From an uncultured Bacteroidota bacterium (GTDB taxonomy: Bacteria; Bacteroidota; Bacteroidia; Bacteroidales; VadinHA17): a stretch of DNA of 64,000 nt. The notes under the pieces were generated by a model that made no database searches, had not been told where the DNA came from, and worked only from the letters and a program-made list of their open reading frames with translations. Position numbers and translations under genes: made by a program. The DNA lies in contig CAIJYD010000081.1 of NCBI GenBank assembly GCA_903824785.1, forward strand, positions 1,966 to 65,965, given 5' to 3'. This document shows, piece after piece, positions 1 to 64,000 of this stretch (position 1 is the stretch's first letter; every line of letters begins with the position of its first letter).

Positions 1-268
1 CAAAAGCGGCTGGCAGATCAGGATAATCAAGGGTTATTTTATTGATTCTTATGGTTTTTGCATTACTGTAACCCTTACTGTAATAACCTGTAAATTTTAA
101 TAAAACCGCAAAAATATTAAGCAGGCGGACTAACAAATCCCACCGGCTTTTGCTCTTCTTTCCGTTCTTGTTGCGAAAAAATTCAATATTCTCCAATGCC
201 GACCGGGTAGCTGCCCAGATCAGATGTTTTTCTTTTCTCCTCTCCTGATCATCAATAAAACTGTACAT
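1..268 (-). CDS. Partial CDS (runs off left edge), probable YkuE-like metallophosphoesterase N-terminus
   Basis: Hand translation from ATG at 268: MYSFIDDQERRKEKHLIWAA...LLKFTGYYSKGYSNAKTIRINKITLDYPDLPAAF, open to the window edge. The 'I..ITL.YPDLP.AF' segment typically precedes the D-x-H motif of calcineurin-like phosphoesterases. Not in the ORF track. Confidence 0.6.
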   Translation of the reverse strand, partial: MYSFIDDQERRKEKHLIWAATRSALENIEFFRNKNGKKSKSRWDLLVRLLNIFAVLLKFTGYYSKGYSNAKTIRINKITLDYPDLPAAF

Positions 269-303
269 ACTATACCAGATCTGTAAACCATTGAATTATT
301 GTA

Positions 304-311
304 CAAAAATA
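304..311 (-). promoter_or_regulatory. Bacteroidota sigma-A -7 box (TATTTTTG)
   Basis: Exact TAnnTTTG match on the minus strand about 36 nt upstream of the ATG at 268. Confidence 0.45.
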
Positions 312-503
312 TAGTTTAATATGCAATGCTATGATATTAATTCTCTTTTTTGAAACCTTAAATAAAGATTCCATCCCGGCGGAGGTACTTATAAATGGCT
401 GACCGACTTAATTTAACCGTTTTGATAATTTTCAATTCTTCTGATAAATACCAATACCAATAATCTCACACCACTCAGTAACTTAAAAAGCGATTTAAGG
501 AAT

Positions 504-1484
504 TCAGAAAACCGGATATTCCGGAACAAACGATCTCAGAACATCCTCAGGAATTGGCCCTGAATCTGAACCGGCAACATTCTCCTGAACCTGAAGTGAG
601 GTCTTTGCCCCGGGAATAGCGGTCTGACAGGCAGGATGTGATATACAAAACCTCAGACTAACCTGTGCCATACTCTGATCGTCAAAATGATCAAATAATG
701 GTTTGTACTTTTCAAGTTCCTTAAAATAGCTTTCAAGCTTATCTGCTGAGAGATTCATTCTTCGATGATCATCCTCCCCGAAAACAGTCTGAGAATTAAA
801 TTTCCCGGTTAACAGGCCAAAAAGTAGCGGGATCCTGACAATAACACCAATCCCGTATTTTATTGCCTTCGGAAATAAAATTTTCTCAGCTTCTCTTTCC
901 AGTAAATTGTATCGCACCTGAATGCAATCAAGAGTATCGTAATGTAAATCCAGAAGATGTGCCTGTTCGCTCTCTTTGAATGATTGTATGCTTAACCCTG
1001 CATGTTTAATTTTACCCTCTCTTTTGAGCTTATCCAGAGCTAACCATGGTTCATCTTTCTCAAGCTCATCCAGATCCGGACTATGTAACTGAAGAATATC
1101 CAGTGCCTCCAGATTCAGTCGCTTTAAACTTTGTTCAACAGCGAAGGTGAGATACTCTTTTTTATAGTTTGGCTTGATGGAGCCATATCCTTTATTATCG
1201 GTGGCCGAGGCATTATAGAAATCACTTCCCGCTTTTGTAGCAATAATAACATTCGCCTTGCCCCTCTCTTTAATGACTTTGGAAATCAATTCTTCCGAAT
1301 GTCCAAATCCATAAACATCAGCCGTATCAATAAAAGTAACACCGAGCTCCAGTGCTTCTTTTAATGCTTTTACAGATACATTGTCATCTGTCTTTCCCCA
1401 GTTCATTCCACTGATACCCCAGGCACCAAAACCAATAGTGGATACTACCGGTCCTTTCCTTCCTAATTGCTTATATGTCATCAT
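504..1484 (-). CDS. Aldo/keto reductase (IolS/Tas-like)
   Basis: IGFGAW, FIDTADVYG.GHSE, ATK, SLKRL..LDILQLHSP, QVRYNLL, IPGAK motifs. Confidence 0.92.
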   Translation of the reverse strand: MMTYKQLGRKGPVVSTIGFGAWGISGMNWGKTDDNVSVKALKEALELGVTFIDTADVYGFGHSEELISKVIKERGKANVIIATKAGSDFYNASATDNKGYGSIKPNYKKEYLTFAVEQSLKRLNLEALDILQLHSPDLDELEKDEPWLALDKLKREGKIKHAGLSIQSFKESEQAHLLDLHYDTLDCIQVRYNLLEREAEKILFPKAIKYGIGVIVRIPLLFGLLTGKFNSQTVFGEDDHRRMNLSADKLESYFKELEKYKPLFDHFDDQSMAQVSLRFCISHPACQTAIPGAKTSLQVQENVAGSDSGPIPEDVLRSFVPEYPVF

Positions 1485-1644
1485 AATTCCGTAATATATA
1501 TTTTTAAAACTTCCTGCCGCAGAACCCCGAAAAATCAGAATAGAAATATACCGGCAACCTTCAAAGATAAAGAACCCGGACCGAAACCTGCCAGGTTACC
1601 TGGAATTATCACCAAATTGAGTATTTCAGTTTCCCGTGATACTC

Positions 1645-2448
1645 TTAATCAAATACCTGTCCGTGGGTACCCGGTTTAAGAATATCATCCAGTTCATTAC
1701 GTATTGCTTTTAAAAAACGATCGCCCGGATCAGATTTTTCAGTTCTGTATCCCGGATCAGTTTCATAAAAATATTTATAACCCGGATGCGAAGGTTCCTC
1801 AAGCTGCCTATACTCCTGATGACCAATAAGTATCTCAATATCAGGATATTTATTTTTTAAATATCTGATCAGCGCCACATTTGATTTTACCTGAGCAAGT
1901 GTCAGTTCCCCGTTTTTTTGTGGTTTTCCGCGAAGTCCTGATCCGGTAATATCCTTCATCCCAACATTTTCGAATCCTATGGCACAATGATTGAGCCCAA
2001 TGCAATGCCGTGCAAAATAATTATCAGGCATAGTCTGATATACTGTTCCGTCCTGGTCCACAATAAACTGCACTCCTACGTTTGCTTTTCCAGAGGTACT
2101 GAGATTGGGGCGGTTAGTCAGAGTATCCGGGGTAAATACCTTAAATGTCCCTTCCAGCGTAGGTATTGCTGTAAAATGCAATACGATAACCTTAGGTTTC
2201 ATCTCCAGTCCCGGCCATTCAGAAGAACCGGTCGATTTCTTATAGTAATCACCATAATGAGCTTCTGCATAATCCTTGAGTAGCTGAGTTCGTTCAGGAG
2301 TAAATCCGATTGTAAATGAATGATCGATCTTCGCAGGATCAAGAGGGAGAGTTTTTTGTCTGGCACATGATGTCCCTATCAGACACATTCCAATAAAAAT
2401 AAGCATTACACTTATAATCGATATATTTCTTTTCTCCGGATTATTCAT
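1645..2448 (-). CDS. N-acetylmuramoyl-L-alanine amidase (Amidase_2), probable lipoprotein
   Basis: Lipobox GTSC; IVLHFT, FIVDQDG, ARHCIGLN, IGFEN, LIGHQE, KSDPG zinc-amidase motifs. Confidence 0.85.
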   Translation of the reverse strand: MNNPEKRNISIISVMLIFIGMCLIGTSCARQKTLPLDPAKIDHSFTIGFTPERTQLLKDYAEAHYGDYYKKSTGSSEWPGLEMKPKVIVLHFTAIPTLEGTFKVFTPDTLTNRPNLSTSGKANVGVQFIVDQDGTVYQTMPDNYFARHCIGLNHCAIGFENVGMKDITGSGLRGKPQKNGELTLAQVKSNVALIRYLKNKYPDIEILIGHQEYRQLEEPSHPGYKYFYETDPGYRTEKSDPGDRFLKAIRNELDDILKPGTHGQVFD

Positions 2449-2498
2449 TGTCTTATCTCCTTACCAAACAGTATATTATTAAAACAGAATTCATAACA

Positions 2499-3629
2499 TT
2501 AAACCTTAATGAAAATACTCTTCCTGTACATGAAATAAAGTAATAACCATTCACCTCCGATAACTCCTAAAAAACTGAACACATCTCCAAAATTCCCGGC
2601 AGGTTTAATGATCCAGCCAAGAAAAAAACCGGTAATGGTTCCCACCGGGACAATCCTTGATAAAAGGTAAATGAAAATAGAATTCATACCAATAACCCTG
2701 AAAAAGAATGACCATTTCTGAACGCGCCAGACATCAATAACCAGATAAAAGAGAGCGAACAATATGAAACTTATCCCTCCTGCAAGGAAGTTATATGTTG
2801 TTGTCCAGCAAACTTTTATAATCGGATAAAAAGGTGAAAGTAAAACTCCTGTCATAATTAATACTAATCCGATACCTGCAAGTATTCCTGTTTTGCGATA
2901 CTCTGTAAGTGAAGCATCCTGAAGTATTCTTCCGGCTATTGTTCCCATAAGAGTAATACCAACTGCGGAAACAATGCTTAATAATCCCAGAGCATCGTAT
3001 AATCCATTACCATAAGCCAGTCTGCCAGGTAAAAACATGCGATCAAGGTATCCGTTCATGCAACCCCCCGGGGTAAATACTCCGGCACCAATTCCGGGTA
3101 CCGGGACAAAAAGCTGAAGAATTGAGACACCCAGAAGGATACCTGCCAGCCAGTAGAGACTCGCTTTAAATGTTTTGGAATAGATTATTATTGCTGATGT
3201 GATAAAATAGGCAATTCCAATCTGCCCGAGTACACTGGCATAACGGGCATTTTCAAAACCATCGTGAAATACACCGTTGTACAGAATGCCCAGCAAAACC
3301 AGAATACCCATCCGTTTCATGGCTTTTAGCAGCAGGCTTTTTTTTGAGGTATCTCCTGATAATTTAGCCCTAACTGATAACGGGATGGCTATCCCGGCAA
3401 TGAACATGAATAATGGAAAAATCAGATCAAAAAAATGAAACCCTTCCCATGGAACATGACTCATTTGCAAGGAAAGAGAGTTAAGCCAGCCTGCACCGGT
3501 CAATTTTGCCAGTGAGGTAATCAACCCCCCTCCTCCTATTATCCATAACATATCGAACCCGCGAAGTGCATCGAGAGATAATAACCTGCCTTTCCCGGAG
3601 ACAGGGACTGTTTTTTCTGAATTATTCAT
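2499..3629 (-). CDS. HGSNAT/NagX-like (DUF5009) membrane acyltransferase-family protein
   Basis: RLLSLDALRGFDM, H.PWEG..FFDLIFPLFMF, multiple TM helices, PIIK.WT. Confidence 0.85.
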   Translation of the reverse strand: MNNSEKTVPVSGKGRLLSLDALRGFDMLWIIGGGGLITSLAKLTGAGWLNSLSLQMSHVPWEGFHFFDLIFPLFMFIAGIAIPLSVRAKLSGDTSKKSLLLKAMKRMGILVLLGILYNGVFHDGFENARYASVLGQIGIAYFITSAIIIYSKTFKASLYWLAGILLGVSILQLFVPVPGIGAGVFTPGGCMNGYLDRMFLPGRLAYGNGLYDALGLLSIVSAVGITLMGTIAGRILQDASLTEYRKTGILAGIGLVLIMTGVLLSPFYPIIKVCWTTTYNFLAGGISFILFALFYLVIDVWRVQKWSFFFRVIGMNSIFIYLLSRIVPVGTITGFFLGWIIKPAGNFGDVFSFLGVIGGEWLLLYFMYRKSIFIKV

Positions 3630-3696
3630 ACTAATTAATGTTTATATATATCTGATAATCAATATGTTAATAAATTACATATCTGTCTGAATATCA

Positions 3697-4461
3697 TTAC
3701 TTTATCTCAGGAGCGGTCTGCTCTGGTGAAGTAACACCTGACGGTAACTCCTCAATCACGATATTGCGAAAATGAATCTCCCCTCCCTCCGACTCAAGGC
3801 ATATGTATCCCTTCTTCTGAGTTGCCTTTGCAACGCCATTTACAAATTTGCCATTTACGGAGAGTTTAACCACGCCATCTACACAAACAACATCATAGGT
3901 ATTCCATTCTCCCTTTCCCTTGCAGCGGTTTTCAACAGATTTACTCCGGGTACCTCTTGGATTGTCGGGAAGGGTTACAACTCCGCCAACACCAAAAAGC
4001 TCACCATGAACATAGGCTATAGGAGGTGTTACTCCATCTCTTTTATTAAGATTAACCCAGTCGAGTTCAAGCATCTGTACTTCCACTCCATCAGGAAGCC
4101 TGGCATTTTCAGGCGGTCTGGCATTACTCCAGACAAATACTCCCGAATTTCCACCAGCTTCAATATGTTTCCATTCGATATGAAGAATAAAGTTCTCATA
4201 TTGCAATTCCGATCTCATTACCCCGATCGGTTGTCCCGAGCAGATAAGAATCTCCTTTTTGATGTGCCATGTCTCAGGGGAAGTATTAACATTTACCCAT
4301 AAAAGCGGTTTATCCTTTTCTCTGGTTTTTGAAATAGCCTTTTCGAGGCTTACCGCTTTACCAAACATTATTTCAGGATCCTGTCCGGAAGCATACTTTT
4401 CGCCACCGGCAAATAAAATAATACATAATGTTGTGACAGCTGTTTTATTAAATGTTCTCAT
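3697..4461 (-). CDS. DUF1080 (3-keto-glycoside hydrolase-like) secreted protein
   Basis: [43 protein letters not shown]; signal peptide. Confidence 0.88.
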
Positions 4462-4777
4462 AGGTTCTATTATTAATTATTGGCGTAAGAATCTGATTAT
4501 GCTATTTTTATTCAAGTCTTGAAACGGGTATTTATCTTTTTGAAACTGTTCTTTTCAGAAGGATGAAACGCAATAAAGCAAAAACCCTAATTTATCACTT
4601 ATTATGGATAATCACACTCAGGCCTGTTTAAATTATCAGGACTCCACGAATCAAGAAAAGCAGGATGGATTTTTCAACCGGGAAAATTTATTTCAATTAT
4701 CAGATCTATATCGAAATTAAAAATGACTAGAATCAGCGATTAATTGCTATTTTTATTCCACACTAATTTATACCTCC

Positions 4778-6352
4778 ATGGCAACAGAATCAAACCAGGT
4801 ACTAAAAGGGACAAAGCTCATTGCACTTACATTACTCAGGGTTGCCATCGGCTGGCATTTTTTATTTGAAGGACTCTCCAAACTCTTCACGCCCGCCTGG
4901 AGTTCTGCTGACTATCTTCTCCTTTCAAACTGGATTTTTGCCGGCTTCTTTCACTGGATTGCCAACAGTACGGGTTTACTTATCATTGCTGATTTCATTG
5001 TAACATGGGGATTGATCCTGATAGGGCTTTCTCTGTTTGCAGGATTATTCGACCGGATAGCCGCCATTGCAGGGATGATATTGCTGACTATGTTCTGGAT
5101 GGCTAACCCTCCGTTGACAGGGCTGGATTTTGGGATCCCGCATGAAGGGAATTACCTGCTTGTTGATAAAAATATGGTTGAATTTTTTGGTCTGCTTATC
5201 CTGTCACTTATCCCTACCGGGAAATATCTCGGGTTGGCCCATTTCTGCAGAAAAAACCGAAAACCTGATGATTCCCGGAGTGTAGCACACGATACAAACC
5301 AAAGTTCAAAACATGATCTACCTGTTGAAAATAAATCGCTTGACCGCAGAACGCTGATAAGAGGTCTTTCAACCCTTCCATTTCTTGGAATTTTCGGCTA
5401 TGCGCTTTTCAAGCAGAAGCAATGGGAAAGTTACGAAGAAAAAAACCTTGTTGATGCAGCTACCGGGGCAAGTGCCAAGACCATGAATATGGCAAGCCTG
5501 AAAGAGCTCAAGGGGCCGGTACCACATGCAAAAATAAAAGAGATCCCATTCAGCAGGCTGATACTTGGCGGAAACCTGCTCTCGGGCTGGGCTCATTCGC
5601 GCGATCTGATCTATGTTTCCCAGCTGGTTAAAGCGTATCACCAGAAGGAGAAGATCTTCGCCACGCTGCTGCTTGCTGAAAAATGCGGCATCAACACTCT
5701 GCTTACCAATCCGATTCTATGTTCTCTCATTGATGAATACTGGAAACGGGGCATCGGCAGGATCCAGTTTATTTCCGATTGTTCAGGATTGAATTACAAC
5801 GACAAAGGGGCTTATCCCATGGCATTCAATGATTATCTCGACAAGGTGAAAAAAGCAATAGATACAGGTGCGGTAGCCTGTTATATCCAGGGCGAAACTG
5901 CCGACTATTATATGGGCAACGGGAAGCCGGATGTCATCGCAAAAGTGCTTGACTTTATAAAACAGAACGGACTGCTTACAGGCATAGGGGCTCATAAGAT
6001 TGAGACTATAAAAGCTTGCGTCGACAGTGGGTTTACTCCCGATTTCTGGATGAAGACCCTTCACCATCATAATTACTGGTCGGCAAAGAACCCGGAATGG
6101 CACGATAATATATTCGATTATAATACTGAGGAGACAATAGCCTACATGAAAACGCTGCCGCAGCCTTTTATAGCTTTTAAGGTTATGGCCGCGGGGGCAA
6201 TACTTCCAAAGGATGGATTCCGTTTTGCCTTTGAAAACGGAGCCGATTTTGTCTGTGCCGGAATGTACGACTTTCAGATGGTTGAAGATGTGAATATTGC
6301 CTGTGATATTTTAAAAGGCGATATCCAACGCGAACGCCCGTGGCGATCATAA
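4778..6352 (+). CDS. DoxX-family membrane domain fused to an AKR-like TIM-barrel domain
   Basis: N-terminal LLRVAIGWHFLFEGLSK ... VDKNMVE (DoxX); internal RRTLIRGLSTLPFLG segment; C-terminal SRLILGGN ... IAFKVMAAG..PKDGF.FAFENGADF. Confidence 0.75.
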   Translation: MATESNQVLKGTKLIALTLLRVAIGWHFLFEGLSKLFTPAWSSADYLLLSNWIFAGFFHWIANSTGLLIIADFIVTWGLILIGLSLFAGLFDRIAAIAGMILLTMFWMANPPLTGLDFGIPHEGNYLLVDKNMVEFFGLLILSLIPTGKYLGLAHFCRKNRKPDDSRSVAHDTNQSSKHDLPVENKSLDRRTLIRGLSTLPFLGIFGYALFKQKQWESYEEKNLVDAATGASAKTMNMASLKELKGPVPHAKIKEIPFSRLILGGNLLSGWAHSRDLIYVSQLVKAYHQKEKIFATLLLAEKCGINTLLTNPILCSLIDEYWKRGIGRIQFISDCSGLNYNDKGAYPMAFNDYLDKVKKAIDTGAVACYIQGETADYYMGNGKPDVIAKVLDFIKQNGLLTGIGAHKIETIKACVDSGFTPDFWMKTLHHHNYWSAKNPEWHDNIFDYNTEETIAYMKTLPQPFIAFKVMAAGAILPKDGFRFAFENGADFVCAGMYDFQMVEDVNIACDILKGDIQRERPWRS

Positions 6353-6396
6353 TATTAAGTATCTAAAGACAATTGTTATCCATGTTCTGAGGTGAC

Positions 6397-6463
6397 AGGC
6401 TAAAGGCTAAAGGATACAGTCAGCACTTCTGAGCCCTGAGCACTCCGTACTGCGCCCTGGCAT
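6397..6463. repeat. Degenerate 7-nt periodic repeats between convergent genes
   Basis: AGGCTAA AGGCTAA AGGATAC, then CTGAGCC CTGAGCA CTCCGTA CTGCGCC CTGGCAT. Confidence 0.45.
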
Positions 6464-6468
6464 TCTGA

Positions 6469-7287
6469 TCACTTTACAACTGACGTAAAGGATGTCCCGG
6501 AGCAGGCTCTGAAGTAGCCCAGAACAGACGAACCAAAATTAGAAACCGGATTATATGGTGTTGAGGAGCCACCCATACCGGCATCCAATATATCATTAAG
6601 CTGATTGTAATATGCATAAGTGTTTCTGTCAATAGAATACACCTTTACTGTAACCCTGTCGCCTGCCTCGAAATTCATCCATCTTGGAGAAAAAGTAATT
6701 GTATCTCCGCTGGCAAAGAAACTATCCCTTATCAAAGTGTAACCGTTGTCGCCGGGCTTGCCGTTATTATAAAATTCTATATTGTAAAAATTCTCAGCCA
6801 TGGGATCGTCACTGAATTTCATGTCAATGGTATATGATTTCATCGATCCGCCGGGATGCTGAAATACCGATTCCTTATAACTTACTGAATATAACCGCGG
6901 CGCCGGAAACAGCTTTGAACTTGCCGCATAACTGAAATTCTCTCCGGCAATCTGCATAATGTAACTCCTGAAAGGCTTTCCTTTTATAGATACTCCTCTG
7001 TAAAGACCATTGCCCTTATAATCAAGTATTTCCGATTCGCCTTTTTCATCCGTCAGGGTAACTGTTGCATTTTCGATATACCCCGGTTCTCCTGTATTGA
7101 AATAGTCTGTTGTGCCGGTAAGCCTGATCCAGCCAACTGAATCCTGTTCAATTATTCCATCTGCAACCAATTCCGGACCGGCACTATGCAGATCAATTTT
7201 TATTACTTCTTCGCATGAGACAAAAACTGATAACCCTGCAAAAAACAGATATTTTATCCACGGAATATTTTTCCCAAACAAGCTCAT
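6469..7287 (-). CDS. DUF4249 family lipoprotein (ORF open to 7344; ATG 7287 gives a normal signal peptide)
   Basis: Lipobox FVSCEEVIKIDL, NATVTL, F.DDP..ENFY, NPVSN...LGYF; directly downstream of the TonB receptor. Confidence 0.85.
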   Translation of the reverse strand: MSLFGKNIPWIKYLFFAGLSVFVSCEEVIKIDLHSAGPELVADGIIEQDSVGWIRLTGTTDYFNTGEPGYIENATVTLTDEKGESEILDYKGNGLYRGVSIKGKPFRSYIMQIAGENFSYAASSKLFPAPRLYSVSYKESVFQHPGGSMKSYTIDMKFSDDPMAENFYNIEFYNNGKPGDNGYTLIRDSFFASGDTITFSPRWMNFEAGDRVTVKVYSIDRNTYAYYNQLNDILDAGMGGSSTPYNPVSNFGSSVLGYFRACSGTSFTSVVK

Positions 7288-7347
7288 ATTATAAATACCA
7301 TTAATGCGGTGCTGCTTTTGTTTATAGTTTCCTAAACTCTCCATTCA

Positions 7348-9672
7348 TTAAAATCTGAAGTTCCATGTTACTGCAGGTACAATACCAAACAGACTTAATC
7401 TTACCGCCTCCGTTGTACCCGTTACCGTTTCGCTCTCCCTGAATGTTATTGTGTAAGCATTGTGCCGGTTATAAAGGTTATACACCGAAAGATCCCATGC
7501 CGATTCAAATCGTTTTTTCTCTTTCCCTTTTATGTGAACGTTAAGGTCCAGACGGTGGTAGGCAGGCATACGGTAACCGTTTCTTTCAGTATAATAAGGC
7601 CATAACTTCTCCCCAAATTCATATTTCCCGCTTGGGAAAGTTACAGCATTCCCTGTATAAAAAACCCAGGATGCAGAAAGCGACAATCTTTTCCGGGGCT
7701 GATAATTTATCACAACAGAAAAATTATGTGATTTGTCGTACTTTGATGGATACCAGCCGGAATTATTAATTCCTTCAATTTTATTCTCGGTACGAGCCAG
7801 TGTATAGCTTACCCAGCCATTAAGCCTGCCAGATCTCTTCTTGAGGTAAAGCTCTGTCCCATAGCTTCTTCCTTTTCCTGAAAGAATATAAGCCTCTATG
7901 TTTTCATTAAGTATTACATTGGTACCATCTTCGTAATCTGTAACGTTTTGAAGGTATTTGTAATAACTCTCAACCGAAAGCTCATAACTGTCGCCGCTGA
8001 AATTTCTGAAATAGCCTAACGCAAACTGGGAAGCTATCGTTGGCTTGATGTAGGTTGTACTGGGAATCCATGTATCTGTCGGCTGTCCGGAAGTACTGTT
8101 CGATAAAAGATGCAGATACTGCGCCATGCGGTTAAAGGATGCCTTTACGGAGGAGGATTCCGAAAACTGATAGTTAACAGAGATGCGTGGCTCAAATCTG
8201 AGATATGTCTGCATCACCTTTCCGGCAGTAAAATAGCTCGAATCGGTTTTCAGGTTGCTCTGATTATAGATATTGCTCCATCCTGCCCCAAGCTGATTAA
8301 ACATCGAAAGGCGAAGTCCGTACTCGGCCGATATTTTTTTGTTCAGTTTATGATTATCAGAAAGGTAAATTGCACTCTCTGCAGCCTGCTTCTGATCAAG
8401 AACAATTTCAGAGATCTTGCTGGTTCCTACCCTAAGCTTACCCGGATTGAAAGTATGGAAAGTGGTACTTAATCCAAACCGGAGTGTACTGCCGGGACTT
8501 TTGTACAATGTAAAATCCTGTTTAAAGCCGGCATCTTCTATTCCTGAAGTCAAATCAGCGTCGCTGCCGATATTGAACCCATAATCGTAGTTACTGTAGA
8601 TTAATGTGGAGTTGGAAAAAAGCCTGCTGCTGAACAGGTGATTCCATCGTAACGTTCCGGTTGAGTTTCCCCACTGCATGCCAATATCGCTGAATCCGAA
8701 ATCATCCTTTCCGAAATAGCCGGAAAGGTAAACGCGGTTATTATCATTAATGGTGTAATTCATCTTTGCATTCAGATCGTAGAAATAGAGTGTAATGTCA
8801 TTGTCCAGCAATCCGGTTCCTTTTCCTACAAGGTCAGCGTAACTGCGGCGACCTGAAACGATGAAGGCCATTTTATCTTTTATAACAGGACCCTCTAATG
8901 TTAAACGTGATGAGATCAGGCCAATACCTCCCGAAACTGAATATGCCTGGTTGTTGCCGTCCTTCATTGATATATCGAGAACAGATGATGCTCTTCCTCC
9001 ATATTGCGCAGGAATTCCACCTTTAAATACCGAAATGTTTTTTAAAGCATCGGAGTTGAATACCGAAAAGAAACCCAGCAGATGAGAGGCGCTGTAAACC
9101 GGAGCTTCGTCGAGCAGTATAAGATTCTGATCGACCGATCCTCCCCTTACACTAAACCCACTGCTTCCTTCAGAAACAGAACTGATGCCGGGTAACAGCT
9201 GAATAGTTTTCAGGACATCCTTTTCCCCAAACAGAACCGGAACAGTTTCAATCTGTTTCATGTCAAGCTTTTCAATACTCATCCCTACAGAAGTTATATT
9301 TCTGTTGCTGCGTTCCGTTGAAACAATAACCTCCTCCAGAAGGGTCTGTGCGGGATCGAGCTTAATATTAAGGGTAAGGTCTTTATCAAGTGAGATTTCC
9401 CGTGTTCCGCCGGCATAGCCAATATAGCTTATTGACAGTTTATGGTTTCCACGGGGCAATGTAAGTGAGTAAAATCCATAGCTGTTTGATGAGACACCGG
9501 TTGTTGTTCCTTCCTTGTAAACAGAGGCTCCAGCCAGGTCTTCGCCGGTAAGCGCATCCGATATCTTGCCGCTTACAGTGAATTTATCCTGACCATTAGC
9601 CTGAAAAAAGAATAAGAATAACAGAGCCATTACCATGGAATTCCTGCAAAAATAGTGTTCCGTCATAAACAT
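7348..9672 (-). CDS. TonB-dependent receptor (CarboxypepD_reg + plug + barrel; DUF4249-associated type, not SusC)
   Basis: DALTGEDLAGA, SNSYGFYSLTL, GEKDVLKTIQLLPG, VRGG..DQNLILLD, terminal NFRF. Confidence 0.92.
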   Translation of the reverse strand: MFMTEHYFCRNSMVMALLFLFFFQANGQDKFTVSGKISDALTGEDLAGASVYKEGTTTGVSSNSYGFYSLTLPRGNHKLSISYIGYAGGTREISLDKDLTLNIKLDPAQTLLEEVIVSTERSNRNITSVGMSIEKLDMKQIETVPVLFGEKDVLKTIQLLPGISSVSEGSSGFSVRGGSVDQNLILLDEAPVYSASHLLGFFSVFNSDALKNISVFKGGIPAQYGGRASSVLDISMKDGNNQAYSVSGGIGLISSRLTLEGPVIKDKMAFIVSGRRSYADLVGKGTGLLDNDITLYFYDLNAKMNYTINDNNRVYLSGYFGKDDFGFSDIGMQWGNSTGTLRWNHLFSSRLFSNSTLIYSNYDYGFNIGSDADLTSGIEDAGFKQDFTLYKSPGSTLRFGLSTTFHTFNPGKLRVGTSKISEIVLDQKQAAESAIYLSDNHKLNKKISAEYGLRLSMFNQLGAGWSNIYNQSNLKTDSSYFTAGKVMQTYLRFEPRISVNYQFSESSSVKASFNRMAQYLHLLSNSTSGQPTDTWIPSTTYIKPTIASQFALGYFRNFSGDSYELSVESYYKYLQNVTDYEDGTNVILNENIEAYILSGKGRSYGTELYLKKRSGRLNGWVSYTLARTENKIEGINNSGWYPSKYDKSHNFSVVINYQPRKRLSLSASWVFYTGNAVTFPSGKYEFGEKLWPYYTERNGYRMPAYHRLDLNVHIKGKEKKRFESAWDLSVYNLYNRHNAYTITFRESETVTGTTEAVRLSLFGIVPAVTWNFRF

Positions 9673-9748
9673 ATTTTGCCGGTGTTTAAGTATTGACCCG
9701 CAGTAACGATTCTCATCTTCATAAATCCATCTTGGTTGCTTACCGGCA

Positions 9749-9756
9749 CAAAAGTA
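9749..9756 (-). promoter_or_regulatory. Bacteroidota -7 box (TACTTTTG) for the TBDR operon
   Basis: Exact TAnnTTTG match about 77 nt upstream of the TBDR start. Confidence 0.5.
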
Positions 9757-10050
9757 TCAATTCTTTGCTATTCTTCTTTTTGAAACAGTTAAATTGTGAC
9801 TTCCCGGCAGAACCTGGTTAACAGGGAAGTCTGTGATAGAATCTGTTTCACTAACTAATTTCAGAACATGAAATTTATATATACCTGAATTTCTGTATGT
9901 TTGAAATCATAAAAATTATTCAGCTTCTCTTTTAACAGTCGATTGGATTCAAATCCTGTAATCCATTTTAATTGATAAACTTCAGGAGATGATTCTTTGC
10001 CTTTCGGAAATAAACTTCTAAATTTGAAAATACTATATAATGAAGAAGAA

Positions 10051-12267
10051 ATGAAAAAACTACAGACAATCTTAATATTCCTTCTCCTTTCACCTGCCTG
10101 CTTTTCCCAGATTGAAATTGTTAAAGACGGCAAGGCAACAGGCAGGATAATTGCCGATTCAAAATCGGTTACCGACATGCAGGCTGCCACACTTTTAAAC
10201 GACTTCGTTAAAAGGATTACCGGAGCCACCCTGCCGGTAGTTGTCCCGGGAGTGAAACAAAAATCCGGTGATATTATAATTGAAAGTATAAATCTTTCAA
10301 AACCAGTATCCAATACTTCCGGACCTGAGGAAGACGGTTTCAGGCTGACATCCGATGGCTCTCTGTTTTTCATCCGGGGAGGTAAAGGTTCAGGAACAAT
10401 AAACGGTGTTATAACAATACTTGAGAATTATTTTGGGGTTCAGTACTTTGCAGCAAATACCTGTTCATACGAAAAGAGAAGCGATCTGAAACTGCCTGAA
10501 AATCTTAATCATACAGAAAATCCCGGTTTCAGGTACAGGCAAACACAGGCTTACAGCATTGCAAAAGACCCGATGTATAAGACCTGGCATCGACTGGAAG
10601 AACCCGGTGAGATTTTTGCGGCCGGTTACTGGGTACATACATTCGACAGAATTTTACCTTCAAATAAATTTGGCAAAACTCATCCCGAATACTATTCATT
10701 CATTAATGGTGAGCGACGCCCTGGCGCGGCAAGTCAGTGGTGTCTTACCAATGAGGATGTCTTTGAGCTTGCGGCAAAACGTATCGACTCGATATTCAAA
10801 GCAAATCCGGGACAGAAAATGATATCAGTAAGCCAGAACGACGGAAACTTCACAAACTGCACCTGCGATAACTGCAGAAAGATTGATGAAGCTGAAGGTG
10901 CTCCTTCAGGAAGCATAATTTATTTTATGAACAAACTGGCAGCCCGTTTCCCGGATAAGGAATTTTCAACACTGGCATACCTCTATTCGATGATTCCTCC
11001 AAAAAACATCAAACCACTGCCCAATGTGAACATAATGCTGTGTGATATTGACTGTTTCAGAGAAGTCCCCCTTACTGATAATCCATCAGGTCAGCACTTC
11101 CTGAAAAGCCTCGAAGGCTGGTCTAAGATCTCAGATAATATTTTTGTATGGGACTATGGAATTAACTTCGATAATTATGTCTCGCCCTTTCCAAATTTCC
11201 ATATCCTTCAGGCAAATATGAAGCTCTTTAAAAAGAATAATGTTAATATGCATTTCTCACAGATAGCAGGAAGCAAAGGAGGTGATTTTTCTGAACTAAG
11301 GAGTTATGTGGTTGCTAAGCTGCTATGGAATGTAAACTGCAATGTTGACTCGGTTATTCAATCTTTCCTGAAAGGATACTATGGGAAGGCTGCACCATTC
11401 CTTTATCAGTACATGAAAATTGAAGAAGGGGCATTGCTGGGAAGCAATATTCCGCTATGGATTTATGACACTCCTATTACTCATAAGACCGGTATGCTGA
11501 ATCCGAATATGATAAAGAGTTACCGTAAACTGTTTGACGAAGCAGAAACAGCTGTGGCTTCTGACAGTGCTTTCCTTAAACGGGTAATGCAGCAACGTCT
11601 GTCAATTCAGTTTGCGGAACTGGAAATTGCCAGAACGGGAGCTCTTGATGATGTAAAAAAAATAAAAGAAGAGCTGATACTGTTCAGAGAGAGGGCCCGG
11701 CTTCTTGGTGTCACAACTTTGAATGAGAGGAATAATACTATAAGCGAATATTGCGATCTATACCTGAAACGCAATTTGCCAAACCCAAGGATCAGCCTGG
11801 CAAGCAGTGCCTCTGTCAGTTACACATTGGCTCCGAATAAGCCCTATGATAAAATTGCTGGTAAAGCCCTTACCGACGGACTGCTGGGAGGTGCCACGTT
11901 TAATGAAAGCTGGGTAGGATGGGAAAAAAATGACGGAGAGGTTGTTATCGACCTTGGGGAAATTAAAGAGGTTGAATCGGTGGAGGCAGATTTCCTCCAT
12001 AAATTAGGCTCATGGATACTGTTACCCAAAAGCATTACCTGTTACTCTTCCACAGATAATGTCAACTTCAGCCTTATAGGTAAAAAAGAGATTGCTGAAG
12101 ATCGCTCGCCTGAAGTGAAATATGTTACTTATGGAGTCACCGCAAAAGAAAAAATCAAAACCAGATATATTAAAGTGCATGCAGAGAATGTTGGAATCGG
12201 ACCGGCATGGCACTATGGTGTTGGTTACCCTGTATGGCTTTTTATGGATGAAATATGGGTGTATTAA
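10051..12267 (+). CDS. DUF4838 protein: GH20/GH67-like N-domain, TIM-barrel core, C-terminal F5/8-like module
   Basis: Signal peptide from ATG 10051 (MKKLQTILIFLLL); EEDGFRL, HPEYYSFING.R, QWCLTN, SQNDG..CTCDNC, TLAY, VWDY; C-terminal LTDG...VVIDLG...FMDEI. Confidence 0.82.
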   Translation: MKKLQTILIFLLLSPACFSQIEIVKDGKATGRIIADSKSVTDMQAATLLNDFVKRITGATLPVVVPGVKQKSGDIIIESINLSKPVSNTSGPEEDGFRLTSDGSLFFIRGGKGSGTINGVITILENYFGVQYFAANTCSYEKRSDLKLPENLNHTENPGFRYRQTQAYSIAKDPMYKTWHRLEEPGEIFAAGYWVHTFDRILPSNKFGKTHPEYYSFINGERRPGAASQWCLTNEDVFELAAKRIDSIFKANPGQKMISVSQNDGNFTNCTCDNCRKIDEAEGAPSGSIIYFMNKLAARFPDKEFSTLAYLYSMIPPKNIKPLPNVNIMLCDIDCFREVPLTDNPSGQHFLKSLEGWSKISDNIFVWDYGINFDNYVSPFPNFHILQANMKLFKKNNVNMHFSQIAGSKGGDFSELRSYVVAKLLWNVNCNVDSVIQSFLKGYYGKAAPFLYQYMKIEEGALLGSNIPLWIYDTPITHKTGMLNPNMIKSYRKLFDEAETAVASDSAFLKRVMQQRLSIQFAELEIARTGALDDVKKIKEELILFRERARLLGVTTLNERNNTISEYCDLYLKRNLPNPRISLASSASVSYTLAPNKPYDKIAGKALTDGLLGGATFNESWVGWEKNDGEVVIDLGEIKEVESVEADFLHKLGSWILLPKSITCYSSTDNVNFSLIGKKEIAEDRSPEVKYVTYGVTAKEKIKTRYIKVHAENVGIGPAWHYGVGYPVWLFMDEIWVY

Positions 12268-13511
12268 AGAAGATTCAGATCCCGTATAAATGGGAACTTC
12301 TGGTTTTGTTATGGTTTGCCTTTTTTCTTAATCTGGCTGATCGCCAGATCTTCAATATTGTTCTCCCTTCCATTCGTGACGATCTGAATTTGTCAGATGC
12401 CAACATGGGATTAATATCAACTATCTTCCTGATTATTTACGGGTTATTGGTTCCGCTGGGAGGGATACTTGGAGACAGGATAAATAAAAAATATATCCTT
12501 ATCTTCAGTCTGCTTATCTGGAGTACCGCAACAGTTGGCACTGGTTTATGTTTTTCTCTTATTCAGCTCATATTCCTGAGAAGCATAGCATTAGGCGGAA
12601 GTGAAGCTTTTTATAATCCTACTGCCAGTTCGCTGATAACCGAATTTCACCGGAATACCAGGGCAACAGCCTTAGCAATACATCAGACAGCTTTATACGC
12701 AGGTATCGTCGGAAGCAGTGTTCTTACAGGCTACATTGCTGATTTATTGGGATGGAGGATGGCTTTCTACATTTTTGGTACATCGGGTATTTTACTGGCA
12801 ATAATTCTATATTTCAGGCTTGTAAAATCCTCGCCGACCGCCGGAGTACAAATCGTTTCAGATAACAGGAAAAGTATCAGAGAAGTGCTGAAGATGTTTT
12901 TTACAAAGCCAACAGCAGTACTATTAACACTGGCTTTTGCCGGAATGCAATTTGCAGGAGTTGGTTTTCTGACCTGGATGCCCACCTTTTTACACGAAAA
13001 TTTTGGTTTCTCACTTGCCAGATCCGGCTTTGATTCAACATTTTATCATCATGCCGCGGCATTTATCGGTGTTCTTGCAGGTGCAAGAATTGCTGATAAA
13101 CTTGCACAGAAATACATCAGAGTACGACCTATTGTTCAGATGATGGGACTGTTGGCAGCAATACCATTTATTATCCTGATTGGTAAAAGCGATTCAATAA
13201 TAGTTATTTATGTCGCCCTGGCAATCTTTGGATTCAGCCGTGGAATCTATGACTCAAATCTGCTGGCAGCTCTTTATGATGTTATCGAGATTCCTTACAG
13301 GGCAACTGCTACAGGTTTATTGCTGATGGGTGGGTTTATTGTCGGAGCCGCCTCTCCTTATATTCTTGGGGTGCTTAAACCGGCATTTGGCTTGGCCAAT
13401 GGACTTGCATTTTTATCAGTCGGCTTTATGTTCGCCTCATTATGCATTGCGATTGCAGTAATATTCTTCTATAAAAAAGATAATATCAATAATTTGGTAA
13501 TCAATAAATAA
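12255..13511 (+). CDS. MFS transporter (spinster/ACS-like)
   Basis: LN.ADRQ, G.LGDR, R...G.SEAFY.P, RATA motifs; about 12 TM helices; overlaps the upstream stop. Confidence 0.9.
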   Translation: MGVLKKIQIPYKWELLVLLWFAFFLNLADRQIFNIVLPSIRDDLNLSDANMGLISTIFLIIYGLLVPLGGILGDRINKKYILIFSLLIWSTATVGTGLCFSLIQLIFLRSIALGGSEAFYNPTASSLITEFHRNTRATALAIHQTALYAGIVGSSVLTGYIADLLGWRMAFYIFGTSGILLAIILYFRLVKSSPTAGVQIVSDNRKSIREVLKMFFTKPTAVLLTLAFAGMQFAGVGFLTWMPTFLHENFGFSLARSGFDSTFYHHAAAFIGVLAGARIADKLAQKYIRVRPIVQMMGLLAAIPFIILIGKSDSIIVIYVALAIFGFSRGIYDSNLLAALYDVIEIPYRATATGLLLMGGFIVGAASPYILGVLKPAFGLANGLAFLSVGFMFASLCIAIAVIFFYKKDNINNLVINK

Positions 13512-13512
13512 T

Positions 13513-14580
13513 ATGGATACTTTGAATTCCAAAGAAAGAGTTCTTGCTGCCATAAGGCATGAAGAAACAATTCGTATTCCCATCACTTTTGATGCCGACC
13601 CAGAAGTATATAAAGTGCTGCATAGTCATCTTGGTCTGGTTACCAAGGAGGAGCTTTTCGACAAACTTCATGTCGATACATGGATGATACTGCCGGGTAA
13701 CTTCAAATATCCGCGGGAAGAGGAGAACAAAAAGGAGAAGACAACAATCTGGGGATTCAAAACTGTTGTCACCGAGTATTCGGGTGGCACCTACGATGAG
13801 ATCTGCTTAAATCCACTTGCCGGAAAGGATGAGATCTCAGATATAAAAGCATACAAATGGCCTTCACCTGACATTCTTGATTTTTCGCATTTTCCGAAAG
13901 AAGCCAGCCGTCATTCAGACAGGGCAATAATAGGAGTTTTTACCTGGGGATCATATTTCATTGCCTCTTTTGTAAGGGGACTGGAAAACCTTATGATGGA
14001 TTTTGCCATAAGAAGAGATTATGTTGACTACCTTTTCAAAACTATCAGTGAGATCTCAGGTGCGGCTCTGACAAAGATGCTGGAATCGTACGGAGATGGG
14101 ATAGATATAGTTTACATGGCGGATGACTATTGTTCGCAGGATGCCCCGCTGTTTAGTCCAGATGACTTTAAAGAATTTGTTGTCCCTTATCTGACTCATC
14201 TGGTTGACATAACTCACAAACATAATAAGAAGTTTCTGTTGCATGTATGTGGTGCCGTAAGGCCCTTGCTGCCAATGATAATTGATGCAGGGGTAGATAT
14301 GCTGGAACCAATACAGATCCGTGCTGCAGGTATGGATCCGGCGGGATTGAAAAAAGATTTTGGCAGGGATATCTGTTTTTACGGAGGCGTTGACCTCCAG
14401 CAGATCATGTGCAAAGGAACACCGCTACAGGTTGCTGATGAGGTTAAGAGACTTATCGACATCCTTGGCCGCGATGGCGGTTTTATCCTTGGTCCCGGAC
14501 ATACATATATCCAGATTGACAGTCCTGTTGCAAATATCCTGTCAATGTATGATACTGCATTTTCGTACAGGAGGAAGTAG
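13513..14580 (+). CDS. Uroporphyrinogen decarboxylase/MtaA-CmuA (URO-D/CIMS) family protein
   Basis: SKERVLAAI...RIP, RGLENLMMD, ADDY, LHVCG, LKKDFG..ICFYGGVD, GGFILGPGH; no HemE RQAGR motif. Confidence 0.88.
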   Translation: MDTLNSKERVLAAIRHEETIRIPITFDADPEVYKVLHSHLGLVTKEELFDKLHVDTWMILPGNFKYPREEENKKEKTTIWGFKTVVTEYSGGTYDEICLNPLAGKDEISDIKAYKWPSPDILDFSHFPKEASRHSDRAIIGVFTWGSYFIASFVRGLENLMMDFAIRRDYVDYLFKTISEISGAALTKMLESYGDGIDIVYMADDYCSQDAPLFSPDDFKEFVVPYLTHLVDITHKHNKKFLLHVCGAVRPLLPMIIDAGVDMLEPIQIRAAGMDPAGLKKDFGRDICFYGGVDLQQIMCKGTPLQVADEVKRLIDILGRDGGFILGPGHTYIQIDSPVANILSMYDTAFSYRRK

Positions 14581-14735
14581 ACATCAGGAACATCTCCTTC
14601 CCCATTAAAACATGAATTAAGACCAGGCGATATTCCTCCTGCAATAATCGCACTCTGCCCTATAAATTTTCTTCTGTCAAGAGTGGCAATAATTATACTT
14701 TTTTGAGAATATTGAATAATACGAATCGTTTTTTA

Positions 14736-16178
14736 TCAGTTGGATTTAACCAGTTTTAATGCCACGTCTGTGATATAAGGCGGCGAAGTGATAGTTGTCC
14801 ATCCTCCCGGATGTTTATTTAAGGAAGAAACAGTCTCTGCGGCTCCCTTTGTATCTATCCATTTAAGGGTATAAGTACCTGCCTGCAAATTTACAACTAA
14901 ATGTGAAACGACACTTGAAGTATCTTTCCTGGAAAGGTAAAACGCCATTACTTTACTCTCCTCAATTAGTCCGTAAACGGATGTATTTTCCTCATCTTTC
15001 AACCTGACTGTTTCATCTCCTGCAGGCTTCATATTGATATAACTGAGCGATTGCATGAACTCGGCAAGTATTTTAAACTGGTTGCGAAGGATTTTTCCTC
15101 CCCCTCCGGGCTGTCCGGGGTCTATTTTAAAACTGCCATCTTCATTATCCGCTGTAAAAGAGTAATCGAGATGATTGAACAACCCGCCGCCGGCCATAAT
15201 GAAATTCCAGGCTTCGGTACGGTATGTTGCATCGCCTGTCCCGTTAAAACCTGTTTCATTATCACCAACAACACTATTAAGATGCCGGTTCATAGCCACC
15301 GTAACCGGCGGTTTCGCATAATGGAAATTATATATTGAAACACCCTGACGCAGGTCCGGAACCTTCCTGAAACCGTTAGCAACATTATTGGAAATAAGGT
15401 GTTTGGCGGGAAAATCCTTCCCGGCAGCCACCACAATTCGCGTCATCTGATCTTCCCATTCCCTCAGGGCCAGAGTATCTCCGAAATATGGTTCATTACA
15501 GACCTCATAATAGAGATTATCAAAGTCTTTCAGTTCAGAAATTATTTTCCTGACCATCTTTTCCTGAATATCCAGGATCTCCGGATGTCTTAGTGTAAGT
15601 ATCTCCTTGTGGTCTTTAATGTTACCGATGCCGTTAACATTATTTATTATATTCAACGGAGACAATTTCCACTGAATGGTATCATAAAAATTTGAAAAAA
15701 GATCGAGTTCAACGATAACATCTCTTTTGCCTGCTTCAGTTATAAAATCTTTTAATCTTGAGAAATAGGCTGTATCCCATACCGAAAGGTCAAATTTATT
15801 ACCTCCGTTGGAATATCCCGGTTCGCTGCTTCTTGCCCAGGGACAAATATATCGCTGAGGTGCCGGTGCCAGAGTGTTTTTTCTGATCCCGAACGCCCCC
15901 ACCGGTTCCACATATACTCCTGAAAAAGTACGGGTTACATTAAGTCCTGATGCAGCAACCTCGTTCAGGTAAGTCACATAATCAAAATCGAGATTCATAA
16001 CAGCACCGTAATGCTCCGTAGAGCCAATCAGAATTGCCGGCTTTCCCCGGAAAAGAAAATAGTTCGGGTTTTGCGGGTGAAGGGATAGAGGTAGCTGAGG
16101 TCCGGTGCTCTTTCCGCAGGAAATTACCAGGAAGAGAACAAGAACAATACTGAGTAGCTTAACCGGTCTGTGGATCAT
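14736..16178 (-). CDS. Clan GH-A (GH5-like/DUF4038-like) glycoside hydrolase lipoprotein
   Basis: Lipobox VISC; HPQNPNYFLFRGKP, KFDL..W...YF.RL, YEVCNEP (acid/base), DNETGF (nucleophile-like), C-terminal Y.LKWID domain. Confidence 0.7.
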   Translation of the reverse strand: MIHRPVKLLSIVLVLFLVISCGKSTGPQLPLSLHPQNPNYFLFRGKPAILIGSTEHYGAVMNLDFDYVTYLNEVAASGLNVTRTFSGVYVEPVGAFGIRKNTLAPAPQRYICPWARSSEPGYSNGGNKFDLSVWDTAYFSRLKDFITEAGKRDVIVELDLFSNFYDTIQWKLSPLNIINNVNGIGNIKDHKEILTLRHPEILDIQEKMVRKIISELKDFDNLYYEVCNEPYFGDTLALREWEDQMTRIVVAAGKDFPAKHLISNNVANGFRKVPDLRQGVSIYNFHYAKPPVTVAMNRHLNSVVGDNETGFNGTGDATYRTEAWNFIMAGGGLFNHLDYSFTADNEDGSFKIDPGQPGGGGKILRNQFKILAEFMQSLSYINMKPAGDETVRLKDEENTSVYGLIEESKVMAFYLSRKDTSSVVSHLVVNLQAGTYTLKWIDTKGAAETVSSLNKHPGGWTTITSPPYITDVALKLVKSN

Positions 16179-16224
16179 TTTTTCTATTTATTGACTTTTA
16201 ATTTTTATACTAATGCAAGTTTCT

Positions 16225-19200
16225 TCATTCCCGTTCACGAAGATAGAAAAGCCAACCTTTTCCGGGTTCAACGGGTATCGGATCACCGGAGTTAAAAACT
16301 GCTTTATGCTGAAAATCTTTTATTTCGGGAGCTATTAGTATTGCTTTCCCTGCATCCATTCCAAGAGCCTTCCAGTCAAACTGAAAAGAGAAATCCACCG
16401 GTTTTTCAGCCCAGCTTGCAACAGAGATGAGGGAATTTTTCTCCTTCTGATATATTGTTGCATGAATATCCTTATTGTTTGTACTTAAAGGACAATTTTT
16501 ATCCCAGTATCCTTTCATTGCTGACGATTCAATACCGAATTCGTCCCATATTTTCCAGACAGGCCGGGGGTCGCAAAGCACACCTTCAGTTGTCCACGGA
16601 TGCCTAACAGTCATTCCATAAACCATGCCCCTCCATCGGTTTCCTCCACCCTGAAGCATGTCGCCCATTAACCCGAAAGGGATACCAGACACCTCAACAA
16701 ACCAGTTTTCAGGCGGCATTTTATCGTACTGGAAACTCTCGCCGAACCATATTTTATCGATAAAAGGAAAATACTCTGCATATTGGTTGGCAGGGCCTTT
16801 TGAAAATCCAGTATTGGAATGAAGGTCGAGCAGGCAGCCGGGTTTTTCGCTGTCAAGCACTTTTCTTATCCGCTTCACTGTTCGCCTGTCGTATGTCACA
16901 TCATCGAGATAGAGTCCGTCAATGTCAACATTCTTTACCAGCCATCGGAGCCCTTCGATGTAATAGTTGTACCAGCGGGAATCACCCGGGGCATTAACTA
17001 TGGATGCATCAGCACTTTTATCGGGAAAGTGCTGGTACCATTGCGGATGGTAACCGTCGATCAGGTGCTCGCGCAACCATGGGAACCCACCACCGTTTCC
17101 GTTGCCGAGTATCTCATCGCCAAGGCTTCGCAGTGCCCATATCTCTGTAGTATAGTTTGTAAGCTCTCGGATGGTATAATAAATTTTCACCTTTTGTCCT
17201 TTATCATGCATCCTCTTTACAAACCATTTCATTGAGTCAACTGCAATAAAAGGATAGTTGATATGAGGGTTGTAATTGTTGGCATGGTGCAGGTTAACTA
17301 TCTTTACACCGCAAGAGAGGTCGGCATCAGAAGGCATTGGGTTTCCTCCGTTATGGTAATACCTGTCGGTAAACTGACTGCGATAGTTTATTTTCTTTAC
17401 CGGAGTAATAAGCATGGACCATTCGAAATCAATTTTATCACCTGATTTCATCTCCCTCTTTCCGGAGAAAGCCACAGCTTTTGTTTCGCCACTCTCTTTC
17501 TCAATACTGAAGCCCCCATTGTCATTATTGAACCATGAGGGCGGAGGAGCCGGCTGATAAAGATTCATCAGCGGACCATTATAAGTGCCTCCTCTCAGTT
17601 CACACCAGATACCCGCATCGCCATTGCCAACCCAGAAACTGTCGTAGGGACCTTTCCATTTTGACCGGTGCGACTCAGGTACAACGGTGCCGGGTAAACC
17701 CATACCCACCATATATTGGGCTATTCCACCTGAAAATGGTATTTCGAGTCTAATATCTTTCAGGTTAATATCAGAAAGAGCCCTGATTTGTATTTTATAG
17801 TTGATAAAACCGTCTGATTCAATAATCCCAACTCCATTGATTTCCATCTTCTCTGAATGGCTTTTCCAGGCTCCGCTCAATGCACCCGGTTCATTTTTCA
17901 ATAAGGTTACATCCTCAGGAAGCGAAAACTGTTCAATCCCGGATTCAGATTCTACAACAAAAGAGAGAGGACGTGCCAGGATCTCATTGCCCGAGACCTG
18001 AATTGAACCAGGCATTCCTCCGGCATCCATTACCAGCTTTTTATCAGTAAGCCGGTAAATGTTATTACCCATAAATTCAATAGCTTCATAAGGGCTGGTT
18101 GGGTTATCGTCAATACCCAAAGTTGAATTCAGCCAGCGAAGACGGGAGTGGCGCCAGGGTTCTCCATCGCCACGGTCAGCTAAAACCCTGTCAGCTATTT
18201 TCAGGATAACCTCTACCATCTGCGGGTTGCCATTTTCAGGCTTTACAGTAACAACTCCCCTGTAGCTTCCTGAAGGGATCTTTTCAGGGATATCTATTCC
18301 GATCCAGAGAGGCTGAACCGCCCCTTTTACAATATCTACCCTTTTTTCGAAAGGTTGTCCGTAAGGCCCTGTTCCACCTGTGTTAAAACAGGTAAGAGAA
18401 AAGGCAGGTATTACGGAACCTTTACCTTTGAGATCCGAAAATTCGACTTTCACGTTTTCCAGACTTTTCTTCGCGGCGTAAACCCCGATCTGAAAAGCAA
18501 AATATTCGTTCTTCATCGCTTCGCAGTTAAAGAGAGCCGACGGACCTTTTTCAACCCACCTCAGAGGTATTTCATCTTTCATCCTGACAGGAAAAATCCT
18601 CTCTTCCGGGAAAATGAGGTAGTCGTTTTTAAATTTCGACAGAAAAACCTTTTTCTCTGAAGAGAGAGGTATAACTTCCATCGGATAAAAAGAGTCAAAA
18701 GCCGAGCGTGATTGAAATCCTTTCAGCTTTGCCACAAAATAACTGCTGAATTTCGAAGCATTTCCCATCTGGTTCCTGTTTACCCATGTCCCGGATGGAG
18801 ATTTTTCAGGTTTAAGATAATCCTTACCATAAAACCCCCAATCCTCCTGAACTTCAAAAGGAAGGTAATAGAAATAGTAGGTTCCGGCCTTTTTAACCGG
18901 ACCGATAGCTAACCGGCATCTTTCATTGTTAACAGAATAACGGTAAATATTCTGAATGGTGTCTCCGGTTGCTGCCTCCACAATTATAAACCTTTTATTT
19001 TCAGGATTTTTATCATGCCTCCGCCATAAAAGGTCAACAATAGCAATATCAGTTGCTTTTGAAATTTCGAGTACTGCTCGGTGGTTTCCGAAAGATTCCG
19101 GCCATAGAGATAGAGGAACAGAGTAATCCGGACTTGTAGTGCTTTTGCAATAACCAGTTACAGTTATCCAAAAGAAAAGAAAGGAATATAATATTTTCAT
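16225..19200 (-). CDS. DUF6067 (GH123-like) putative glycoside hydrolase
   Basis: NEYFAFQIG, VQPLWIGIDIP, RLRWLNS, NLHHA...INYPF, DGLYLDD, VSGIPFG.MG.ML.GGGN.WRGMVYG. Confidence 0.8.
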   Translation of the reverse strand: MKILYSFLFFWITVTGYCKSTTSPDYSVPLSLWPESFGNHRAVLEISKATDIAIVDLLWRRHDKNPENKRFIIVEAATGDTIQNIYRYSVNNERCRLAIGPVKKAGTYYFYYLPFEVQEDWGFYGKDYLKPEKSPSGTWVNRNQMGNASKFSSYFVAKLKGFQSRSAFDSFYPMEVIPLSSEKKVFLSKFKNDYLIFPEERIFPVRMKDEIPLRWVEKGPSALFNCEAMKNEYFAFQIGVYAAKKSLENVKVEFSDLKGKGSVIPAFSLTCFNTGGTGPYGQPFEKRVDIVKGAVQPLWIGIDIPEKIPSGSYRGVVTVKPENGNPQMVEVILKIADRVLADRGDGEPWRHSRLRWLNSTLGIDDNPTSPYEAIEFMGNNIYRLTDKKLVMDAGGMPGSIQVSGNEILARPLSFVVESESGIEQFSLPEDVTLLKNEPGALSGAWKSHSEKMEINGVGIIESDGFINYKIQIRALSDINLKDIRLEIPFSGGIAQYMVGMGLPGTVVPESHRSKWKGPYDSFWVGNGDAGIWCELRGGTYNGPLMNLYQPAPPPSWFNNDNGGFSIEKESGETKAVAFSGKREMKSGDKIDFEWSMLITPVKKINYRSQFTDRYYHNGGNPMPSDADLSCGVKIVNLHHANNYNPHINYPFIAVDSMKWFVKRMHDKGQKVKIYYTIRELTNYTTEIWALRSLGDEILGNGNGGGFPWLREHLIDGYHPQWYQHFPDKSADASIVNAPGDSRWYNYYIEGLRWLVKNVDIDGLYLDDVTYDRRTVKRIRKVLDSEKPGCLLDLHSNTGFSKGPANQYAEYFPFIDKIWFGESFQYDKMPPENWFVEVSGIPFGLMGDMLQGGGNRWRGMVYGMTVRHPWTTEGVLCDPRPVWKIWDEFGIESSAMKGYWDKNCPLSTNNKDIHATIYQKEKNSLISVASWAEKPVDFSFQFDWKALGMDAGKAILIAPEIKDFQHKAVFNSGDPIPVEPGKGWLFYLRERE

Positions 19201-19308
19201 CAGTCTGATTTTTCAACTTTAAAAATACAACTTTCCGGATGAAAAACAGAGTACATAATTTTTTAGTAATTGAATATTCTATGATTAATTTAAATAAACC
19301 AGTTTTAT

Positions 19309-20628
19309 TCAGAAACAAAGATCAATGAACTTATGAGTGTAGTCAACCATAAAGAGTGGAAGATTTATAAAACCCTGATCTTTATGAATGTTACGCAATG
19401 AAAATCGCAGGCTAAGATCAGGTGCAAAATGTTTTCGATAAATTGAAAGGCTCCTGCTTTTTATATTTTCATCTGATTTCACTTCAATAGGAATGATTCG
19501 ATTCTGGTATTGGACAAGAAAATCCACCTCCGCCATATTACCTGAACGCCAGTAGCGTGGGGATACCTCAAATTGCCTGAGTAGCCCAGTCAGAATATAA
19601 TTTTCAGCCAGTGCTCCTTTGAACTCTGTTAAAAGGAGATTACTCTCTCCATACATCATTGGATCCAGATGAGATAATCTTCTGAGCAACCCAACATCCT
19701 GCATATAAACCTTGAAAGAAGTTAAGTCGTCATAAGCTGAAAGCGGAATGGCAGGTTTATCCGTAGCATATATTTTGCTGACAAGGCCTGCATTTACAAG
19801 CCAGTTAAGGGCATCCTCATACTCTCTTGCACGAGCACCGGTTTTTATGGTCTGGTAAATAAATTTTTTATTCTCCTTTGCTAATTGCGAAGGCAATGAG
19901 GCCCAAATATGAAAGATTTTCTGGATGTCTTTATTCTCTGCATGTTTTGAAAAATCAAGATTATAAGCGTTCAGAATACTTTGCAATACTGTTTGTGTTC
20001 TCCCGGTATCACGTTGTCCAAGAAGTGCAATAACGGCTTCAGGCATACCTCCTGAAATAAAATACATTTTCAGTTTTTCTTTTAAAGGCACGAAAAATAT
20101 ATCGGGTATTGCCTCTAATTTTTCGAGTTGATCAATGTAAGAGAATAAGGCAGGATCGGCTATTGCAAGAAATTCCGAGAAGGAGAGAGGATACATATTC
20201 AGAAAGTCAACTTTGCCTACAGGAAAGGATGCGCCTCTGGCCATAGTAACTCCAAGCAAGGAGCCCGCACAGGCAATTTTGTATTCAGGTAGATCTTCAG
20301 CAAAATACTTCAGAGCATTAAGTGCATCTGTACACTCCTGTATCTCATCGAAGATAATCAATGTATGCTTTGGATCAATGGGCTTTGTATTTACCATTGC
20401 CAGATTAATGATAATTTCATGAGGGTCTTTGGAATGGGAAAAAAATTGTTTTAATGCAGGCTGTTTCTCAAAATTGAAATAGGCTACATTTTTAAAATAT
20501 AGTTGGCCAAATTTTTTTAGTACCCATGTTTTTCCCACCTGTCTGGCACCCTGCAGGATAAGTGGTTTGCTGCAGGAGTTTTGATTCCATTCAGCCAATT
20601 GGGATAAAATGTTTCGGTTTATTTGCAT
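19309..20628 (-). CDS. AAA_14 ATPase with C-terminal DUF4143 (PD-(D/E)xK-like) domain
   Basis: Walker A GARQVGKT, Walker B IIFDEIQ, FPVGKV, GGMPE, EVDFLV...PIEVKS. Confidence 0.92.
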   Translation of the reverse strand: MQINRNILSQLAEWNQNSCSKPLILQGARQVGKTWVLKKFGQLYFKNVAYFNFEKQPALKQFFSHSKDPHEIIINLAMVNTKPIDPKHTLIIFDEIQECTDALNALKYFAEDLPEYKIACAGSLLGVTMARGASFPVGKVDFLNMYPLSFSEFLAIADPALFSYIDQLEKLEAIPDIFFVPLKEKLKMYFISGGMPEAVIALLGQRDTGRTQTVLQSILNAYNLDFSKHAENKDIQKIFHIWASLPSQLAKENKKFIYQTIKTGARAREYEDALNWLVNAGLVSKIYATDKPAIPLSAYDDLTSFKVYMQDVGLLRRLSHLDPMMYGESNLLLTEFKGALAENYILTGLLRQFEVSPRYWRSGNMAEVDFLVQYQNRIIPIEVKSDENIKSRSLSIYRKHFAPDLSLRFSLRNIHKDQGFINLPLFMVDYTHKFIDLCF

Positions 20629-20688
20629 TAATCACACTTTAAGTGCCTTTTTTGTGATATACTTCACATAATTGGTATTTATTACAGG

Positions 20689-20696
20689 CAAAGTTA
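20689..20696 (-). promoter_or_regulatory. Bacteroidota -7 box (TAACTTTG) for the AAA ATPase
   Basis: Exact TAnnTTTG match about 60 nt upstream of the start at 20628. Confidence 0.5.
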
Positions 20697-20801
20697 GTAT
20701 AAATTTAATACTTTGAAACTATGAATATTGACCTCAAACACCAATTATTAATATTTACTTACAACAGCCAGTCCAAAAAAGTTGTCGTCAAATATTATAT
20801 T

Positions 20802-21824
20802 CTACATGAAACTTCTGGCGGTTTCAATCATCATTTTCAGATTCTGCGATGGAGTTGTCGGAGGAATGGCACATCCGGCATTCAGGATAAAACGATTTGA
20901 ATTCTTATATAATTCCAAAAGTTCCAGTGTCTTATTCCTGACATCATCTACCGTTCCCAATGCCAGCACTCCGCTCGGATCGACGTTGCCAATAAAGGTA
21001 ACCGAATCGTGAAGTAGATCGTAAACTTTTGCAATGTCGGTTTTATAATCGAGCTCAAGGGCATCAGCACCTGTCAGCATCATATGTTCAAGGATGACAT
21101 CGGTATTTCCGCAAATGTGCAGGGCATAAGGCACTCCCTCCTTATGTGCCACCTCTACTATCCTTTTTGAATAGGGCATTGCATACTTCAGATACATCTC
21201 GGCAGAGATCATCTCAGGTCCGGCAGGGCTGTCTCCGTTTGAAACCATGTCGCATCCTGTCTGTGACATAAGCTTAACAAACTGAGATGAAGCATCAGTA
21301 CAATATTCCAGGAGAAAACTGAGCTCCTCTTCTGTTCCCATCATTAAATCGAGCATCCAGGGTTGAGCACCACGCATCATGCTGGCTAATGAAAAAGGGG
21401 CCTGATCGCAATTACCACGGATAAATAAATCATTTTTATAATACTCTTTCAGCAGGCTTACAGCTTCAAGCCAGACCTGAATATATTTATAATCCTCTAC
21501 CTTTGCAGGCTTAAGTTTAAAAACATCCTCCAGATTAACAACATTCCCGTCATGTGAACGGGCAGCATCATCTACCGGAAAATCTACATGTACACCTACA
21601 GCTCCTGCAAGTGTAACAGTATCAATATCAACAAGTATACCATCGAAATGATATTTTTCGACAGATGAAATAAATGTTTCTGCAATTACCTTCGGGCTGT
21701 TACGGTACTGTTCCATAGTTACACCATGCTCACGGGCTGCTAACATAAAATTATGGAGCATCACGGGAATTTTATCAGGTTTCTCACCATTTAATACTGC
21801 CTTGATTCTTTCGTATCCGTTCAT
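20802..21824 (-). CDS. MtaA/CmuA-like methyltransferase (URO-D fold) with canonical Zn motif
   Basis: ERI..VL.GE.PD.IPV, APFSLAS.MRG, LHICG ... FILNAGC.IP (H-x-C-x79-C). Confidence 0.88.
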   Translation of the reverse strand: MNGYERIKAVLNGEKPDKIPVMLHNFMLAAREHGVTMEQYRNSPKVIAETFISSVEKYHFDGILVDIDTVTLAGAVGVHVDFPVDDAARSHDGNVVNLEDVFKLKPAKVEDYKYIQVWLEAVSLLKEYYKNDLFIRGNCDQAPFSLASMMRGAQPWMLDLMMGTEEELSFLLEYCTDASSQFVKLMSQTGCDMVSNGDSPAGPEMISAEMYLKYAMPYSKRIVEVAHKEGVPYALHICGNTDVILEHMMLTGADALELDYKTDIAKVYDLLHDSVTFIGNVDPSGVLALGTVDDVRNKTLELLELYKNSNRFILNAGCAIPPTTPSQNLKMMIETARSFM

Positions 21825-21829
21825 AGTTA

Positions 21830-21876
21830 TAATGGTTAATGGTTAATGGTTAATGGTTAATGGTTAATGGTTAATG
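21830..21876. repeat. Heptamer tandem repeat (TAATGGT)x6 plus a partial unit
   Basis: Perfect array read directly in the gap between two URO-D genes. Confidence 0.95.
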
Positions 21877-21886
21877 AAAAGGAATC

Positions 21887-22993
21887 TTAATTGTATTTTC
21901 CGAATTCTTTTACAAGTTCTGAGACACGTTTTACACGGCTTTCGAGACCATCGGGAGGCACCTGGTCGGCAACTCCCAGGACGAACCGCGGTTTGGTGAC
22001 CATAATTGAAAGAAGGTATCTGACATGTCTTTCAAATTCCTCTTCGTCTACGCAATCTGTAAAGTACGACCCCGGGATGCCTCCCCAGATTATACTTTCT
22101 GAATCGCCTGCAGTAGCTGCGAGATCCTCAAATTTCATATCACCCACAGGGTATGGAGTAAGTGCTTCAAGTACCGAAAATCCGACAGCAGCTTCATCAT
22201 GAAGCAATCCGCCTAATGTGCCATCAATATGAATAAAGGAGTATTTTCCTGCTGCTTTGATCTTACCTGTCCACTCTTTCTGATAATCATACATATAGAG
22301 GTTGAAAAGTTCCGGTCCAACCATTTCAGAAGAGAGGTTCTCAGGGATCATCAATACTTCAGCGGGGCTGTCAACAGCTATCTGAGCAGCCTTATCAAAT
22401 GCAGTTTTCATTGTATCGAGCAAATCTTTGAACTCATCAGGGGTGGTCAACGCTGCCATTGTAACTGCCATAACACCGGCTTCAAGAGCCATCAGGTGCA
22501 TAAACGGGCTTTTAGGCAGATAACAGAGTACGACACCCTGATCGCCAACCTGATTCCTGCGAAGTTCTGCAATATGATAATCAGGTTCAAAACGGGTATT
22601 CTGATAAATAAACTTCAGAACCGGAATGTCTTCTTCTGTTTTCATGAAGTGTTCAACGGGTGCCTCTGAAAATGAGGTCGGGATATATTCCCAGCATTCC
22701 CGCACTGAACCAACAGGGGTAACTATTTCTTTAAAGCGCTTCGCACCTTCATTCCATTCACGCACTTCGCAATGATCAGTAAACTGCCTGTACGGAAAGT
22801 AACCCTGAAGATAAAACCCAACTCCCAAATCACGATGCCACTTAATATAGTCGTCTGATAAGATAAAATCCTTTGGTTTCAGCCCCCTTTTTATCAAAGA
22901 ATTTGCCCAATAATCCAGATCCCCGAACCAGGGAACCTGATCGGGTGTTTCTCCTTTCAGAAGCGAGAAGATTCTTTCGCGGTGGGTCATCAT
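21887..22993 (-). CDS. URO-D/CIMS family protein (divergent, H-x-D type)
   Basis: THRERI...GE.PDQVPW, TPVG.VRE, PENLS, IHIDG, IWGGIP, VLGVADQVPP. Confidence 0.82.
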   Translation of the reverse strand: MMTHRERIFSLLKGETPDQVPWFGDLDYWANSLIKRGLKPKDFILSDDYIKWHRDLGVGFYLQGYFPYRQFTDHCEVREWNEGAKRFKEIVTPVGSVRECWEYIPTSFSEAPVEHFMKTEEDIPVLKFIYQNTRFEPDYHIAELRRNQVGDQGVVLCYLPKSPFMHLMALEAGVMAVTMAALTTPDEFKDLLDTMKTAFDKAAQIAVDSPAEVLMIPENLSSEMVGPELFNLYMYDYQKEWTGKIKAAGKYSFIHIDGTLGGLLHDEAAVGFSVLEALTPYPVGDMKFEDLAATAGDSESIIWGGIPGSYFTDCVDEEEFERHVRYLLSIMVTKPRFVLGVADQVPPDGLESRVKRVSELVKEFGKYN

Positions 22994-23002
22994 TAAGAAT
23001 GG

Positions 23003-24355
23003 TTAATAAAGTACTTCCTTTTCGATTTGTTCAAGTGTCTTTCCCTTGGTTTCAATTAAATATTTGTTCACATAAAGAAATCCGATGAAAGTAAAGGCCG
23101 AGAAGAAGAGAAAGGCATAACTCATTCCAGCCTGCTGAGCTGCCTGAGTGGTTCCAAAAAATCCGACCACAACAGGAAAGAAAAAGTTAAGAGAAGCATT
23201 AACCACCCAATTTGCGGAAGAGCCGGCTGAAGCACCTCTTGCTCTGATAATATTCGGGAACATCTCAGATAATAAAACCCAGATTACTACTCCCATTGAT
23301 GAGGCAAAGAAGGCAATATATGCAACCAGCAATGCCACTAACCAGTAACCGGAAATATTTCCGGTAAGCAGTCCATATCCGAATAATCCAAGCACTATCA
23401 CCATCCCAAGCTGCCCTGTCAGCAATAATTTTTTCCGCCCGATCTTGTCAATGACAGCCATGGCAATGAGGGTGAAAATCAAATTTGTAACACCAAGTAT
23501 AACACTCTGCAACATTGAAGTATCGCTTGAAAATCCGGCGATACTGAATATCTGTGCGGAATAATAGAAAACAACTCCGATGCCTGTAAGCTGACTGAAT
23601 ATCCCTACAAATATCCCGATGAATATAATTTTCCTGTATGGTCTTTTGAAAAGGTTTATTCTTTTGGCTAAGATCTCAGCATTAATAGATTCCTGGATCT
23701 CCAGAAGTGTCTGATCTGTATCTATCTCATGAGATGACAGATCTTCGATATTTTTCTTCGCTTCTTCTATCCTGCCCTTTTTCACCAGCCATCTGGGACT
23801 TTGTCTGATAACGAGAAGCATCAGGAAAAATGCAATGGCAGGAAGAGCACCACTGAAAAGCATCCATCGCCAGTTCTGGTCGCCGATGTTAAGAAGCAGA
23901 TAATTGGTTACCAGTGATAACAGGATCCCCACTACAATAGCCAATTGGAATGTTGAAGCCAGAACACCCCTGTGTTTTGGAGGAGATATCTCGGAAATAT
24001 AGACAGGACAAAGGACAGATGCACCACCGATTGCCAGACCACCAATAAACCTGAAAAGTATGAAGACATTTATGCTCCCTGCCAACCCACATCCTACTGA
24101 AGATGCAAAAAACAGAACTGCCAGTATCTGGAGCAGCCTTTGTGCTCCATAAGTATCACCCGGCTTACCAATAAGAATGGTGCCAAAAATACATCCGACA
24201 AGAGCCGAACTGACTGTCCATCCCTGTATTGCCGGAGTAAGGCTAAAGTGCCTGACCAGATCGAGCATTGCCCCGTTTATGATTACCGTATCGTAGCCAA
24301 ACAACAGGCCGCCCAAAGCGGAGGCGATTGTGCATCTAATAAGTATTTTATTCAT
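23003..24355 (-). CDS. Sugar porter family MFS transporter
   Basis: ALGGLLFGYD, YISEISP..RG, QL.G, DKIGRK, LSEMFP..IR, ETKGKTLEQIE. Confidence 0.95.
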   Translation of the reverse strand: MNKILIRCTIASALGGLLFGYDTVIINGAMLDLVRHFSLTPAIQGWTVSSALVGCIFGTILIGKPGDTYGAQRLLQILAVLFFASSVGCGLAGSINVFILFRFIGGLAIGGASVLCPVYISEISPPKHRGVLASTFQLAIVVGILLSLVTNYLLLNIGDQNWRWMLFSGALPAIAFFLMLLVIRQSPRWLVKKGRIEEAKKNIEDLSSHEIDTDQTLLEIQESINAEILAKRINLFKRPYRKIIFIGIFVGIFSQLTGIGVVFYYSAQIFSIAGFSSDTSMLQSVILGVTNLIFTLIAMAVIDKIGRKKLLLTGQLGMVIVLGLFGYGLLTGNISGYWLVALLVAYIAFFASSMGVVIWVLLSEMFPNIIRARGASAGSSANWVVNASLNFFFPVVVGFFGTTQAAQQAGMSYAFLFFSAFTFIGFLYVNKYLIETKGKTLEQIEKEVLY

Positions 24356-24559
24356 AATTAAACTATTACACTATAAATGGTTCGTAAAATATTTCTCTGG
24401 TTCATGTTTCAACTTATAAATCCTTCCGGTACTGCTGTATTGTAATGCCGGAAGAAACTTAACCCTGTTTTCAGGTAAAAATAGCCAATAAACCCAAATT
24501 ATGGCCCTAATAAATAGAATTATATTTACATTTATAATCAGAACCTAATTTAATGAGCC

Positions 24560-26374
24560 ATGAAACGCAGAAACTTTATTAAAACTGCAGGGTACTCTGC
24601 TGCAGGAACACTTGTTGCTTCACAATTCAATGAAAGCCAGGCATCTGCTCAGCAGGTAAAATCACAAACTGTTCAGGGCGGTAATAAGGCAACTGTTGTG
24701 GTAAAAGAGAATAAGATTTTCGTTGAAACGATAACACTCTCCGCAGTGATTGAAAAGGGAGTATTAACCTCCCTGAAGGATAAGCCAAACGGGGAAGAAT
24801 TTATTGAAAAGCCTGATATAACTAACTTCAGGGCATTGCAATTGTTATACCGCAACAACGAGAAGATCAATATTAACGAAGAGAAGTTTGGCAGTACCAT
24901 ATCGCGCCAGCTTTCTGATCAGAAGGCTGAAGTTCTGTTTCACAGCTGGGAAGGTGATGGTGTTCTTTCAATATCTGTTGATGAAGTGACGGGAGATCTG
25001 TTGATTGAACCTTCTGCCTACTCCTCCCGACCGGGAATAATGGCATGCCGGTGGAACATTTCAGGAGTTAAACCAACTCTTGATCTGGTGGCACCTCTCT
25101 TCCAGGGTATTAAGCTTAAACTTGACGATCCATTAATAAAAAATAACAGGTGGAGGTGGCCTTCAGACTGGGAGGCCGGACTGGCTATTTTTCAGTCAAA
25201 GGAGGGAGGATTCTGGGTTCATTCACAGGACACTCAATACCGTTTCAAGGCTTTACAAACAGGAATTGAATCTGATCCTTTCATAATTGGTCTTGACAGC
25301 GAAGCTTACGGACCATTGGATGACAATCTTAGTGCCGGTGGAATCTGCTGGAGAATTAATACCTATCGTGGTGAGTGGCAGGTACCTGCGGAAAAATACC
25401 GGCAATGGTACTGGCAGGCATATAAACTGGATGCTGAGGAAAAGAGACGCAAACCATGGATAAATGATATCAGACTGGCGGTATCATGGTGCCCGGGAAA
25501 ACCTGAGATCCTCGATGCTTTATCCAAAAGAGTGTCGCCAAAGAAAATTCTGCTGCACTTTTCCGACTGGAGAACAGACAGGTATGATGAGAATTATCCC
25601 GACTATTTTGCCAGTGAGAATGCCAGAACTTTCATGAAAAAAGGCAACGAGATGGGATTTCATATTATGCCCCATTTCAACTCTATTGATATGGATCCTT
25701 CCAATCCGGTTTATGCCCAGGTTCGGGATTTCCCCTACAGATCGATTGAGACAAATCAGTTGCAGGGATGGAGCTGGTATAACAGCAGAGTGATTGGCGT
25801 TCCCGAATCAAATATGAATCGCCTTAATAACCGTGATAAGAAAGTAATGGTTAAGATTCATCCCGGATTAACCATGTGGCGTTCAATTCTGGGGGAAAGA
25901 ATACTTAACGCATCAAAGGAGCTTTCTCTGAATACCGCTTTTATTGATGTAACACTCTGTATCTGGAACATACATAACTGCATAGTTGAAACAATGGCTC
26001 CCACTGAAGGAATGAGCAGGCTGATAAGGCATGTATCAGAACTGGGAAACGGGCTGGCAGTTGGAGGTGAAGGATTGAACGAAATTACAGCTCAGGGGCT
26101 TTCATTTGCACAGGTACATCTCTTCAGAAGCTGGCAAACGTCAACAGAAGGACTGGAGAGGGCCGGAGGATGCAACCTGAACGAAATACTCTTCGGGAAA
26201 CTTTGCCGCACGTTTGGTTATTCCAGCCTTAGTGGCAAGACCAAAGACGAGGAGCTGCGAATGCAGATTCATCTTGATCATGGCGCAATTCCAACAATAA
26301 CCCTAAGATCGGCAGATGAGATAATCAATCCGAATCCCGCAGTAAAAAGGATGCTGGAGCTGGCAAACAGTTAG
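24560..26374 (+). CDS. Tat-exported DUF6259-like putative glycoside hydrolase
   Basis: Twin-arginine MKRRNFIKTAG; GEWQV.AE.YR.W, WR.D.YDENYPDY, GFHIMPH, FIDV, GGEG.NE. Confidence 0.65.
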   Translation: MKRRNFIKTAGYSAAGTLVASQFNESQASAQQVKSQTVQGGNKATVVVKENKIFVETITLSAVIEKGVLTSLKDKPNGEEFIEKPDITNFRALQLLYRNNEKININEEKFGSTISRQLSDQKAEVLFHSWEGDGVLSISVDEVTGDLLIEPSAYSSRPGIMACRWNISGVKPTLDLVAPLFQGIKLKLDDPLIKNNRWRWPSDWEAGLAIFQSKEGGFWVHSQDTQYRFKALQTGIESDPFIIGLDSEAYGPLDDNLSAGGICWRINTYRGEWQVPAEKYRQWYWQAYKLDAEEKRRKPWINDIRLAVSWCPGKPEILDALSKRVSPKKILLHFSDWRTDRYDENYPDYFASENARTFMKKGNEMGFHIMPHFNSIDMDPSNPVYAQVRDFPYRSIETNQLQGWSWYNSRVIGVPESNMNRLNNRDKKVMVKIHPGLTMWRSILGERILNASKELSLNTAFIDVTLCIWNIHNCIVETMAPTEGMSRLIRHVSELGNGLAVGGEGLNEITAQGLSFAQVHLFRSWQTSTEGLERAGGCNLNEILFGKLCRTFGYSSLSGKTKDEELRMQIHLDHGAIPTITLRSADEIINPNPAVKRMLELANS

Positions 26375-26378
26375 GTAT

Positions 26379-27452
26379 TCATGGGTTAATTTCCAGTGGA
26401 TACTTTCCGTATTTGTGAACCGTATCGATAAGAGCCATTGCATTTGCGAGAGGTATGTCGTCGTGAAGACTGTGATCGGTTGAGAGGATATAGCCTCCTC
26501 CGGGTGCTCCGGTTTTCAGGCACTCGAGTGTTTCCTTAATAACATCTTCAGGTGACCCGGTGACCATTGTGGTCTTGTTGTTTACATTACCAATTGGACA
26601 AATCCGTCCCGGATATTTCTGCTTTATCAATGCCAGATCCATTGAGGCTGCTTTCTCTACCGGATGGTAAGCATCTATTCCTGTATCTACAAGATCGTCA
26701 AGTATTTCCCAAAGATTGCCGTCGTTATGCATAATAACGGGAACACCAAATGACTTTAAACCTTCCACCAATTTTTTGAATGGCACTATAAAAAACTCCC
26801 TGAACTGGTCAGGCGAGATGAGTAAACCACCTGTGCCGCCCCAATCATCAGAGATATGAAAAGCATCAACGCCACCTGTTTTATAAGCTATTTTTGCACA
26901 TTCGAGTGCCCATACAACAAAAGCATCTGTCATCTCATGAACCAGATCAGGCTCCATAAAAAGTGACATTGACAATGTCTCAAAATCCATAAGGTACCAC
27001 GACATCATTGTAAACGGGCCGAGTAAACCTGCGGCAACAGCCAGACCGGTGTCGTTGGCAGCAATAACATCATTGAGGATCTTCAGCCTGAAAGAAGTAT
27101 CCGCCTCAGGCATTGTATATTTCTGCCAATCCTCCCGGCATTTAACAGGAGTGTTGACCTGGGCTATAATCGGCCAGCCATTTTTCTGATAAGTTACTCC
27201 CCATTCGTCGGTATAAATCTCATTCAACGCATGAGGAATCTCTTCAATTCCACAAAAACCGTTAATCGGAGCCCATACCACATCGAGGCCAAGTTTTGCA
27301 GCCATCCGCACCTGTGTTTTTCCGTCATAAAGCTCTGTATTATAGCCCATTACTTCTTTCTGGAGCTTTAAGCTGAATAGATATTCCCAAACTGGCACCC
27401 GGTCGGGAGTACCACCCTTCAGAGCAATTAAAACACGTTCTCTCGAATTCAT
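26379..27452 (-). CDS. URO-D/CIMS family protein (H-x-D...H type)
   Basis: SRERVL.AL.GG.PDRVP, TDEWG, SDDWG...GLLISP, MHNDG, GNVN, GGYILSTDHSL. Confidence 0.88.
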   Translation of the reverse strand: MNSRERVLIALKGGTPDRVPVWEYLFSLKLQKEVMGYNTELYDGKTQVRMAAKLGLDVVWAPINGFCGIEEIPHALNEIYTDEWGVTYQKNGWPIIAQVNTPVKCREDWQKYTMPEADTSFRLKILNDVIAANDTGLAVAAGLLGPFTMMSWYLMDFETLSMSLFMEPDLVHEMTDAFVVWALECAKIAYKTGGVDAFHISDDWGGTGGLLISPDQFREFFIVPFKKLVEGLKSFGVPVIMHNDGNLWEILDDLVDTGIDAYHPVEKAASMDLALIKQKYPGRICPIGNVNNKTTMVTGSPEDVIKETLECLKTGAPGGGYILSTDHSLHDDIPLANAMALIDTVHKYGKYPLEINP

Positions 27453-27477
27453 AGTTCGTTTAAATAATAAAAATAGT

Positions 27478-27497
27478 CATTAACCATTAACCATTAA
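27478..27497. repeat. CATTAAC x about 3 (reverse orientation of the TAATGGT-family heptamer), forming the 3' end of the epimerase gene
   Basis: cattaac cattaac cattaa; encodes ...LMVNG* on the minus strand. Confidence 0.7.
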
Positions 27498-28736
27498 ATC
27501 AATTCTTTTCATAAGTTCCATCATTGCCCGGCCATTATGGTAAGGACATTTCCACGGATCTATCTTCCAGTCATTCCGGTAATATGGTGAAGGATCATCA
27601 GCAGGTTCCTCCAGATAAGGCACTCCCAACCTGTTAAGTTTGGTGAACCATTCTCCCCTTTCGTGGTCGATAAGACAGGTATCGATAAACTTCCATGACA
27701 ATTTTACTGTATTCCAGTATTTTACATCCCCGGTTAATTCGAAGGCGTTCATAAAACCCACGAGTGTTTCCGCCTGCTGCCACCAGTGTTTATTGGTTTT
27801 TACATGACTCCCGAACCGTGTTGACTCAAGAAAAAGGCCACCGTCTTTGTCAACAGCTACCCGCTCAATATTATCGGCCATTCGGATAGCCATAAGGCGC
27901 ATCTTTTCTATTATCTCCCTGTTGCCCAGGATCTCAGCAGCTTCCCATAAAAGCCACGACCCTTCAATATCGTGGCCGAATGAACATATCCCTTTCGATG
28001 AACCGGCTTCATTGAACGCTTCATCGAAGAAAATTCCAAAATGACCATTTTCCCTGATGATCTTACCAAGAAAAAGGTTCATCAGTTCAGTAAGTCTAAG
28101 CTCGACCTTTGGATCTTTCCATACTTTATACAGAGCAGCCCATGCTTCAAGGAGATGAAGATGGGTATTCATCGATTTTGGCTCATTATTATCGGCCATA
28201 CGATTTTCGCCATAGATCTTCCAGTCGCGGGTAAAAGATTCCCTGTAACCAATGTTATCCGGATCTTTGGTTTTTTCCTCGAGGAGCGCAAAAAATCCTC
28301 TGATTTTCTGCATCACGGCATCGAGCGGACGAAACTCATAATATTTACAAAGAGAATAGATCACAAAAGCCTGGGCGTAGGTATGTTTTATATCGTTCGC
28401 CACCTTATTGTCTGACGATAATTCCATATAATAACCCCCAAGTTCTTTATCCTCAAAGTCTTCGGTAACAACCCTGTATGCTTTATCAGCAATTGCTGCA
28501 TATTCACTGTTCCCCTCCAGCATTGCAGCTGCAGAAAATGTCCATAAGATCCTGGCATTCAAAACGCTGGTCTTATTGGCTGTCAGCACCGGGTTTCCTT
28601 CCAGATCAACGGCTCCGTAGAATCCGTGTCCCTCTTTTTCAACCCCATATTTCATCCAGTAGGGAAGAATATCATTATGCAGTTCTGAACTGAAATAGTC
28701 GCGATACTGCTTTAATTCATTTTTTACTGAATCCAT
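27480..28736 (-). CDS. AGE-family epimerase, cellobiose/mannobiose 2-epimerase-like
   Basis: ILPYW, NARILWTFS, YAQAF.IY, SMNTHLHLLEA, SFGHDIEGSWLL, WWQQAE, WKCPYHNGR; no signal peptide. Confidence 0.92.
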   Translation of the reverse strand: MDSVKNELKQYRDYFSSELHNDILPYWMKYGVEKEGHGFYGAVDLEGNPVLTANKTSVLNARILWTFSAAAMLEGNSEYAAIADKAYRVVTEDFEDKELGGYYMELSSDNKVANDIKHTYAQAFVIYSLCKYYEFRPLDAVMQKIRGFFALLEEKTKDPDNIGYRESFTRDWKIYGENRMADNNEPKSMNTHLHLLEAWAALYKVWKDPKVELRLTELMNLFLGKIIRENGHFGIFFDEAFNEAGSSKGICSFGHDIEGSWLLWEAAEILGNREIIEKMRLMAIRMADNIERVAVDKDGGLFLESTRFGSHVKTNKHWWQQAETLVGFMNAFELTGDVKYWNTVKLSWKFIDTCLIDHERGEWFTKLNRLGVPYLEEPADDPSPYYRNDWKIDPWKCPYHNGRAMMELMKRIDLMVNG

Positions 28737-28785
28737 ATTTTACTTTATATTTTTGTACCATTTTATTTAAACAACCGATAAACAG

Positions 28786-31476
28786 CTATTTTATTTTATA
28801 TGTTTCAATGGAATATTTTCCAATATCCAGGTTAAACAGCTTTCCGTTCTGACCGGTATCCTCTCCCTCCTCTTCAATGATATTTGTTTTCAGAAGTTTC
28901 TTAACCGGAAAAAACGATCCGACCTTTATTTTCTGATCTGAGCCGCTCATGTCCACTACTCTCATTATCAAACTATTATCATCTTCGGATTTCTTTAAAG
29001 CAGTTAATACAATCTGGTTACCCTGTGCGGAGAAAAAACTCTCCTCTTCGCCAAGAGGTCTCTTCATGGAACTCACCGGGTCAAGAACGGTATAAAGCCT
29101 GTTACGGGCCTGTTTGCCTTCCTGAAAACCGTTTTTCCATCCGGGTTCATGAATAAACAGTGAAAAAGAAAAATGGTGATCACCGAGCTGCAGGTAGTCA
29201 TTACCTTCCCAGTGACAACTTTTCCTTGAAGCCATGAGAATCGGTTGCAATAGAGTTTTGGAAGTTGGATTGGTTGTAGGGTCGAGGTAATCGAAGGCTA
29301 TAACGCTCGAGCTGATTGTTGCTCCAAACGCGTTATCGGAGGCATTCACCCAATCTATTAAAGTTCTGGGATGAACCAATCGGCAATCGGTGGTATAATT
29401 ATATCCTGCAGCACCTTTCAGTTCGTCTTTGCCTACCTCAACAACACCCATTGGCACCTCGTAAGTAATCTTTGAGGAACTCATGTTTAAAGGAAAAGCT
29501 GCCCTGAATTCGCGATAAAGAATCCCCTGCCAGTTTTTAATGTCAATCTCAAAATCGATCTGTTTTTTCTGGTTATAGATAATAATTGTCTCCTCTACAA
29601 CGGCATAGCGTACCTGCTGCCTGAACCGGAAGGATGTAAATACCGGGCCATCCGTTACTTTTTCCCATTTAGTGTTATAATTCCCTGTCTTATCAAAACC
29701 CTCCATCGATGGCTGCTGGATATCTGTGAATTCACCTGCTCCATTACCAACAGACTGCATTGTAAAAACTTCCCCGAGAGTAAATTTCGAGGCATCGATC
29801 ACATCCTTTCCGAGTGTTTTGTCAAATAGTTTTTCAATTCCGCCTTTTCCAAAACGGACCGAAAAGAAACGGTTTTCAAAATCGGGGCTGAATGTAAGAT
29901 TCTCCGTTTTCAGAGGTTTGGGTGAAGGTTTTACATAAAAGGTTCGATACCCTACCGATGGGATATCTGTTGCAATAAAGGATATTAAGCAGGATTTAAG
30001 GGAACCGTCGCTGAAACAGACTTTCTGAGTCAACTGTATGCTTATCTGATTCTTAGCCGCATCCAACAGGTCAACTCCAAAAGCTTCTCCCATGTTAAAC
30101 GAGCAAGAGAAGGTAACAGGATCATTTCTTTTCCAGTTTAGTCCGTTAAAAACCACCATAGGAATTCCGGGATTTTTAAAGTCGATTTTTGAAGCAATCC
30201 TCAGAAGGGCTCCATTCAGCAGATCCGAGGCATCGTCGCGCGACTTGGCGAATTTTGCAAGAAAAAGCCTGTCTGTTATTTCTCCACCTTTCCCGCCCCA
30301 GCCATGATCGGGATAGATCTTTGCCTCCCAGGCTTCATTGAATTTAAGCTTGTCATAACTTCTGAAATTTCCTTCCATCAATGAATTTACCGCTGCAAAT
30401 TTTTCAGCATCGGGAAGAAGTATATCTGCCTCACGGCTTGCAGAAATGGCAAAATGGTGTGAAGGGCCATGAATATAAAGCCACACAGCCGGACGTTCAC
30501 CTGAGATTTTCTTAATTTCAGTGGAGTTCTCGCAGATGGCATTCAGGCAGGTGTTCAGATTTCCGTATTTGAAAGGAGGAAGGGTGACTTTTACTTTGTC
30601 GCCATTTTCGTTTTCAATATAGCTGATACTATTCCAGAGAGCAATAAACGGATCACAGTTTTTTACCGGTTTCTGATCCCAGATAAATTCATAGTTCAGC
30701 AATGCAGGGATAATAACTTTTTTTGAATTTTCATTGTAATAGCTGCCCCAGAATAAAACCTCCCTGGCCATCTCATTAATCGCAACTGAATTCTCTTTTC
30801 CAAGAATATTAAAGAATTCAATATAATGTCCTGATGAGAACATGGTTACTTTAGAGTTATCGGGGCTATACCAGTCAAATACTCCTTTTTCATGCCTGCT
30901 GACAAACATATTATTTACACCCGATTTTGCCAGAATCTGTGACATTTGAAGAGTACGGCCGGGCACATCGGAATTATAATATGTGTCTGATTTATACCCG
31001 TTGAAATTATCTGAAAGCCATTTTTTACCAAGATAGAGCTCTCTTATCAGCGATTCGCCGGTGAACATCTCTTCATAAGGCTGGGTATAAGTGGCCCCAA
31101 CAAGTATCCGTCCTTCAGCCAATCCTTTCTGTATCTCTGCTTTTTTTTCAGGGTGGCGGTTCAGATATTCAACAATTATTGATGTCTGCTCTATATCCAT
31201 CCTGAATCCCGGATCCTCTCCCAGCCTTTTAAGGTAAGGGGTCATCCAGAGAGTATCGCGCATAATTATACACTTCTCCACCTCATCAACCCATCCAAGA
31301 TCCTGATGTGTAGTGATTGACAAGAGAATTTCACCTTTCGAGCAAACCGATTCTGAAATTTTCTTAAGAAGGGTATAAGTGTCATTATTACATTTAAACA
31401 CCCCATTGACTACCTGTGCCTCAGCCAGAATGGATACCGAGAAAAACAGACTCAGCAGACAGAATAATTTCTTCAT
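28786..31476 (-). CDS. GH38 alpha-mannosidase-like
   Basis: THQDLGW, GE.LIR..Y.G, NSDVPG, W.SPD.S, FN.L.W.R, LKKSED, NIIEE; signal peptide. Confidence 0.88.
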   Translation of the reverse strand: MKKLFCLLSLFFSVSILAEAQVVNGVFKCNNDTYTLLKKISESVCSKGEILLSITTHQDLGWVDEVEKCIIMRDTLWMTPYLKRLGEDPGFRMDIEQTSIIVEYLNRHPEKKAEIQKGLAEGRILVGATYTQPYEEMFTGESLIRELYLGKKWLSDNFNGYKSDTYYNSDVPGRTLQMSQILAKSGVNNMFVSRHEKGVFDWYSPDNSKVTMFSSGHYIEFFNILGKENSVAINEMAREVLFWGSYYNENSKKVIIPALLNYEFIWDQKPVKNCDPFIALWNSISYIENENGDKVKVTLPPFKYGNLNTCLNAICENSTEIKKISGERPAVWLYIHGPSHHFAISASREADILLPDAEKFAAVNSLMEGNFRSYDKLKFNEAWEAKIYPDHGWGGKGGEITDRLFLAKFAKSRDDASDLLNGALLRIASKIDFKNPGIPMVVFNGLNWKRNDPVTFSCSFNMGEAFGVDLLDAAKNQISIQLTQKVCFSDGSLKSCLISFIATDIPSVGYRTFYVKPSPKPLKTENLTFSPDFENRFFSVRFGKGGIEKLFDKTLGKDVIDASKFTLGEVFTMQSVGNGAGEFTDIQQPSMEGFDKTGNYNTKWEKVTDGPVFTSFRFRQQVRYAVVEETIIIYNQKKQIDFEIDIKNWQGILYREFRAAFPLNMSSSKITYEVPMGVVEVGKDELKGAAGYNYTTDCRLVHPRTLIDWVNASDNAFGATISSSVIAFDYLDPTTNPTSKTLLQPILMASRKSCHWEGNDYLQLGDHHFSFSLFIHEPGWKNGFQEGKQARNRLYTVLDPVSSMKRPLGEEESFFSAQGNQIVLTALKKSEDDNSLIMRVVDMSGSDQKIKVGSFFPVKKLLKTNIIEEEGEDTGQNGKLFNLDIGKYSIETYKIK

Positions 31477-31482
31477 AATTAT

Positions 31483-34176
31483 CTACTTCATGAATAATTT
31501 GATGGTCTCTATTGAATGATGCCCAACCTTTAACCCAATGGCTGAACCGTTTCCGGGAAGAGGCTTTCCCTCCTCCTCTATCAGGTTTGTGATCTCAGCT
31601 TTCAGGAAAGGAGCTGACAGTGTGATTTTTGCATCAGCATCAATGCCCTCCATATCATAGCAACGGATTATTACATTTTCATCATCCTCACATCTTTTTA
31701 CAGTGCTGAGTACAAGATTTTTATTTTCAACTGAAATGAAACTCATCGTTTCAGCCATGGTTCCGTCGGAGGAGGAAGGTTTTGAGATCACCGCCCTCAG
31801 GGGCTGGTTCGACTGAGTACCAAGACGGTAACCATTTTTCCAGTCACCTTTGTGGGAATAAAGGGAAAATGTATAATTATGGTCGCCCGGCTGAAGATAA
31901 TAGTTGCCTTCTCCATGGCAACTCTTCCGGCTTGCAAGCAGAACAGGCTGGAGAATAGCATATCCGGCAGGATCTGAAGTCGGATCGATCCAGTCGAACA
32001 CTGCCACATCGGAGCTTATTGTTATTCCGGTATTTCCATCTGATGCGGAAAACCAATCCTGAACCTCACGCGGATGCACATTTACGCAAGGGGTATCATA
32101 AATCTGCGATTTCTTGGAGAACCCTGCCGCTCCGGCAATTTCATCCTTTCCAATCCGCACCACTCCCATCGGTACCTCATAGGCAACCTCCGTATTTGTC
32201 TGGTTTACAGGGAAAGCCAGTCTGAATTCGCGGTAGCGCTCCCCGTCAAATCCGTTTAACTCTACATGAACATCGATGCGTTTAAGTGTTTTATACAATA
32301 TAACCTGCTGAACGACTGTTACATGGTCAATCTCTTTTTTGAACTCATATACATCGCGCACAGGACCACCTGATACGAGTGCCCATGGCTGTTTATGCAG
32401 ACTTAGTTTATCGAAACCCTCCATTGTGGGCTGCTGAACATCTGTAAATTCACCTGCTCCGTTGCCTACCGACTGCATTGTGAATAGTTCAGCACCAAGA
32501 AACTTATCTGTTCTGAGAAGATTCACCGATAACTCTTTATCAAATACCGATTTAATACCGCCATCGGCAAATTCGATCTTATAAAACCGGTTTTCATAAA
32601 CGGAGCCGGTATTCTTATAATCACCTGCGTAAGCTAAAGGTTTCCCTTTTGCGAGGTAATAAGTTTTATATCCGACAGATGGAACTTTTTCTGCCACAAA
32701 AAGAAAAGTAAGCACCTCATCTTTTTTACCATTAATCTGATGTTCATCAATAAGCTGATAAGGTATCTCTTTCCCCTTTTCGTCAAGAAGTCTGAAGATA
32801 TTCTGTTCATTGCCTTCTGCGTCAAGTGTAAATTTCACCAGATCAGTACGTTCCCAGGAAAGTGTGTTAAAAACAGTTATGGCTATATCCGACTTTGAGA
32901 AATGGATCCTTGAAGCGATGTTATTCATCGATTTTTCCAGAATATCAGAGGCGATGGTTCCGGCCTTTTCAAAAGCAGTACGAAAAGCTCTGTCAGTAAG
33001 AGCCCCAAATTTACCACCCCAGCCATGGTCAGGATAAATAGCATTTTCCCAGGCGGTTGTAAAAGATAGCTGCGGATAATTCTTAAATGAACCTGACTGA
33101 AGAGCATCGAAGGTTGCAAGTTTCTCGGCAGAGGTAAGCAAACGTGAAGCCTCCCTTGACGCCTTAAGTGCCCGCTGATGAGAAGGTCCATGGATATAGA
33201 GCCAGACATCCGGACGCTCTCCCATTATTGAGGTGAAAGCGGGTTTCCCTTTGGTAACGGCCTCCATCCATTCTGTTCCTGTTGAATATTTAATGGAAGG
33301 TCGTTTTAATGAAGAGGATTTTGAATTCCAGTCCTTAAAAAAAGCATCATAATCGGGAGGTGTTGCAAAGTCGTGAGAATAGAGGAATGGCAATTCCGGC
33401 TTAATTTGTCTTTTCCTGAAATAACTGTTCCATTCCACCAGCATATCTGAAAAAGCTGCAGAAAGGGAATCTATGTTGGTCTGAGCGAGCCTTACCGGTA
33501 TTCCCGCCTCATCATACTGACCCGGAGTGAAGCAGGTTACATAGCTGCCGTCGGGGCTGTACCATCTGTATATGCCCGGCTGATACCGGCTGAACTGCAT
33601 ATATGGAATCCCTGCTTTAGAGAGGATCTGAGCCATTTGAAGCGATCTTCCGGGAACATCCTCATTCCAGTAGGTCTTAAAATCGCAGCCCGGTAAAGTT
33701 TTCTTAAGCCATTTGCGACCAAGATAAGTTTGTCTGATAAGAGATTCGCCATCATACATTGATTCGTATGGCTGCTTGTAAGTGGCTCCCCAGTCAAGGC
33801 GTCCTTCCCGGGTAAATTTCAGGATCTCATTATAAGATTCCGGATGCCGTTGAAGATATTCTCTCAGGCTAAGGCCGTCTTCGACAGAAAACTTAAACTC
33901 AGGATTACTTCTTAATCGTGCCAGTACAGGAGTAATCATTTTCACATCGCGAAACTCAATGCACTTTCCGATACTGTCCATCCATGCAATATCCTGATGT
34001 GATGATGGCATCACGCTGACAACCCCACCTTTAAAATAGGAATAATCCCCTTTTTTGTCTCCTTTGGAAGGTGGCTGCGATTGCCCTGTAACTTGAAAAG
34101 TACTCCAGAGGATCAGACTCAGGAAGAAAATAACTGAGCTGGATTTACGGATCAAAGAATTTGCAGTGTTCATCAT
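31483..34176 (-). CDS. GH38 alpha-mannosidase-like
   Basis: SHQDIAW, GESLIRQ..LG, NEDVPG, WYSPDGS, FNTLSWER, VKRCED, NLIEE. Confidence 0.88.
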   Translation of the reverse strand: MMNTANSLIRKSSSVIFFLSLILWSTFQVTGQSQPPSKGDKKGDYSYFKGGVVSVMPSSHQDIAWMDSIGKCIEFRDVKMITPVLARLRSNPEFKFSVEDGLSLREYLQRHPESYNEILKFTREGRLDWGATYKQPYESMYDGESLIRQTYLGRKWLKKTLPGCDFKTYWNEDVPGRSLQMAQILSKAGIPYMQFSRYQPGIYRWYSPDGSYVTCFTPGQYDEAGIPVRLAQTNIDSLSAAFSDMLVEWNSYFRKRQIKPELPFLYSHDFATPPDYDAFFKDWNSKSSSLKRPSIKYSTGTEWMEAVTKGKPAFTSIMGERPDVWLYIHGPSHQRALKASREASRLLTSAEKLATFDALQSGSFKNYPQLSFTTAWENAIYPDHGWGGKFGALTDRAFRTAFEKAGTIASDILEKSMNNIASRIHFSKSDIAITVFNTLSWERTDLVKFTLDAEGNEQNIFRLLDEKGKEIPYQLIDEHQINGKKDEVLTFLFVAEKVPSVGYKTYYLAKGKPLAYAGDYKNTGSVYENRFYKIEFADGGIKSVFDKELSVNLLRTDKFLGAELFTMQSVGNGAGEFTDVQQPTMEGFDKLSLHKQPWALVSGGPVRDVYEFKKEIDHVTVVQQVILYKTLKRIDVHVELNGFDGERYREFRLAFPVNQTNTEVAYEVPMGVVRIGKDEIAGAAGFSKKSQIYDTPCVNVHPREVQDWFSASDGNTGITISSDVAVFDWIDPTSDPAGYAILQPVLLASRKSCHGEGNYYLQPGDHNYTFSLYSHKGDWKNGYRLGTQSNQPLRAVISKPSSSDGTMAETMSFISVENKNLVLSTVKRCEDDENVIIRCYDMEGIDADAKITLSAPFLKAEITNLIEEEGKPLPGNGSAIGLKVGHHSIETIKLFMK

Positions 34177-34271
34177 AGAATAGTTGTATTAAAAAGTATG
34201 TTATGTTTTTTGTTGTCTCAAAAGCTAAAATATCTCTTTGTCAATATAAGAACAAAAACCAAAAATTCAAA

Positions 34272-37214
34272 TTACCATATAACCTCGAGTGTTAAAAACC
34301 CCATTGCAGGTACAACAACCTTATCATGAACCTCCTTTTTATCATTTTCATAACCTGAATCTCCGGTAAGCACCATTGAGGGGATTCGCCCCGGCCAGCT
34401 GAGCGTAACGGATTCATCCTTTTCCGAAACTGAACGAAGTCTCAGGGTAGCTCTCTTGCCATCGCTGCCTGTCTTGATTACAGACAAGGTAATAGCTTTG
34501 CTCCCATTCAGATCCAGAACCGGTTTTACCTGATAATCATCTTTCACAAGGCATGAGACAAGTGGTTGTGCCTGCTCAATACCAAACCGGTTGGAGAATG
34601 CGGCGTCATATCCTGTATTATGAGGAAGAATGCGATATCGGAATTGAATTTTCCCCTCCTGGCTAAGCGGGAAGTTTGTGTGCCAGTGGTTATTCAAGGC
34701 CCAGGAATAGATTGTTGCAGATGGCTTGATTTTTCTGATCCACTTTGGTGAATTGGTTGCAGCACCTAAAATACCGGCAGTAATACTCCCACTCTCAAAG
34801 ACAGGAGCATCGAGCGAGCATAAGGTTATTCCCTGATCACTGTTTGAGATATCGAGCCAGCGCTGAAAGGCAATCCAGTTCCTGTTTGCTGCAGACAGCT
34901 GATCTTTTTCGAGCTCCATAATCCCCCAGGGGATATCAGCCCTGGTTACAGGATCAGAAATATTAAATGCAAAACCAAAGTGAATGCCCTCTTTTTCCAG
35001 GATAGCCTTTTTGTCTGCTATGTTCCTTATTTCAATATAGGGCTGACCGGCTATTACAGTTATTTCGCGGGTAAGGCTTTTACATCCCTCTGCTTGCGAT
35101 TCTATGAGAAGTGTAGCCAGCAATGGGCCGTTTTCACTGATTGAAACCTTCACATCTGTCGGGCCTGATGCCTTATCAGGACTCTCATCGCCATGAAGGT
35201 AGCGGTAGCTGTTCAGAGAAGAATTCGCGGTGGCAGCCACAAACTCCCTGGTTCCGCTTGTCAATCCTGATATATCGCCTGTTTGCATGTCAACAGCTAC
35301 CCGTACAATACCATTATCAAGGGTATTCCCCTGAGCCATTGTGCTCTTTTCTGTGCTTTTTCCGGTTTTCAGGAAATATTTTTTCGAACCTAAAGCCGGA
35401 ACATCACCTGCAAGAAAAACAAATTCGCCTGTTGATAATCTCTGAGAAAGAACTTTTTTTCCTTTTTCATCGCAAATGCTATTAATTTTTTTACTCTGTT
35501 CCGGAGTAAGAAAAACCAGCCCTCCCCGGCTCCAGGAAAGGGTATTGAAAACCCCTATAACCGAACCATCCTTTTCATCAACAGATTGCAAGGCAGATGT
35601 TAGGATTGACTTGCTCATCTCTTCTCCTTTCTGAAAATAACCAAACTTCACTTTAAGTATGTCATTTGTAATTGGCTGTCTGGAAGGGTCCATATAGCAC
35701 CAGGTATGCTCAGTTCCCATGATCACGTTCCTCCAGGCTTCTTCAATCTCCGTGCGGGGAGCAGGTTCACCCGGATGAAGCATTGACCATATTGTTTCAG
35801 TCTGGATAAGACGCTCTTTGGATGATCGGTTCATTCCGGTTTGTCTGGCAGCGGTACCGAGTCCATCGGTCCAGTATTCTGTAAAATCGCCTCTCAGAAC
35901 GGGCAGCCGGTCACCATATTTTTTTTCAAAAGTGCTCATGATCTGTGTAGCACTTGCAATGATCAGATGCGGAAAAGCATATTCTTCATTCCAGCTTTTA
36001 ACAGCATCAGGCAGATCAGCATCAATCGGAGTATTATCTGCCATTGCCCACGACATGGCAAAAATATCATAGGGATAGTAGTCCGATTTTTCCAGCTCCG
36101 GAAGTTTATCATTGAGATATTTGTCGATAAAATTATCGCGCGGATGGTCGGTTTTTACAATCTGAATCAATTTGGACGGGTCTGTTTGCCCGGCCATAAG
36201 GGGCCAGTAAGCGAAACCTTTTGCCAGAGCTCCCGGAGTGTAGCTCCCGGGCTGCAGGAATAAAATCCTCGATTTACCATCCTCTCCTTCCCACCAGAAA
36301 GGCCTGAAGCTAAGGTCAGTAGAAAGACCAACCCTGTCTGAACCATTGTTCATTGCAAAACAGTACTTTATCCCAAATGCTGCAGCAGCAGGCACAATCC
36401 CCCACGACATACCCGGAATATCAACCTGAACCAGAGTCTCTGTTTTTACCCCTGTAAGCTTTTCCATCTCACGGCAGTGACGGAAGAACTCAAAAAATTC
36501 CTCATCAGCCGAGGCAGTAGTGTTGGTATGAATGTAACCAGCATCAAGGTGGAGATAACCTTTTTTAACAGCGTTTACAATTTCCAGTTTTTCCGCAGCT
36601 GTTGCTTTTTTCAGATATCTTTCCACAGGCCATAAAACTTCTGGGTTCCACAGATAACGGGCATCTTCCGGATAATCTGCCGTTTTCCGCGCAAGCTCAA
36701 TACCGTTAATCAGATTACGCTTGTGGATGATCTCTACGTTTTCCTGAGTGTTGGTATAGCCGATATCAACATGTGAATGAGGATAAATATAGACTGTCCA
36801 CTGACGTTTGGCAGGTACTGAAACGGAACTGAAAAGTTCATGTCCTGAGCTGCGGAGAGTAATCATTGCGTCACAGGTTGACTCTACACCGCATCCAGGC
36901 GGCAGTAAAATCTGAGTTTTATTAATAGCTGCTGTTACTGACAACTCGGTTGTTTCCTTTATCCCGTTGCAAATAACATCGATAGTTCCTTTTCCCGAAA
37001 ATCCGGAACCGGTAAAGTATAAAATGACCTCTCGTCCCGGTTTACCATCGGGACGGTGACGGTAATACGGCTGAACCACACACTTTATTGAATCGGGAAA
37101 AGAAAAGCCCGGAGCAGGCCGGTTTGAGTTCTTCTGCCCATTGACTGCAGGCAGAAATATTATACTAATTATTGTTAAAATAATAACGATAAGGCTGTTA
37201 CGTTTTAATATCAT
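34272..37214 (-). CDS. GH38 alpha-mannosidase-like (second subfamily)
   Basis: HSHVDIGYT, QVDIPG, PFWWEG.DG, EHTW, FNTLSW.R, NNHWHTNF. Confidence 0.85.
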   Translation of the reverse strand: MILKRNSLIVIILTIISIIFLPAVNGQKNSNRPAPGFSFPDSIKCVVQPYYRHRPDGKPGREVILYFTGSGFSGKGTIDVICNGIKETTELSVTAAINKTQILLPPGCGVESTCDAMITLRSSGHELFSSVSVPAKRQWTVYIYPHSHVDIGYTNTQENVEIIHKRNLINGIELARKTADYPEDARYLWNPEVLWPVERYLKKATAAEKLEIVNAVKKGYLHLDAGYIHTNTTASADEEFFEFFRHCREMEKLTGVKTETLVQVDIPGMSWGIVPAAAAFGIKYCFAMNNGSDRVGLSTDLSFRPFWWEGEDGKSRILFLQPGSYTPGALAKGFAYWPLMAGQTDPSKLIQIVKTDHPRDNFIDKYLNDKLPELEKSDYYPYDIFAMSWAMADNTPIDADLPDAVKSWNEEYAFPHLIIASATQIMSTFEKKYGDRLPVLRGDFTEYWTDGLGTAARQTGMNRSSKERLIQTETIWSMLHPGEPAPRTEIEEAWRNVIMGTEHTWCYMDPSRQPITNDILKVKFGYFQKGEEMSKSILTSALQSVDEKDGSVIGVFNTLSWSRGGLVFLTPEQSKKINSICDEKGKKVLSQRLSTGEFVFLAGDVPALGSKKYFLKTGKSTEKSTMAQGNTLDNGIVRVAVDMQTGDISGLTSGTREFVAATANSSLNSYRYLHGDESPDKASGPTDVKVSISENGPLLATLLIESQAEGCKSLTREITVIAGQPYIEIRNIADKKAILEKEGIHFGFAFNISDPVTRADIPWGIMELEKDQLSAANRNWIAFQRWLDISNSDQGITLCSLDAPVFESGSITAGILGAATNSPKWIRKIKPSATIYSWALNNHWHTNFPLSQEGKIQFRYRILPHNTGYDAAFSNRFGIEQAQPLVSCLVKDDYQVKPVLDLNGSKAITLSVIKTGSDGKRATLRLRSVSEKDESVTLSWPGRIPSMVLTGDSGYENDKKEVHDKVVVPAMGFLTLEVIW

Positions 37215-37246
37215 ATTACTTTGTTTTAATTTCTTTCGTAAAAATA

Positions 37247-40126
37247 TCAGGGGTTAAGCTCCAGTTTATATGTCTCTATTGAATTCCTTCCAAGGCTGAT
37301 GTTAAAAAGAGTACCGCTCTGACCTGTATCCTGAATTACTTCTTCAATAAGATTGGTTTTCAGCAGAGCTTTTACCGGAAATGAGAGCTTCAGATCGATG
37401 TTTTTATTTTTTCCTTCCATCTCAACCATTCGCATTACAAGACTGTTTTCATTATCGCATTTCTTGAAGGCTGTGATACGAACAAATGGTGACGATACTG
37501 AAACAAAGCTCAACTCCTCCGGAAGAGAGCCTTTTTGAGGCTTATCTATTACAACGGCAGGGAGAGGATGGTTTTCCTCAACTCCGAAATGATATCCATT
37601 TTTCCATCCCGGCTGATGTGAAGCAATTGAAATCTTAAAATGATGACTACCTGTCTGGTGATACCAGTTACCAAGATAATGGCAGCTTTTATGGGAGGAG
37701 AGCAGTATTCCCTGAAGTACAGGATAATCAACCGACTCCCGGCCCGGGTCTATCCAGTCGGCTACTGCAAGATCTGAAGACATGGTAAATCCGGTATTGC
37801 TGCTGCTTGCCGAGATGAAATTTTCTATCTCACGAGGGTTTATCTCCTTTGGCATCTGCCGGTAAGTTCCTTCCCAGCTCCAGCCAAGAGGCGGCCTGTT
37901 CAACTCGTCTTTGCCTACATTGACAATACCCATCGGAACATCATACGTAATCTGAGAGTCATTCATATTCAGAGGAAAGGCAACCCGCAACTGCCGGTTA
38001 TGCTCTCCAGGCCAGTCGGGAATATCATACTCCAGATCAATTTTTTTAGTGCGATGGTATATAGTAATTATCTGCCTGACAGTAAAGTTTTTCATCCGGT
38101 ATGAGGATTCATAAACTGCACTTACAGGATCATTTCCGGTCAGAGTCCAGCTTACAGCTTTCATACTGAGCGATTCGGTTCCTTCGTAGTTGGTTGGAGT
38201 GATATGTATAAATTCCCCGGCACCGTTACCGCTGTATCCCAGACTAAGCAGATCGCCTCCGGCATATTTGGTGGTATTGAAAATCTCCTTATCAAGTTCC
38301 TTATCAAATAATGAGGTTATACCACCCGGCCCGAGTTTAATTTTATAATACCTGTTTTCATAATAGTTGTTTCCGGCTATAACCTGTTCTCCGGAAGGAG
38401 CTTTACCGTTTTTAAGGTAATATGTTTTATAGCCTAAAGAGGGAACATTTTCCGCTTCGAATGAGATGGATTTCTTAACACCGTCAGAAAGCAATACGGA
38501 TGGGATTATAACCCCTTTAGTATCGGAAACAATCCAGTTGTCACCTTTTTTTCCGGAAATATCAACGGTTACCCTGCCTTTCCTGTTCCACGACAAATCA
38601 TTAAATACCAGTATATTATTTGAATTTTTCAGCTCAACAAGTGAAGAGATTCCCTGAAGTGACTCCCCGAGGATTTTTTCGCCTGTAACATTCCCCTCCT
38701 CCAGTGAGACTCTGAAAATACTGTCTGTGATCGCGCCATTATTACCGCCCCAGCCATGGTCGGGATATATTGATTTATACCACCCCTTATAAAGATCAGA
38801 AGCGGGATAAGCTGAAAGTTTTCCTCTAATTACACCCTCAATGGAGCTGAAGAGCTCTGCTGCTGGCAGACTTACCGCCCCTGCTTTTTTTGCTTTTATA
38901 GCTTCGTAATGTGCGGGGCCGTGAATATAAAGCCAAAGGTCGGGCCTCTCTCCGGAGATGGAATCGATTTTTGCTTCAGGGACATCAATTTTCCCCAGAA
39001 ACTCTTCTGCCGTAGAGTGCTGCAAAAGAGGAATATCAACACCTGAACTCTTTGCAATACTATTCCATTCCGTAATAATCTTTGTGTAGTCTTTTGGTCC
39101 GCCGGCATCTGTGCTTATTACGATAGCATAGTGGGGCGGGATATTGCGGCTGGCATAATATTCATTCCAGTTCTGAATGACTTTATTCAGCTTCTGCATA
39201 GCTGTTATTGCATCTTCTTCAAAATACTGATAAACAAGCAAAGACCAGCCATAGTTGCCCGGGCTGTAAGTAAATATTTTCGATCCGTCGGGACTGTACC
39301 AGTTATAAAACCCCTCTTTCATTCTGCTGACAAAGAGGTATTTTATTCCTGCTTTTTCAAGGATCTGAGGAACCTGTATTGACCTTCCCGGAACATCCAC
39401 ATTATAGGCTGCCAGGGCATCCATTCCCGGAAGGTTTTCCTTTATCCATTTACGGCCAAGATAAGTCTGGCGTACTAATTGTTCGCCTGATTCCAGCCCC
39501 TCATAAGGCTGATTGAATGTTGCGCCCCATGTAAAAAGTCCTTTTCTGTAAGCATCTGTTATCCTCTTTTTTTCTGATGGCACTTCTTCAAGAACCTCCA
39601 TAAGATTCAGCGTTTGTTCCATCTCGAACTTGTAAGAGGGGTTTTTATCGATCAGGTCAAGCGCAGGAATTACAATTTTATATATCCGCTCAAGACGGCA
39701 TGTATCAGGGGTATTCATCCAGGCAATATCCTGGTGTGAAGAACAGATTATATTAACTGTCCCTTTTCCAAAATAGCCCCAGTCGGATGATACCAGAGGT
39801 TTGAAAATCTGTTTTCCCTGAACTTTATTTTTTGTTCCTGTTTCAGAATAGAAAACCAGCTCTCCCTCCTTTCCAACCAATGGAAGAAAGAGTTCGACTC
39901 TTCCTGAGTCTGCTCTGTTATAGCTGATCTCCTTCCCATCGAGAAAGATGGCCCGGCCCTCCGGTAATTCCGAGGCTGACAGCCATGCTTTGACCAACAG
40001 CTGTTTATCGATGGAATGGTATTGGTAAGGCTTGTAATAATTTACTGAGATCTCTTTTTGAGCCATTGAAATCCGGCTTAAAAAAACAATGCCAAATAGT
40101 GTAGCCGTAATAAATTTCTTAATCAT
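37247..40126 (-). CDS. GH38 alpha-mannosidase-like
   Basis: SSHQDIAW, GEQLVRQ..LG, NVDVPG, WYSPDGS, IYPDHGWGG, FKKCD, NLIEE. Confidence 0.88.
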   Translation of the reverse strand: MIKKFITATLFGIVFLSRISMAQKEISVNYYKPYQYHSIDKQLLVKAWLSASELPEGRAIFLDGKEISYNRADSGRVELFLPLVGKEGELVFYSETGTKNKVQGKQIFKPLVSSDWGYFGKGTVNIICSSHQDIAWMNTPDTCRLERIYKIVIPALDLIDKNPSYKFEMEQTLNLMEVLEEVPSEKKRITDAYRKGLFTWGATFNQPYEGLESGEQLVRQTYLGRKWIKENLPGMDALAAYNVDVPGRSIQVPQILEKAGIKYLFVSRMKEGFYNWYSPDGSKIFTYSPGNYGWSLLVYQYFEEDAITAMQKLNKVIQNWNEYYASRNIPPHYAIVISTDAGGPKDYTKIITEWNSIAKSSGVDIPLLQHSTAEEFLGKIDVPEAKIDSISGERPDLWLYIHGPAHYEAIKAKKAGAVSLPAAELFSSIEGVIRGKLSAYPASDLYKGWYKSIYPDHGWGGNNGAITDSIFRVSLEEGNVTGEKILGESLQGISSLVELKNSNNILVFNDLSWNRKGRVTVDISGKKGDNWIVSDTKGVIIPSVLLSDGVKKSISFEAENVPSLGYKTYYLKNGKAPSGEQVIAGNNYYENRYYKIKLGPGGITSLFDKELDKEIFNTTKYAGGDLLSLGYSGNGAGEFIHITPTNYEGTESLSMKAVSWTLTGNDPVSAVYESSYRMKNFTVRQIITIYHRTKKIDLEYDIPDWPGEHNRQLRVAFPLNMNDSQITYDVPMGIVNVGKDELNRPPLGWSWEGTYRQMPKEINPREIENFISASSSNTGFTMSSDLAVADWIDPGRESVDYPVLQGILLSSHKSCHYLGNWYHQTGSHHFKISIASHQPGWKNGYHFGVEENHPLPAVVIDKPQKGSLPEELSFVSVSSPFVRITAFKKCDNENSLVMRMVEMEGKNKNIDLKLSFPVKALLKTNLIEEVIQDTGQSGTLFNISLGRNSIETYKLELNP

Positions 40127-40152
40127 AATACAATTTTGATTTAAAGGAATGA

Positions 40153-42306
40153 TTATTGGGTTATCAGCTCTATCTCATATAACATGCTGTCATATTTCTT
40201 CATCATCTTAACACTGAACCCGTTCTCCTCAAGCTCTTTCCCTGTCATTTTTGATATCTCTTCGCCCGACGGAGCATTCTTAACTCGGTATAATCTGTTT
40301 TTCTCCAAACCGGGTACAGAGACCATACGCTGATCATCCAGGGAGCCCTGCCGGAATACTCCTACTATTCCTCCCTCTTTTGTATCAGTATTGATTCGTG
40401 ACCATGCATCCCAGGCACCCTCTGCAGGCTCTCCGAAACTGGGCAGATCCTGCCGGTATAAATCGTAATCATATCTCTTCTGCATGGCGGTAATCCAGTT
40501 ATTCCATTGCCTTATCTCTGCTTTCCTTTCTTCAGGTATTTTCCGCAAGTCGCCCAGCATTATAGGGAAAGAGCCTATCAGGGTTTTTAGCTCCTGGATA
40601 AATTCCGGACTATCCATGCAAAGGTTGCCGATAATAAATGAGGAAGCCGGCAGTGCAGGCGATTTCCACCAGGTTAAGTTACGGATGCGGAAGGCTCCTA
40701 CAGGAAATGGTTCTGCAATATTTGTAAGCCAGTTTCCTTCCGCATGTTTGCAAAACGCGTAATCAATCAACTGTAATTTCCCTTCTGTCTCAAAGGTGCA
40801 ATCAATGTACAGATCAGGGGCTTCTGCATGTAATTCATCGAACAGCTCAAATAATCTTTCATAAATAACGATAAGTGATTCTTCCCGGTCTTTGTGATAG
40901 GGATGGTCTTTGGCGCTGCACCCCGAGTGGTTGAAATCGGTAACATACGCACTTGTTGCAACTGTGAGATCGAGCTTCACAAAGCGCAATCCCACCTCAC
41001 TTACCATATCAAGAATTTTCTTTTTAATGAAACCTGTCCATTCGGTGCCAATGCACATGGTTTTTAAATCAACATTACCAAGGGAATGAAGGTTTACTGC
41101 CTCCCCCTTTTCGTTTCTTACAAGCCATTCCGGATGATCCTTATAAACCTTTGATGTACTTGCAGCCGATCCGACACTAAACCAGACTCCCGGTTCCATT
41201 CCACCTTTTCTGATCTCATCAAAGACAGGCTTAAGCCCATCAGGAAATTTTGTTTTATCGACAAGATAGTCGCCTGTACTCTCTATCCAGGAGACATTCT
41301 TTCCCATGCTGCCCTGAGTATTATACCACCCGCAATCAATTTCGAATTGTTTAATACCGCATTCCGATGCCACCTTTGCAAGGCTGATAAGTAAAGTATC
41401 ACTGATACGGTTCGTGAATGGAATATAGTTATTATACATTACCGAGGGCCGCTTCTTTATCTCATTTATCCTCAGCCCCATGTGACGACGAACAAAATCT
41501 GCAAGAGAGGTGTTCATTATCTTCCACGGATCAGAGGAATTTGCATAGGGAATTACAAAAACCTGCGGGCTGGCCCATTTCTCATTATTCTTTATATATT
41601 TCCTGAAGGGATACTTTTCGTCAGAATGGGTAAGTCCTATTTCAGCATTATTAAATACAGTATTATAGGCTGTTCTCTTCAGAACCCCGGGTGATTCGTT
41701 ACCTAAAAGAATGCCTGCGTTCTGCGAATAGGAATGAACTGCAATAACAGGATCATCCCAATCTCCTACATAAGTGCTGAGATGTTTCTGCCTTCCGTAA
41801 TTGGTATATGAAACCGATTCAATATAGCTGAATCCAAGTTGCAGTTTCTCAATATCAAACGATTCGAGCATAACCTCTTTCCCGGAGAAGTTGGAAATAG
41901 TGATCTGTTTTCTTATTACCGGCAGATCAGGATACAACAGGTAAGTGATATCAACCTCTATCCCGGCAAATTCTTTAGTCCCCTTTAGTTTTACGGTGGC
42001 TCCTTTGCCACGGCGGGTATCACTTGCAGGGATAATTGAATTTAAACTCCATCCTGATTGTCCGTCACAGTTTTTTCCATTAACTGATAAAGAAAACTCT
42101 TTTGATTCTACTGAATTGAAGTTCAGATCACTACCTGTGATTTTGAGTCTGATGGTCTGAATAGAACCTTTCTCAATTAAGATTTCTCTCTCTATTAACC
42201 CATTGCTTAAACTCAATGTGTTGCTGGTCCATTTTGCAAAATCCTGCGCCTCAACAGCGGGTACAAAAAGTAACAGTCCTAAAAACAACAGAATATTATT
42301 CCTCAT
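40153..42306 (-). CDS. GH36 alpha-galactosidase-like
   Basis: YNNY, FEIDCGW, KFPDGL, PGVW, VKLD; C-terminal GL...Y ... TG.EL...G domain; signal peptide. Confidence 0.85.
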   Translation of the reverse strand: MRNNILLFLGLLLFVPAVEAQDFAKWTSNTLSLSNGLIEREILIEKGSIQTIRLKITGSDLNFNSVESKEFSLSVNGKNCDGQSGWSLNSIIPASDTRRGKGATVKLKGTKEFAGIEVDITYLLYPDLPVIRKQITISNFSGKEVMLESFDIEKLQLGFSYIESVSYTNYGRQKHLSTYVGDWDDPVIAVHSYSQNAGILLGNESPGVLKRTAYNTVFNNAEIGLTHSDEKYPFRKYIKNNEKWASPQVFVIPYANSSDPWKIMNTSLADFVRRHMGLRINEIKKRPSVMYNNYIPFTNRISDTLLISLAKVASECGIKQFEIDCGWYNTQGSMGKNVSWIESTGDYLVDKTKFPDGLKPVFDEIRKGGMEPGVWFSVGSAASTSKVYKDHPEWLVRNEKGEAVNLHSLGNVDLKTMCIGTEWTGFIKKKILDMVSEVGLRFVKLDLTVATSAYVTDFNHSGCSAKDHPYHKDREESLIVIYERLFELFDELHAEAPDLYIDCTFETEGKLQLIDYAFCKHAEGNWLTNIAEPFPVGAFRIRNLTWWKSPALPASSFIIGNLCMDSPEFIQELKTLIGSFPIMLGDLRKIPEERKAEIRQWNNWITAMQKRYDYDLYRQDLPSFGEPAEGAWDAWSRINTDTKEGGIVGVFRQGSLDDQRMVSVPGLEKNRLYRVKNAPSGEEISKMTGKELEENGFSVKMMKKYDSMLYEIELITQ

Positions 42307-42348
42307 TTGTCAGAATTTTAAGATAAGCTAATGATGACTTGCTAAGAT

Positions 42349-44001
42349 CTACCTGTACTCATAAACCACTAATGCCCTTGGAGAAAGACCTTTTATACTG
42401 ACACTGTTTTTAATTTGTGACAGAACTGCCTTTCCTTCCTCCGGAATAATAAGTGTTTGATGAATTTCAGAGAGGAGTGCCAGATCAATTGTAACATCAA
42501 CAGGTTCATCATTGAAATTTTCAATTATGAAACAGTTTTTACCCAAAAGATAGAGGCTGACCTTATTAGGGGCATCGAATTTTAATCCAAGCGGAGCCAG
42601 CAGTTTGTCTCTTATAGGTTTCAGTTCCTCGCGAGTCAGCTTCAAAAGTTTTTTAGGCTCACCGGCCACCTTGAGCACCGTCAGATTCTTATCTTCCAGC
42701 AGTTTCTGGTTACTGAGCAGTTTTGCCAGGCCGTCAGTAATAACCACCGGTTTACCTGAACTTAACATACTTTGAAGTTTACCTGAGAAACCCGGTTCTT
42801 TAAGTGAATGAACCGTAAAGATAGCCGATTCAGCATTCGTATTTATCTGACTGGCAGGAACAAGCGGAAGCCCCAGCATCCCCAGGATACTGAAAACATA
42901 CTGCTCTTTCAATGGTTCGCTGTTTGGCAGTTTAGGCAGATGAATACCGCCCAGAGGCTTGTCTTTTACTATTCTTGCAAGTTCAAATAACCCGGGAAGC
43001 TCCTTTCTAAGGGCAATAACATCGGCAATAGGAGTACCGGGTTTTCCACTATACATATTGGTTTCATCAAGAAGACTTCCATAATGAAAGAGCATCAGTT
43101 CCCTTGCATTTCCGAGGACAGTCTGGCGTGCCTGTTCGACATATATTTTTGGTGTTGTACCAAGAGCATCGATCCATCCTCCACCATTCTTTCCATGGCT
43201 CACATCGTTTATCCATCTGGTTATAAAATAGGCATTATACTGTACATCCCCTCCCGGACTTACATCATAATCATAATCGCGTGTTTCAGTACCTATCCAG
43301 GTATAGTCATAATCATTCGACTGGCGTACCACCTCATAGCCGCGTTCATGGAAAGAATCGTACCAGAGAGGATATTTGATAATTATCTTCACTTTTGGAT
43401 TTACCGCCTGTGCAGGCTTAATGATATTTTCCCTGCTGACTTTTACCATCAGGTCGCAGCGAAATTTTGACCAGGTCTGATCTCCTCTGGCAGCAACGCA
43501 GTCTTCGCAATCGCACTCAGTAAAGAGAAAATCGTCGATCATTATCACATCAAAAACCGACGCAGTTATTTCAAAGATCTTTCCAAGTTCATCGAGAGTG
43601 GCTTTACTGGTGTAGCAGGAAGTCATTCCCCAGCCGCCTGTTCCGGGCTTACCCACTTTGACAGTTGTAACACAGCCTGCAACTTCAAATCCCTCTTTCA
43701 GAAAACGGTCTCTGGCTTTTATCATGGCATTGCGGTCGGCATAATATCCACCGCGGAAAGATTCAATAAAAACCTTTGTGATACCTGTCTGTTTACACCA
43801 GTTAACTGCATTGTCGAGTCCGGCAGGAGTTGAGAGATATTCCTTCACATCTTCGGCAATAAACAGCGTGGACACAGTCAGGACATCTTTGTTGCTTTTC
43901 GCCGTATTCCACAGCGACTGTGAAAAGAGTGAAGTAACACTCATACAAACGATCATTATTCCAAACAGGATCGTTAACAATTTTCTACTGATCTTTCTCA
44001 T
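42349..44001 (-). CDS. Secreted hypothetical TIM-barrel protein, GH42-like (CxCxxC zinc knuckle)
   Basis: Signal peptide; IMIDDF.FTECDCEDC, IKYP.W, GTETR; C-terminal trimerisation-like region. Confidence 0.5.
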   Translation of the reverse strand: MRKISRKLLTILFGIMIVCMSVTSLFSQSLWNTAKSNKDVLTVSTLFIAEDVKEYLSTPAGLDNAVNWCKQTGITKVFIESFRGGYYADRNAMIKARDRFLKEGFEVAGCVTTVKVGKPGTGGWGMTSCYTSKATLDELGKIFEITASVFDVIMIDDFLFTECDCEDCVAARGDQTWSKFRCDLMVKVSRENIIKPAQAVNPKVKIIIKYPLWYDSFHERGYEVVRQSNDYDYTWIGTETRDYDYDVSPGGDVQYNAYFITRWINDVSHGKNGGGWIDALGTTPKIYVEQARQTVLGNARELMLFHYGSLLDETNMYSGKPGTPIADVIALRKELPGLFELARIVKDKPLGGIHLPKLPNSEPLKEQYVFSILGMLGLPLVPASQINTNAESAIFTVHSLKEPGFSGKLQSMLSSGKPVVITDGLAKLLSNQKLLEDKNLTVLKVAGEPKKLLKLTREELKPIRDKLLAPLGLKFDAPNKVSLYLLGKNCFIIENFNDEPVDVTIDLALLSEIHQTLIIPEEGKAVLSQIKNSVSIKGLSPRALVVYEYR

Positions 44002-44006
44002 ATGGC

Positions 44007-44055
44007 TAATGGTTAATGGTTAATTGTTAATGGTTAATGGTTAATGGTTAATGAT
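44007..44055. repeat. Heptamer tandem repeat (TAATGGT)x7 (two imperfect units) overlapping a stop codon
   Basis: taatggt taatggt taattgt taatggt taatggt taatggt taatgat. Confidence 0.92.
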
Positions 44056-46221
44056 TACCAAGGATTCACCGAATGGTTTTTCGGCGATAAGTTTATCATC
44101 GCAGAAGACCGAGAATGTTCTGAGACCTATCTGAATATTATAAAATTTCCCTCTGAATTTAAAATCCCTGAGAGTAGTCACACCCAGTTCTTCATGGGTA
44201 TTTGGTTTGACTATTAATTTATCTTTCTCAATACTTATTCCGAAAGTACCGAAAATTATTGCCTCCATACCTGCTCCCGCTGATATTTCGACAGGCATTG
44301 AAGAGCGATCCTGTTCAGGAGTATCGGTTCTGGGGTTTTGGGGCAAATAGGGAAAAAATTCTATGTAACCCATGTGTCTTTTAAGAATATCCCAGCCCAT
44401 TTCCGGAAATCCCTGACGGTACAGGTTGCGTGAAATGCGGCCCGGCATTCCGGCATACTGTCCTCCTCCTCCCCAGTCGGAATCAATCAGATCCCAGTGA
44501 ATACTATCGTTTCTGGCTATTGAATAGACCCCGAATTTACCAAGAAAGACACCTTCGCGGAGATGGCTTACCAATTTATTAATCTGGTTTCCTGACAGAT
44601 AATCTGTTCCAAGTGCATCAAAAAGATGGTTTGTCCAGATTGCCTCTTTCGATCCGTCTGGATACAGGTTATCGAACCATCCGGTTTCATCATTCCAGAG
44701 TTTACTATTCAAAAGGCCCTTTAGCTTTTCGGCATCTTTAAAATATTCCGGACCCCCTTTCTCCTTTAGCAGAGCTGACCATTCAGCCATCCGGTAGAGG
44801 AGATGGATTGTTAAGACATTAACAATCGGAACAACATGGTTATAGCCATCGGTGCGGATCTCAATAATTTTCTGGGTATCATAGCCAACATCAATCAGCC
44901 CTTCCTTATCGGTATAGTTTGATTTCAGCTCATTGACCCATCGTTGCATCCATTGCCAAACCGTGGCATCACCGGCCTTTTCGCTGAAGAGGCTGTAGTC
45001 GCCGGTATGCCGGAGGTAGGCTTCAATCATTATCTGCAAAGCAAAAGGTTCCTGGATATAGATGTTATCCCAGAATGCACCCTTCCAGCTGACGTATGTT
45101 TTTTTCATCTTTACCTCCCGGAAATCGGTAAGAATAGCCTCTTTAAGACTTGCCGGTTCGAGCATAGCAAGTATATCGGAAGAATATGAATTGTCCCAGC
45201 TTATAGTAAATGGCCAGTAACCGACGGCCCAGAAAGGGTTGGTAATGTAATTCGGGTTTTCGTACCTGCTCATGAGAACTGACAACAGGCAACGGTAATA
45301 GTATTCCTGGATTTTTGCATTTGAGCTCTCAAGTTTTGGAACATTTTCGTAAGCCCATTTCAGCTTATCCCTTGTTACCTGACCGGCCTGATTCATCAAC
45401 AGTTTAAGATCCTTCCTGACAACGGAGGGAGCTTTGCTGCCAGCCCTGTAAAACTGAACCGAAAAATATGATGTAACATATTCACCGGGAGACAGTGTCA
45501 GCTCAAAACCTTTTTCATTTATTGTTTCAATATCCGAAGAGACCCTGGCATGCATCTGCACGCTTCCAAAGGTAAACGGATCAATCTGACGGGCACTATC
45601 CGAACCTGTCATCCCGTCACAATTCATCTGCCTTGCAATCTGCTGCGGGATAAGGGTAAGTTTTAAAGGTTTATCCTTCCTGTTTTTCATAACTATTTTC
45701 AGAAACACTTCATCAGTGCTATAAGAAACACTGGTTGTGGTGTTTATGGAAAAGCTCAGCCATTTACCGTCAATCTCTTTATGAAATGTCCCTGACCTTA
45801 GATATGCGTTTGGCTGCCATCTTTCATCCTGGGTAACCATCATAAAGGGAGAATTTGGCCGGAAGTTCGCAGCCAGCGGATCATCTCCTTTTCCCTCCCT
45901 GATCCATTCATCCCAGATGCGCGGGACATCATCCCTAACTGTTTTTCCGGAAGTACTATCAAAAAAATTCAGATTAAAGGAATATGAAGGAGAGCTGAAC
46001 GGAAGAAACTGAACATTGGTGAAACTGGTCATGCTGTATTGGCGGGGGGAGACAAAACCCCTGTAGTTTATGAGCATAACCTGATAATCATCGAACCGCA
46101 TCTGCTGACGGTTCATTGAATAGTATTCCGGATCGGACGGCAAAAACCGGTTCTGTGCCAAACTGGTTGCCTCAAAACAGGTAAAGCAAAGCAATAATAG
46201 GAGAATTGTTTTTTTACTCAT
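44041..46221 (-). CDS. Secreted (alpha/alpha)6 six-hairpin glycosidase, GH63/MGH1- or GH78-like (ORF open to 46239)
   Basis: Signal peptide MSKKTILLLLLC; YYR.L..L, WDNSY, YL..TGD, LN.KLW..E.GWF, FLG.FG..S, WGGGG. Confidence 0.6.
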   Translation of the reverse strand: MSKKTILLLLLCFTCFEATSLAQNRFLPSDPEYYSMNRQQMRFDDYQVMLINYRGFVSPRQYSMTSFTNVQFLPFSSPSYSFNLNFFDSTSGKTVRDDVPRIWDEWIREGKGDDPLAANFRPNSPFMMVTQDERWQPNAYLRSGTFHKEIDGKWLSFSINTTTSVSYSTDEVFLKIVMKNRKDKPLKLTLIPQQIARQMNCDGMTGSDSARQIDPFTFGSVQMHARVSSDIETINEKGFELTLSPGEYVTSYFSVQFYRAGSKAPSVVRKDLKLLMNQAGQVTRDKLKWAYENVPKLESSNAKIQEYYYRCLLSVLMSRYENPNYITNPFWAVGYWPFTISWDNSYSSDILAMLEPASLKEAILTDFREVKMKKTYVSWKGAFWDNIYIQEPFALQIMIEAYLRHTGDYSLFSEKAGDATVWQWMQRWVNELKSNYTDKEGLIDVGYDTQKIIEIRTDGYNHVVPIVNVLTIHLLYRMAEWSALLKEKGGPEYFKDAEKLKGLLNSKLWNDETGWFDNLYPDGSKEAIWTNHLFDALGTDYLSGNQINKLVSHLREGVFLGKFGVYSIARNDSIHWDLIDSDWGGGGQYAGMPGRISRNLYRQGFPEMGWDILKRHMGYIEFFPYLPQNPRTDTPEQDRSSMPVEISAGAGMEAIIFGTFGISIEKDKLIVKPNTHEELGVTTLRDFKFRGKFYNIQIGLRTFSVFCDDKLIAEKPFGESLVIINH

Positions 46222-46285
46222 AACAATCATATTTAGCAATACTCAATATTCCGAAAACAGAGACAAAAGAGGTAAACACTCCTGT

Positions 46286-47584
46286 TTAATGTTTTCTTCC
46301 AGGCAGCCACACTGAACGACCGCCTGTCTCTGCAAGAAATTTCATTGCCTGCTGATGGCAGATAAGCTGTGCATCAAGAAGCATGTCGGGTGTATGAAAA
46401 GCAAGTCCTCCTTTTTCATTTTTTCCTGCAAACCCATGACTTGGTGATTCCACAACAACACTTAATGCTCCACAGTGCCAGTTAAGTGCCCCATCGAGGT
46501 TATAGGCACCTGTTGAAGCCTGCTTATAATCTCCTTCCACCTTTGGATCCGTGGTATATTGCAATCCTCTGACGGCCAGTTCTGAATGAACATATCTGAA
46601 GAGAGTGTCAAATGCAGGAAATAATGCCGGTTCACCCAACGGACGATCCATTCTCATATAAACGGCGCCAGTATGTAAATTAATTATCAGGTCAGGTTTT
46701 TCGCGTTCGGTTAGATCGAACAATGCCTGCGTTTCAGGTTGTTTCTTACCAAGGAAGTTATCATGTTGAATATTCACACCTGCATCGTTTGGATAACCTC
46801 CTGGAAAACCCGGACGGGAGAAATCCATTGGGATGAACTCCTTAATCTGAGGCCATCCGGTAATTTTCCCGCTGGTGTCACCTCCTGTATTCAGATATTC
46901 GGCTATATTGAAATCAGTATCCCTGTATAGTTCCATTCTAAGCGGGATCCGTGCCCTTCCATCCGGATTTGTTACAGGAATAAGAATCAGTCGATCGAGT
47001 TTTGCTACAACTGAGGTTATTTCCGGCCACTCCTTACCCCTTAAATCCTTTCCGGTTTCGATCACTGAGATAAGATTCACCATCCCGACAATCCCTTCAA
47101 ACTCTCCTCCGTGAACTGATGCCATGGCCATGTAAACTGTTTTATCATGATCAGGACCCCGGTATGCCCGAACATCTCCAAATCCTTGCGACCCTGAGAA
47201 TGTTGTTGTTCCCTTACCCTGACGTGGTTTTCCATACAGCACTGCATTGATGGGCCTGCCACCGGCCGATTTTCCAATTTCCTCAATCGTTCCTTTCCTG
47301 ACAGTTTTCTTAAGAAAATCTGTAACATCGTCCAGCGTTGTAAGCCAGAAGAGGGGAATGGAATCCGGTTCGCGAAGATAGTCAGGCGGGATCTGAAATG
47401 TATAACTAACTGGTTTGGCTGTTTCAGGAGGTTGTCCGTTTCGGCAGCCCGGCAATGAAATAAATCCGGAAAGAAGGATGATAAGAACTAATCTGAAACC
47501 TGATTTTCTGCGGTAAAGATCCTGCCCGGAAAGGCAATAGTTCTTATGGTTTATCATTGTAGCTGATGCTCTGTTTTTTCTCAT
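46286..47584 (-). CDS. M14 zinc carboxypeptidase/deacylase-family protein, probable lipoprotein
   Basis: IGKSAGGRPI, HGGE, IP..NPDG, QPETQA, INLHT, VES; LPGC lipobox. Confidence 0.8.
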   Translation of the reverse strand: MRKNRASATMINHKNYCLSGQDLYRRKSGFRLVLIILLSGFISLPGCRNGQPPETAKPVSYTFQIPPDYLREPDSIPLFWLTTLDDVTDFLKKTVRKGTIEEIGKSAGGRPINAVLYGKPRQGKGTTTFSGSQGFGDVRAYRGPDHDKTVYMAMASVHGGEFEGIVGMVNLISVIETGKDLRGKEWPEITSVVAKLDRLILIPVTNPDGRARIPLRMELYRDTDFNIAEYLNTGGDTSGKITGWPQIKEFIPMDFSRPGFPGGYPNDAGVNIQHDNFLGKKQPETQALFDLTEREKPDLIINLHTGAVYMRMDRPLGEPALFPAFDTLFRYVHSELAVRGLQYTTDPKVEGDYKQASTGAYNLDGALNWHCGALSVVVESPSHGFAGKNEKGGLAFHTPDMLLDAQLICHQQAMKFLAETGGRSVWLPGRKH

Positions 47585-47594
47585 AGCTGTAGTA

Positions 47595-50216
47595 TTAATT
47601 TGTTTTCTTTTTAAGTATGATTATATATCCTTTTTTTCCAGGGACAGAAATATTTTCAAGTGAAACTGACTTGTGTCCTGACTGAAAATCCTTTATCTCA
47701 GGAATAAATATGTCGGTCAGGGAGTTATCAAGTCCAAGTTCAGCCCACCTTACCGAGAGCGAAACAATCTGCTCCTTGTCGGTCCAGTTGGCAAGTGAAA
47801 TTATATCTTCACCGTCACCTTTGAAAATGGAGGCTTTTATCTGAGGGTTGCTGCATTTAACCGGAGAGTCATTCTCCCAGTAACCAATCAGAAATTTGTC
47901 AGCTATCTTGTATTCATCCCAGAATTTCCATATTTCAATGGGAGTATTACCTGTCCATCCGGCACGGTTTGTAATGCCGTACACCATACCGCGCCAGGGG
48001 TTTCCTCCCCCCTCGAGCATCTGACCGGGAACACCGAACGGAATGCCGGAAACCTCTACCAGCCAGTGATCTGGTGCACGGTTATAATCTCTTCCTTCGC
48101 CGATCCACACAAGGTCAAGATAGGGCAAGAGATCCATGTAGAGATTAAGGCAGTTTGTAAAGCCGGCCCATTTATTAAAGTGGTTCCAGCTGTGAAGATC
48201 CATTCTTCCTTCGGGACGGTAACGGTCAATTATTTTCCTTGCTCTCTGCAATGTAAACCGATCGAGTGCAGAATCGTCAATATAGACACCATCAATGCCG
48301 ATATTCTGAACCATCCAGTCTAATCCGGCCACATAGAAATTATTCAGACGGCTGTCGGGAGTAGTAATAACAGAGAGGTCTGTTTCCCCTTTAAACTTTC
48401 CCTCTTTTATCAGGTTATACCAGGCCGGGATATATTTCTCTCTGAGATTTTTAACCAGCCATTCATTTGGTCCGTCAGGGTTAATTACCGTGCGGCTCTC
48501 ATTTCCCGGACCCGGATAAATTACCTCTCCGTTAAGGCTGTTAAACGCCCGGAACTCAGGAAGATTTTTCGTAAACTCGCGAGTTGTGTAGTAGAATTTC
48601 ATGCGTAAATTCTCCTTATGTGCATCGGCAACAAGTTTCTTCAGTTCCGGAACATTTGCATCGAGGTATGGATAATTGATAAATGGATAAATATCTTCAG
48701 CGTGGTGTATATTGATGATATTGGCTCCGGCTTTTTTTGCATTTTCTATCTTTATGGAAGTATTGGTTCCTCCACCATGAAAATAGCGCTCCCCGAACTT
48801 ATTCTTTCTGTCAGTCAGCCTGAAAGGAGTTATAAGAAGCTCAAAGTTAAAGTTGAGTCTGTCGCCGCTTTTCATTTCGCGGTTTCCGGAAAAGGCATTT
48901 ATTACAACATCCCTGTTTTTCTTACCTGTGGTTATGCCGCCTTTACCCTCATTGCCCCATGAAGGAGGAAGTTTCAGAGGGCCATATTCATAATAGACAT
49001 TGATAAGTGGCCGGACATAATTTTCTGCTTTCCATTTCACCCTTATGCCACCGTTTACTGCACCAACCCAAAGCATATCCTGATTTTTGGCAAGATCCCA
49101 TTTCCACTTCCATTCAGGAGAACGAAAGCCACCCTCATGACCCAGCCCCATCATATATATCGCTTTTTCCTCAGCAACGGGTATTTCCAGCCTGATATCT
49201 TTTATCTTTAGCTGACCCTTTGAAACAAGCTGAAGGCTATAGTCAACAAAACCATCAAATTCCATCCGTCCTTTACATTCCAGGTCGAACTCATCCGAGC
49301 TGTTCAATACTTTCCAGACGACCTTTGCAGGGGTCTGTTCGCTGAAGACAAGTTTGCCCGGTGCCAACCGGACCGTCTCCCCGTTTTCCTTTTCTATAAT
49401 AAACCTGAATGGCTGATTGACAATCGATTCCCCCTTCTCATTCAGGGACTGGTTTGAAGCGTCGAAATAACTTGTAACTGATGAAGGAAGACCATTTTCT
49501 GCTATCGTCAGAGTGCGGCCAAAGATTGTTATGAGGTTTCCTTCCACTTTTACGGGGGAGTAACCTTTTGTAACCTCATCATCGATTCCCACTGTCGAAT
49601 TAAGCCAGTTAAGGCGCGACATGTGTGAACCTTCATTGTATCCATGGTTTACCACCGCATCTCCTGATAATCTTAACAATAAAGGAACTACCCGCTTTTC
49701 TCCGGAGGCAATAACCGATACTGAACCTTTATAATTACCTGCCGCGATACTATCCAGAGATATTCCCATCCAGAGAGACTGAACCCTACCGGCCGTAATA
49801 TCTATTTTCTTTGAAAAGGAGTTGCCCCTGAAATCTGTTCCTCCTTTGTTGAAGCAGGTCATCACGGAAGCAGGAATAATCTTATCGTCCGGCCCTTTCA
49901 GGTCAGAGAATTCAATCTGAACATCTTCAGCATTACGATTCAATGCCCATAATCCAAGCTGAAAAACAAAAAACTCACCCGGAGGTGCAGTCATTACAAA
50001 ATTTGCAGGATGAAGAGCCTCTCTTATTTTATTCTCAGGAATTGAATCGAACCAGAGGATGGGGTTTTCCCGTAACTCAGGAAAAACCAGAAAAGGCTGA
50101 TCTTTAAGTATCAGCTCATATTTTATCAAAGCATCCGCAGTGGAAATATTCTTCACCGGCGCAGGAGAGCAACCAATAAGTAGAACAAAGGCTAAAATAA
50201 ATAAGCTGGGTTTCAT
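47595..50216 (-). CDS. DUF6067 (GH123-like) putative glycoside hydrolase lipoprotein
   Basis: Lipobox LIGC; GEFFVFQLG, VQSLW, RLNWLNS, NIHHA..INYP, DGVYIDD, VSGIPFG..G.ML.GGGNPWRGMVYG. Confidence 0.8.
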   Translation of the reverse strand: MKPSLFILAFVLLIGCSPAPVKNISTADALIKYELILKDQPFLVFPELRENPILWFDSIPENKIREALHPANFVMTAPPGEFFVFQLGLWALNRNAEDVQIEFSDLKGPDDKIIPASVMTCFNKGGTDFRGNSFSKKIDITAGRVQSLWMGISLDSIAAGNYKGSVSVIASGEKRVVPLLLRLSGDAVVNHGYNEGSHMSRLNWLNSTVGIDDEVTKGYSPVKVEGNLITIFGRTLTIAENGLPSSVTSYFDASNQSLNEKGESIVNQPFRFIIEKENGETVRLAPGKLVFSEQTPAKVVWKVLNSSDEFDLECKGRMEFDGFVDYSLQLVSKGQLKIKDIRLEIPVAEEKAIYMMGLGHEGGFRSPEWKWKWDLAKNQDMLWVGAVNGGIRVKWKAENYVRPLINVYYEYGPLKLPPSWGNEGKGGITTGKKNRDVVINAFSGNREMKSGDRLNFNFELLITPFRLTDRKNKFGERYFHGGGTNTSIKIENAKKAGANIINIHHAEDIYPFINYPYLDANVPELKKLVADAHKENLRMKFYYTTREFTKNLPEFRAFNSLNGEVIYPGPGNESRTVINPDGPNEWLVKNLREKYIPAWYNLIKEGKFKGETDLSVITTPDSRLNNFYVAGLDWMVQNIGIDGVYIDDSALDRFTLQRARKIIDRYRPEGRMDLHSWNHFNKWAGFTNCLNLYMDLLPYLDLVWIGEGRDYNRAPDHWLVEVSGIPFGVPGQMLEGGGNPWRGMVYGITNRAGWTGNTPIEIWKFWDEYKIADKFLIGYWENDSPVKCSNPQIKASIFKGDGEDIISLANWTDKEQIVSLSVRWAELGLDNSLTDIFIPEIKDFQSGHKSVSLENISVPGKKGYIIILKKKTN

Positions 50217-50222
50217 AGTTAA

Positions 50223-52187
50223 TTAATTTCCGGTTTTTTTAACGGGATCCATATATCCATTTTCAATAAATGAAATAAAAGGAAGCAATGCACCCCAGTG
50301 ATAGAAAGGGTCTGCAGTGCTTTTGTCATCACCCTGGCCGGTTACACTGTTGTAATTTTCATAAACGGCACCGTTCTCGTTCCACGATTTCATAAACAAC
50401 TTCATCGATTTTTCCACCAGGTCTTTTCTGGCTTCAGGAAGATTATAATTTCTCATTCCCAGGTAGAGTAAAAAGTTCATTGGAGCCCAGATGCGTCCCC
50501 TCCAGTATTCATTATCCTTAAATGCAGCATCATCACGTGAGATAGATGGAACTACATATTCACCATAAAACTTATCCGGATTAAAGTATTGCTTTTTCAT
50601 CATTGTCTCTGCCTGCTTCTGGGTAGATACTTTTGCCAGCATCGGGTAGAAATTATTTGGTGAAATACGGTGCGACTTTTCGCCTGTATCAAGCCGTTTG
50701 TTCAGATAAATCCCCTCATCTTCATCCCACATTGAAGCCAATACCGGTCTGTATTTTGCGGAACGTTTTGTGATTTCCGTGATATCGTTCTTTTTTCCAA
50801 GTATTTCAGCAATCTCAGACAGGGCATTGCAGTCCATAATATAGTAGCTCATCAGGCTCACATCGGCCAGATCCATTGTATGAGTTTTTGTGTTGAATTG
50901 AATGTCGTCGTACATAGGAGAATTATCCAGTGACTCATATTTTGCTGCCTGCATATTGTGCTTCTGAATAGTGTGGAGGCTATCGGGTACATTATTCGAC
51001 CCATAAGCAAGATAACCTCCTACATCTCTGGTCTTTGCCCACCATCTGTTCCATGAAAGCAATTCATCATAGACCTCTTCAAGAAACCATTTTTCTTTAT
51101 ATCGCTTGTATATTTCAAGAATTATGAGGCTGCCAACAGGAGCCTGTGAACGATCCCATGATATAACCCCGAATGAAGCCTGATAATTGGGAATAAACCC
51201 ATCAGGAGTAATTGCTTTAGTGATTTCAATTGCATTGGCATAGGCAAGCTCCTTATTAAAAAGGGAACACATATAGCTTGCGAAGTAAGTATCCCAGTCG
51301 AAGAGAACAAATCCGCCCCACGAAAAATTCCAGAACCGGCTTACCGGTGTTATTGCACGATTATTCGGAGCATCGTAAATTGTGTTCCATGCCAGTATGG
51401 TCTGCATAGCTTTAAATGCCTCTGATAATTTGCCATAGCTGTCAATCCTTTTTTGCTCTACGGCACGTTTCTTTTCAATGATGCTTTTTATTTCCGCCAG
51501 GGTGCGGGTTTTGCCGGTATAAATTCCAACTTCCTTTTTCAACGGAATGGTAAGATGCGGATTGTACGATACAACATATCCGTCTTTTACAGGCTGTTCA
51601 GTAGTGGATACGGTGATTGTACGTCCGGGAAATTTTCCAATAAGCTTATTCTCCTCCACACCTATCAGTCCCTCGCGGTCCCATGGCAGACCTGCCTCAA
51701 TAATCAGCTGGTTCCTGCAGGGAGCTTCGGGTGTGATCAGGATAAGCTGATCGCCCCCGTCCACAGAGCTTTGCACCTCAAACACCTCATCCTTGAATTT
51801 TACTTTTAAGCTTGTGTAGCTCCCATCGTCCGACCGCAGTCCCAATTTAACATCTTCCGGCCTTGGCAGAGACCTGGATCCTTTGTAGTTCTCACGAAGA
51901 TATCCTGTTTCCCATAATCCCGGACGAGCAACACAGATGTTAACAGAAAAACCTTCAGGCAAAAGTACATGCGACATAAAGCTATGGTTGTACCAGGTAT
52001 TCCATCCAGTGCAGAGCTTATTCTGCAACTCACGATATTCAGCTGTCTTTATGTTTCTGTTAATTGCCTGGGAGAAACTGAGGTTAACTGATAAAAGAAA
52101 CAATACGGATATTATCAAAGATTTCACTGACTTCCTGTGACAAGACTTAAGATGGCTGACGAATTGAAGGGGAGGATTTTGTTTCAT
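50223..52187 (-). CDS. MGH1-like/GH63 (trehalase-like) glycoside hydrolase
   Basis: FDWDTYF, DRSQ.P, ESLDNSPMYD, YWRGRIW.P.N, ENY. Confidence 0.82.
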   Translation of the reverse strand: MKQNPPLQFVSHLKSCHRKSVKSLIISVLFLLSVNLSFSQAINRNIKTAEYRELQNKLCTGWNTWYNHSFMSHVLLPEGFSVNICVARPGLWETGYLRENYKGSRSLPRPEDVKLGLRSDDGSYTSLKVKFKDEVFEVQSSVDGGDQLILITPEAPCRNQLIIEAGLPWDREGLIGVEENKLIGKFPGRTITVSTTEQPVKDGYVVSYNPHLTIPLKKEVGIYTGKTRTLAEIKSIIEKKRAVEQKRIDSYGKLSEAFKAMQTILAWNTIYDAPNNRAITPVSRFWNFSWGGFVLFDWDTYFASYMCSLFNKELAYANAIEITKAITPDGFIPNYQASFGVISWDRSQAPVGSLIILEIYKRYKEKWFLEEVYDELLSWNRWWAKTRDVGGYLAYGSNNVPDSLHTIQKHNMQAAKYESLDNSPMYDDIQFNTKTHTMDLADVSLMSYYIMDCNALSEIAEILGKKNDITEITKRSAKYRPVLASMWDEDEGIYLNKRLDTGEKSHRISPNNFYPMLAKVSTQKQAETMMKKQYFNPDKFYGEYVVPSISRDDAAFKDNEYWRGRIWAPMNFLLYLGMRNYNLPEARKDLVEKSMKLFMKSWNENGAVYENYNSVTGQGDDKSTADPFYHWGALLPFISFIENGYMDPVKKTGN

Positions 52188-52268
52188 GCCGGTTACGATA
52201 TGTTTAAATTGTTTTTAATCAACATCTTACTTACATTAAAATTCATTCAGCTGCCAGACTATTCCGGC

Positions 52269-54119
52269 TCATTTTACACGTTTTGCCAGGTCGGCCAGAG
52301 GAACTGTAATCATTCTTCCGACAGGTTTCCCATCTTTAAATGTTATGACCCTGAAAGTATCTGCGTCTTTCTGAATTGTCAGTTTTTCGCCTTTCTTATA
52401 CAACAGACTATGGTTATCGGGGTAGGTATTATCAAATGAATAGAAGATCTCAAACCCGTCAATCTCAGTACTCAGCGCTATAAGTAAATTTCCTTTTTCA
52501 TCTTTTGAAGGAGTAATTACAGCATCATAGAAACTACGGGAATAATTAATATCGTTCCGTGAAAATTTCTGAAGGTGTGTTTCCGTACGACGAACAAAGC
52601 TGTTCCAGTCTCTGGAGGATTTCGGAGACCATAAGACTTCGGCCAGAGCAAATGACCGGGGCCAGAACATATACTCGGCATGTCGGAATGTCGGAATGCT
52701 TTCCGTCCACATATTACCCTGTCCACCAAGAATATAAGTTGAATCAACACCTTCCGGGACAGGTTCAAATTCATAAACCTTGTTTAAGCGCAGCATGGCA
52801 TAAGTAGGAGGTTCAATGGCCGGATCGCCCTGATAGAAGTCGAGATAGGCATAATCGACAGGGCTCATCACCACATGATGTTTTGCCCTGGCAGCAGCTA
52901 TACCTCCATCCATTCCTCGCCAGCTCATTACCGCAGCATTGGGAGCCAGACCGCCTTCCAGAATTTCATCCCATCCTATGAGCTTCTTCCCTTTCTCATT
53001 TAACATCTTCTCCAACCGCTTAACGAAGTAGCTTTGCAACTCCTTTACATCCTTCAGGTTACTATCCTTCATACGCTTGGTGCAATCCGGACATTTTTCC
53101 CAGAAGCCTTTATAACATTCATCACCACCAATATGGATATATTCATAAGGAAATAAAGCTGCCACTTCAGTAAAGACTTTATCAAGAAATTCATATGTCG
53201 TTTCTTTCCCTGCGCAAAGAGAATTATCCTCTATGCCATAGAACTTGCAACCGGGATTTACCTTGTAGTTCAATCCTGTTGATGAGAGAAAAGGATAGGA
53301 TGCAATAGCTGCCAGGCTATGTCCCGGAGCTTCAATCTCAGGCAGGATATTCACACCTCTTTCCCCTGCATATTTTACAAGATCCCTGATCTCATCCTGA
53401 GTATAAAAACCTCCGTAGACGGCTTCCTCTCCCTCTTTCGGGCATTCCCTGTCCCACCATAATCCTGTGCGCGGCACCCTCCACGCTCCTGTTTTTGTCA
53501 GAAGGGGAAGACTCTTTATTTCAATTCGCCAGCCCTGATCATCAGTCAGATGAAGCTGCAGGATGTTAAACTTATATTGAGCCATCTGGTCGATAAGCCT
53601 TTTAACTTCATCGACAGTAAAAAAATGGCGGCTTACATCAAGCAATAATCCGCGCCACGAAAAACGTGGTTCATCGGTAATAAGAAGTGCCGGCACTTTT
53701 CTGTCACTATCAGTCGGAATTATCTGAAAAAGAGTCTGCACACCGTAGAACAGCCCCTTTGAAGTTCCTGCTTTAATAACTATTTCCTGCGGGGAGACAC
53801 TTAAAACATACCCTTCGCTGGCTGTACCGGCTTTTGTATCGAGGATCAGATTTATTGATTGTGCACTAGGACGGGATATTTCACTGCTTTTTACAGTCAA
53901 CAGTAATCCGTTAAATGATTTAATGGTAGCTGAAGTGTAGCCTGCAAGAAATTTCAGATCCCGGCTATTGTAACTGATGGTCGTTTTCTCGTTCAATAAA
54001 AAAGAACCATCCTTTATTTCAACCTTCCGGGGCTGGGGAATTATACTGATATTCTGCGCTGATACCATCAGGCTAAAAAACAAAATGGAAATTGTTAATG
54101 AAATTTTTCTGTAGCTCAT
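52269..54119 (-). CDS. GH20 beta-N-acetylhexosaminidase (true start likely ATG 54119; the ORF-track extension to 54350 runs through a repeat element)
   Basis: MSYRKISLTISILFFSLMVSAQNISIIPQP signal; WRGLLLDVSRHF, HLTDDQGWR, HIGGDE, YLD.YQ, WTE; C-terminal Fn3-associated domain. Confidence 0.93.
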   Translation of the reverse strand: MSYRKISLTISILFFSLMVSAQNISIIPQPRKVEIKDGSFLLNEKTTISYNSRDLKFLAGYTSATIKSFNGLLLTVKSSEISRPSAQSINLILDTKAGTASEGYVLSVSPQEIVIKAGTSKGLFYGVQTLFQIIPTDSDRKVPALLITDEPRFSWRGLLLDVSRHFFTVDEVKRLIDQMAQYKFNILQLHLTDDQGWRIEIKSLPLLTKTGAWRVPRTGLWWDRECPKEGEEAVYGGFYTQDEIRDLVKYAGERGVNILPEIEAPGHSLAAIASYPFLSSTGLNYKVNPGCKFYGIEDNSLCAGKETTYEFLDKVFTEVAALFPYEYIHIGGDECYKGFWEKCPDCTKRMKDSNLKDVKELQSYFVKRLEKMLNEKGKKLIGWDEILEGGLAPNAAVMSWRGMDGGIAAARAKHHVVMSPVDYAYLDFYQGDPAIEPPTYAMLRLNKVYEFEPVPEGVDSTYILGGQGNMWTESIPTFRHAEYMFWPRSFALAEVLWSPKSSRDWNSFVRRTETHLQKFSRNDINYSRSFYDAVITPSKDEKGNLLIALSTEIDGFEIFYSFDNTYPDNHSLLYKKGEKLTIQKDADTFRVITFKDGKPVGRMITVPLADLAKRVK

Positions 54120-54173
54120 GTCACTATTTTTAAACATTGTTGTCCTGTAAAACTTCAAAATAATATTTCTTTT

Positions 54174-54330
54174 AATATCACGCTGCTCTGCAGCATATTT
54201 TAGCGGCAGAACGTCATGATATTTGTGGTAAGTATGGGAAATTTTAGATTTTAGCGGCAGAGCCGCCTTAATATTTGTAGAAAGCATAGAGAAATTCAAA
54301 AATAAGCCCTGTAGGGGCGTGATATTTGAG
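54174..54330. repeat. REP/BIME-like cluster of four short palindromic units
   Basis: Hairpin cores GCTGC-TCT-GCAGC, GCGGC-AGA-(degenerate), GCGGC-AGA-GCCGC and GCCCT-GTA-GGGGC, each linked to an ATATT(TG) tail; outer units are inverted (AATATCACGC ... GCGTGATATT). Confidence 0.7.
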
Positions 54331-54368
54331 AATATATTACAGGTAACCATATTTAATTGAGTTTAGAA

Positions 54369-55499
54369 TTATTTACCGGACACCGATGTTTTTTTAACAT
54401 AATCAAAAGGCAGATTATTGTAGGCTCTGGCCAGAAGAGCTATATTACGCTCATCCCCTTTCAGACTATCAACTGAATTGGAAAGATAATAATCTACCGG
54501 AGGCATTATAGATCCGAGAACCGGTTTGGTAAAACCATAAAGTCCCACTTTTTCCTTTATTGCAGCCGGAATTACCACCGACGGATCCTGTCCGTTCCAG
54601 TTGGCAAGACATGTTACCAGACGGGTGTGGCTCCCCAGCATACTGCGCACAGACTGAGTGGTTGCAATATCTCCCGCTTCATTGAGAACCCAGTCGACCT
54701 CCTTAAGCATATCCGAACCGGCAATATCTTTGCTGGTAAGCTGGCAGGAAGTGAGCCAGATAATGCAATCGGGTTTTGTTTTTTTCACAGTTTCCCTGAT
54801 TCTTTTCCAGCATCTGTCAATTGCTTTTCTGCGGAACTGAAGTTCAATTTCTGGAGTAATCTTTTCCATGCCGGGAAAGGGCTGGCCCATAAGCTCTGCA
54901 AACATGACCTGCTCACAATCAATCCATTTCAAAGGAGGATATGGTTCCATTGTGGCACCTGGGTTCCAGAGCCAGTCAATAAAGACCCCATCCATGCCTG
55001 TCTTTTTAATAGCATCTTCAATAGATGCACAAAGAAAATCGAGATACTTTGTTGTGTATGGAATATGAGGCAATGCCGGGAATCCATAGCTTAGATCCGG
55101 ATTTTCCTGCCCCCATCTGGTATTGGAGCCTGCGCAGAAATATCCAAAAACCTTGATATTCTTTTCATGGGCTAACCTTACCTCTTCAGTAAGGAAATCG
55201 TATTTTAATCCCGGCTGTTCAGGTACTATCCCGTTCTTATACCAGGCATAACCGTTACATGAAACGGCAAATGACTGAATAACATTACATCCTAAAGAGA
55301 CATACCAGTTAACATGGTCTGCCGGATTTGCATCAGCCCATAATCCGGGCCCTGAAAAAGCATTAGGCCCTCCCGGTCCCCAGTTAAAATCAATGTTATA
55401 GGCTTTTATTGAATCATCTGCTTCTACCGGTGTACTACTTTTACATCCTTGCAGAAGGGCGATAAAAACTGCAGCTGAAAAAAACAGAGAATTTTTCAT
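54369..55499 (-). CDS. Lipoprotein with GH29/GHL6-like TIM barrel (putative glycoside hydrolase)
   Basis: Lipobox LQGC; FA.SCNGYAWY, D.L.E.V..AH..IKV.GY, MDGVFIDW, PDC.I. Confidence 0.6.
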   Translation of the reverse strand: MKNSLFFSAAVFIALLQGCKSSTPVEADDSIKAYNIDFNWGPGGPNAFSGPGLWADANPADHVNWYVSLGCNVIQSFAVSCNGYAWYKNGIVPEQPGLKYDFLTEEVRLAHEKNIKVFGYFCAGSNTRWGQENPDLSYGFPALPHIPYTTKYLDFLCASIEDAIKKTGMDGVFIDWLWNPGATMEPYPPLKWIDCEQVMFAELMGQPFPGMEKITPEIELQFRRKAIDRCWKRIRETVKKTKPDCIIWLTSCQLTSKDIAGSDMLKEVDWVLNEAGDIATTQSVRSMLGSHTRLVTCLANWNGQDPSVVIPAAIKEKVGLYGFTKPVLGSIMPPVDYYLSNSVDSLKGDERNIALLARAYNNLPFDYVKKTSVSGK

Positions 55500-55751
55500 T
55501 GAGTTGGATTTTATGGAAATGATATATCAAAATTATTTTTACTAAGATATTTATTTATATTTACAGTACATAGTTTGAAACTTATGAAAAAGAGGGATCC
55601 TCAATTTCTTAAACCTTTAATATACCAGATTTGATTTAAAAGCTCTATAGCTGAATTTTACTTTGTCACGACCTTTGAGCATTTTAATGAAACTGTTGAT
55701 TTATTAAGGTACGGAACAGCTGATAGTTAAATAAAAACAAAAAACAAGAAT

Positions 55752-56426
55752 ATGAAAAGAAGTGAAGTAAATGCCATTATTAAAGGATTGGAGATATTTT
55801 TTGAAGAACAGAAGTTTATGTTACCTGAATGGGCATCGTGGAGCCCTGAAAAATGGAAAGGCACTTATGAAAAATGTTCTGAGATAGTCGATAATAAACT
55901 TGGCTGGGATATAACTGATTTCGGAAGCGGTGATTTCAACAGGCAGGGGTTATCTCTTTTTACTATCCGGAATGGAAACTGGGATAAAAAAGACAAGATG
56001 TATTGTGAAAAGATTATGGTTGCAGGTGAAGAGCAGGAGACTCCAATGCATTTTCACTGGAACAAGACTGAGGATATAATCAACAGAGGTGGCGGAAACC
56101 TGGTAATGGAGCTCTTTATGGCTACTGACGATGATAAATTTTCAGATAAACCCGTGACAGCAAGTATTGATGGTATTCTTACTACCGTTAAGGCAGGTGT
56201 TCCCCTGATATTATATCCCGGCCAGAGTATCTGCCTGAAATCGAGGGTATATCACAGGTTCTATGGTCAGAAAGGAAATGGCAGGGTATTGATCGGTGAG
56301 GTAAGTATGGTAAATGATGATGCCAACGACAACCGTTTTTATGATACTATTGGCAGATTCCCTGAGATAGAAGAGGATGTAAAACCGGTTCACCTTCTGG
56401 TTAACGACTATTCAAAATATTTATAA
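55752..56426 (+). CDS. D-lyxose/D-mannose family sugar isomerase (cupin)
   Basis: MKRSEVN, LGWDITDFG, TPMHFH..K.EDIINRGGG, YHRF, GEVS.VNDD..DNRF. Confidence 0.92.
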   Translation: MKRSEVNAIIKGLEIFFEEQKFMLPEWASWSPEKWKGTYEKCSEIVDNKLGWDITDFGSGDFNRQGLSLFTIRNGNWDKKDKMYCEKIMVAGEEQETPMHFHWNKTEDIINRGGGNLVMELFMATDDDKFSDKPVTASIDGILTTVKAGVPLILYPGQSICLKSRVYHRFYGQKGNGRVLIGEVSMVNDDANDNRFYDTIGRFPEIEEDVKPVHLLVNDYSKYL

Positions 56427-56451
56427 CCGGTATCCGGGAAAGTGTAATAAT

Positions 56452-57642
56452 ATGAAGTCAGAAAAAATAATTGTTTCAGGTGTCGGCTGCTGTTTGGTTG
56501 ATCTGTTATTCAATGATATAGATTTCGGAAGCGACACCATTCGTCCCTATCTCTCATTAACACGCGGCGACGGCGGCTTAACCCCCGGCCATCTTGTTTT
56601 CAGGGAGGAATTTGAAAAAAACAGCGGGAGCTCCTTCAGCGAGGTTCTCAGTAAGATAACAGGAGGTAGAACGCACGACAAGATAAATATCGGAGGCCCA
56701 TCAATAGTATCACTTATAAATACTGCTCAGCTGACTGACAGTAACCAATGCGAAGTCAGATTCTACGGCCGTGGCGGCGATGATGAAATCGGGAAATACC
56801 TCCTCTCCTCCCTGAAAAAAACGCCTGTCATTCTAAAAGATTTCAAGCTTATTAATAAAGAGACACCTTCTACTGTTGTGCTATCTGATCCGACCTACGA
56901 GAACGGCCATGGTGAGAGAATGTTTATCAACTCAATAGGCGCTGCATGGGAATACGGTCCTGGGGATCTGGATGACGATTTTTTTAACTCCTCAATTGTT
57001 GTTTTTGGCGGAACTGCTCTGGTTCCGCAGATTCATGATAATATGACAACACTGCTTAAAAGAGCAAAATTGAAAGGATGCATTACAATTGTCAATACAG
57101 TATTTGATTTCAGGAACGAAAAAGCAAATCCTTCAGAAAGATGGCCGCTTGGTGAAAGTGATGAGAGTTACGGTTATATCGATCTTCTGATTGCCGATCA
57201 GGTAGAGGCATTCCGCCTGAGCGGAGAAAATGATACCGAAGCTGCTGTAAAGTTTTTCCGCGACAAAAAAGTCTCATCACTGATTATCACCAATGGATCG
57301 AAAAATATCACAGCATATTCCGACGGAGCTTTTTTCAAAGCAACCGGATCTTTTGAGATGCCTGTGTCACAGAAAGTTATTGATGAACAAAAGATAGCCA
57401 CAAAGGGAGATACAACAGGGTGCGGGGATAATTTTGCCGGTGGCGTTATTGCATCTGTTATTGCCCAGCTGCATACCGGAATCAAACATCCCGACCTTCC
57501 GGAAGCCTGCTCTCTGGGTATTGTCGCCGGAGGGTTTGCCTGTTTCTATCTTGGAGGAACATATTTTGAAGAGAATCCCGGAGAAAAACGGGCTAAAATG
57601 AAACCATATTATGATGCTTACAGAGAACAGACAAAAGGTTGA
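56452..57642 (+). CDS. PfkB-family carbohydrate kinase
   Basis: NIGG, G.DD.G, ER.F, IITNG, DTTGCGDNFAGG PfkB signature. Confidence 0.9.
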   Translation: MKSEKIIVSGVGCCLVDLLFNDIDFGSDTIRPYLSLTRGDGGLTPGHLVFREEFEKNSGSSFSEVLSKITGGRTHDKINIGGPSIVSLINTAQLTDSNQCEVRFYGRGGDDEIGKYLLSSLKKTPVILKDFKLINKETPSTVVLSDPTYENGHGERMFINSIGAAWEYGPGDLDDDFFNSSIVVFGGTALVPQIHDNMTTLLKRAKLKGCITIVNTVFDFRNEKANPSERWPLGESDESYGYIDLLIADQVEAFRLSGENDTEAAVKFFRDKKVSSLIITNGSKNITAYSDGAFFKATGSFEMPVSQKVIDEQKIATKGDTTGCGDNFAGGVIASVIAQLHTGIKHPDLPEACSLGIVAGGFACFYLGGTYFEENPGEKRAKMKPYYDAYREQTKG

Positions 57643-58840
57643 AACCCATAAAATAGTTATTTTCGGAGCCGGGAAAATAGGCCGCTCATTTATTGGCCAG
57701 CTCTTCGGATGCGGCGGGTATAATGTGGTCTTTACTGATGTTGACCCGGTAATGATCAGTATGCTGAATAAAAACGGGAACTACCGGGTAATAATAAAAG
57801 GAGAAAAGGAGGAGGAGATAATCGTCCCGAATGTTACGGCAATATCTGCTTTTGAAAGAGATAAGGTAGCAGAAGCGGTATCCACGGCAGGGATAGTGGC
57901 TGTATCGGTCGGAAAAAACGCCCTCGAAAAGGTGATTCCCGTTATTGCGGAAGGACTTATGATGAGACATAAAAACAATCCTGGGGTACCTCTTGATATA
58001 ATAATTGCAGAAAATATGAGGTCGGCGGCTGATTTTACCGGAATGCAGCTCAGGAAAAATCTTCCGCAGGGATTTCCTCTCGAAGAACTTGTAGGACTTA
58101 TCGAAACCAGTATAGGCAAAATGGTCCCGATTATACCTCTTGCCGAACTGGAAAAAGACCCGCTCGTGGTATTTGCCGAGCCATATAATACTCTGATACT
58201 AGATGGCAAAGGATTTAAATCTCCAATTCCGGAGATAAAAGGTCTTGCACCTAAAAGCAATATTAAAGCATGGGTCGACCGTAAGGCATTTATTCATAAT
58301 CTCGGACATGCTGCTGCTGCCTATTACGGAAATTTTCTTCATCCCGATGCTGTCTATATGTTTGAGATACTTGACCATCAGGAGGTTTTTCGCTTTACCA
58401 GGGAGGTTATGATGCAATCGGCTGATATTCTGAGAAGCGCCTATCCCGATGATTTTACATCTGCAGATCTTGAAGACCATATTGATGATCTGATCTTTCG
58501 TTTCAGGAATAAAGCACTGCAGGATACAATATTCAGGGTGGGTCAGGATCTGCCAAGAAAGCTGGGTTCCGACGATCGTTTTATGGGTGCGATACACCTT
58601 GCACAAGAGCACGGAAAACCCTTCGACCTGATAGTCAGGGCAATGTCGTTCGGGTTATGTTTCAGGGCGAAAGATGAAGAGGGGAAATTTTATCCTGATG
58701 ATCTGGCTTTACGGGATGCTCTTGGGACCGATTTCGAATCAACACTTATCAATGAACTGTTCCTTGACCCTGTTGCTGACCAAAACAGCATTACAGAACT
58801 TAAAAAGTTATACCATGACCTTTGCAATAAAACCGGCTGA
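57611..58840 (+). CDS. mtlD: Mannitol-1-phosphate 5-dehydrogenase family
   Basis: FGAGKIGRSFIG, AEN, EPY, RK.F.HN.GH, RF.N..L.D...RVG...RKL..DR; start codon uncertain (overlaps the kinase gene). Confidence 0.8.
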   Translation: MMLTENRQKVETHKIVIFGAGKIGRSFIGQLFGCGGYNVVFTDVDPVMISMLNKNGNYRVIIKGEKEEEIIVPNVTAISAFERDKVAEAVSTAGIVAVSVGKNALEKVIPVIAEGLMMRHKNNPGVPLDIIIAENMRSAADFTGMQLRKNLPQGFPLEELVGLIETSIGKMVPIIPLAELEKDPLVVFAEPYNTLILDGKGFKSPIPEIKGLAPKSNIKAWVDRKAFIHNLGHAAAAYYGNFLHPDAVYMFEILDHQEVFRFTREVMMQSADILRSAYPDDFTSADLEDHIDDLIFRFRNKALQDTIFRVGQDLPRKLGSDDRFMGAIHLAQEHGKPFDLIVRAMSFGLCFRAKDEEGKFYPDDLALRDALGTDFESTLINELFLDPVADQNSITELKKLYHDLCNKTG

Positions 58841-58906
58841 TGAATTCCGGATATCAATAACCATAAAATATAACTTAAGAAGAAGTGAAACTAAAACCAG
58901 AATGAA

Positions 58907-59545
58907 ATGAATAATACTGAAATCATTAGTACCGATATTAAAGCCTCTCTGACCAAATCAGGTCTTCTGCTTTTCCTCTCAGGGTTCATGATTTTTATGG
59001 GGATCATCACCGGTGAGATATTTTACACACTGGATTTCAATACCCGCGACAATTATATAAGCGAGCTTGCAGCAGCTGTACCGCCAAATGCCATTACCCC
59101 TGAACCATCCGCAACAATATTCAATTTAACAATGATAGTGACAGGGATAATGATAATGTTTGCTGCTTTTTATCTTCAGATTATCTTTAAAAAGCTTTTA
59201 ACGACCATACCTGCTGCGCTCTTCGGATTCGGAGTACTCGGAGTGGGTATATTCCCCGGAAATATTCATCCATGGCATGGTATTTTTGCCCTCATCTTAT
59301 TTGTCGCTGGTGGTGTTGGAGCCATAACCTCTTATAAGATTGTAAGTTCTCCTCTTCGCTATATCTTTATCATACTGGGTATCACAGCCCTGGTGTTTTT
59401 GATTGCGTATAAATATTTTGTTCCTGCCCTGGGTGTCGGAGGAACTGAACGGTGGGTCCTTTATCCTGTTATCTTCTGGATTACCGGGCTTGGTGGTTAC
59501 CTGCTCGGAATAAAAGATGAATACAAACGGATTTCACATGTGTAA
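58907..59545 (+). CDS. DUF998 family membrane protein
   Basis: N.ISEL, IFN, GVGIFP, H...A...F, G..ER; about 6 TM helices. Confidence 0.75.
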   Translation: MNNTEIISTDIKASLTKSGLLLFLSGFMIFMGIITGEIFYTLDFNTRDNYISELAAAVPPNAITPEPSATIFNLTMIVTGIMIMFAAFYLQIIFKKLLTTIPAALFGFGVLGVGIFPGNIHPWHGIFALILFVAGGVGAITSYKIVSSPLRYIFIILGITALVFLIAYKYFVPALGVGGTERWVLYPVIFWITGLGGYLLGIKDEYKRISHV

Positions 59546-59564
59546 AATAATTAAGAATCAATAG

Positions 59565-60581
59565 ATGACAAGACGTGAAATAATCAGAACAGTCCTGGAC
59601 GGAGGCAATCCTCCATATACCCCCTGGTCGTTCAAGTTCACCATGGAGCCTAAAAAAATCCTTATGGATCATTTTAAAACTGATGATCTGGATAATATTC
59701 TCTACAACCATATCCTGATGCTGGGAGCCGACATCGGTTTTTTTGACAAGGTTGGCGATAATCTTTACCGCGATGTTTTCGGGGCAGTTTGGGACCGCAG
59801 CATAGATAAGGATATTGGCAATATCAAGGGAAATATTATTACGGAACCATCCTTAAGCAATTACACCTTCCCTGATCCGTACGACAAACGTTATTTTGCC
59901 GATATAGAACCATCGATCAGGGCAAAACCGGATATGTTCAGGCTGTTCCAGATAGGCTTTTCTCTTTATGAACGTGCCTGGACATTACGTGGCATGGAGA
60001 ACCTTCTGATGGATTTAATGGTCAATCCGGGTTTTGTTCACGAACTTCTTACAGCCATTGCCGATTATAACATTGCCCACCTTAAAGAGGCAATGAAATA
60101 TGATATTGATGCAGTTTCATTTGGTGATGACTGGGGACAACAGCATGGACTTATAATGGGTTATGATGCCTGGAAAGAGTTCATTTATCCTCAGTTAAAA
60201 CGAATGTACAAAGCTGTCCATGACGGAGGGAAGTATGTATTTATTCACTCCTGCGGTGATGTTGATGAGCTTTTTGACGACCTTACCGAAATTGGAGTCA
60301 ACTGCTTCAACCCTTTTCAGCCTGAAGTAATGGATGTAGATGATCTGATGATTAAATACCGCGGCAGGCTTACCTTTCATGGAGGCTTGTCGATACAGAA
60401 GACCCTCCCCTACGGAACGGTGGAAGAGGTACGTCTGGCATCAGAAAAGCTTCTTAAAGCCGGTCTTGAAGGATCGTATATCTTTTCCCCATCTCATGCA
60501 GTTGAAGGAGATACATCTTTAGATAACATGCTGACATTTATTGAAGCCGCAAAATCCCAGGTCAGGTCAATAAGAAACTAA
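59565..60581 (+). CDS. URO-D/CIMS family protein (H-x-C...H type)
   Basis: [51 protein letters not shown]. Confidence 0.88.
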
Positions 60582-60582
60582 T

Positions 60583-61992
60583 ATGCAAGAACAACCAAAA
60601 ATCAACACGAAATATGTCTTATTCCTGGCACTGGTATCAGCTATGGGAGGCCTTCTATTCGGATACGACTGGGTAGTTATCGGTGGAGCAAAACCCTTTT
60701 ATGAACGCTATTTTGACATAACCTCCTCCGCAACCTTTCAGGGATTTGCAATGAGCAGTGCCCTTTTTGGCTGTCTTATCGGAGCTGCTGTTTCGGGGTA
60801 TATCACCGATAAATACGGACGAAAGCTCCCCCTGCTTTTTGCAGCTTTCCTCTTTATTTTCACATCACTTGGGACCGGTGCTTTCAACTCATTCTCGTTG
60901 TTCATTACATTCAGGATCATTGGTGGAATAGGTATCGGAATAGCATCAAATGTTTCACCGGTTTATATTGCTGAAATAGCCCCTGCGCACATGCGCGGAA
61001 AGCTTGTTGCCATTAATCAGCTTACCATTGCCTTAGGAGTCCTGGGAGCTCAGCTTACCAATATGCTGATTGCCGATCCTGTCCCGGTTGGGGCAAGTGA
61101 TCTTCTAATCAGCAACTCATGGAACGGGCAGATGGGCTGGAGATGGATGTTCTGGGCATGCAGTGTCCCGGCCACCCTCTTTTTTGTTTTAATGTGGCTT
61201 GTTCCTGAAAGCCCCAGATGGCTGGCTAAAGCAGGCAAAAGAGATAAAGCCGCACGAATATTTGAGAGAATAGGCGGAAGTGAATATGCCAGAAAAGAGA
61301 CGGAAGAAATTTTTACCACTCTTAATAATTCTGATGACGATGGCAAAAAGGTGAATTTCTCTCATCTCTTTTCGAAACAGCTTATGCCGGTTATTATGCT
61401 TGGAATAATACTTGCGGTATTTCAGCAATGGTGTGGCATAAATGTAATTTTCAATTATGCTGAAGAGATCTTTTCGGCAGCAGGTTACGGAATATCGGGA
61501 ACATTATTCAATATTGTGCTTACCGGAAGCGTCAGCCTTATATTTACTATTGTCTCTATGTTCATGGTAGACCGGTGGGGTCGCAAGGCACTGATGCTCA
61601 CTGGAGCAGGCGGACTTGCAATTGTTTATGTAATTATTGCAACAAGTTATTTCCTTCAGATAAAAGGTGTTTTTCTGCTTTTCTGGGTTGTAACAGCAAT
61701 AAGTATCTACAGCCTCACTTTAGCTCCAATAACATGGGTTTTGCTCTCTGAGATCTTCCCGAATAAAGTACGGGGTCATGCAATGTCGGTAGCCACATTT
61801 GCCCTCTGGCTCTCCTGTGCCATATTAACTATCTCATTCCCATTCCTTAACAGGGCATTTGGGACATCCGGGACATTTACTGTTTATGCAGTCATCTGTT
61901 TCCTGGGCTTCTTCTACATTCTGAAAAAGCTCCCTGAAACAAAAGGAAAATCTCTTGAACAGATAGAGAAAGAGTTATCCGTCAAATTCTGA
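60583..61992 (+). CDS. Sugar porter family MFS transporter (XylE/AraE-like)
   Basis: AMGGLLFGYDWVVIGGAKPF, YIAEIAP..RG, PESPRWL, FQQWCGIN, DRWGRK, LSEIFP, PETKGKSLE. Confidence 0.95.
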   Translation: MQEQPKINTKYVLFLALVSAMGGLLFGYDWVVIGGAKPFYERYFDITSSATFQGFAMSSALFGCLIGAAVSGYITDKYGRKLPLLFAAFLFIFTSLGTGAFNSFSLFITFRIIGGIGIGIASNVSPVYIAEIAPAHMRGKLVAINQLTIALGVLGAQLTNMLIADPVPVGASDLLISNSWNGQMGWRWMFWACSVPATLFFVLMWLVPESPRWLAKAGKRDKAARIFERIGGSEYARKETEEIFTTLNNSDDDGKKVNFSHLFSKQLMPVIMLGIILAVFQQWCGINVIFNYAEEIFSAAGYGISGTLFNIVLTGSVSLIFTIVSMFMVDRWGRKALMLTGAGGLAIVYVIIATSYFLQIKGVFLLFWVVTAISIYSLTLAPITWVLLSEIFPNKVRGHAMSVATFALWLSCAILTISFPFLNRAFGTSGTFTVYAVICFLGFFYILKKLPETKGKSLEQIEKELSVKF

Positions 61993-62003
61993 ATCCGTTG
62001 GAC

Positions 62004-63239
62004 CTATTTAAGGTTGCCTGTTCTTACCTGTAATGGTTGTATAAGAGGTAAATTATTTGCCGGCCTGTCCAGGTAGAAGTATGCTGTTGCCGCCATATCA
62101 TCTGACCTGTAAAAATTGGTCCAGGCCTCCGGGAGCTTCGGGTCTTCAAGGTTTACTGTACTATCTTTTTTGTAGATCTGAATCATTACCGGTGCGTTAT
62201 GAATTGTAACAGGAACGAGATTAACATTTTGTTTCTGCAGCTCAATTACCCTTCCTTTTGAGTTACCGCCCATCTGCTGTATTGTTACACGGCAATCGGT
62301 TTTAAAATAGACAGGATCGGGAATATGAAACCGGTAGAAAGCCCACTGAAGATTTTTGCTGTCGGCAATAAGGCAACCGGTATACTTGTTTATAAACTGA
62401 CCCTGTCCCCATGCTGTACCGATATAGTCTTCTGTTCCCGATCCAACCATTGTCGGGAACTTATCATCGCCATTCAGATAGATCTTTACCTCGCCCTCGC
62501 CCCACCAGCAATCTTTATACTGAGGGTTGGCATTAATGGAAATGTTGGTTCCCAGAAACCTTCCTTTCCCGGTTACTTCAGGCATTATCTCAAAATCATT
62601 TTCAAGGGATGTTGCTGTGTCTCTGTGCCAGAAGCTGTGGAAATAGAGAAAGTTATCATCCCACTCTTTAAGAAGTTGCAGATCGATATCATAGAATACC
62701 ATAGGAAGGTCTTTCGCCGATTCATTGACGAGTTCAATTCTGGCAGCCTCTTTAAAAGGCATCTGAATGAAGCAGTTAAAGGAACGGCCTTCAGGGTTGG
62801 CAAACAGGGCGTTTTCGTAAACAGCAGTTTTTCCAAGACCAATTCCGAAGAAATCACCAAAAGGGACCGAGACAGCAGGTTTCTTCTCATTATCCCAGTA
62901 CATATTAATAATGAGACTCCTGAGCATTTCAGGAGAACGGTCGCTGATAGTGATCCAGATCCTGTTAATGATGCCGGGGCCCGTCATATTGAGCAATGTC
63001 TTTGATGCCCCTGCGGTAATGCTGTCGCAGGCATGGCCTTTAGCACCATTGTTTTCCATACCCCCTTTGCCTTTCGATCCGGTGGTATTTTCAAAACTCA
63101 CCCACCGCGGATCTAAGTTGCCGGAATATTCAAAGATGTTTGCCGGCAGGATATTTTCTGATCGGGTGCCGGGTTGTTTGTTATTACCACAGCTATAAAG
63201 AGTTATGATAACGATAAGGATTGTAAGTTTTGATTTCAT
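62004..63239 (-). CDS. GH172 (DUF2961) glycoside hydrolase lipoprotein
   Basis: Lipobox LYSC; SFEN.TG.KG.GG, GPGII.RIW.T, VPFGDFFG, WWGEGE.K, GTEDY, YRFHI.DP. Confidence 0.9.
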   Translation of the reverse strand: MKSKLTILIVIITLYSCGNNKQPGTRSENILPANIFEYSGNLDPRWVSFENTTGSKGKGGMENNGAKGHACDSITAGASKTLLNMTGPGIINRIWITISDRSPEMLRSLIINMYWDNEKKPAVSVPFGDFFGIGLGKTAVYENALFANPEGRSFNCFIQMPFKEAARIELVNESAKDLPMVFYDIDLQLLKEWDDNFLYFHSFWHRDTATSLENDFEIMPEVTGKGRFLGTNISINANPQYKDCWWGEGEVKIYLNGDDKFPTMVGSGTEDYIGTAWGQGQFINKYTGCLIADSKNLQWAFYRFHIPDPVYFKTDCRVTIQQMGGNSKGRVIELQKQNVNLVPVTIHNAPVMIQIYKKDSTVNLEDPKLPEAWTNFYRSDDMAATAYFYLDRPANNLPLIQPLQVRTGNLK

Positions 63240-63581
63240 TTTGACCTGTTTAATTATTTACCGGGTATGGGATCTCTTTTGGTTTTTAAAGATAATAATT
63301 TAACACAAATGTCCGGATGAAATATGGATATTCACAGCTAATTACTTTTGCTTTATTCTCAGGGTTAGCTCTCCCGGAACGGAACGTTTTTGATTATTAT
63401 AAAAACCTCACTGACGATTGTATCAGTTTTTGTTAACCTCAGAGATAAACTAATGAAATAAAATATTTATTGGTAATCGTTTAAAGCTGATTAGGTTGAG
63501 AAATATTCAAGTTATAAAGGAATTGAATGGTTAAGATAAAATTAAAAACAAGGGCGGTTGATGTTATAAAGAAAAAAAGCT

Positions 63582-63589
63582 TAACTTTG
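63582..63589 (+). promoter_or_regulatory. Bacteroidota -7 box (TAACTTTG) for the integrase
   Basis: Exact TAnnTTTG match 49 nt before ATG 63639, with GTTG 21 nt further upstream. Confidence 0.5.
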
Positions 63590-63638
63590 GTTAATCGCTT
63601 CCCTTGGAATGGGGTAAATTTTCATAATTCAATATCTT

Positions 63639-64000
63639 ATGGAAATAGTTATTATAAAAAAGCAGCTTCACCGCTGTGAGAGTCAACTGCTGCTAAGTTT
63701 TAAATATAATCTTGAGATACAATCCATTATCAAAGAGTTTGCTAATGCCAAGTGGAGTATTTCACGAAAATGCTGGTATGTGCCTGACGATCCCGGAATG
63801 GCTTCGAAACTTGAAAATTTATTAAAAGGGAAAGCCATACTGCATTTTTCTGATCTGGAACCGGCGCTATATTCTGATACTTGTACCACCAGGGAAGTTG
63901 ATAATAAGAGATCGGAAGAGAAAGATATTGATAAAGAAAAAATTGAAGATTTGAGAAGGTGGATGATCAACAGAAGGTATAGCGAATCGACTGTTGACAC
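63639..64000 (+). CDS. Partial tyrosine recombinase/integrase (N-terminal + SAM-like domain), runs off right edge
   Basis: Hand translation MEIVIIKKQLHR...AKWSISRKCWYVPD...IEDLRRWMINRRYSESTVD. The WS..K.WY.P and R.YS.ST motifs are typical of Bacteroidota XerD/IntI-like integrases. Not in the ORF track. Confidence 0.75.
   Translation, partial: MEIVIIKKQLHRCESQLLLSFKYNLEIQSIIKEFANAKWSISRKCWYVPDDPGMASKLENLLKGKAILHFSDLEPALYSDTCTTREVDNKRSEEKDIDKEKIEDLRRWMINRRYSESTVD

Follow-up and report, generated by a model that had tools for sequence, protein, structure and literature searches.

O-Demethylases of acetogens and Desulfitobacterium, as well as the archaeal Mto system, consist of a substrate methyltransferase (MT1), a corrinoid protein, a second methyltransferase (MT2), and an activating enzyme. 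Each MT1 is usually encoded with its own corrinoid protein in a single operon, and the substrates of known O-demethylases are aryl methyl ethers. HemE is a cofactor-free enzyme encoded in a single copy. We know of no demonstration that a corrinoid enzyme of the URO-D fold cleaves an aliphatic sugar methyl ether, and literature searches found no paper describing URO-D/corrinoid sugar demethylation of the kind considered here. In aerobic marine bacteria, 6-O-methyl-D-galactose is demethylated oxidatively by a cytochrome P450/ferredoxin system (Reisky et al. 2018, via PMC12316285; PMC10033563), and PMC12316285 describes the anaerobic route of sugar demethylation as not elucidated. PMC9324843 reports a non-pyrrolysine MttB homolog clustered with a homocysteine S-methyltransferase, a corrinoid protein, and an activation protein.

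Gene organization of the locus

The window, i.e., the whole 64,000-nt stretch of DNA analyzed here, comes from a genome referred to below as G000. The initial annotation had listed five URO-D-fold paralogs in it, and a profile search of the window ORFs recovered all of them at the listed positions (PF01208; designated win1 to win5 in Table 1), each scoring above the Pfam URO-D cutoff of 23.9 bits.

Table 1. Features of the window, with their strands and the matches that define them
Feature	Coordinates	Strand	Evidence
DUF4838 (GH20-related) secreted protein	9997..12267	+	Pfam DUF4838, 376 bits
MFS_1 transporter, anion:cation-symporter type	12255..13511	+	Pfam MFS_1, 169 bits
win1, URO-D	13513..14580	+	Pfam, 80.8 bits
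GH5-like and GH123_N-family secreted proteins	14736..19200	-	Pfam; signal-peptide-like N termini
win2, URO-D, most MtaA-like	20802..21824	-	Pfam, 225.9 bits
win3, URO-D (HxD), between sugar porter and win2	21887..22993	-	Pfam, 47.6 bits
Sugar-porter MFS transporter (XylE/GlcP-like)	23003..24355	-	Pfam Sugar_tr, 352.9 bits; TIGR00879, 351.8 bits, above cutoff
win4, URO-D (HxD...H)	26379..27452	-	Pfam, 134.8 bits
AGE-family cellobiose/mannobiose 2-epimerase-like enzyme, cytoplasmic	27480..28736	-	Pfam GlcNAc_2-epim, 152.7 bits
Four GH38 alpha-mannosidase-family genes	28786..40126	-	Pfam Glyco_hydro_38N/38C in all four; signal-peptide-like N termini
Other secreted glycan-degrading genes	40153..55499	-	Pfam; gaps of 6-95 nt
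Cytoplasmic hexose-entry genes	55752..59545	+	Pfam
win5, URO-D (HxC, NPFQ, H)	59565..60581	+	Pfam, 82.8 bits
Sugar-porter MFS transporter (XylE-like)	60583..61992	+	Pfam Sugar_tr, 362 bits; TIGR00879, 338 bits, above cutoff
DUF2961 protein, signal-peptide-like N terminus, convergent with the win5 operon	62004..63239	-	Pfam, 237 bits

The pairing of four paralogs with MFS genes holds as previously described: win1, win2, win3, and win5 each share an operon with MFS or sugar-porter genes. The gene for win1 follows the MFS_1 gene after a 1-nt gap, in a plus-strand run (9997-14580) whose first gene, encoding the DUF4838 protein, overlaps the MFS_1 gene by 13 nt. A 1-nt gap also separates win5 from the downstream Sugar_tr gene, and in the minus-strand run the other Sugar_tr gene is followed after 9 nt by win3 and, after a further 62 nt, by win2. 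The fifth paralog, win4, was correctly placed after the epimerase: it lies 27 nt downstream, as the last gene of a long glycoside hydrolase operon. Two of the three carriers pass the NCBIfam sugar-porter cutoff; the best NCBIfam match of the third, which precedes win1 and has 8 predicted transmembrane (TM) segments, is the D-galactonate transporter subfamily TIGR00893 (130 bits, below the cutoff). The epimerase, which lacks a hydrophobic N terminus, scores 293 bits on NF041848, also below the cutoff.

Beyond the GH38 genes, the minus-strand secreted set encodes GH36-like, GH123_N, GH63/MGH1-like, GH20, and GHL6 proteins, an M14 peptidase, a weak MGH1-like match, and an unassigned 550-aa ORF. 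The hexose-entry genes code for a D-lyxose/mannose isomerase, a PfkB kinase, a mannitol-dehydrogenase family protein, and a DUF998 membrane protein, and the same gene order precedes win5 orthologs in many metagenome contigs. A hexose substrate would agree with the logic of the win5 operon (mannose/lyxose isomerase, PfkB, and sugar porter) and with the presence of four GH38 genes. The DUF2961 gene is likewise found near win5 orthologs (loci L193 and L225).

Pairing of URO-D and transporter genes in G000 exceeds chance: 10 of its 22 URO-D-family ORFs have as a direct neighbor a gene whose product contains 8 or more predicted TM segments, against a background of 8.9% of all called genes (binomial p ∼7e-6), although these cases are not fully independent because clustered paralogs have a common transporter. 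In a second G000 cluster, three URO-D genes occur together with two GH38 genes.

Relationship to HemE and MtaA

None of the five proteins reaches the NCBIfam hemE cutoff of 302.95 bits, the best score being 107 bits; MtaA/CmuA models outscore hemE for all five, yet all remain far below the MtaA/CmuA cutoffs. The RQAGR motif is, as had been claimed, missing from all five and is present in both true HemE proteins from other Bacteroidota. True HemE from other Bacteroidota score 456-496 bits on PF01208 versus at most 226 for the window paralogs, and HemE is split from all paralogs in the phylogenetic tree with an SH-aLRT value of 100. Although all five are URO-D proteins by Pfam and their homologs carry the name “uroporphyrinogen decarboxylase” in source databases, some 20 copies per genome beside sugar transporters would be senseless for heme synthesis, and the sequences rule out genuine HemE; the probability that these are uroporphyrinogen decarboxylases or heme-pathway paralogs is close to nil. 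The reported absence of signal peptides agrees with a crude 10-residue hydropathy test, in which all five lack a hydrophobic N terminus; most glycoside hydrolase ORFs of the window are positive in the same test.

The earlier description of these proteins as metalloenzymes suits win2, the only one of the five with the complete MtaA-type HxC...C zinc motif, better than it suits win1 and win5 (HxC...H) or win3 and win4 (HxD). In win1, win3, and win5, the N-terminal half is not matched by the Pfam URO-D model. Among solved structures, the MtaA structure 4AY7 is the best relative of both win2 (E 2.7e-20) and win1 (E 9e-6), and in the alignment with it win2 keeps the zinc-ligand positions (LHICGN and GC). 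We regard win2 as a candidate methylcorrinoid:acceptor methyltransferase of the MT2 type.

Corrinoid toolkit in the source genome and its relatives

The window contains no gene for a corrinoid protein, RACo, or a pterin methyltransferase. Another G000 contig carries an operon, referred to here as the hub, that encodes a corrinoid protein, Pterin_bind, an MTHFR with DUF5981, and Met_synt_B12. The hub corrinoid protein (C87:9263-9931) combines B12-binding_2 and B12-binding domains and contains the motifs GDxHDxGK, SALLTTTM, and GGAP. A RACo gene (Fer2, Raco_middle, RACo_C_ter) lies 15 kb downstream of the hub operon; among 14 control genomes, PF14574, listed with the RACo evidence, has a match in Methanosarcina only. 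No URO-D gene adjoins the hub in G000, and neither the window nor the surroundings of the hub yielded a cobalamin riboswitch. The genome (97.8% complete) has about 20 URO-D paralogs and no gene of the MttB or MtaB family, so that, of the genes found in it, only the URO-D paralogs are candidates for substrate methyltransferases.

Small corrinoid proteins are encoded in each of five other Bacteroidota genomes that have 12-21 URO-D matches apiece, and eight URO-D genes of these genomes directly adjoin a corrinoid protein gene; two such operons carry orthologs of the hub corrinoid protein (54-55% identity). One cluster (L177), adjoined by genes for an SSF transporter and an HTCS-like sensor, comprises URO-D, a corrinoid protein, S-methyl_trans, DUF1638, RACo, and another URO-D. 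The corrinoid-adjacent URO-D genes are scattered over every major clade of the paralog tree, pair with four G000 paralogs (SH-aLRT 99-100), bracket the clades of win1, win3, win4, and win5, and share the variant motifs of G000 paralogs (HxD...H, HxC...N, or none). Most URO-D paralogs in every genome examined have no corrinoid protein beside them. According to our reading of the table, RACo occurs in 20 of the 401 Bacteroidota sampled, namely in G000 and in 19 others, each of the latter with two or more PF01208 matches; sampled genomes with no or one such match all lack it.

The linkage of URO-D genes to transporters is kept in other genomes at the loci of win1 and win5 orthologs. For win5, 80 metagenome loci (65-83% identity) were collected; among the 65 in which the gene directly downstream was counted, it encodes the same sugar porter (Sugar_tr) in 26 and a corrinoid protein in 18. 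At 90% identity, these 18 loci reduce to 3 clusters and therefore represent few independent lineages. Both contexts are interleaved in one clade of the win5 tree (node value 98). Orthologs with ∼67% identity to win5 form the first gene of the corrinoid-protein cassettes, and at 16 loci the order continues from the corrinoid protein to a MetH-activation-like gene and then to an MtaA-like URO-D gene. The cassettes are flanked by HTCS regulators and GH127, GH51, GH43, or GH29 genes, such as in L238 (HTCS regulator, URO-D, corrinoid protein, Met_synt_B12, URO-D, GH127, MFS_1, GH127), whose MtaA-like gene has win2 as its best G000 match, and L245 (URO-D, corrinoid protein, SSF, GH29). Both of these loci were checked with Pfam, which bears out the cassette in L238. 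We regard win5 as a candidate substrate:corrinoid methyltransferase (MT1).

Orthologs of win1 (56-83% identity) occur in many phyla and have invariant HxC, LEPIQ, and GPGH motifs. Carriers (SSF, MFS_1, or Nramp-like) are found at 13 of the 44 loci and a corrinoid protein nearby at only 1 of the 44 called loci; in L084, a corrinoid protein gene is followed by SSF and the win1 ortholog. GFO/IDH/MocA oxidoreductases stand beside win1 orthologs in 13 loci. No fused URO-D-corrinoid form of win1 was found, which is weak evidence against corrinoid dependence. Like win5, win1 is a candidate substrate:corrinoid methyltransferase. The Sugar_tr-win3-win2 operon and the pairing of win4 with the epimerase are each kept in 3 close relatives, outside of which neither win3 nor win4 has an ortholog above 36-62% identity. 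Only their tree position links win3 and win4 to corrinoid proteins; win3, on a long branch, falls in a clade (node value 95) with one corrinoid-protein-adjacent URO-D.

Predicted pathway and alternative explanations

Our preferred reading, which we hold to be about evenly poised, is that the five proteins are cytoplasmic corrinoid-dependent methyltransferases, members of a large family unrelated to HemE, that demethylate imported methylated sugars. The secreted hydrolases (four GH38, GH20, GH123-like, GH36-like, and GH63-like) would free sugars, some with methyl ethers, for uptake by the adjoining MFS and sugar-porter carriers. A substrate-specific MT1 (win1, win3, win4, or win5) would then transfer the methyl group to cob(I)alamin on the common hub corrinoid protein, from which the pterin-binding methyltransferase of the hub operon and/or the MtaA-like win2 would pass it to tetrahydrofolate and on to the MetVF-type MTHFR. 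The MetH-type activation protein and the RACo reductive activator would keep the corrinoid active, and the demethylated hexose would enter glycolysis via the isomerase and kinase encoded beside win5. If true, this could account for the removal of sugar methyl groups by bacteria living without oxygen. The corrinoid link proposed in the initial annotation has gained independent support from the complete methyl-transfer toolkit in G000, the cassettes of win5 orthologs, and the corrinoid-adjacent relatives across the tree, and comparison with other genomes makes corrinoid dependence a well-supported prediction. Action on imported sugars, also proposed there, agrees with the conserved transporter pairing. 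The analysis establishes which family the proteins belong to, how the genes are ordered, that the toolkit exists, and that orthologs are linked to sugar transporters as well as to corrinoid proteins; from this we infer O-methyl sugars as the methyl donors, the direction of transfer, the MT1 and MT2 roles, and a single corrinoid protein serving many paralogs.

It is rather unlikely, in our judgment, that most paralogs, including win1, win3, win4, and win5, are corrinoid-free metal-dependent TIM-barrel enzymes that catalyze sugar-acid decarboxylation, isomerization, or ether hydrolysis on imported sugars, with few members using the corrinoid hub. The scarcity of adjoining corrinoid proteins, the cofactor-free decarboxylation that HemE shows to be possible in this fold, the unmatched N-terminal halves, the metal motif that differs among paralogs, and the GFO/IDH/MocA neighbors of win1 orthologs, which hint at sugar redox chemistry, would all suit such enzymes. 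Against them stand the win5 orthologs that head corrinoid-protein cassettes, the corrinoid-adjacent genes with the same variant motifs in every major clade, the restriction of RACo to genomes that have additional URO-D copies, and the presence in G000 of a hub but of no other MT1 family that could be found.

The evidence for corrinoid dependence fits equally well methyltransferases that act on non-sugar donors (plant or algal methoxylated aromatics, methanol, methylated amines, or methylthiols) and deliver the methyl group to tetrahydrofolate or methionine, the sugar genes being mere neighbors. Known bacterial systems of this kind use aryl methyl ethers, the win1 carrier also scores 91.6 bits, below the cutoff, on an aromatic acid/H+ symporter subfamily, and the homocysteine S-methyltransferase domain in L177 suggests a methionine sink; a comparable idea was put forward for MttB homologs in PMC9324843. 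This explanation is nevertheless unlikely given the two carriers that pass the sugar-porter cutoff, the widely kept gene order around win5, the position of the corrinoid cassettes between HTCS regulators and glycoside hydrolase genes, and the second URO-D/GH38 cluster. Methyl transfer via corrinoids can in principle run either way, and the hub holds both a methyl-tetrahydrofolate-type methyltransferase and MTHFR, so that methyl groups might instead flow from methyl-tetrahydrofolate via the corrinoid protein to sugars of the cell's own glycans. Such a biosynthetic direction is highly improbable in catabolic operons that also encode uptake carriers, secreted hydrolases, an isomerase, and a kinase, and no glycosyltransferase or export genes were found among the window ORFs scanned.

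Comparison with known systems

The window paralogs share the Pfam family and fold of HemE but lack RQAGR, score below its threshold, and form a separate clade. With the methanogen methylcobamide:coenzyme M methyltransferases MtaA and MtbA (4AY7), they share the URO-D TIM-barrel family; MtaA and MtbA work with a small corrinoid protein, as is predicted for the window paralogs, and win2 keeps their zinc-ligand positions. In contrast to MtaA/MtbA, four of the five lack the third Cys, all score far below the MtaA/CmuA cutoffs, and they belong to a bacterium outside any methanogenesis context, where the neighboring genes encode sugar carriers and glycoside hydrolases.

The cytochrome P450/ferredoxin system similarly removes sugar O-methyl groups in a polysaccharide-utilization context and opens the sugar to central metabolism, but it needs O2, releases formaldehyde, and belongs to protein families unrelated to URO-D. 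In the cluster described in PMC9324843, MetH-like modules are split into separate proteins and joined to a substrate methyltransferase without an assigned donor. L177 is built along the same lines, a URO-D gene standing where that cluster has the MttB homolog; the MT1 folds differ, and that paper proposes no link to glycan loci.

As in the O-demethylase and Mto systems, a substrate methyltransferase, a corrinoid protein, a methylcorrinoid:tetrahydrofolate methyltransferase, and a RACo-type activator are represented in G000 or in the ortholog cassettes. Unlike those systems, G000, a glycan-degrading member of the Bacteroidota, has some 20 candidate MT1 genes scattered next to sugar transporters and a single hub, and the substrates would presumably be aliphatic sugar methyl ethers.

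Family assignment of the URO-D-like proteins

The initial annotation had listed five members of the URO-D family (PF01208) in the window (contig C81, positions 1966 to 65965); all five, referred to here as win1 to win5, are present with their coordinates unchanged and score above the Pfam cut-off (see the table). Their assignment as true HemE is ruled out by their scores against the NCBIfam hemE equivalog model TIGR01464, all of which fall below its cut-off of 302.95 bits, by the lack of the RQAGR motif, and by their separate position in a tree. RQAGR, which we take to be the N-terminal substrate-binding motif of HemE, is absent from all five proteins, as originally reported, and present in both true HemE proteins compared (from genomes G153 and G289). 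In a tree of 39 proteins, built with a quick method that provides SH-aLRT support only, HemE forms the outgroup and is separated from all 37 other proteins with a support of 100; win3, which has a long branch, is placed with little certainty.

The comparison with MtaA, also raised by the initial annotation, points the other way. The MtaA/CmuA subfamily model TIGR01463 (cut-off, 235.4 bits) and methylcobalamin:CoM methyltransferase models outscore hemE for each of the five proteins, with all scores remaining below the cut-offs, and the nearest solved structure for both win1 and win2 is MtaA of Methanosarcina mazei (4AY7). The metal site gives a mixed picture: the HxCxnC pattern, the zinc-binding motif of MtaA/CmuA, is complete only in win2, and the other four proteins deviate from it, with positions taken from the 4AY7 alignment. 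In agreement with the reported lack of signal peptides, a crude hydropathy test detects a hydrophobic N terminus in none of the five, and in most of the hydrolase ORFs of the window. ESM Atlas matches are limited to URO-D clusters without names, and no fused, longer version of win1 turned up in a search whose negative outcome is rated as weak evidence.

Features of the window and of related loci, with domains or metal-site motifs and bit scores
Feature	Location (strand)	Length (aa)	Domains or motif	PF01208	TIGR01464	TIGR01463
win1	window 13513-14580 (+)		HxC...H	80.8	no match	64.3
win2	window 20802-21824 (-)		HxCxnC	225.9	107 (best)	150.9
win3	window 21887-22993 (-)		HxD...D	47.6	no match	26.1
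win4	window 26379-27452 (-)		HxD...H	134.8	45.3	77.6
win5	window 59565-60581 (+)		HxC...H	82.8	22	70.1
TonB-dependent receptor	window 7348-9672
ATPase gene	window 19309-20628 (-)		AAA_14/DUF4143
PfkB and mannitol-dehydrogenase ORFs	window 56452-58840 (+)
Corrinoid protein	source genome, C87 hub operon, outside window, 9263-9931	222	PF02607 (B12-binding_2), PF02310 (B12-binding)
Pterin-binding methyltransferase	C87 hub operon, beside corrinoid protein	280	Pterin_bind
MTHFR	C87 hub operon	490	DUF5981
MetH-activation-domain protein	C87 hub operon	238	Met_synt_B12-like
RACo-type reductive activator	C87, 15 kb beyond hub	497	Fer2, Raco_middle, RACo_C_ter
DUF805 RNA motif	C87 locus L037, 5933-6000 (-)
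Small B12-binding protein	source genome, C134:1276-1932 (L038)	218	cap and Rossmann domains
URO-D/GH38 cluster	source genome, C78:75681-86170 (L026)
URO-D paralogue	source genome, C51:32609-33640 (L034)
Split pterin methyltransferase	genome G401, C13:66361-67179 (L136)

Gene neighborhoods in the window and in the source genome

The neighbors of these genes in the window are those given in the initial annotation. An MFS_1 carrier gene lies 1 nt before win1, a sugar porter gene begins 1 nt past the end of win5, and a second sugar porter gene opens the 23003 > 21887 > 20802 run, whose members are spaced by 9 and 62 nt. The win4 gene ends a long minus-strand operon, 27 nt after a cellobiose/mannobiose-2-epimerase-like gene; this operon encodes four GH38, GH36-like, GH63/MGH1-like, GH20, two GH123_N-family, M14 peptidase, and GHL6 proteins. 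Genes for a D-lyxose/mannose isomerase, a PfkB kinase, a mannitol-dehydrogenase-family protein, and a DUF998 protein are found 5' of win5. When the first start codon is taken for each, the ORFs for PfkB and the mannitol dehydrogenase share 32 nt, and the true start of the latter may lie further downstream. An AAA_14/DUF4143 ATPase gene separates a GH123_N gene from the operon of win2, win3, and the sugar porter; a similar gene is found near the win1 ortholog in locus L048. Rfam searches of the window and of the extracted loci L037 and L186 detected no cobalamin riboswitch.

The source genome (4.69 Mb, 97.8% complete) contains 20 Pfam URO-D matches, and a search with our own URO-D profile yielded 19 strong and 3 weak ORFs. 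The DNA sequencing runs found to contain it are lake and freshwater metagenomes, two of which may be the source; no RNA run was among those listed, a result with no bearing on expression. This genome seems to hold no true HemE, because its highest PF01208 score is 226 bits versus 456 to 496 for true HemE in other Bacteroidota, and the organism may lack the classical heme route. Proteins with at least 8 transmembrane segments, flagged by a simple hydropathy count, are direct neighbors of 10 of the 22 URO-D ORFs, versus 8.9% of all genes; by Pfam, the carriers include MFS_1, Sugar_tr, RhaT (adjoining a GH29 fucosidase), SSF, and SDF proteins. Most of the paralogs align with HxC or HxD, and the third MtaA ligand is Cys in only win2 and one other paralog and His in most others. 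The URO-D/GH38 combination of the window recurs on contig C78, where three URO-D paralogs are interleaved with two GH38-family genes and a sodium:dicarboxylate symporter gene. On contig C51, a URO-D gene adjoins genes for an oxidoreductase and the glycine-cleavage P protein, which is likewise folate linked, and is orthologous (SH-aLRT, 100) to the first gene of a URO-D/pterin methyltransferase/MTHFR/corrinoid protein operon in the Bacteroidota genome G229.

Corrinoid methyl transfer components

Outside the window, the source genome carries an operon, referred to here as the hub, for a corrinoid protein, a pterin-binding methyltransferase, MTHFR, and a MetH-type activation protein, with a RACo-type reductive activator encoded on the same contig. 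The corrinoid protein contains GDLHDIGK, SALLTTTM, and GGAP, conserved in 8 or 9 of 9 aligned corrinoid proteins; these correspond to DxHxxG, SxL, and GG, which we take to be the cobalamin-binding signature. The hub is flanked by genes for a GFO/IDH/MocA oxidoreductase, a DUF6807 protein, and an FGGY sugar kinase, and the RACo gene lies near a GH78 rhamnosidase gene. Since this nearly complete genome contains no genes of the MttB or MtaB families, the URO-D paralogs are the sole candidates found for the substrate:corrinoid methyltransferases (MT1) that would serve the hub. DUF1638 was not found in this genome. The complex predicted for win1 with the hub corrinoid protein scored 0.87 and one unrelated control scored 0.70; the prediction counts neither way.

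Orthologs of the hub pterin methyltransferase (76 to 81% identity), together with the corrinoid protein and MTHFR, are encoded in four related Bacteroidales-type MAGs, all four of which contain win1 orthologs and three of which contain win3 and win4 orthologs. In one genome, G401, the methyltransferase is split into three pieces in different frames, owing to either frameshifts or assembly errors. Among the 150 matches listed (57 more exist) in 400 other Bacteroidota, there is no close ortholog: the matches are only long MetH-like frames of at least 570 aa with at most 39% identity. This result reads as "no close ortholog found" rather than "absent" because G229 encodes a divergent standalone homolog (27% identity).

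Of the 401 Bacteroidota sampled, 20 encode RACo. Apart from the source genome, these (19 genomes) all have at least two PF01208 matches, and no genome with zero or one such match is among them. No P value is attached to this profile because relatives among the genomes are not independent samples. Of the 14 genomes used as controls, only Methanosarcina had a PF14574 match.

Two further features of the source genome deserve mention. A small B12-binding protein encoded on contig C134 amid PAS, histidine kinase, and response regulator genes may serve in cobalamin-based sensing and not in carrying methyl groups. An Rfam DUF805 RNA motif (78.3 bits versus a gathering score of 51.1) is located on C87 just upstream of the hub and precedes a small zinc-ribbon/TM2-domain gene.

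Conserved neighborhoods in other genomes

Linkage of URO-D and transporter genes, for which the initial annotation suggested a neighborhood survey, is conserved in other genomes. A metagenome scan detected 484 win5 relatives, and the best 80 loci (65 to 83% identity) were examined, with a downstream gene called in 65 and an upstream gene in 69. The gene downstream of the win5 ortholog codes for a XylE-like sugar porter in 26 of the 65 and for a corrinoid protein in 18; the latter collapse to 3 clusters at 90% identity. Loci of the sugar porter type often carry upstream the isomerase, PfkB, mannitol-dehydrogenase, and DUF998 string of the window, and in 16 loci genes for a MetH-activation-like protein and an MtaA-like URO-D protein come next after the corrinoid protein gene. 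In the ortholog tree, built by the same quick method, sugar porter loci L225 and L228 fall inside a clade (support, 98) with corrinoid protein loci.

Compact cassettes are found on gut-metagenome contigs, flanked by hybrid two-component (HTCS) regulators of a kind typical of Bacteroidales polysaccharide utilization loci (PULs). In locus L238, Pfam identifies a divergent hybrid two-component regulator, URO-D, corrinoid protein, Met_synt_B12, a second URO-D (198 bits), GH127, MFS_1, and another GH127, with GH51 and GH2-like genes upstream; L245 combines URO-D, corrinoid protein, SSF transporter, and GH29 fucosidase genes, and L224 has a GH43/GH2-like gene immediately upstream of the cassette. 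When the four cassette proteins of L238 are compared with the source genome, their best matches are win5 (68%), the corrinoid (44%) and activation (36%) proteins of the hub, and win2 (27.5%); this genome therefore seems to carry an L238-type system in dispersed form.

For win1, 741 matches were detected, the best 120 of which, the window's own protein aside, have 66 to 83% identity. The 49 genome loci with at least 56% identity come from MAGs labeled Bacteroidales, Kiritimatiellae, Latescibacterota, Planctomycetota, Calditrichota, Verrucomicrobiota, Lentisphaeria, Acidobacteriota, and others. Genes were called with a crude longest-ORF caller that fails in some high-GC loci, and counts rest on the 44 loci left after setting aside 5 in which the ortholog was uncalled. 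A transporter with at least 8 transmembrane segments (SSF, MFS_1, or Nramp-like) lies directly beside the win1 ortholog in 13 of the 44, versus ∼6% of flank genes, and GH109-like GFO/IDH/MocA oxidoreductases are a repeated feature (13 loci). Among the called loci, a corrinoid protein gene is found near the win1 ortholog only in L084 of a Calditrichaeota MAG, in the order corrinoid protein, SSF, win1 ortholog. Four loci (L060, L066, L067, and L070) have the order SSF transporter, win1 ortholog, Nramp-family carrier, with a GATase1_like protein preceding the carrier in L066 and L067 and a xylose-isomerase-like TIM-barrel protein following it in L066; metal supply and substrate transport are candidate roles for this carrier.

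Most of the 400 other sampled Bacteroidota have one high-scoring HemE, and about 50, counted by eye, have at least two PF01208 matches, copy numbers being lower bounds (at most 5 candidates were scored per genome). Five Bacteroidota with large expansions (12 to 21 URO-D matches each) all encode small corrinoid proteins, and eight of their URO-D genes directly adjoin a corrinoid protein gene. G229 encodes URO-D, pterin methyltransferase, MTHFR, and a corrinoid protein 54% identical to that of the hub in one run; its locus L177, which adjoins an SSF carrier and an HTCS-like sensor, encodes URO-D, corrinoid protein, a homocysteine-S-methyltransferase domain, DUF1638, RACo, and a second URO-D. In G289, genes for a corrinoid protein (55% identical to that of the hub), an activation protein, and URO-D are found together. 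In the 39-protein tree, corrinoid protein-adjacent genes pair with source genome paralogs on contigs C56, C51, C78 (76908), and C115 (125859) with a support of 99 to 100, and a corrinoid protein-adjacent clade (83 to 85) is sister to the clade with win1. The motif variants of the corrinoid protein-adjacent proteins span the same range as those of the source genome paralogs. Outside Bacteroidota, a URO-D paralog query returned 54 to 77 first-look candidates, unscored and not to be read as copy numbers, in five genomes labeled Latescibacterota (the highest, with 77), Lentisphaeria, Victivallaceae, Pirellulales, and Phycisphaerae (G403, G436, G437, G439, and G413), which suggests much larger expansions of the family.

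Proposed function

The URO-D paralog family is probably corrinoid dependent, with the highest likelihood for win5 and win2. Judging from metal-site motifs and cassette positions, win1, win3, win4, and win5 would be MT1 enzymes and win2 a methylcorrinoid:acceptor methyltransferase (MT2)-type protein. Each paralog would be tied to an importer and would act on small molecules freed by neighboring hydrolases, and the methyl groups would be passed to the shared corrinoid protein and thence to tetrahydrofolate. Methylated sugars are indicated as donors because two of the carriers are sugar porters, win5 is accompanied by hexose entry genes, and the cassettes lie in a hydrolase and HTCS context. The initial proposal that URO-D/MtaA-fold enzymes demethylate imported O-methyl sugars is partly supported, and is considerably strengthened on its corrinoid side by the hub, the cassettes, and the tree; O-methyl sugars are plausible candidate substrates, and for the proposal as a whole, the chances appear evenly balanced. 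One could speculate that win5 and the four GH38 genes point to an O-methyl-mannose-type hexose and that the anion-type MFS carrier beside win1 suits a methylated uronic or aldonic acid. Co(I) attack on an aliphatic methyl ether requires activation of the leaving alkoxide by a Lewis or Brønsted acid, for which methanol activation by MtaB, a protein of a different fold, is a precedent.

More tentatively, a large URO-D-fold radiation might represent the anaerobic route to sugar O-demethylation: each paralog would be a substrate-specific methyl-ether:corrinoid methyltransferase with an importer of its own, and many of them would feed one shared corrinoid/THF/MTHFR hub. The family would run to dozens of paralogs in Bacteroidales, Latescibacterota, Kiritimatiellae, Planctomycetota, and Lentisphaeria that degrade glycans anaerobically. 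Sugars bearing methyl groups are common in the glycans of algae, plants, invertebrates, and microbes, and the only characterized route for their demethylation is, to our knowledge, the oxygen-requiring P450 one. A passage of PMC12316285 attributes the demethylation of 6-O-methyl-galactose in aerobes to a P450 system and describes the anaerobic mechanism as not elucidated, as of 2025. A full-text literature search found no paper that connects PULs or the demethylation of sugars with corrinoid or URO-D-family proteins; a passage of 10.1101/2024.10.31.621369 concerns a methanogen. If true, the proposed pathway would be a new route from methylated glycans to one-carbon metabolism and would explain the anaerobic use of 6-O-methyl-galactose, O-methyl-mannose, 2-O-methyl-fucose, or 4-O-methyl-glucuronate. 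Its confirmation would lead to reannotation of thousands of "uroporphyrinogen decarboxylase" genes, connect the breakdown of glycans with the demand for vitamin B12 and with one-carbon metabolism in anoxic habitats (sediments, lakes, and guts), and bring aliphatic (sugar) ethers, in addition to aryl ones, within the reach of corrinoid methyl ether chemistry. The locus and its relatives offer a testable candidate set of substrate methyltransferases, corrinoid carrier, THF methyltransferase, and activators.

Comparison with known systems

A Bacteroidota PUL in the strict sense contains an adjacent SusC/SusD-like pair. The window has no such pair: a Pfam scan of all its non-nested ORFs of at least 150 aa found no SusD-family match, and its sole TonB-dependent receptor is partnered by DUF4249; the locus may extend beyond the window. 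A passage of PMC9324843 proposes a similar cluster of split MetH modules, centered on an MttB homolog with an unknown methyl donor. Multicomponent O-demethylase systems comprise a small corrinoid protein, a pterin-binding methyltransferase, and a RACo or MetH-type activator, all three of which are encoded in the source genome. In such systems, MT1 is usually encoded in the same operon as the corrinoid protein, whereas the hub has no adjoining URO-D gene; this arrangement is found instead in the ortholog loci, namely, in 18 of the 65 win5 loci, for the eight URO-D genes of the five expanded Bacteroidota, and in the win1 locus L084.
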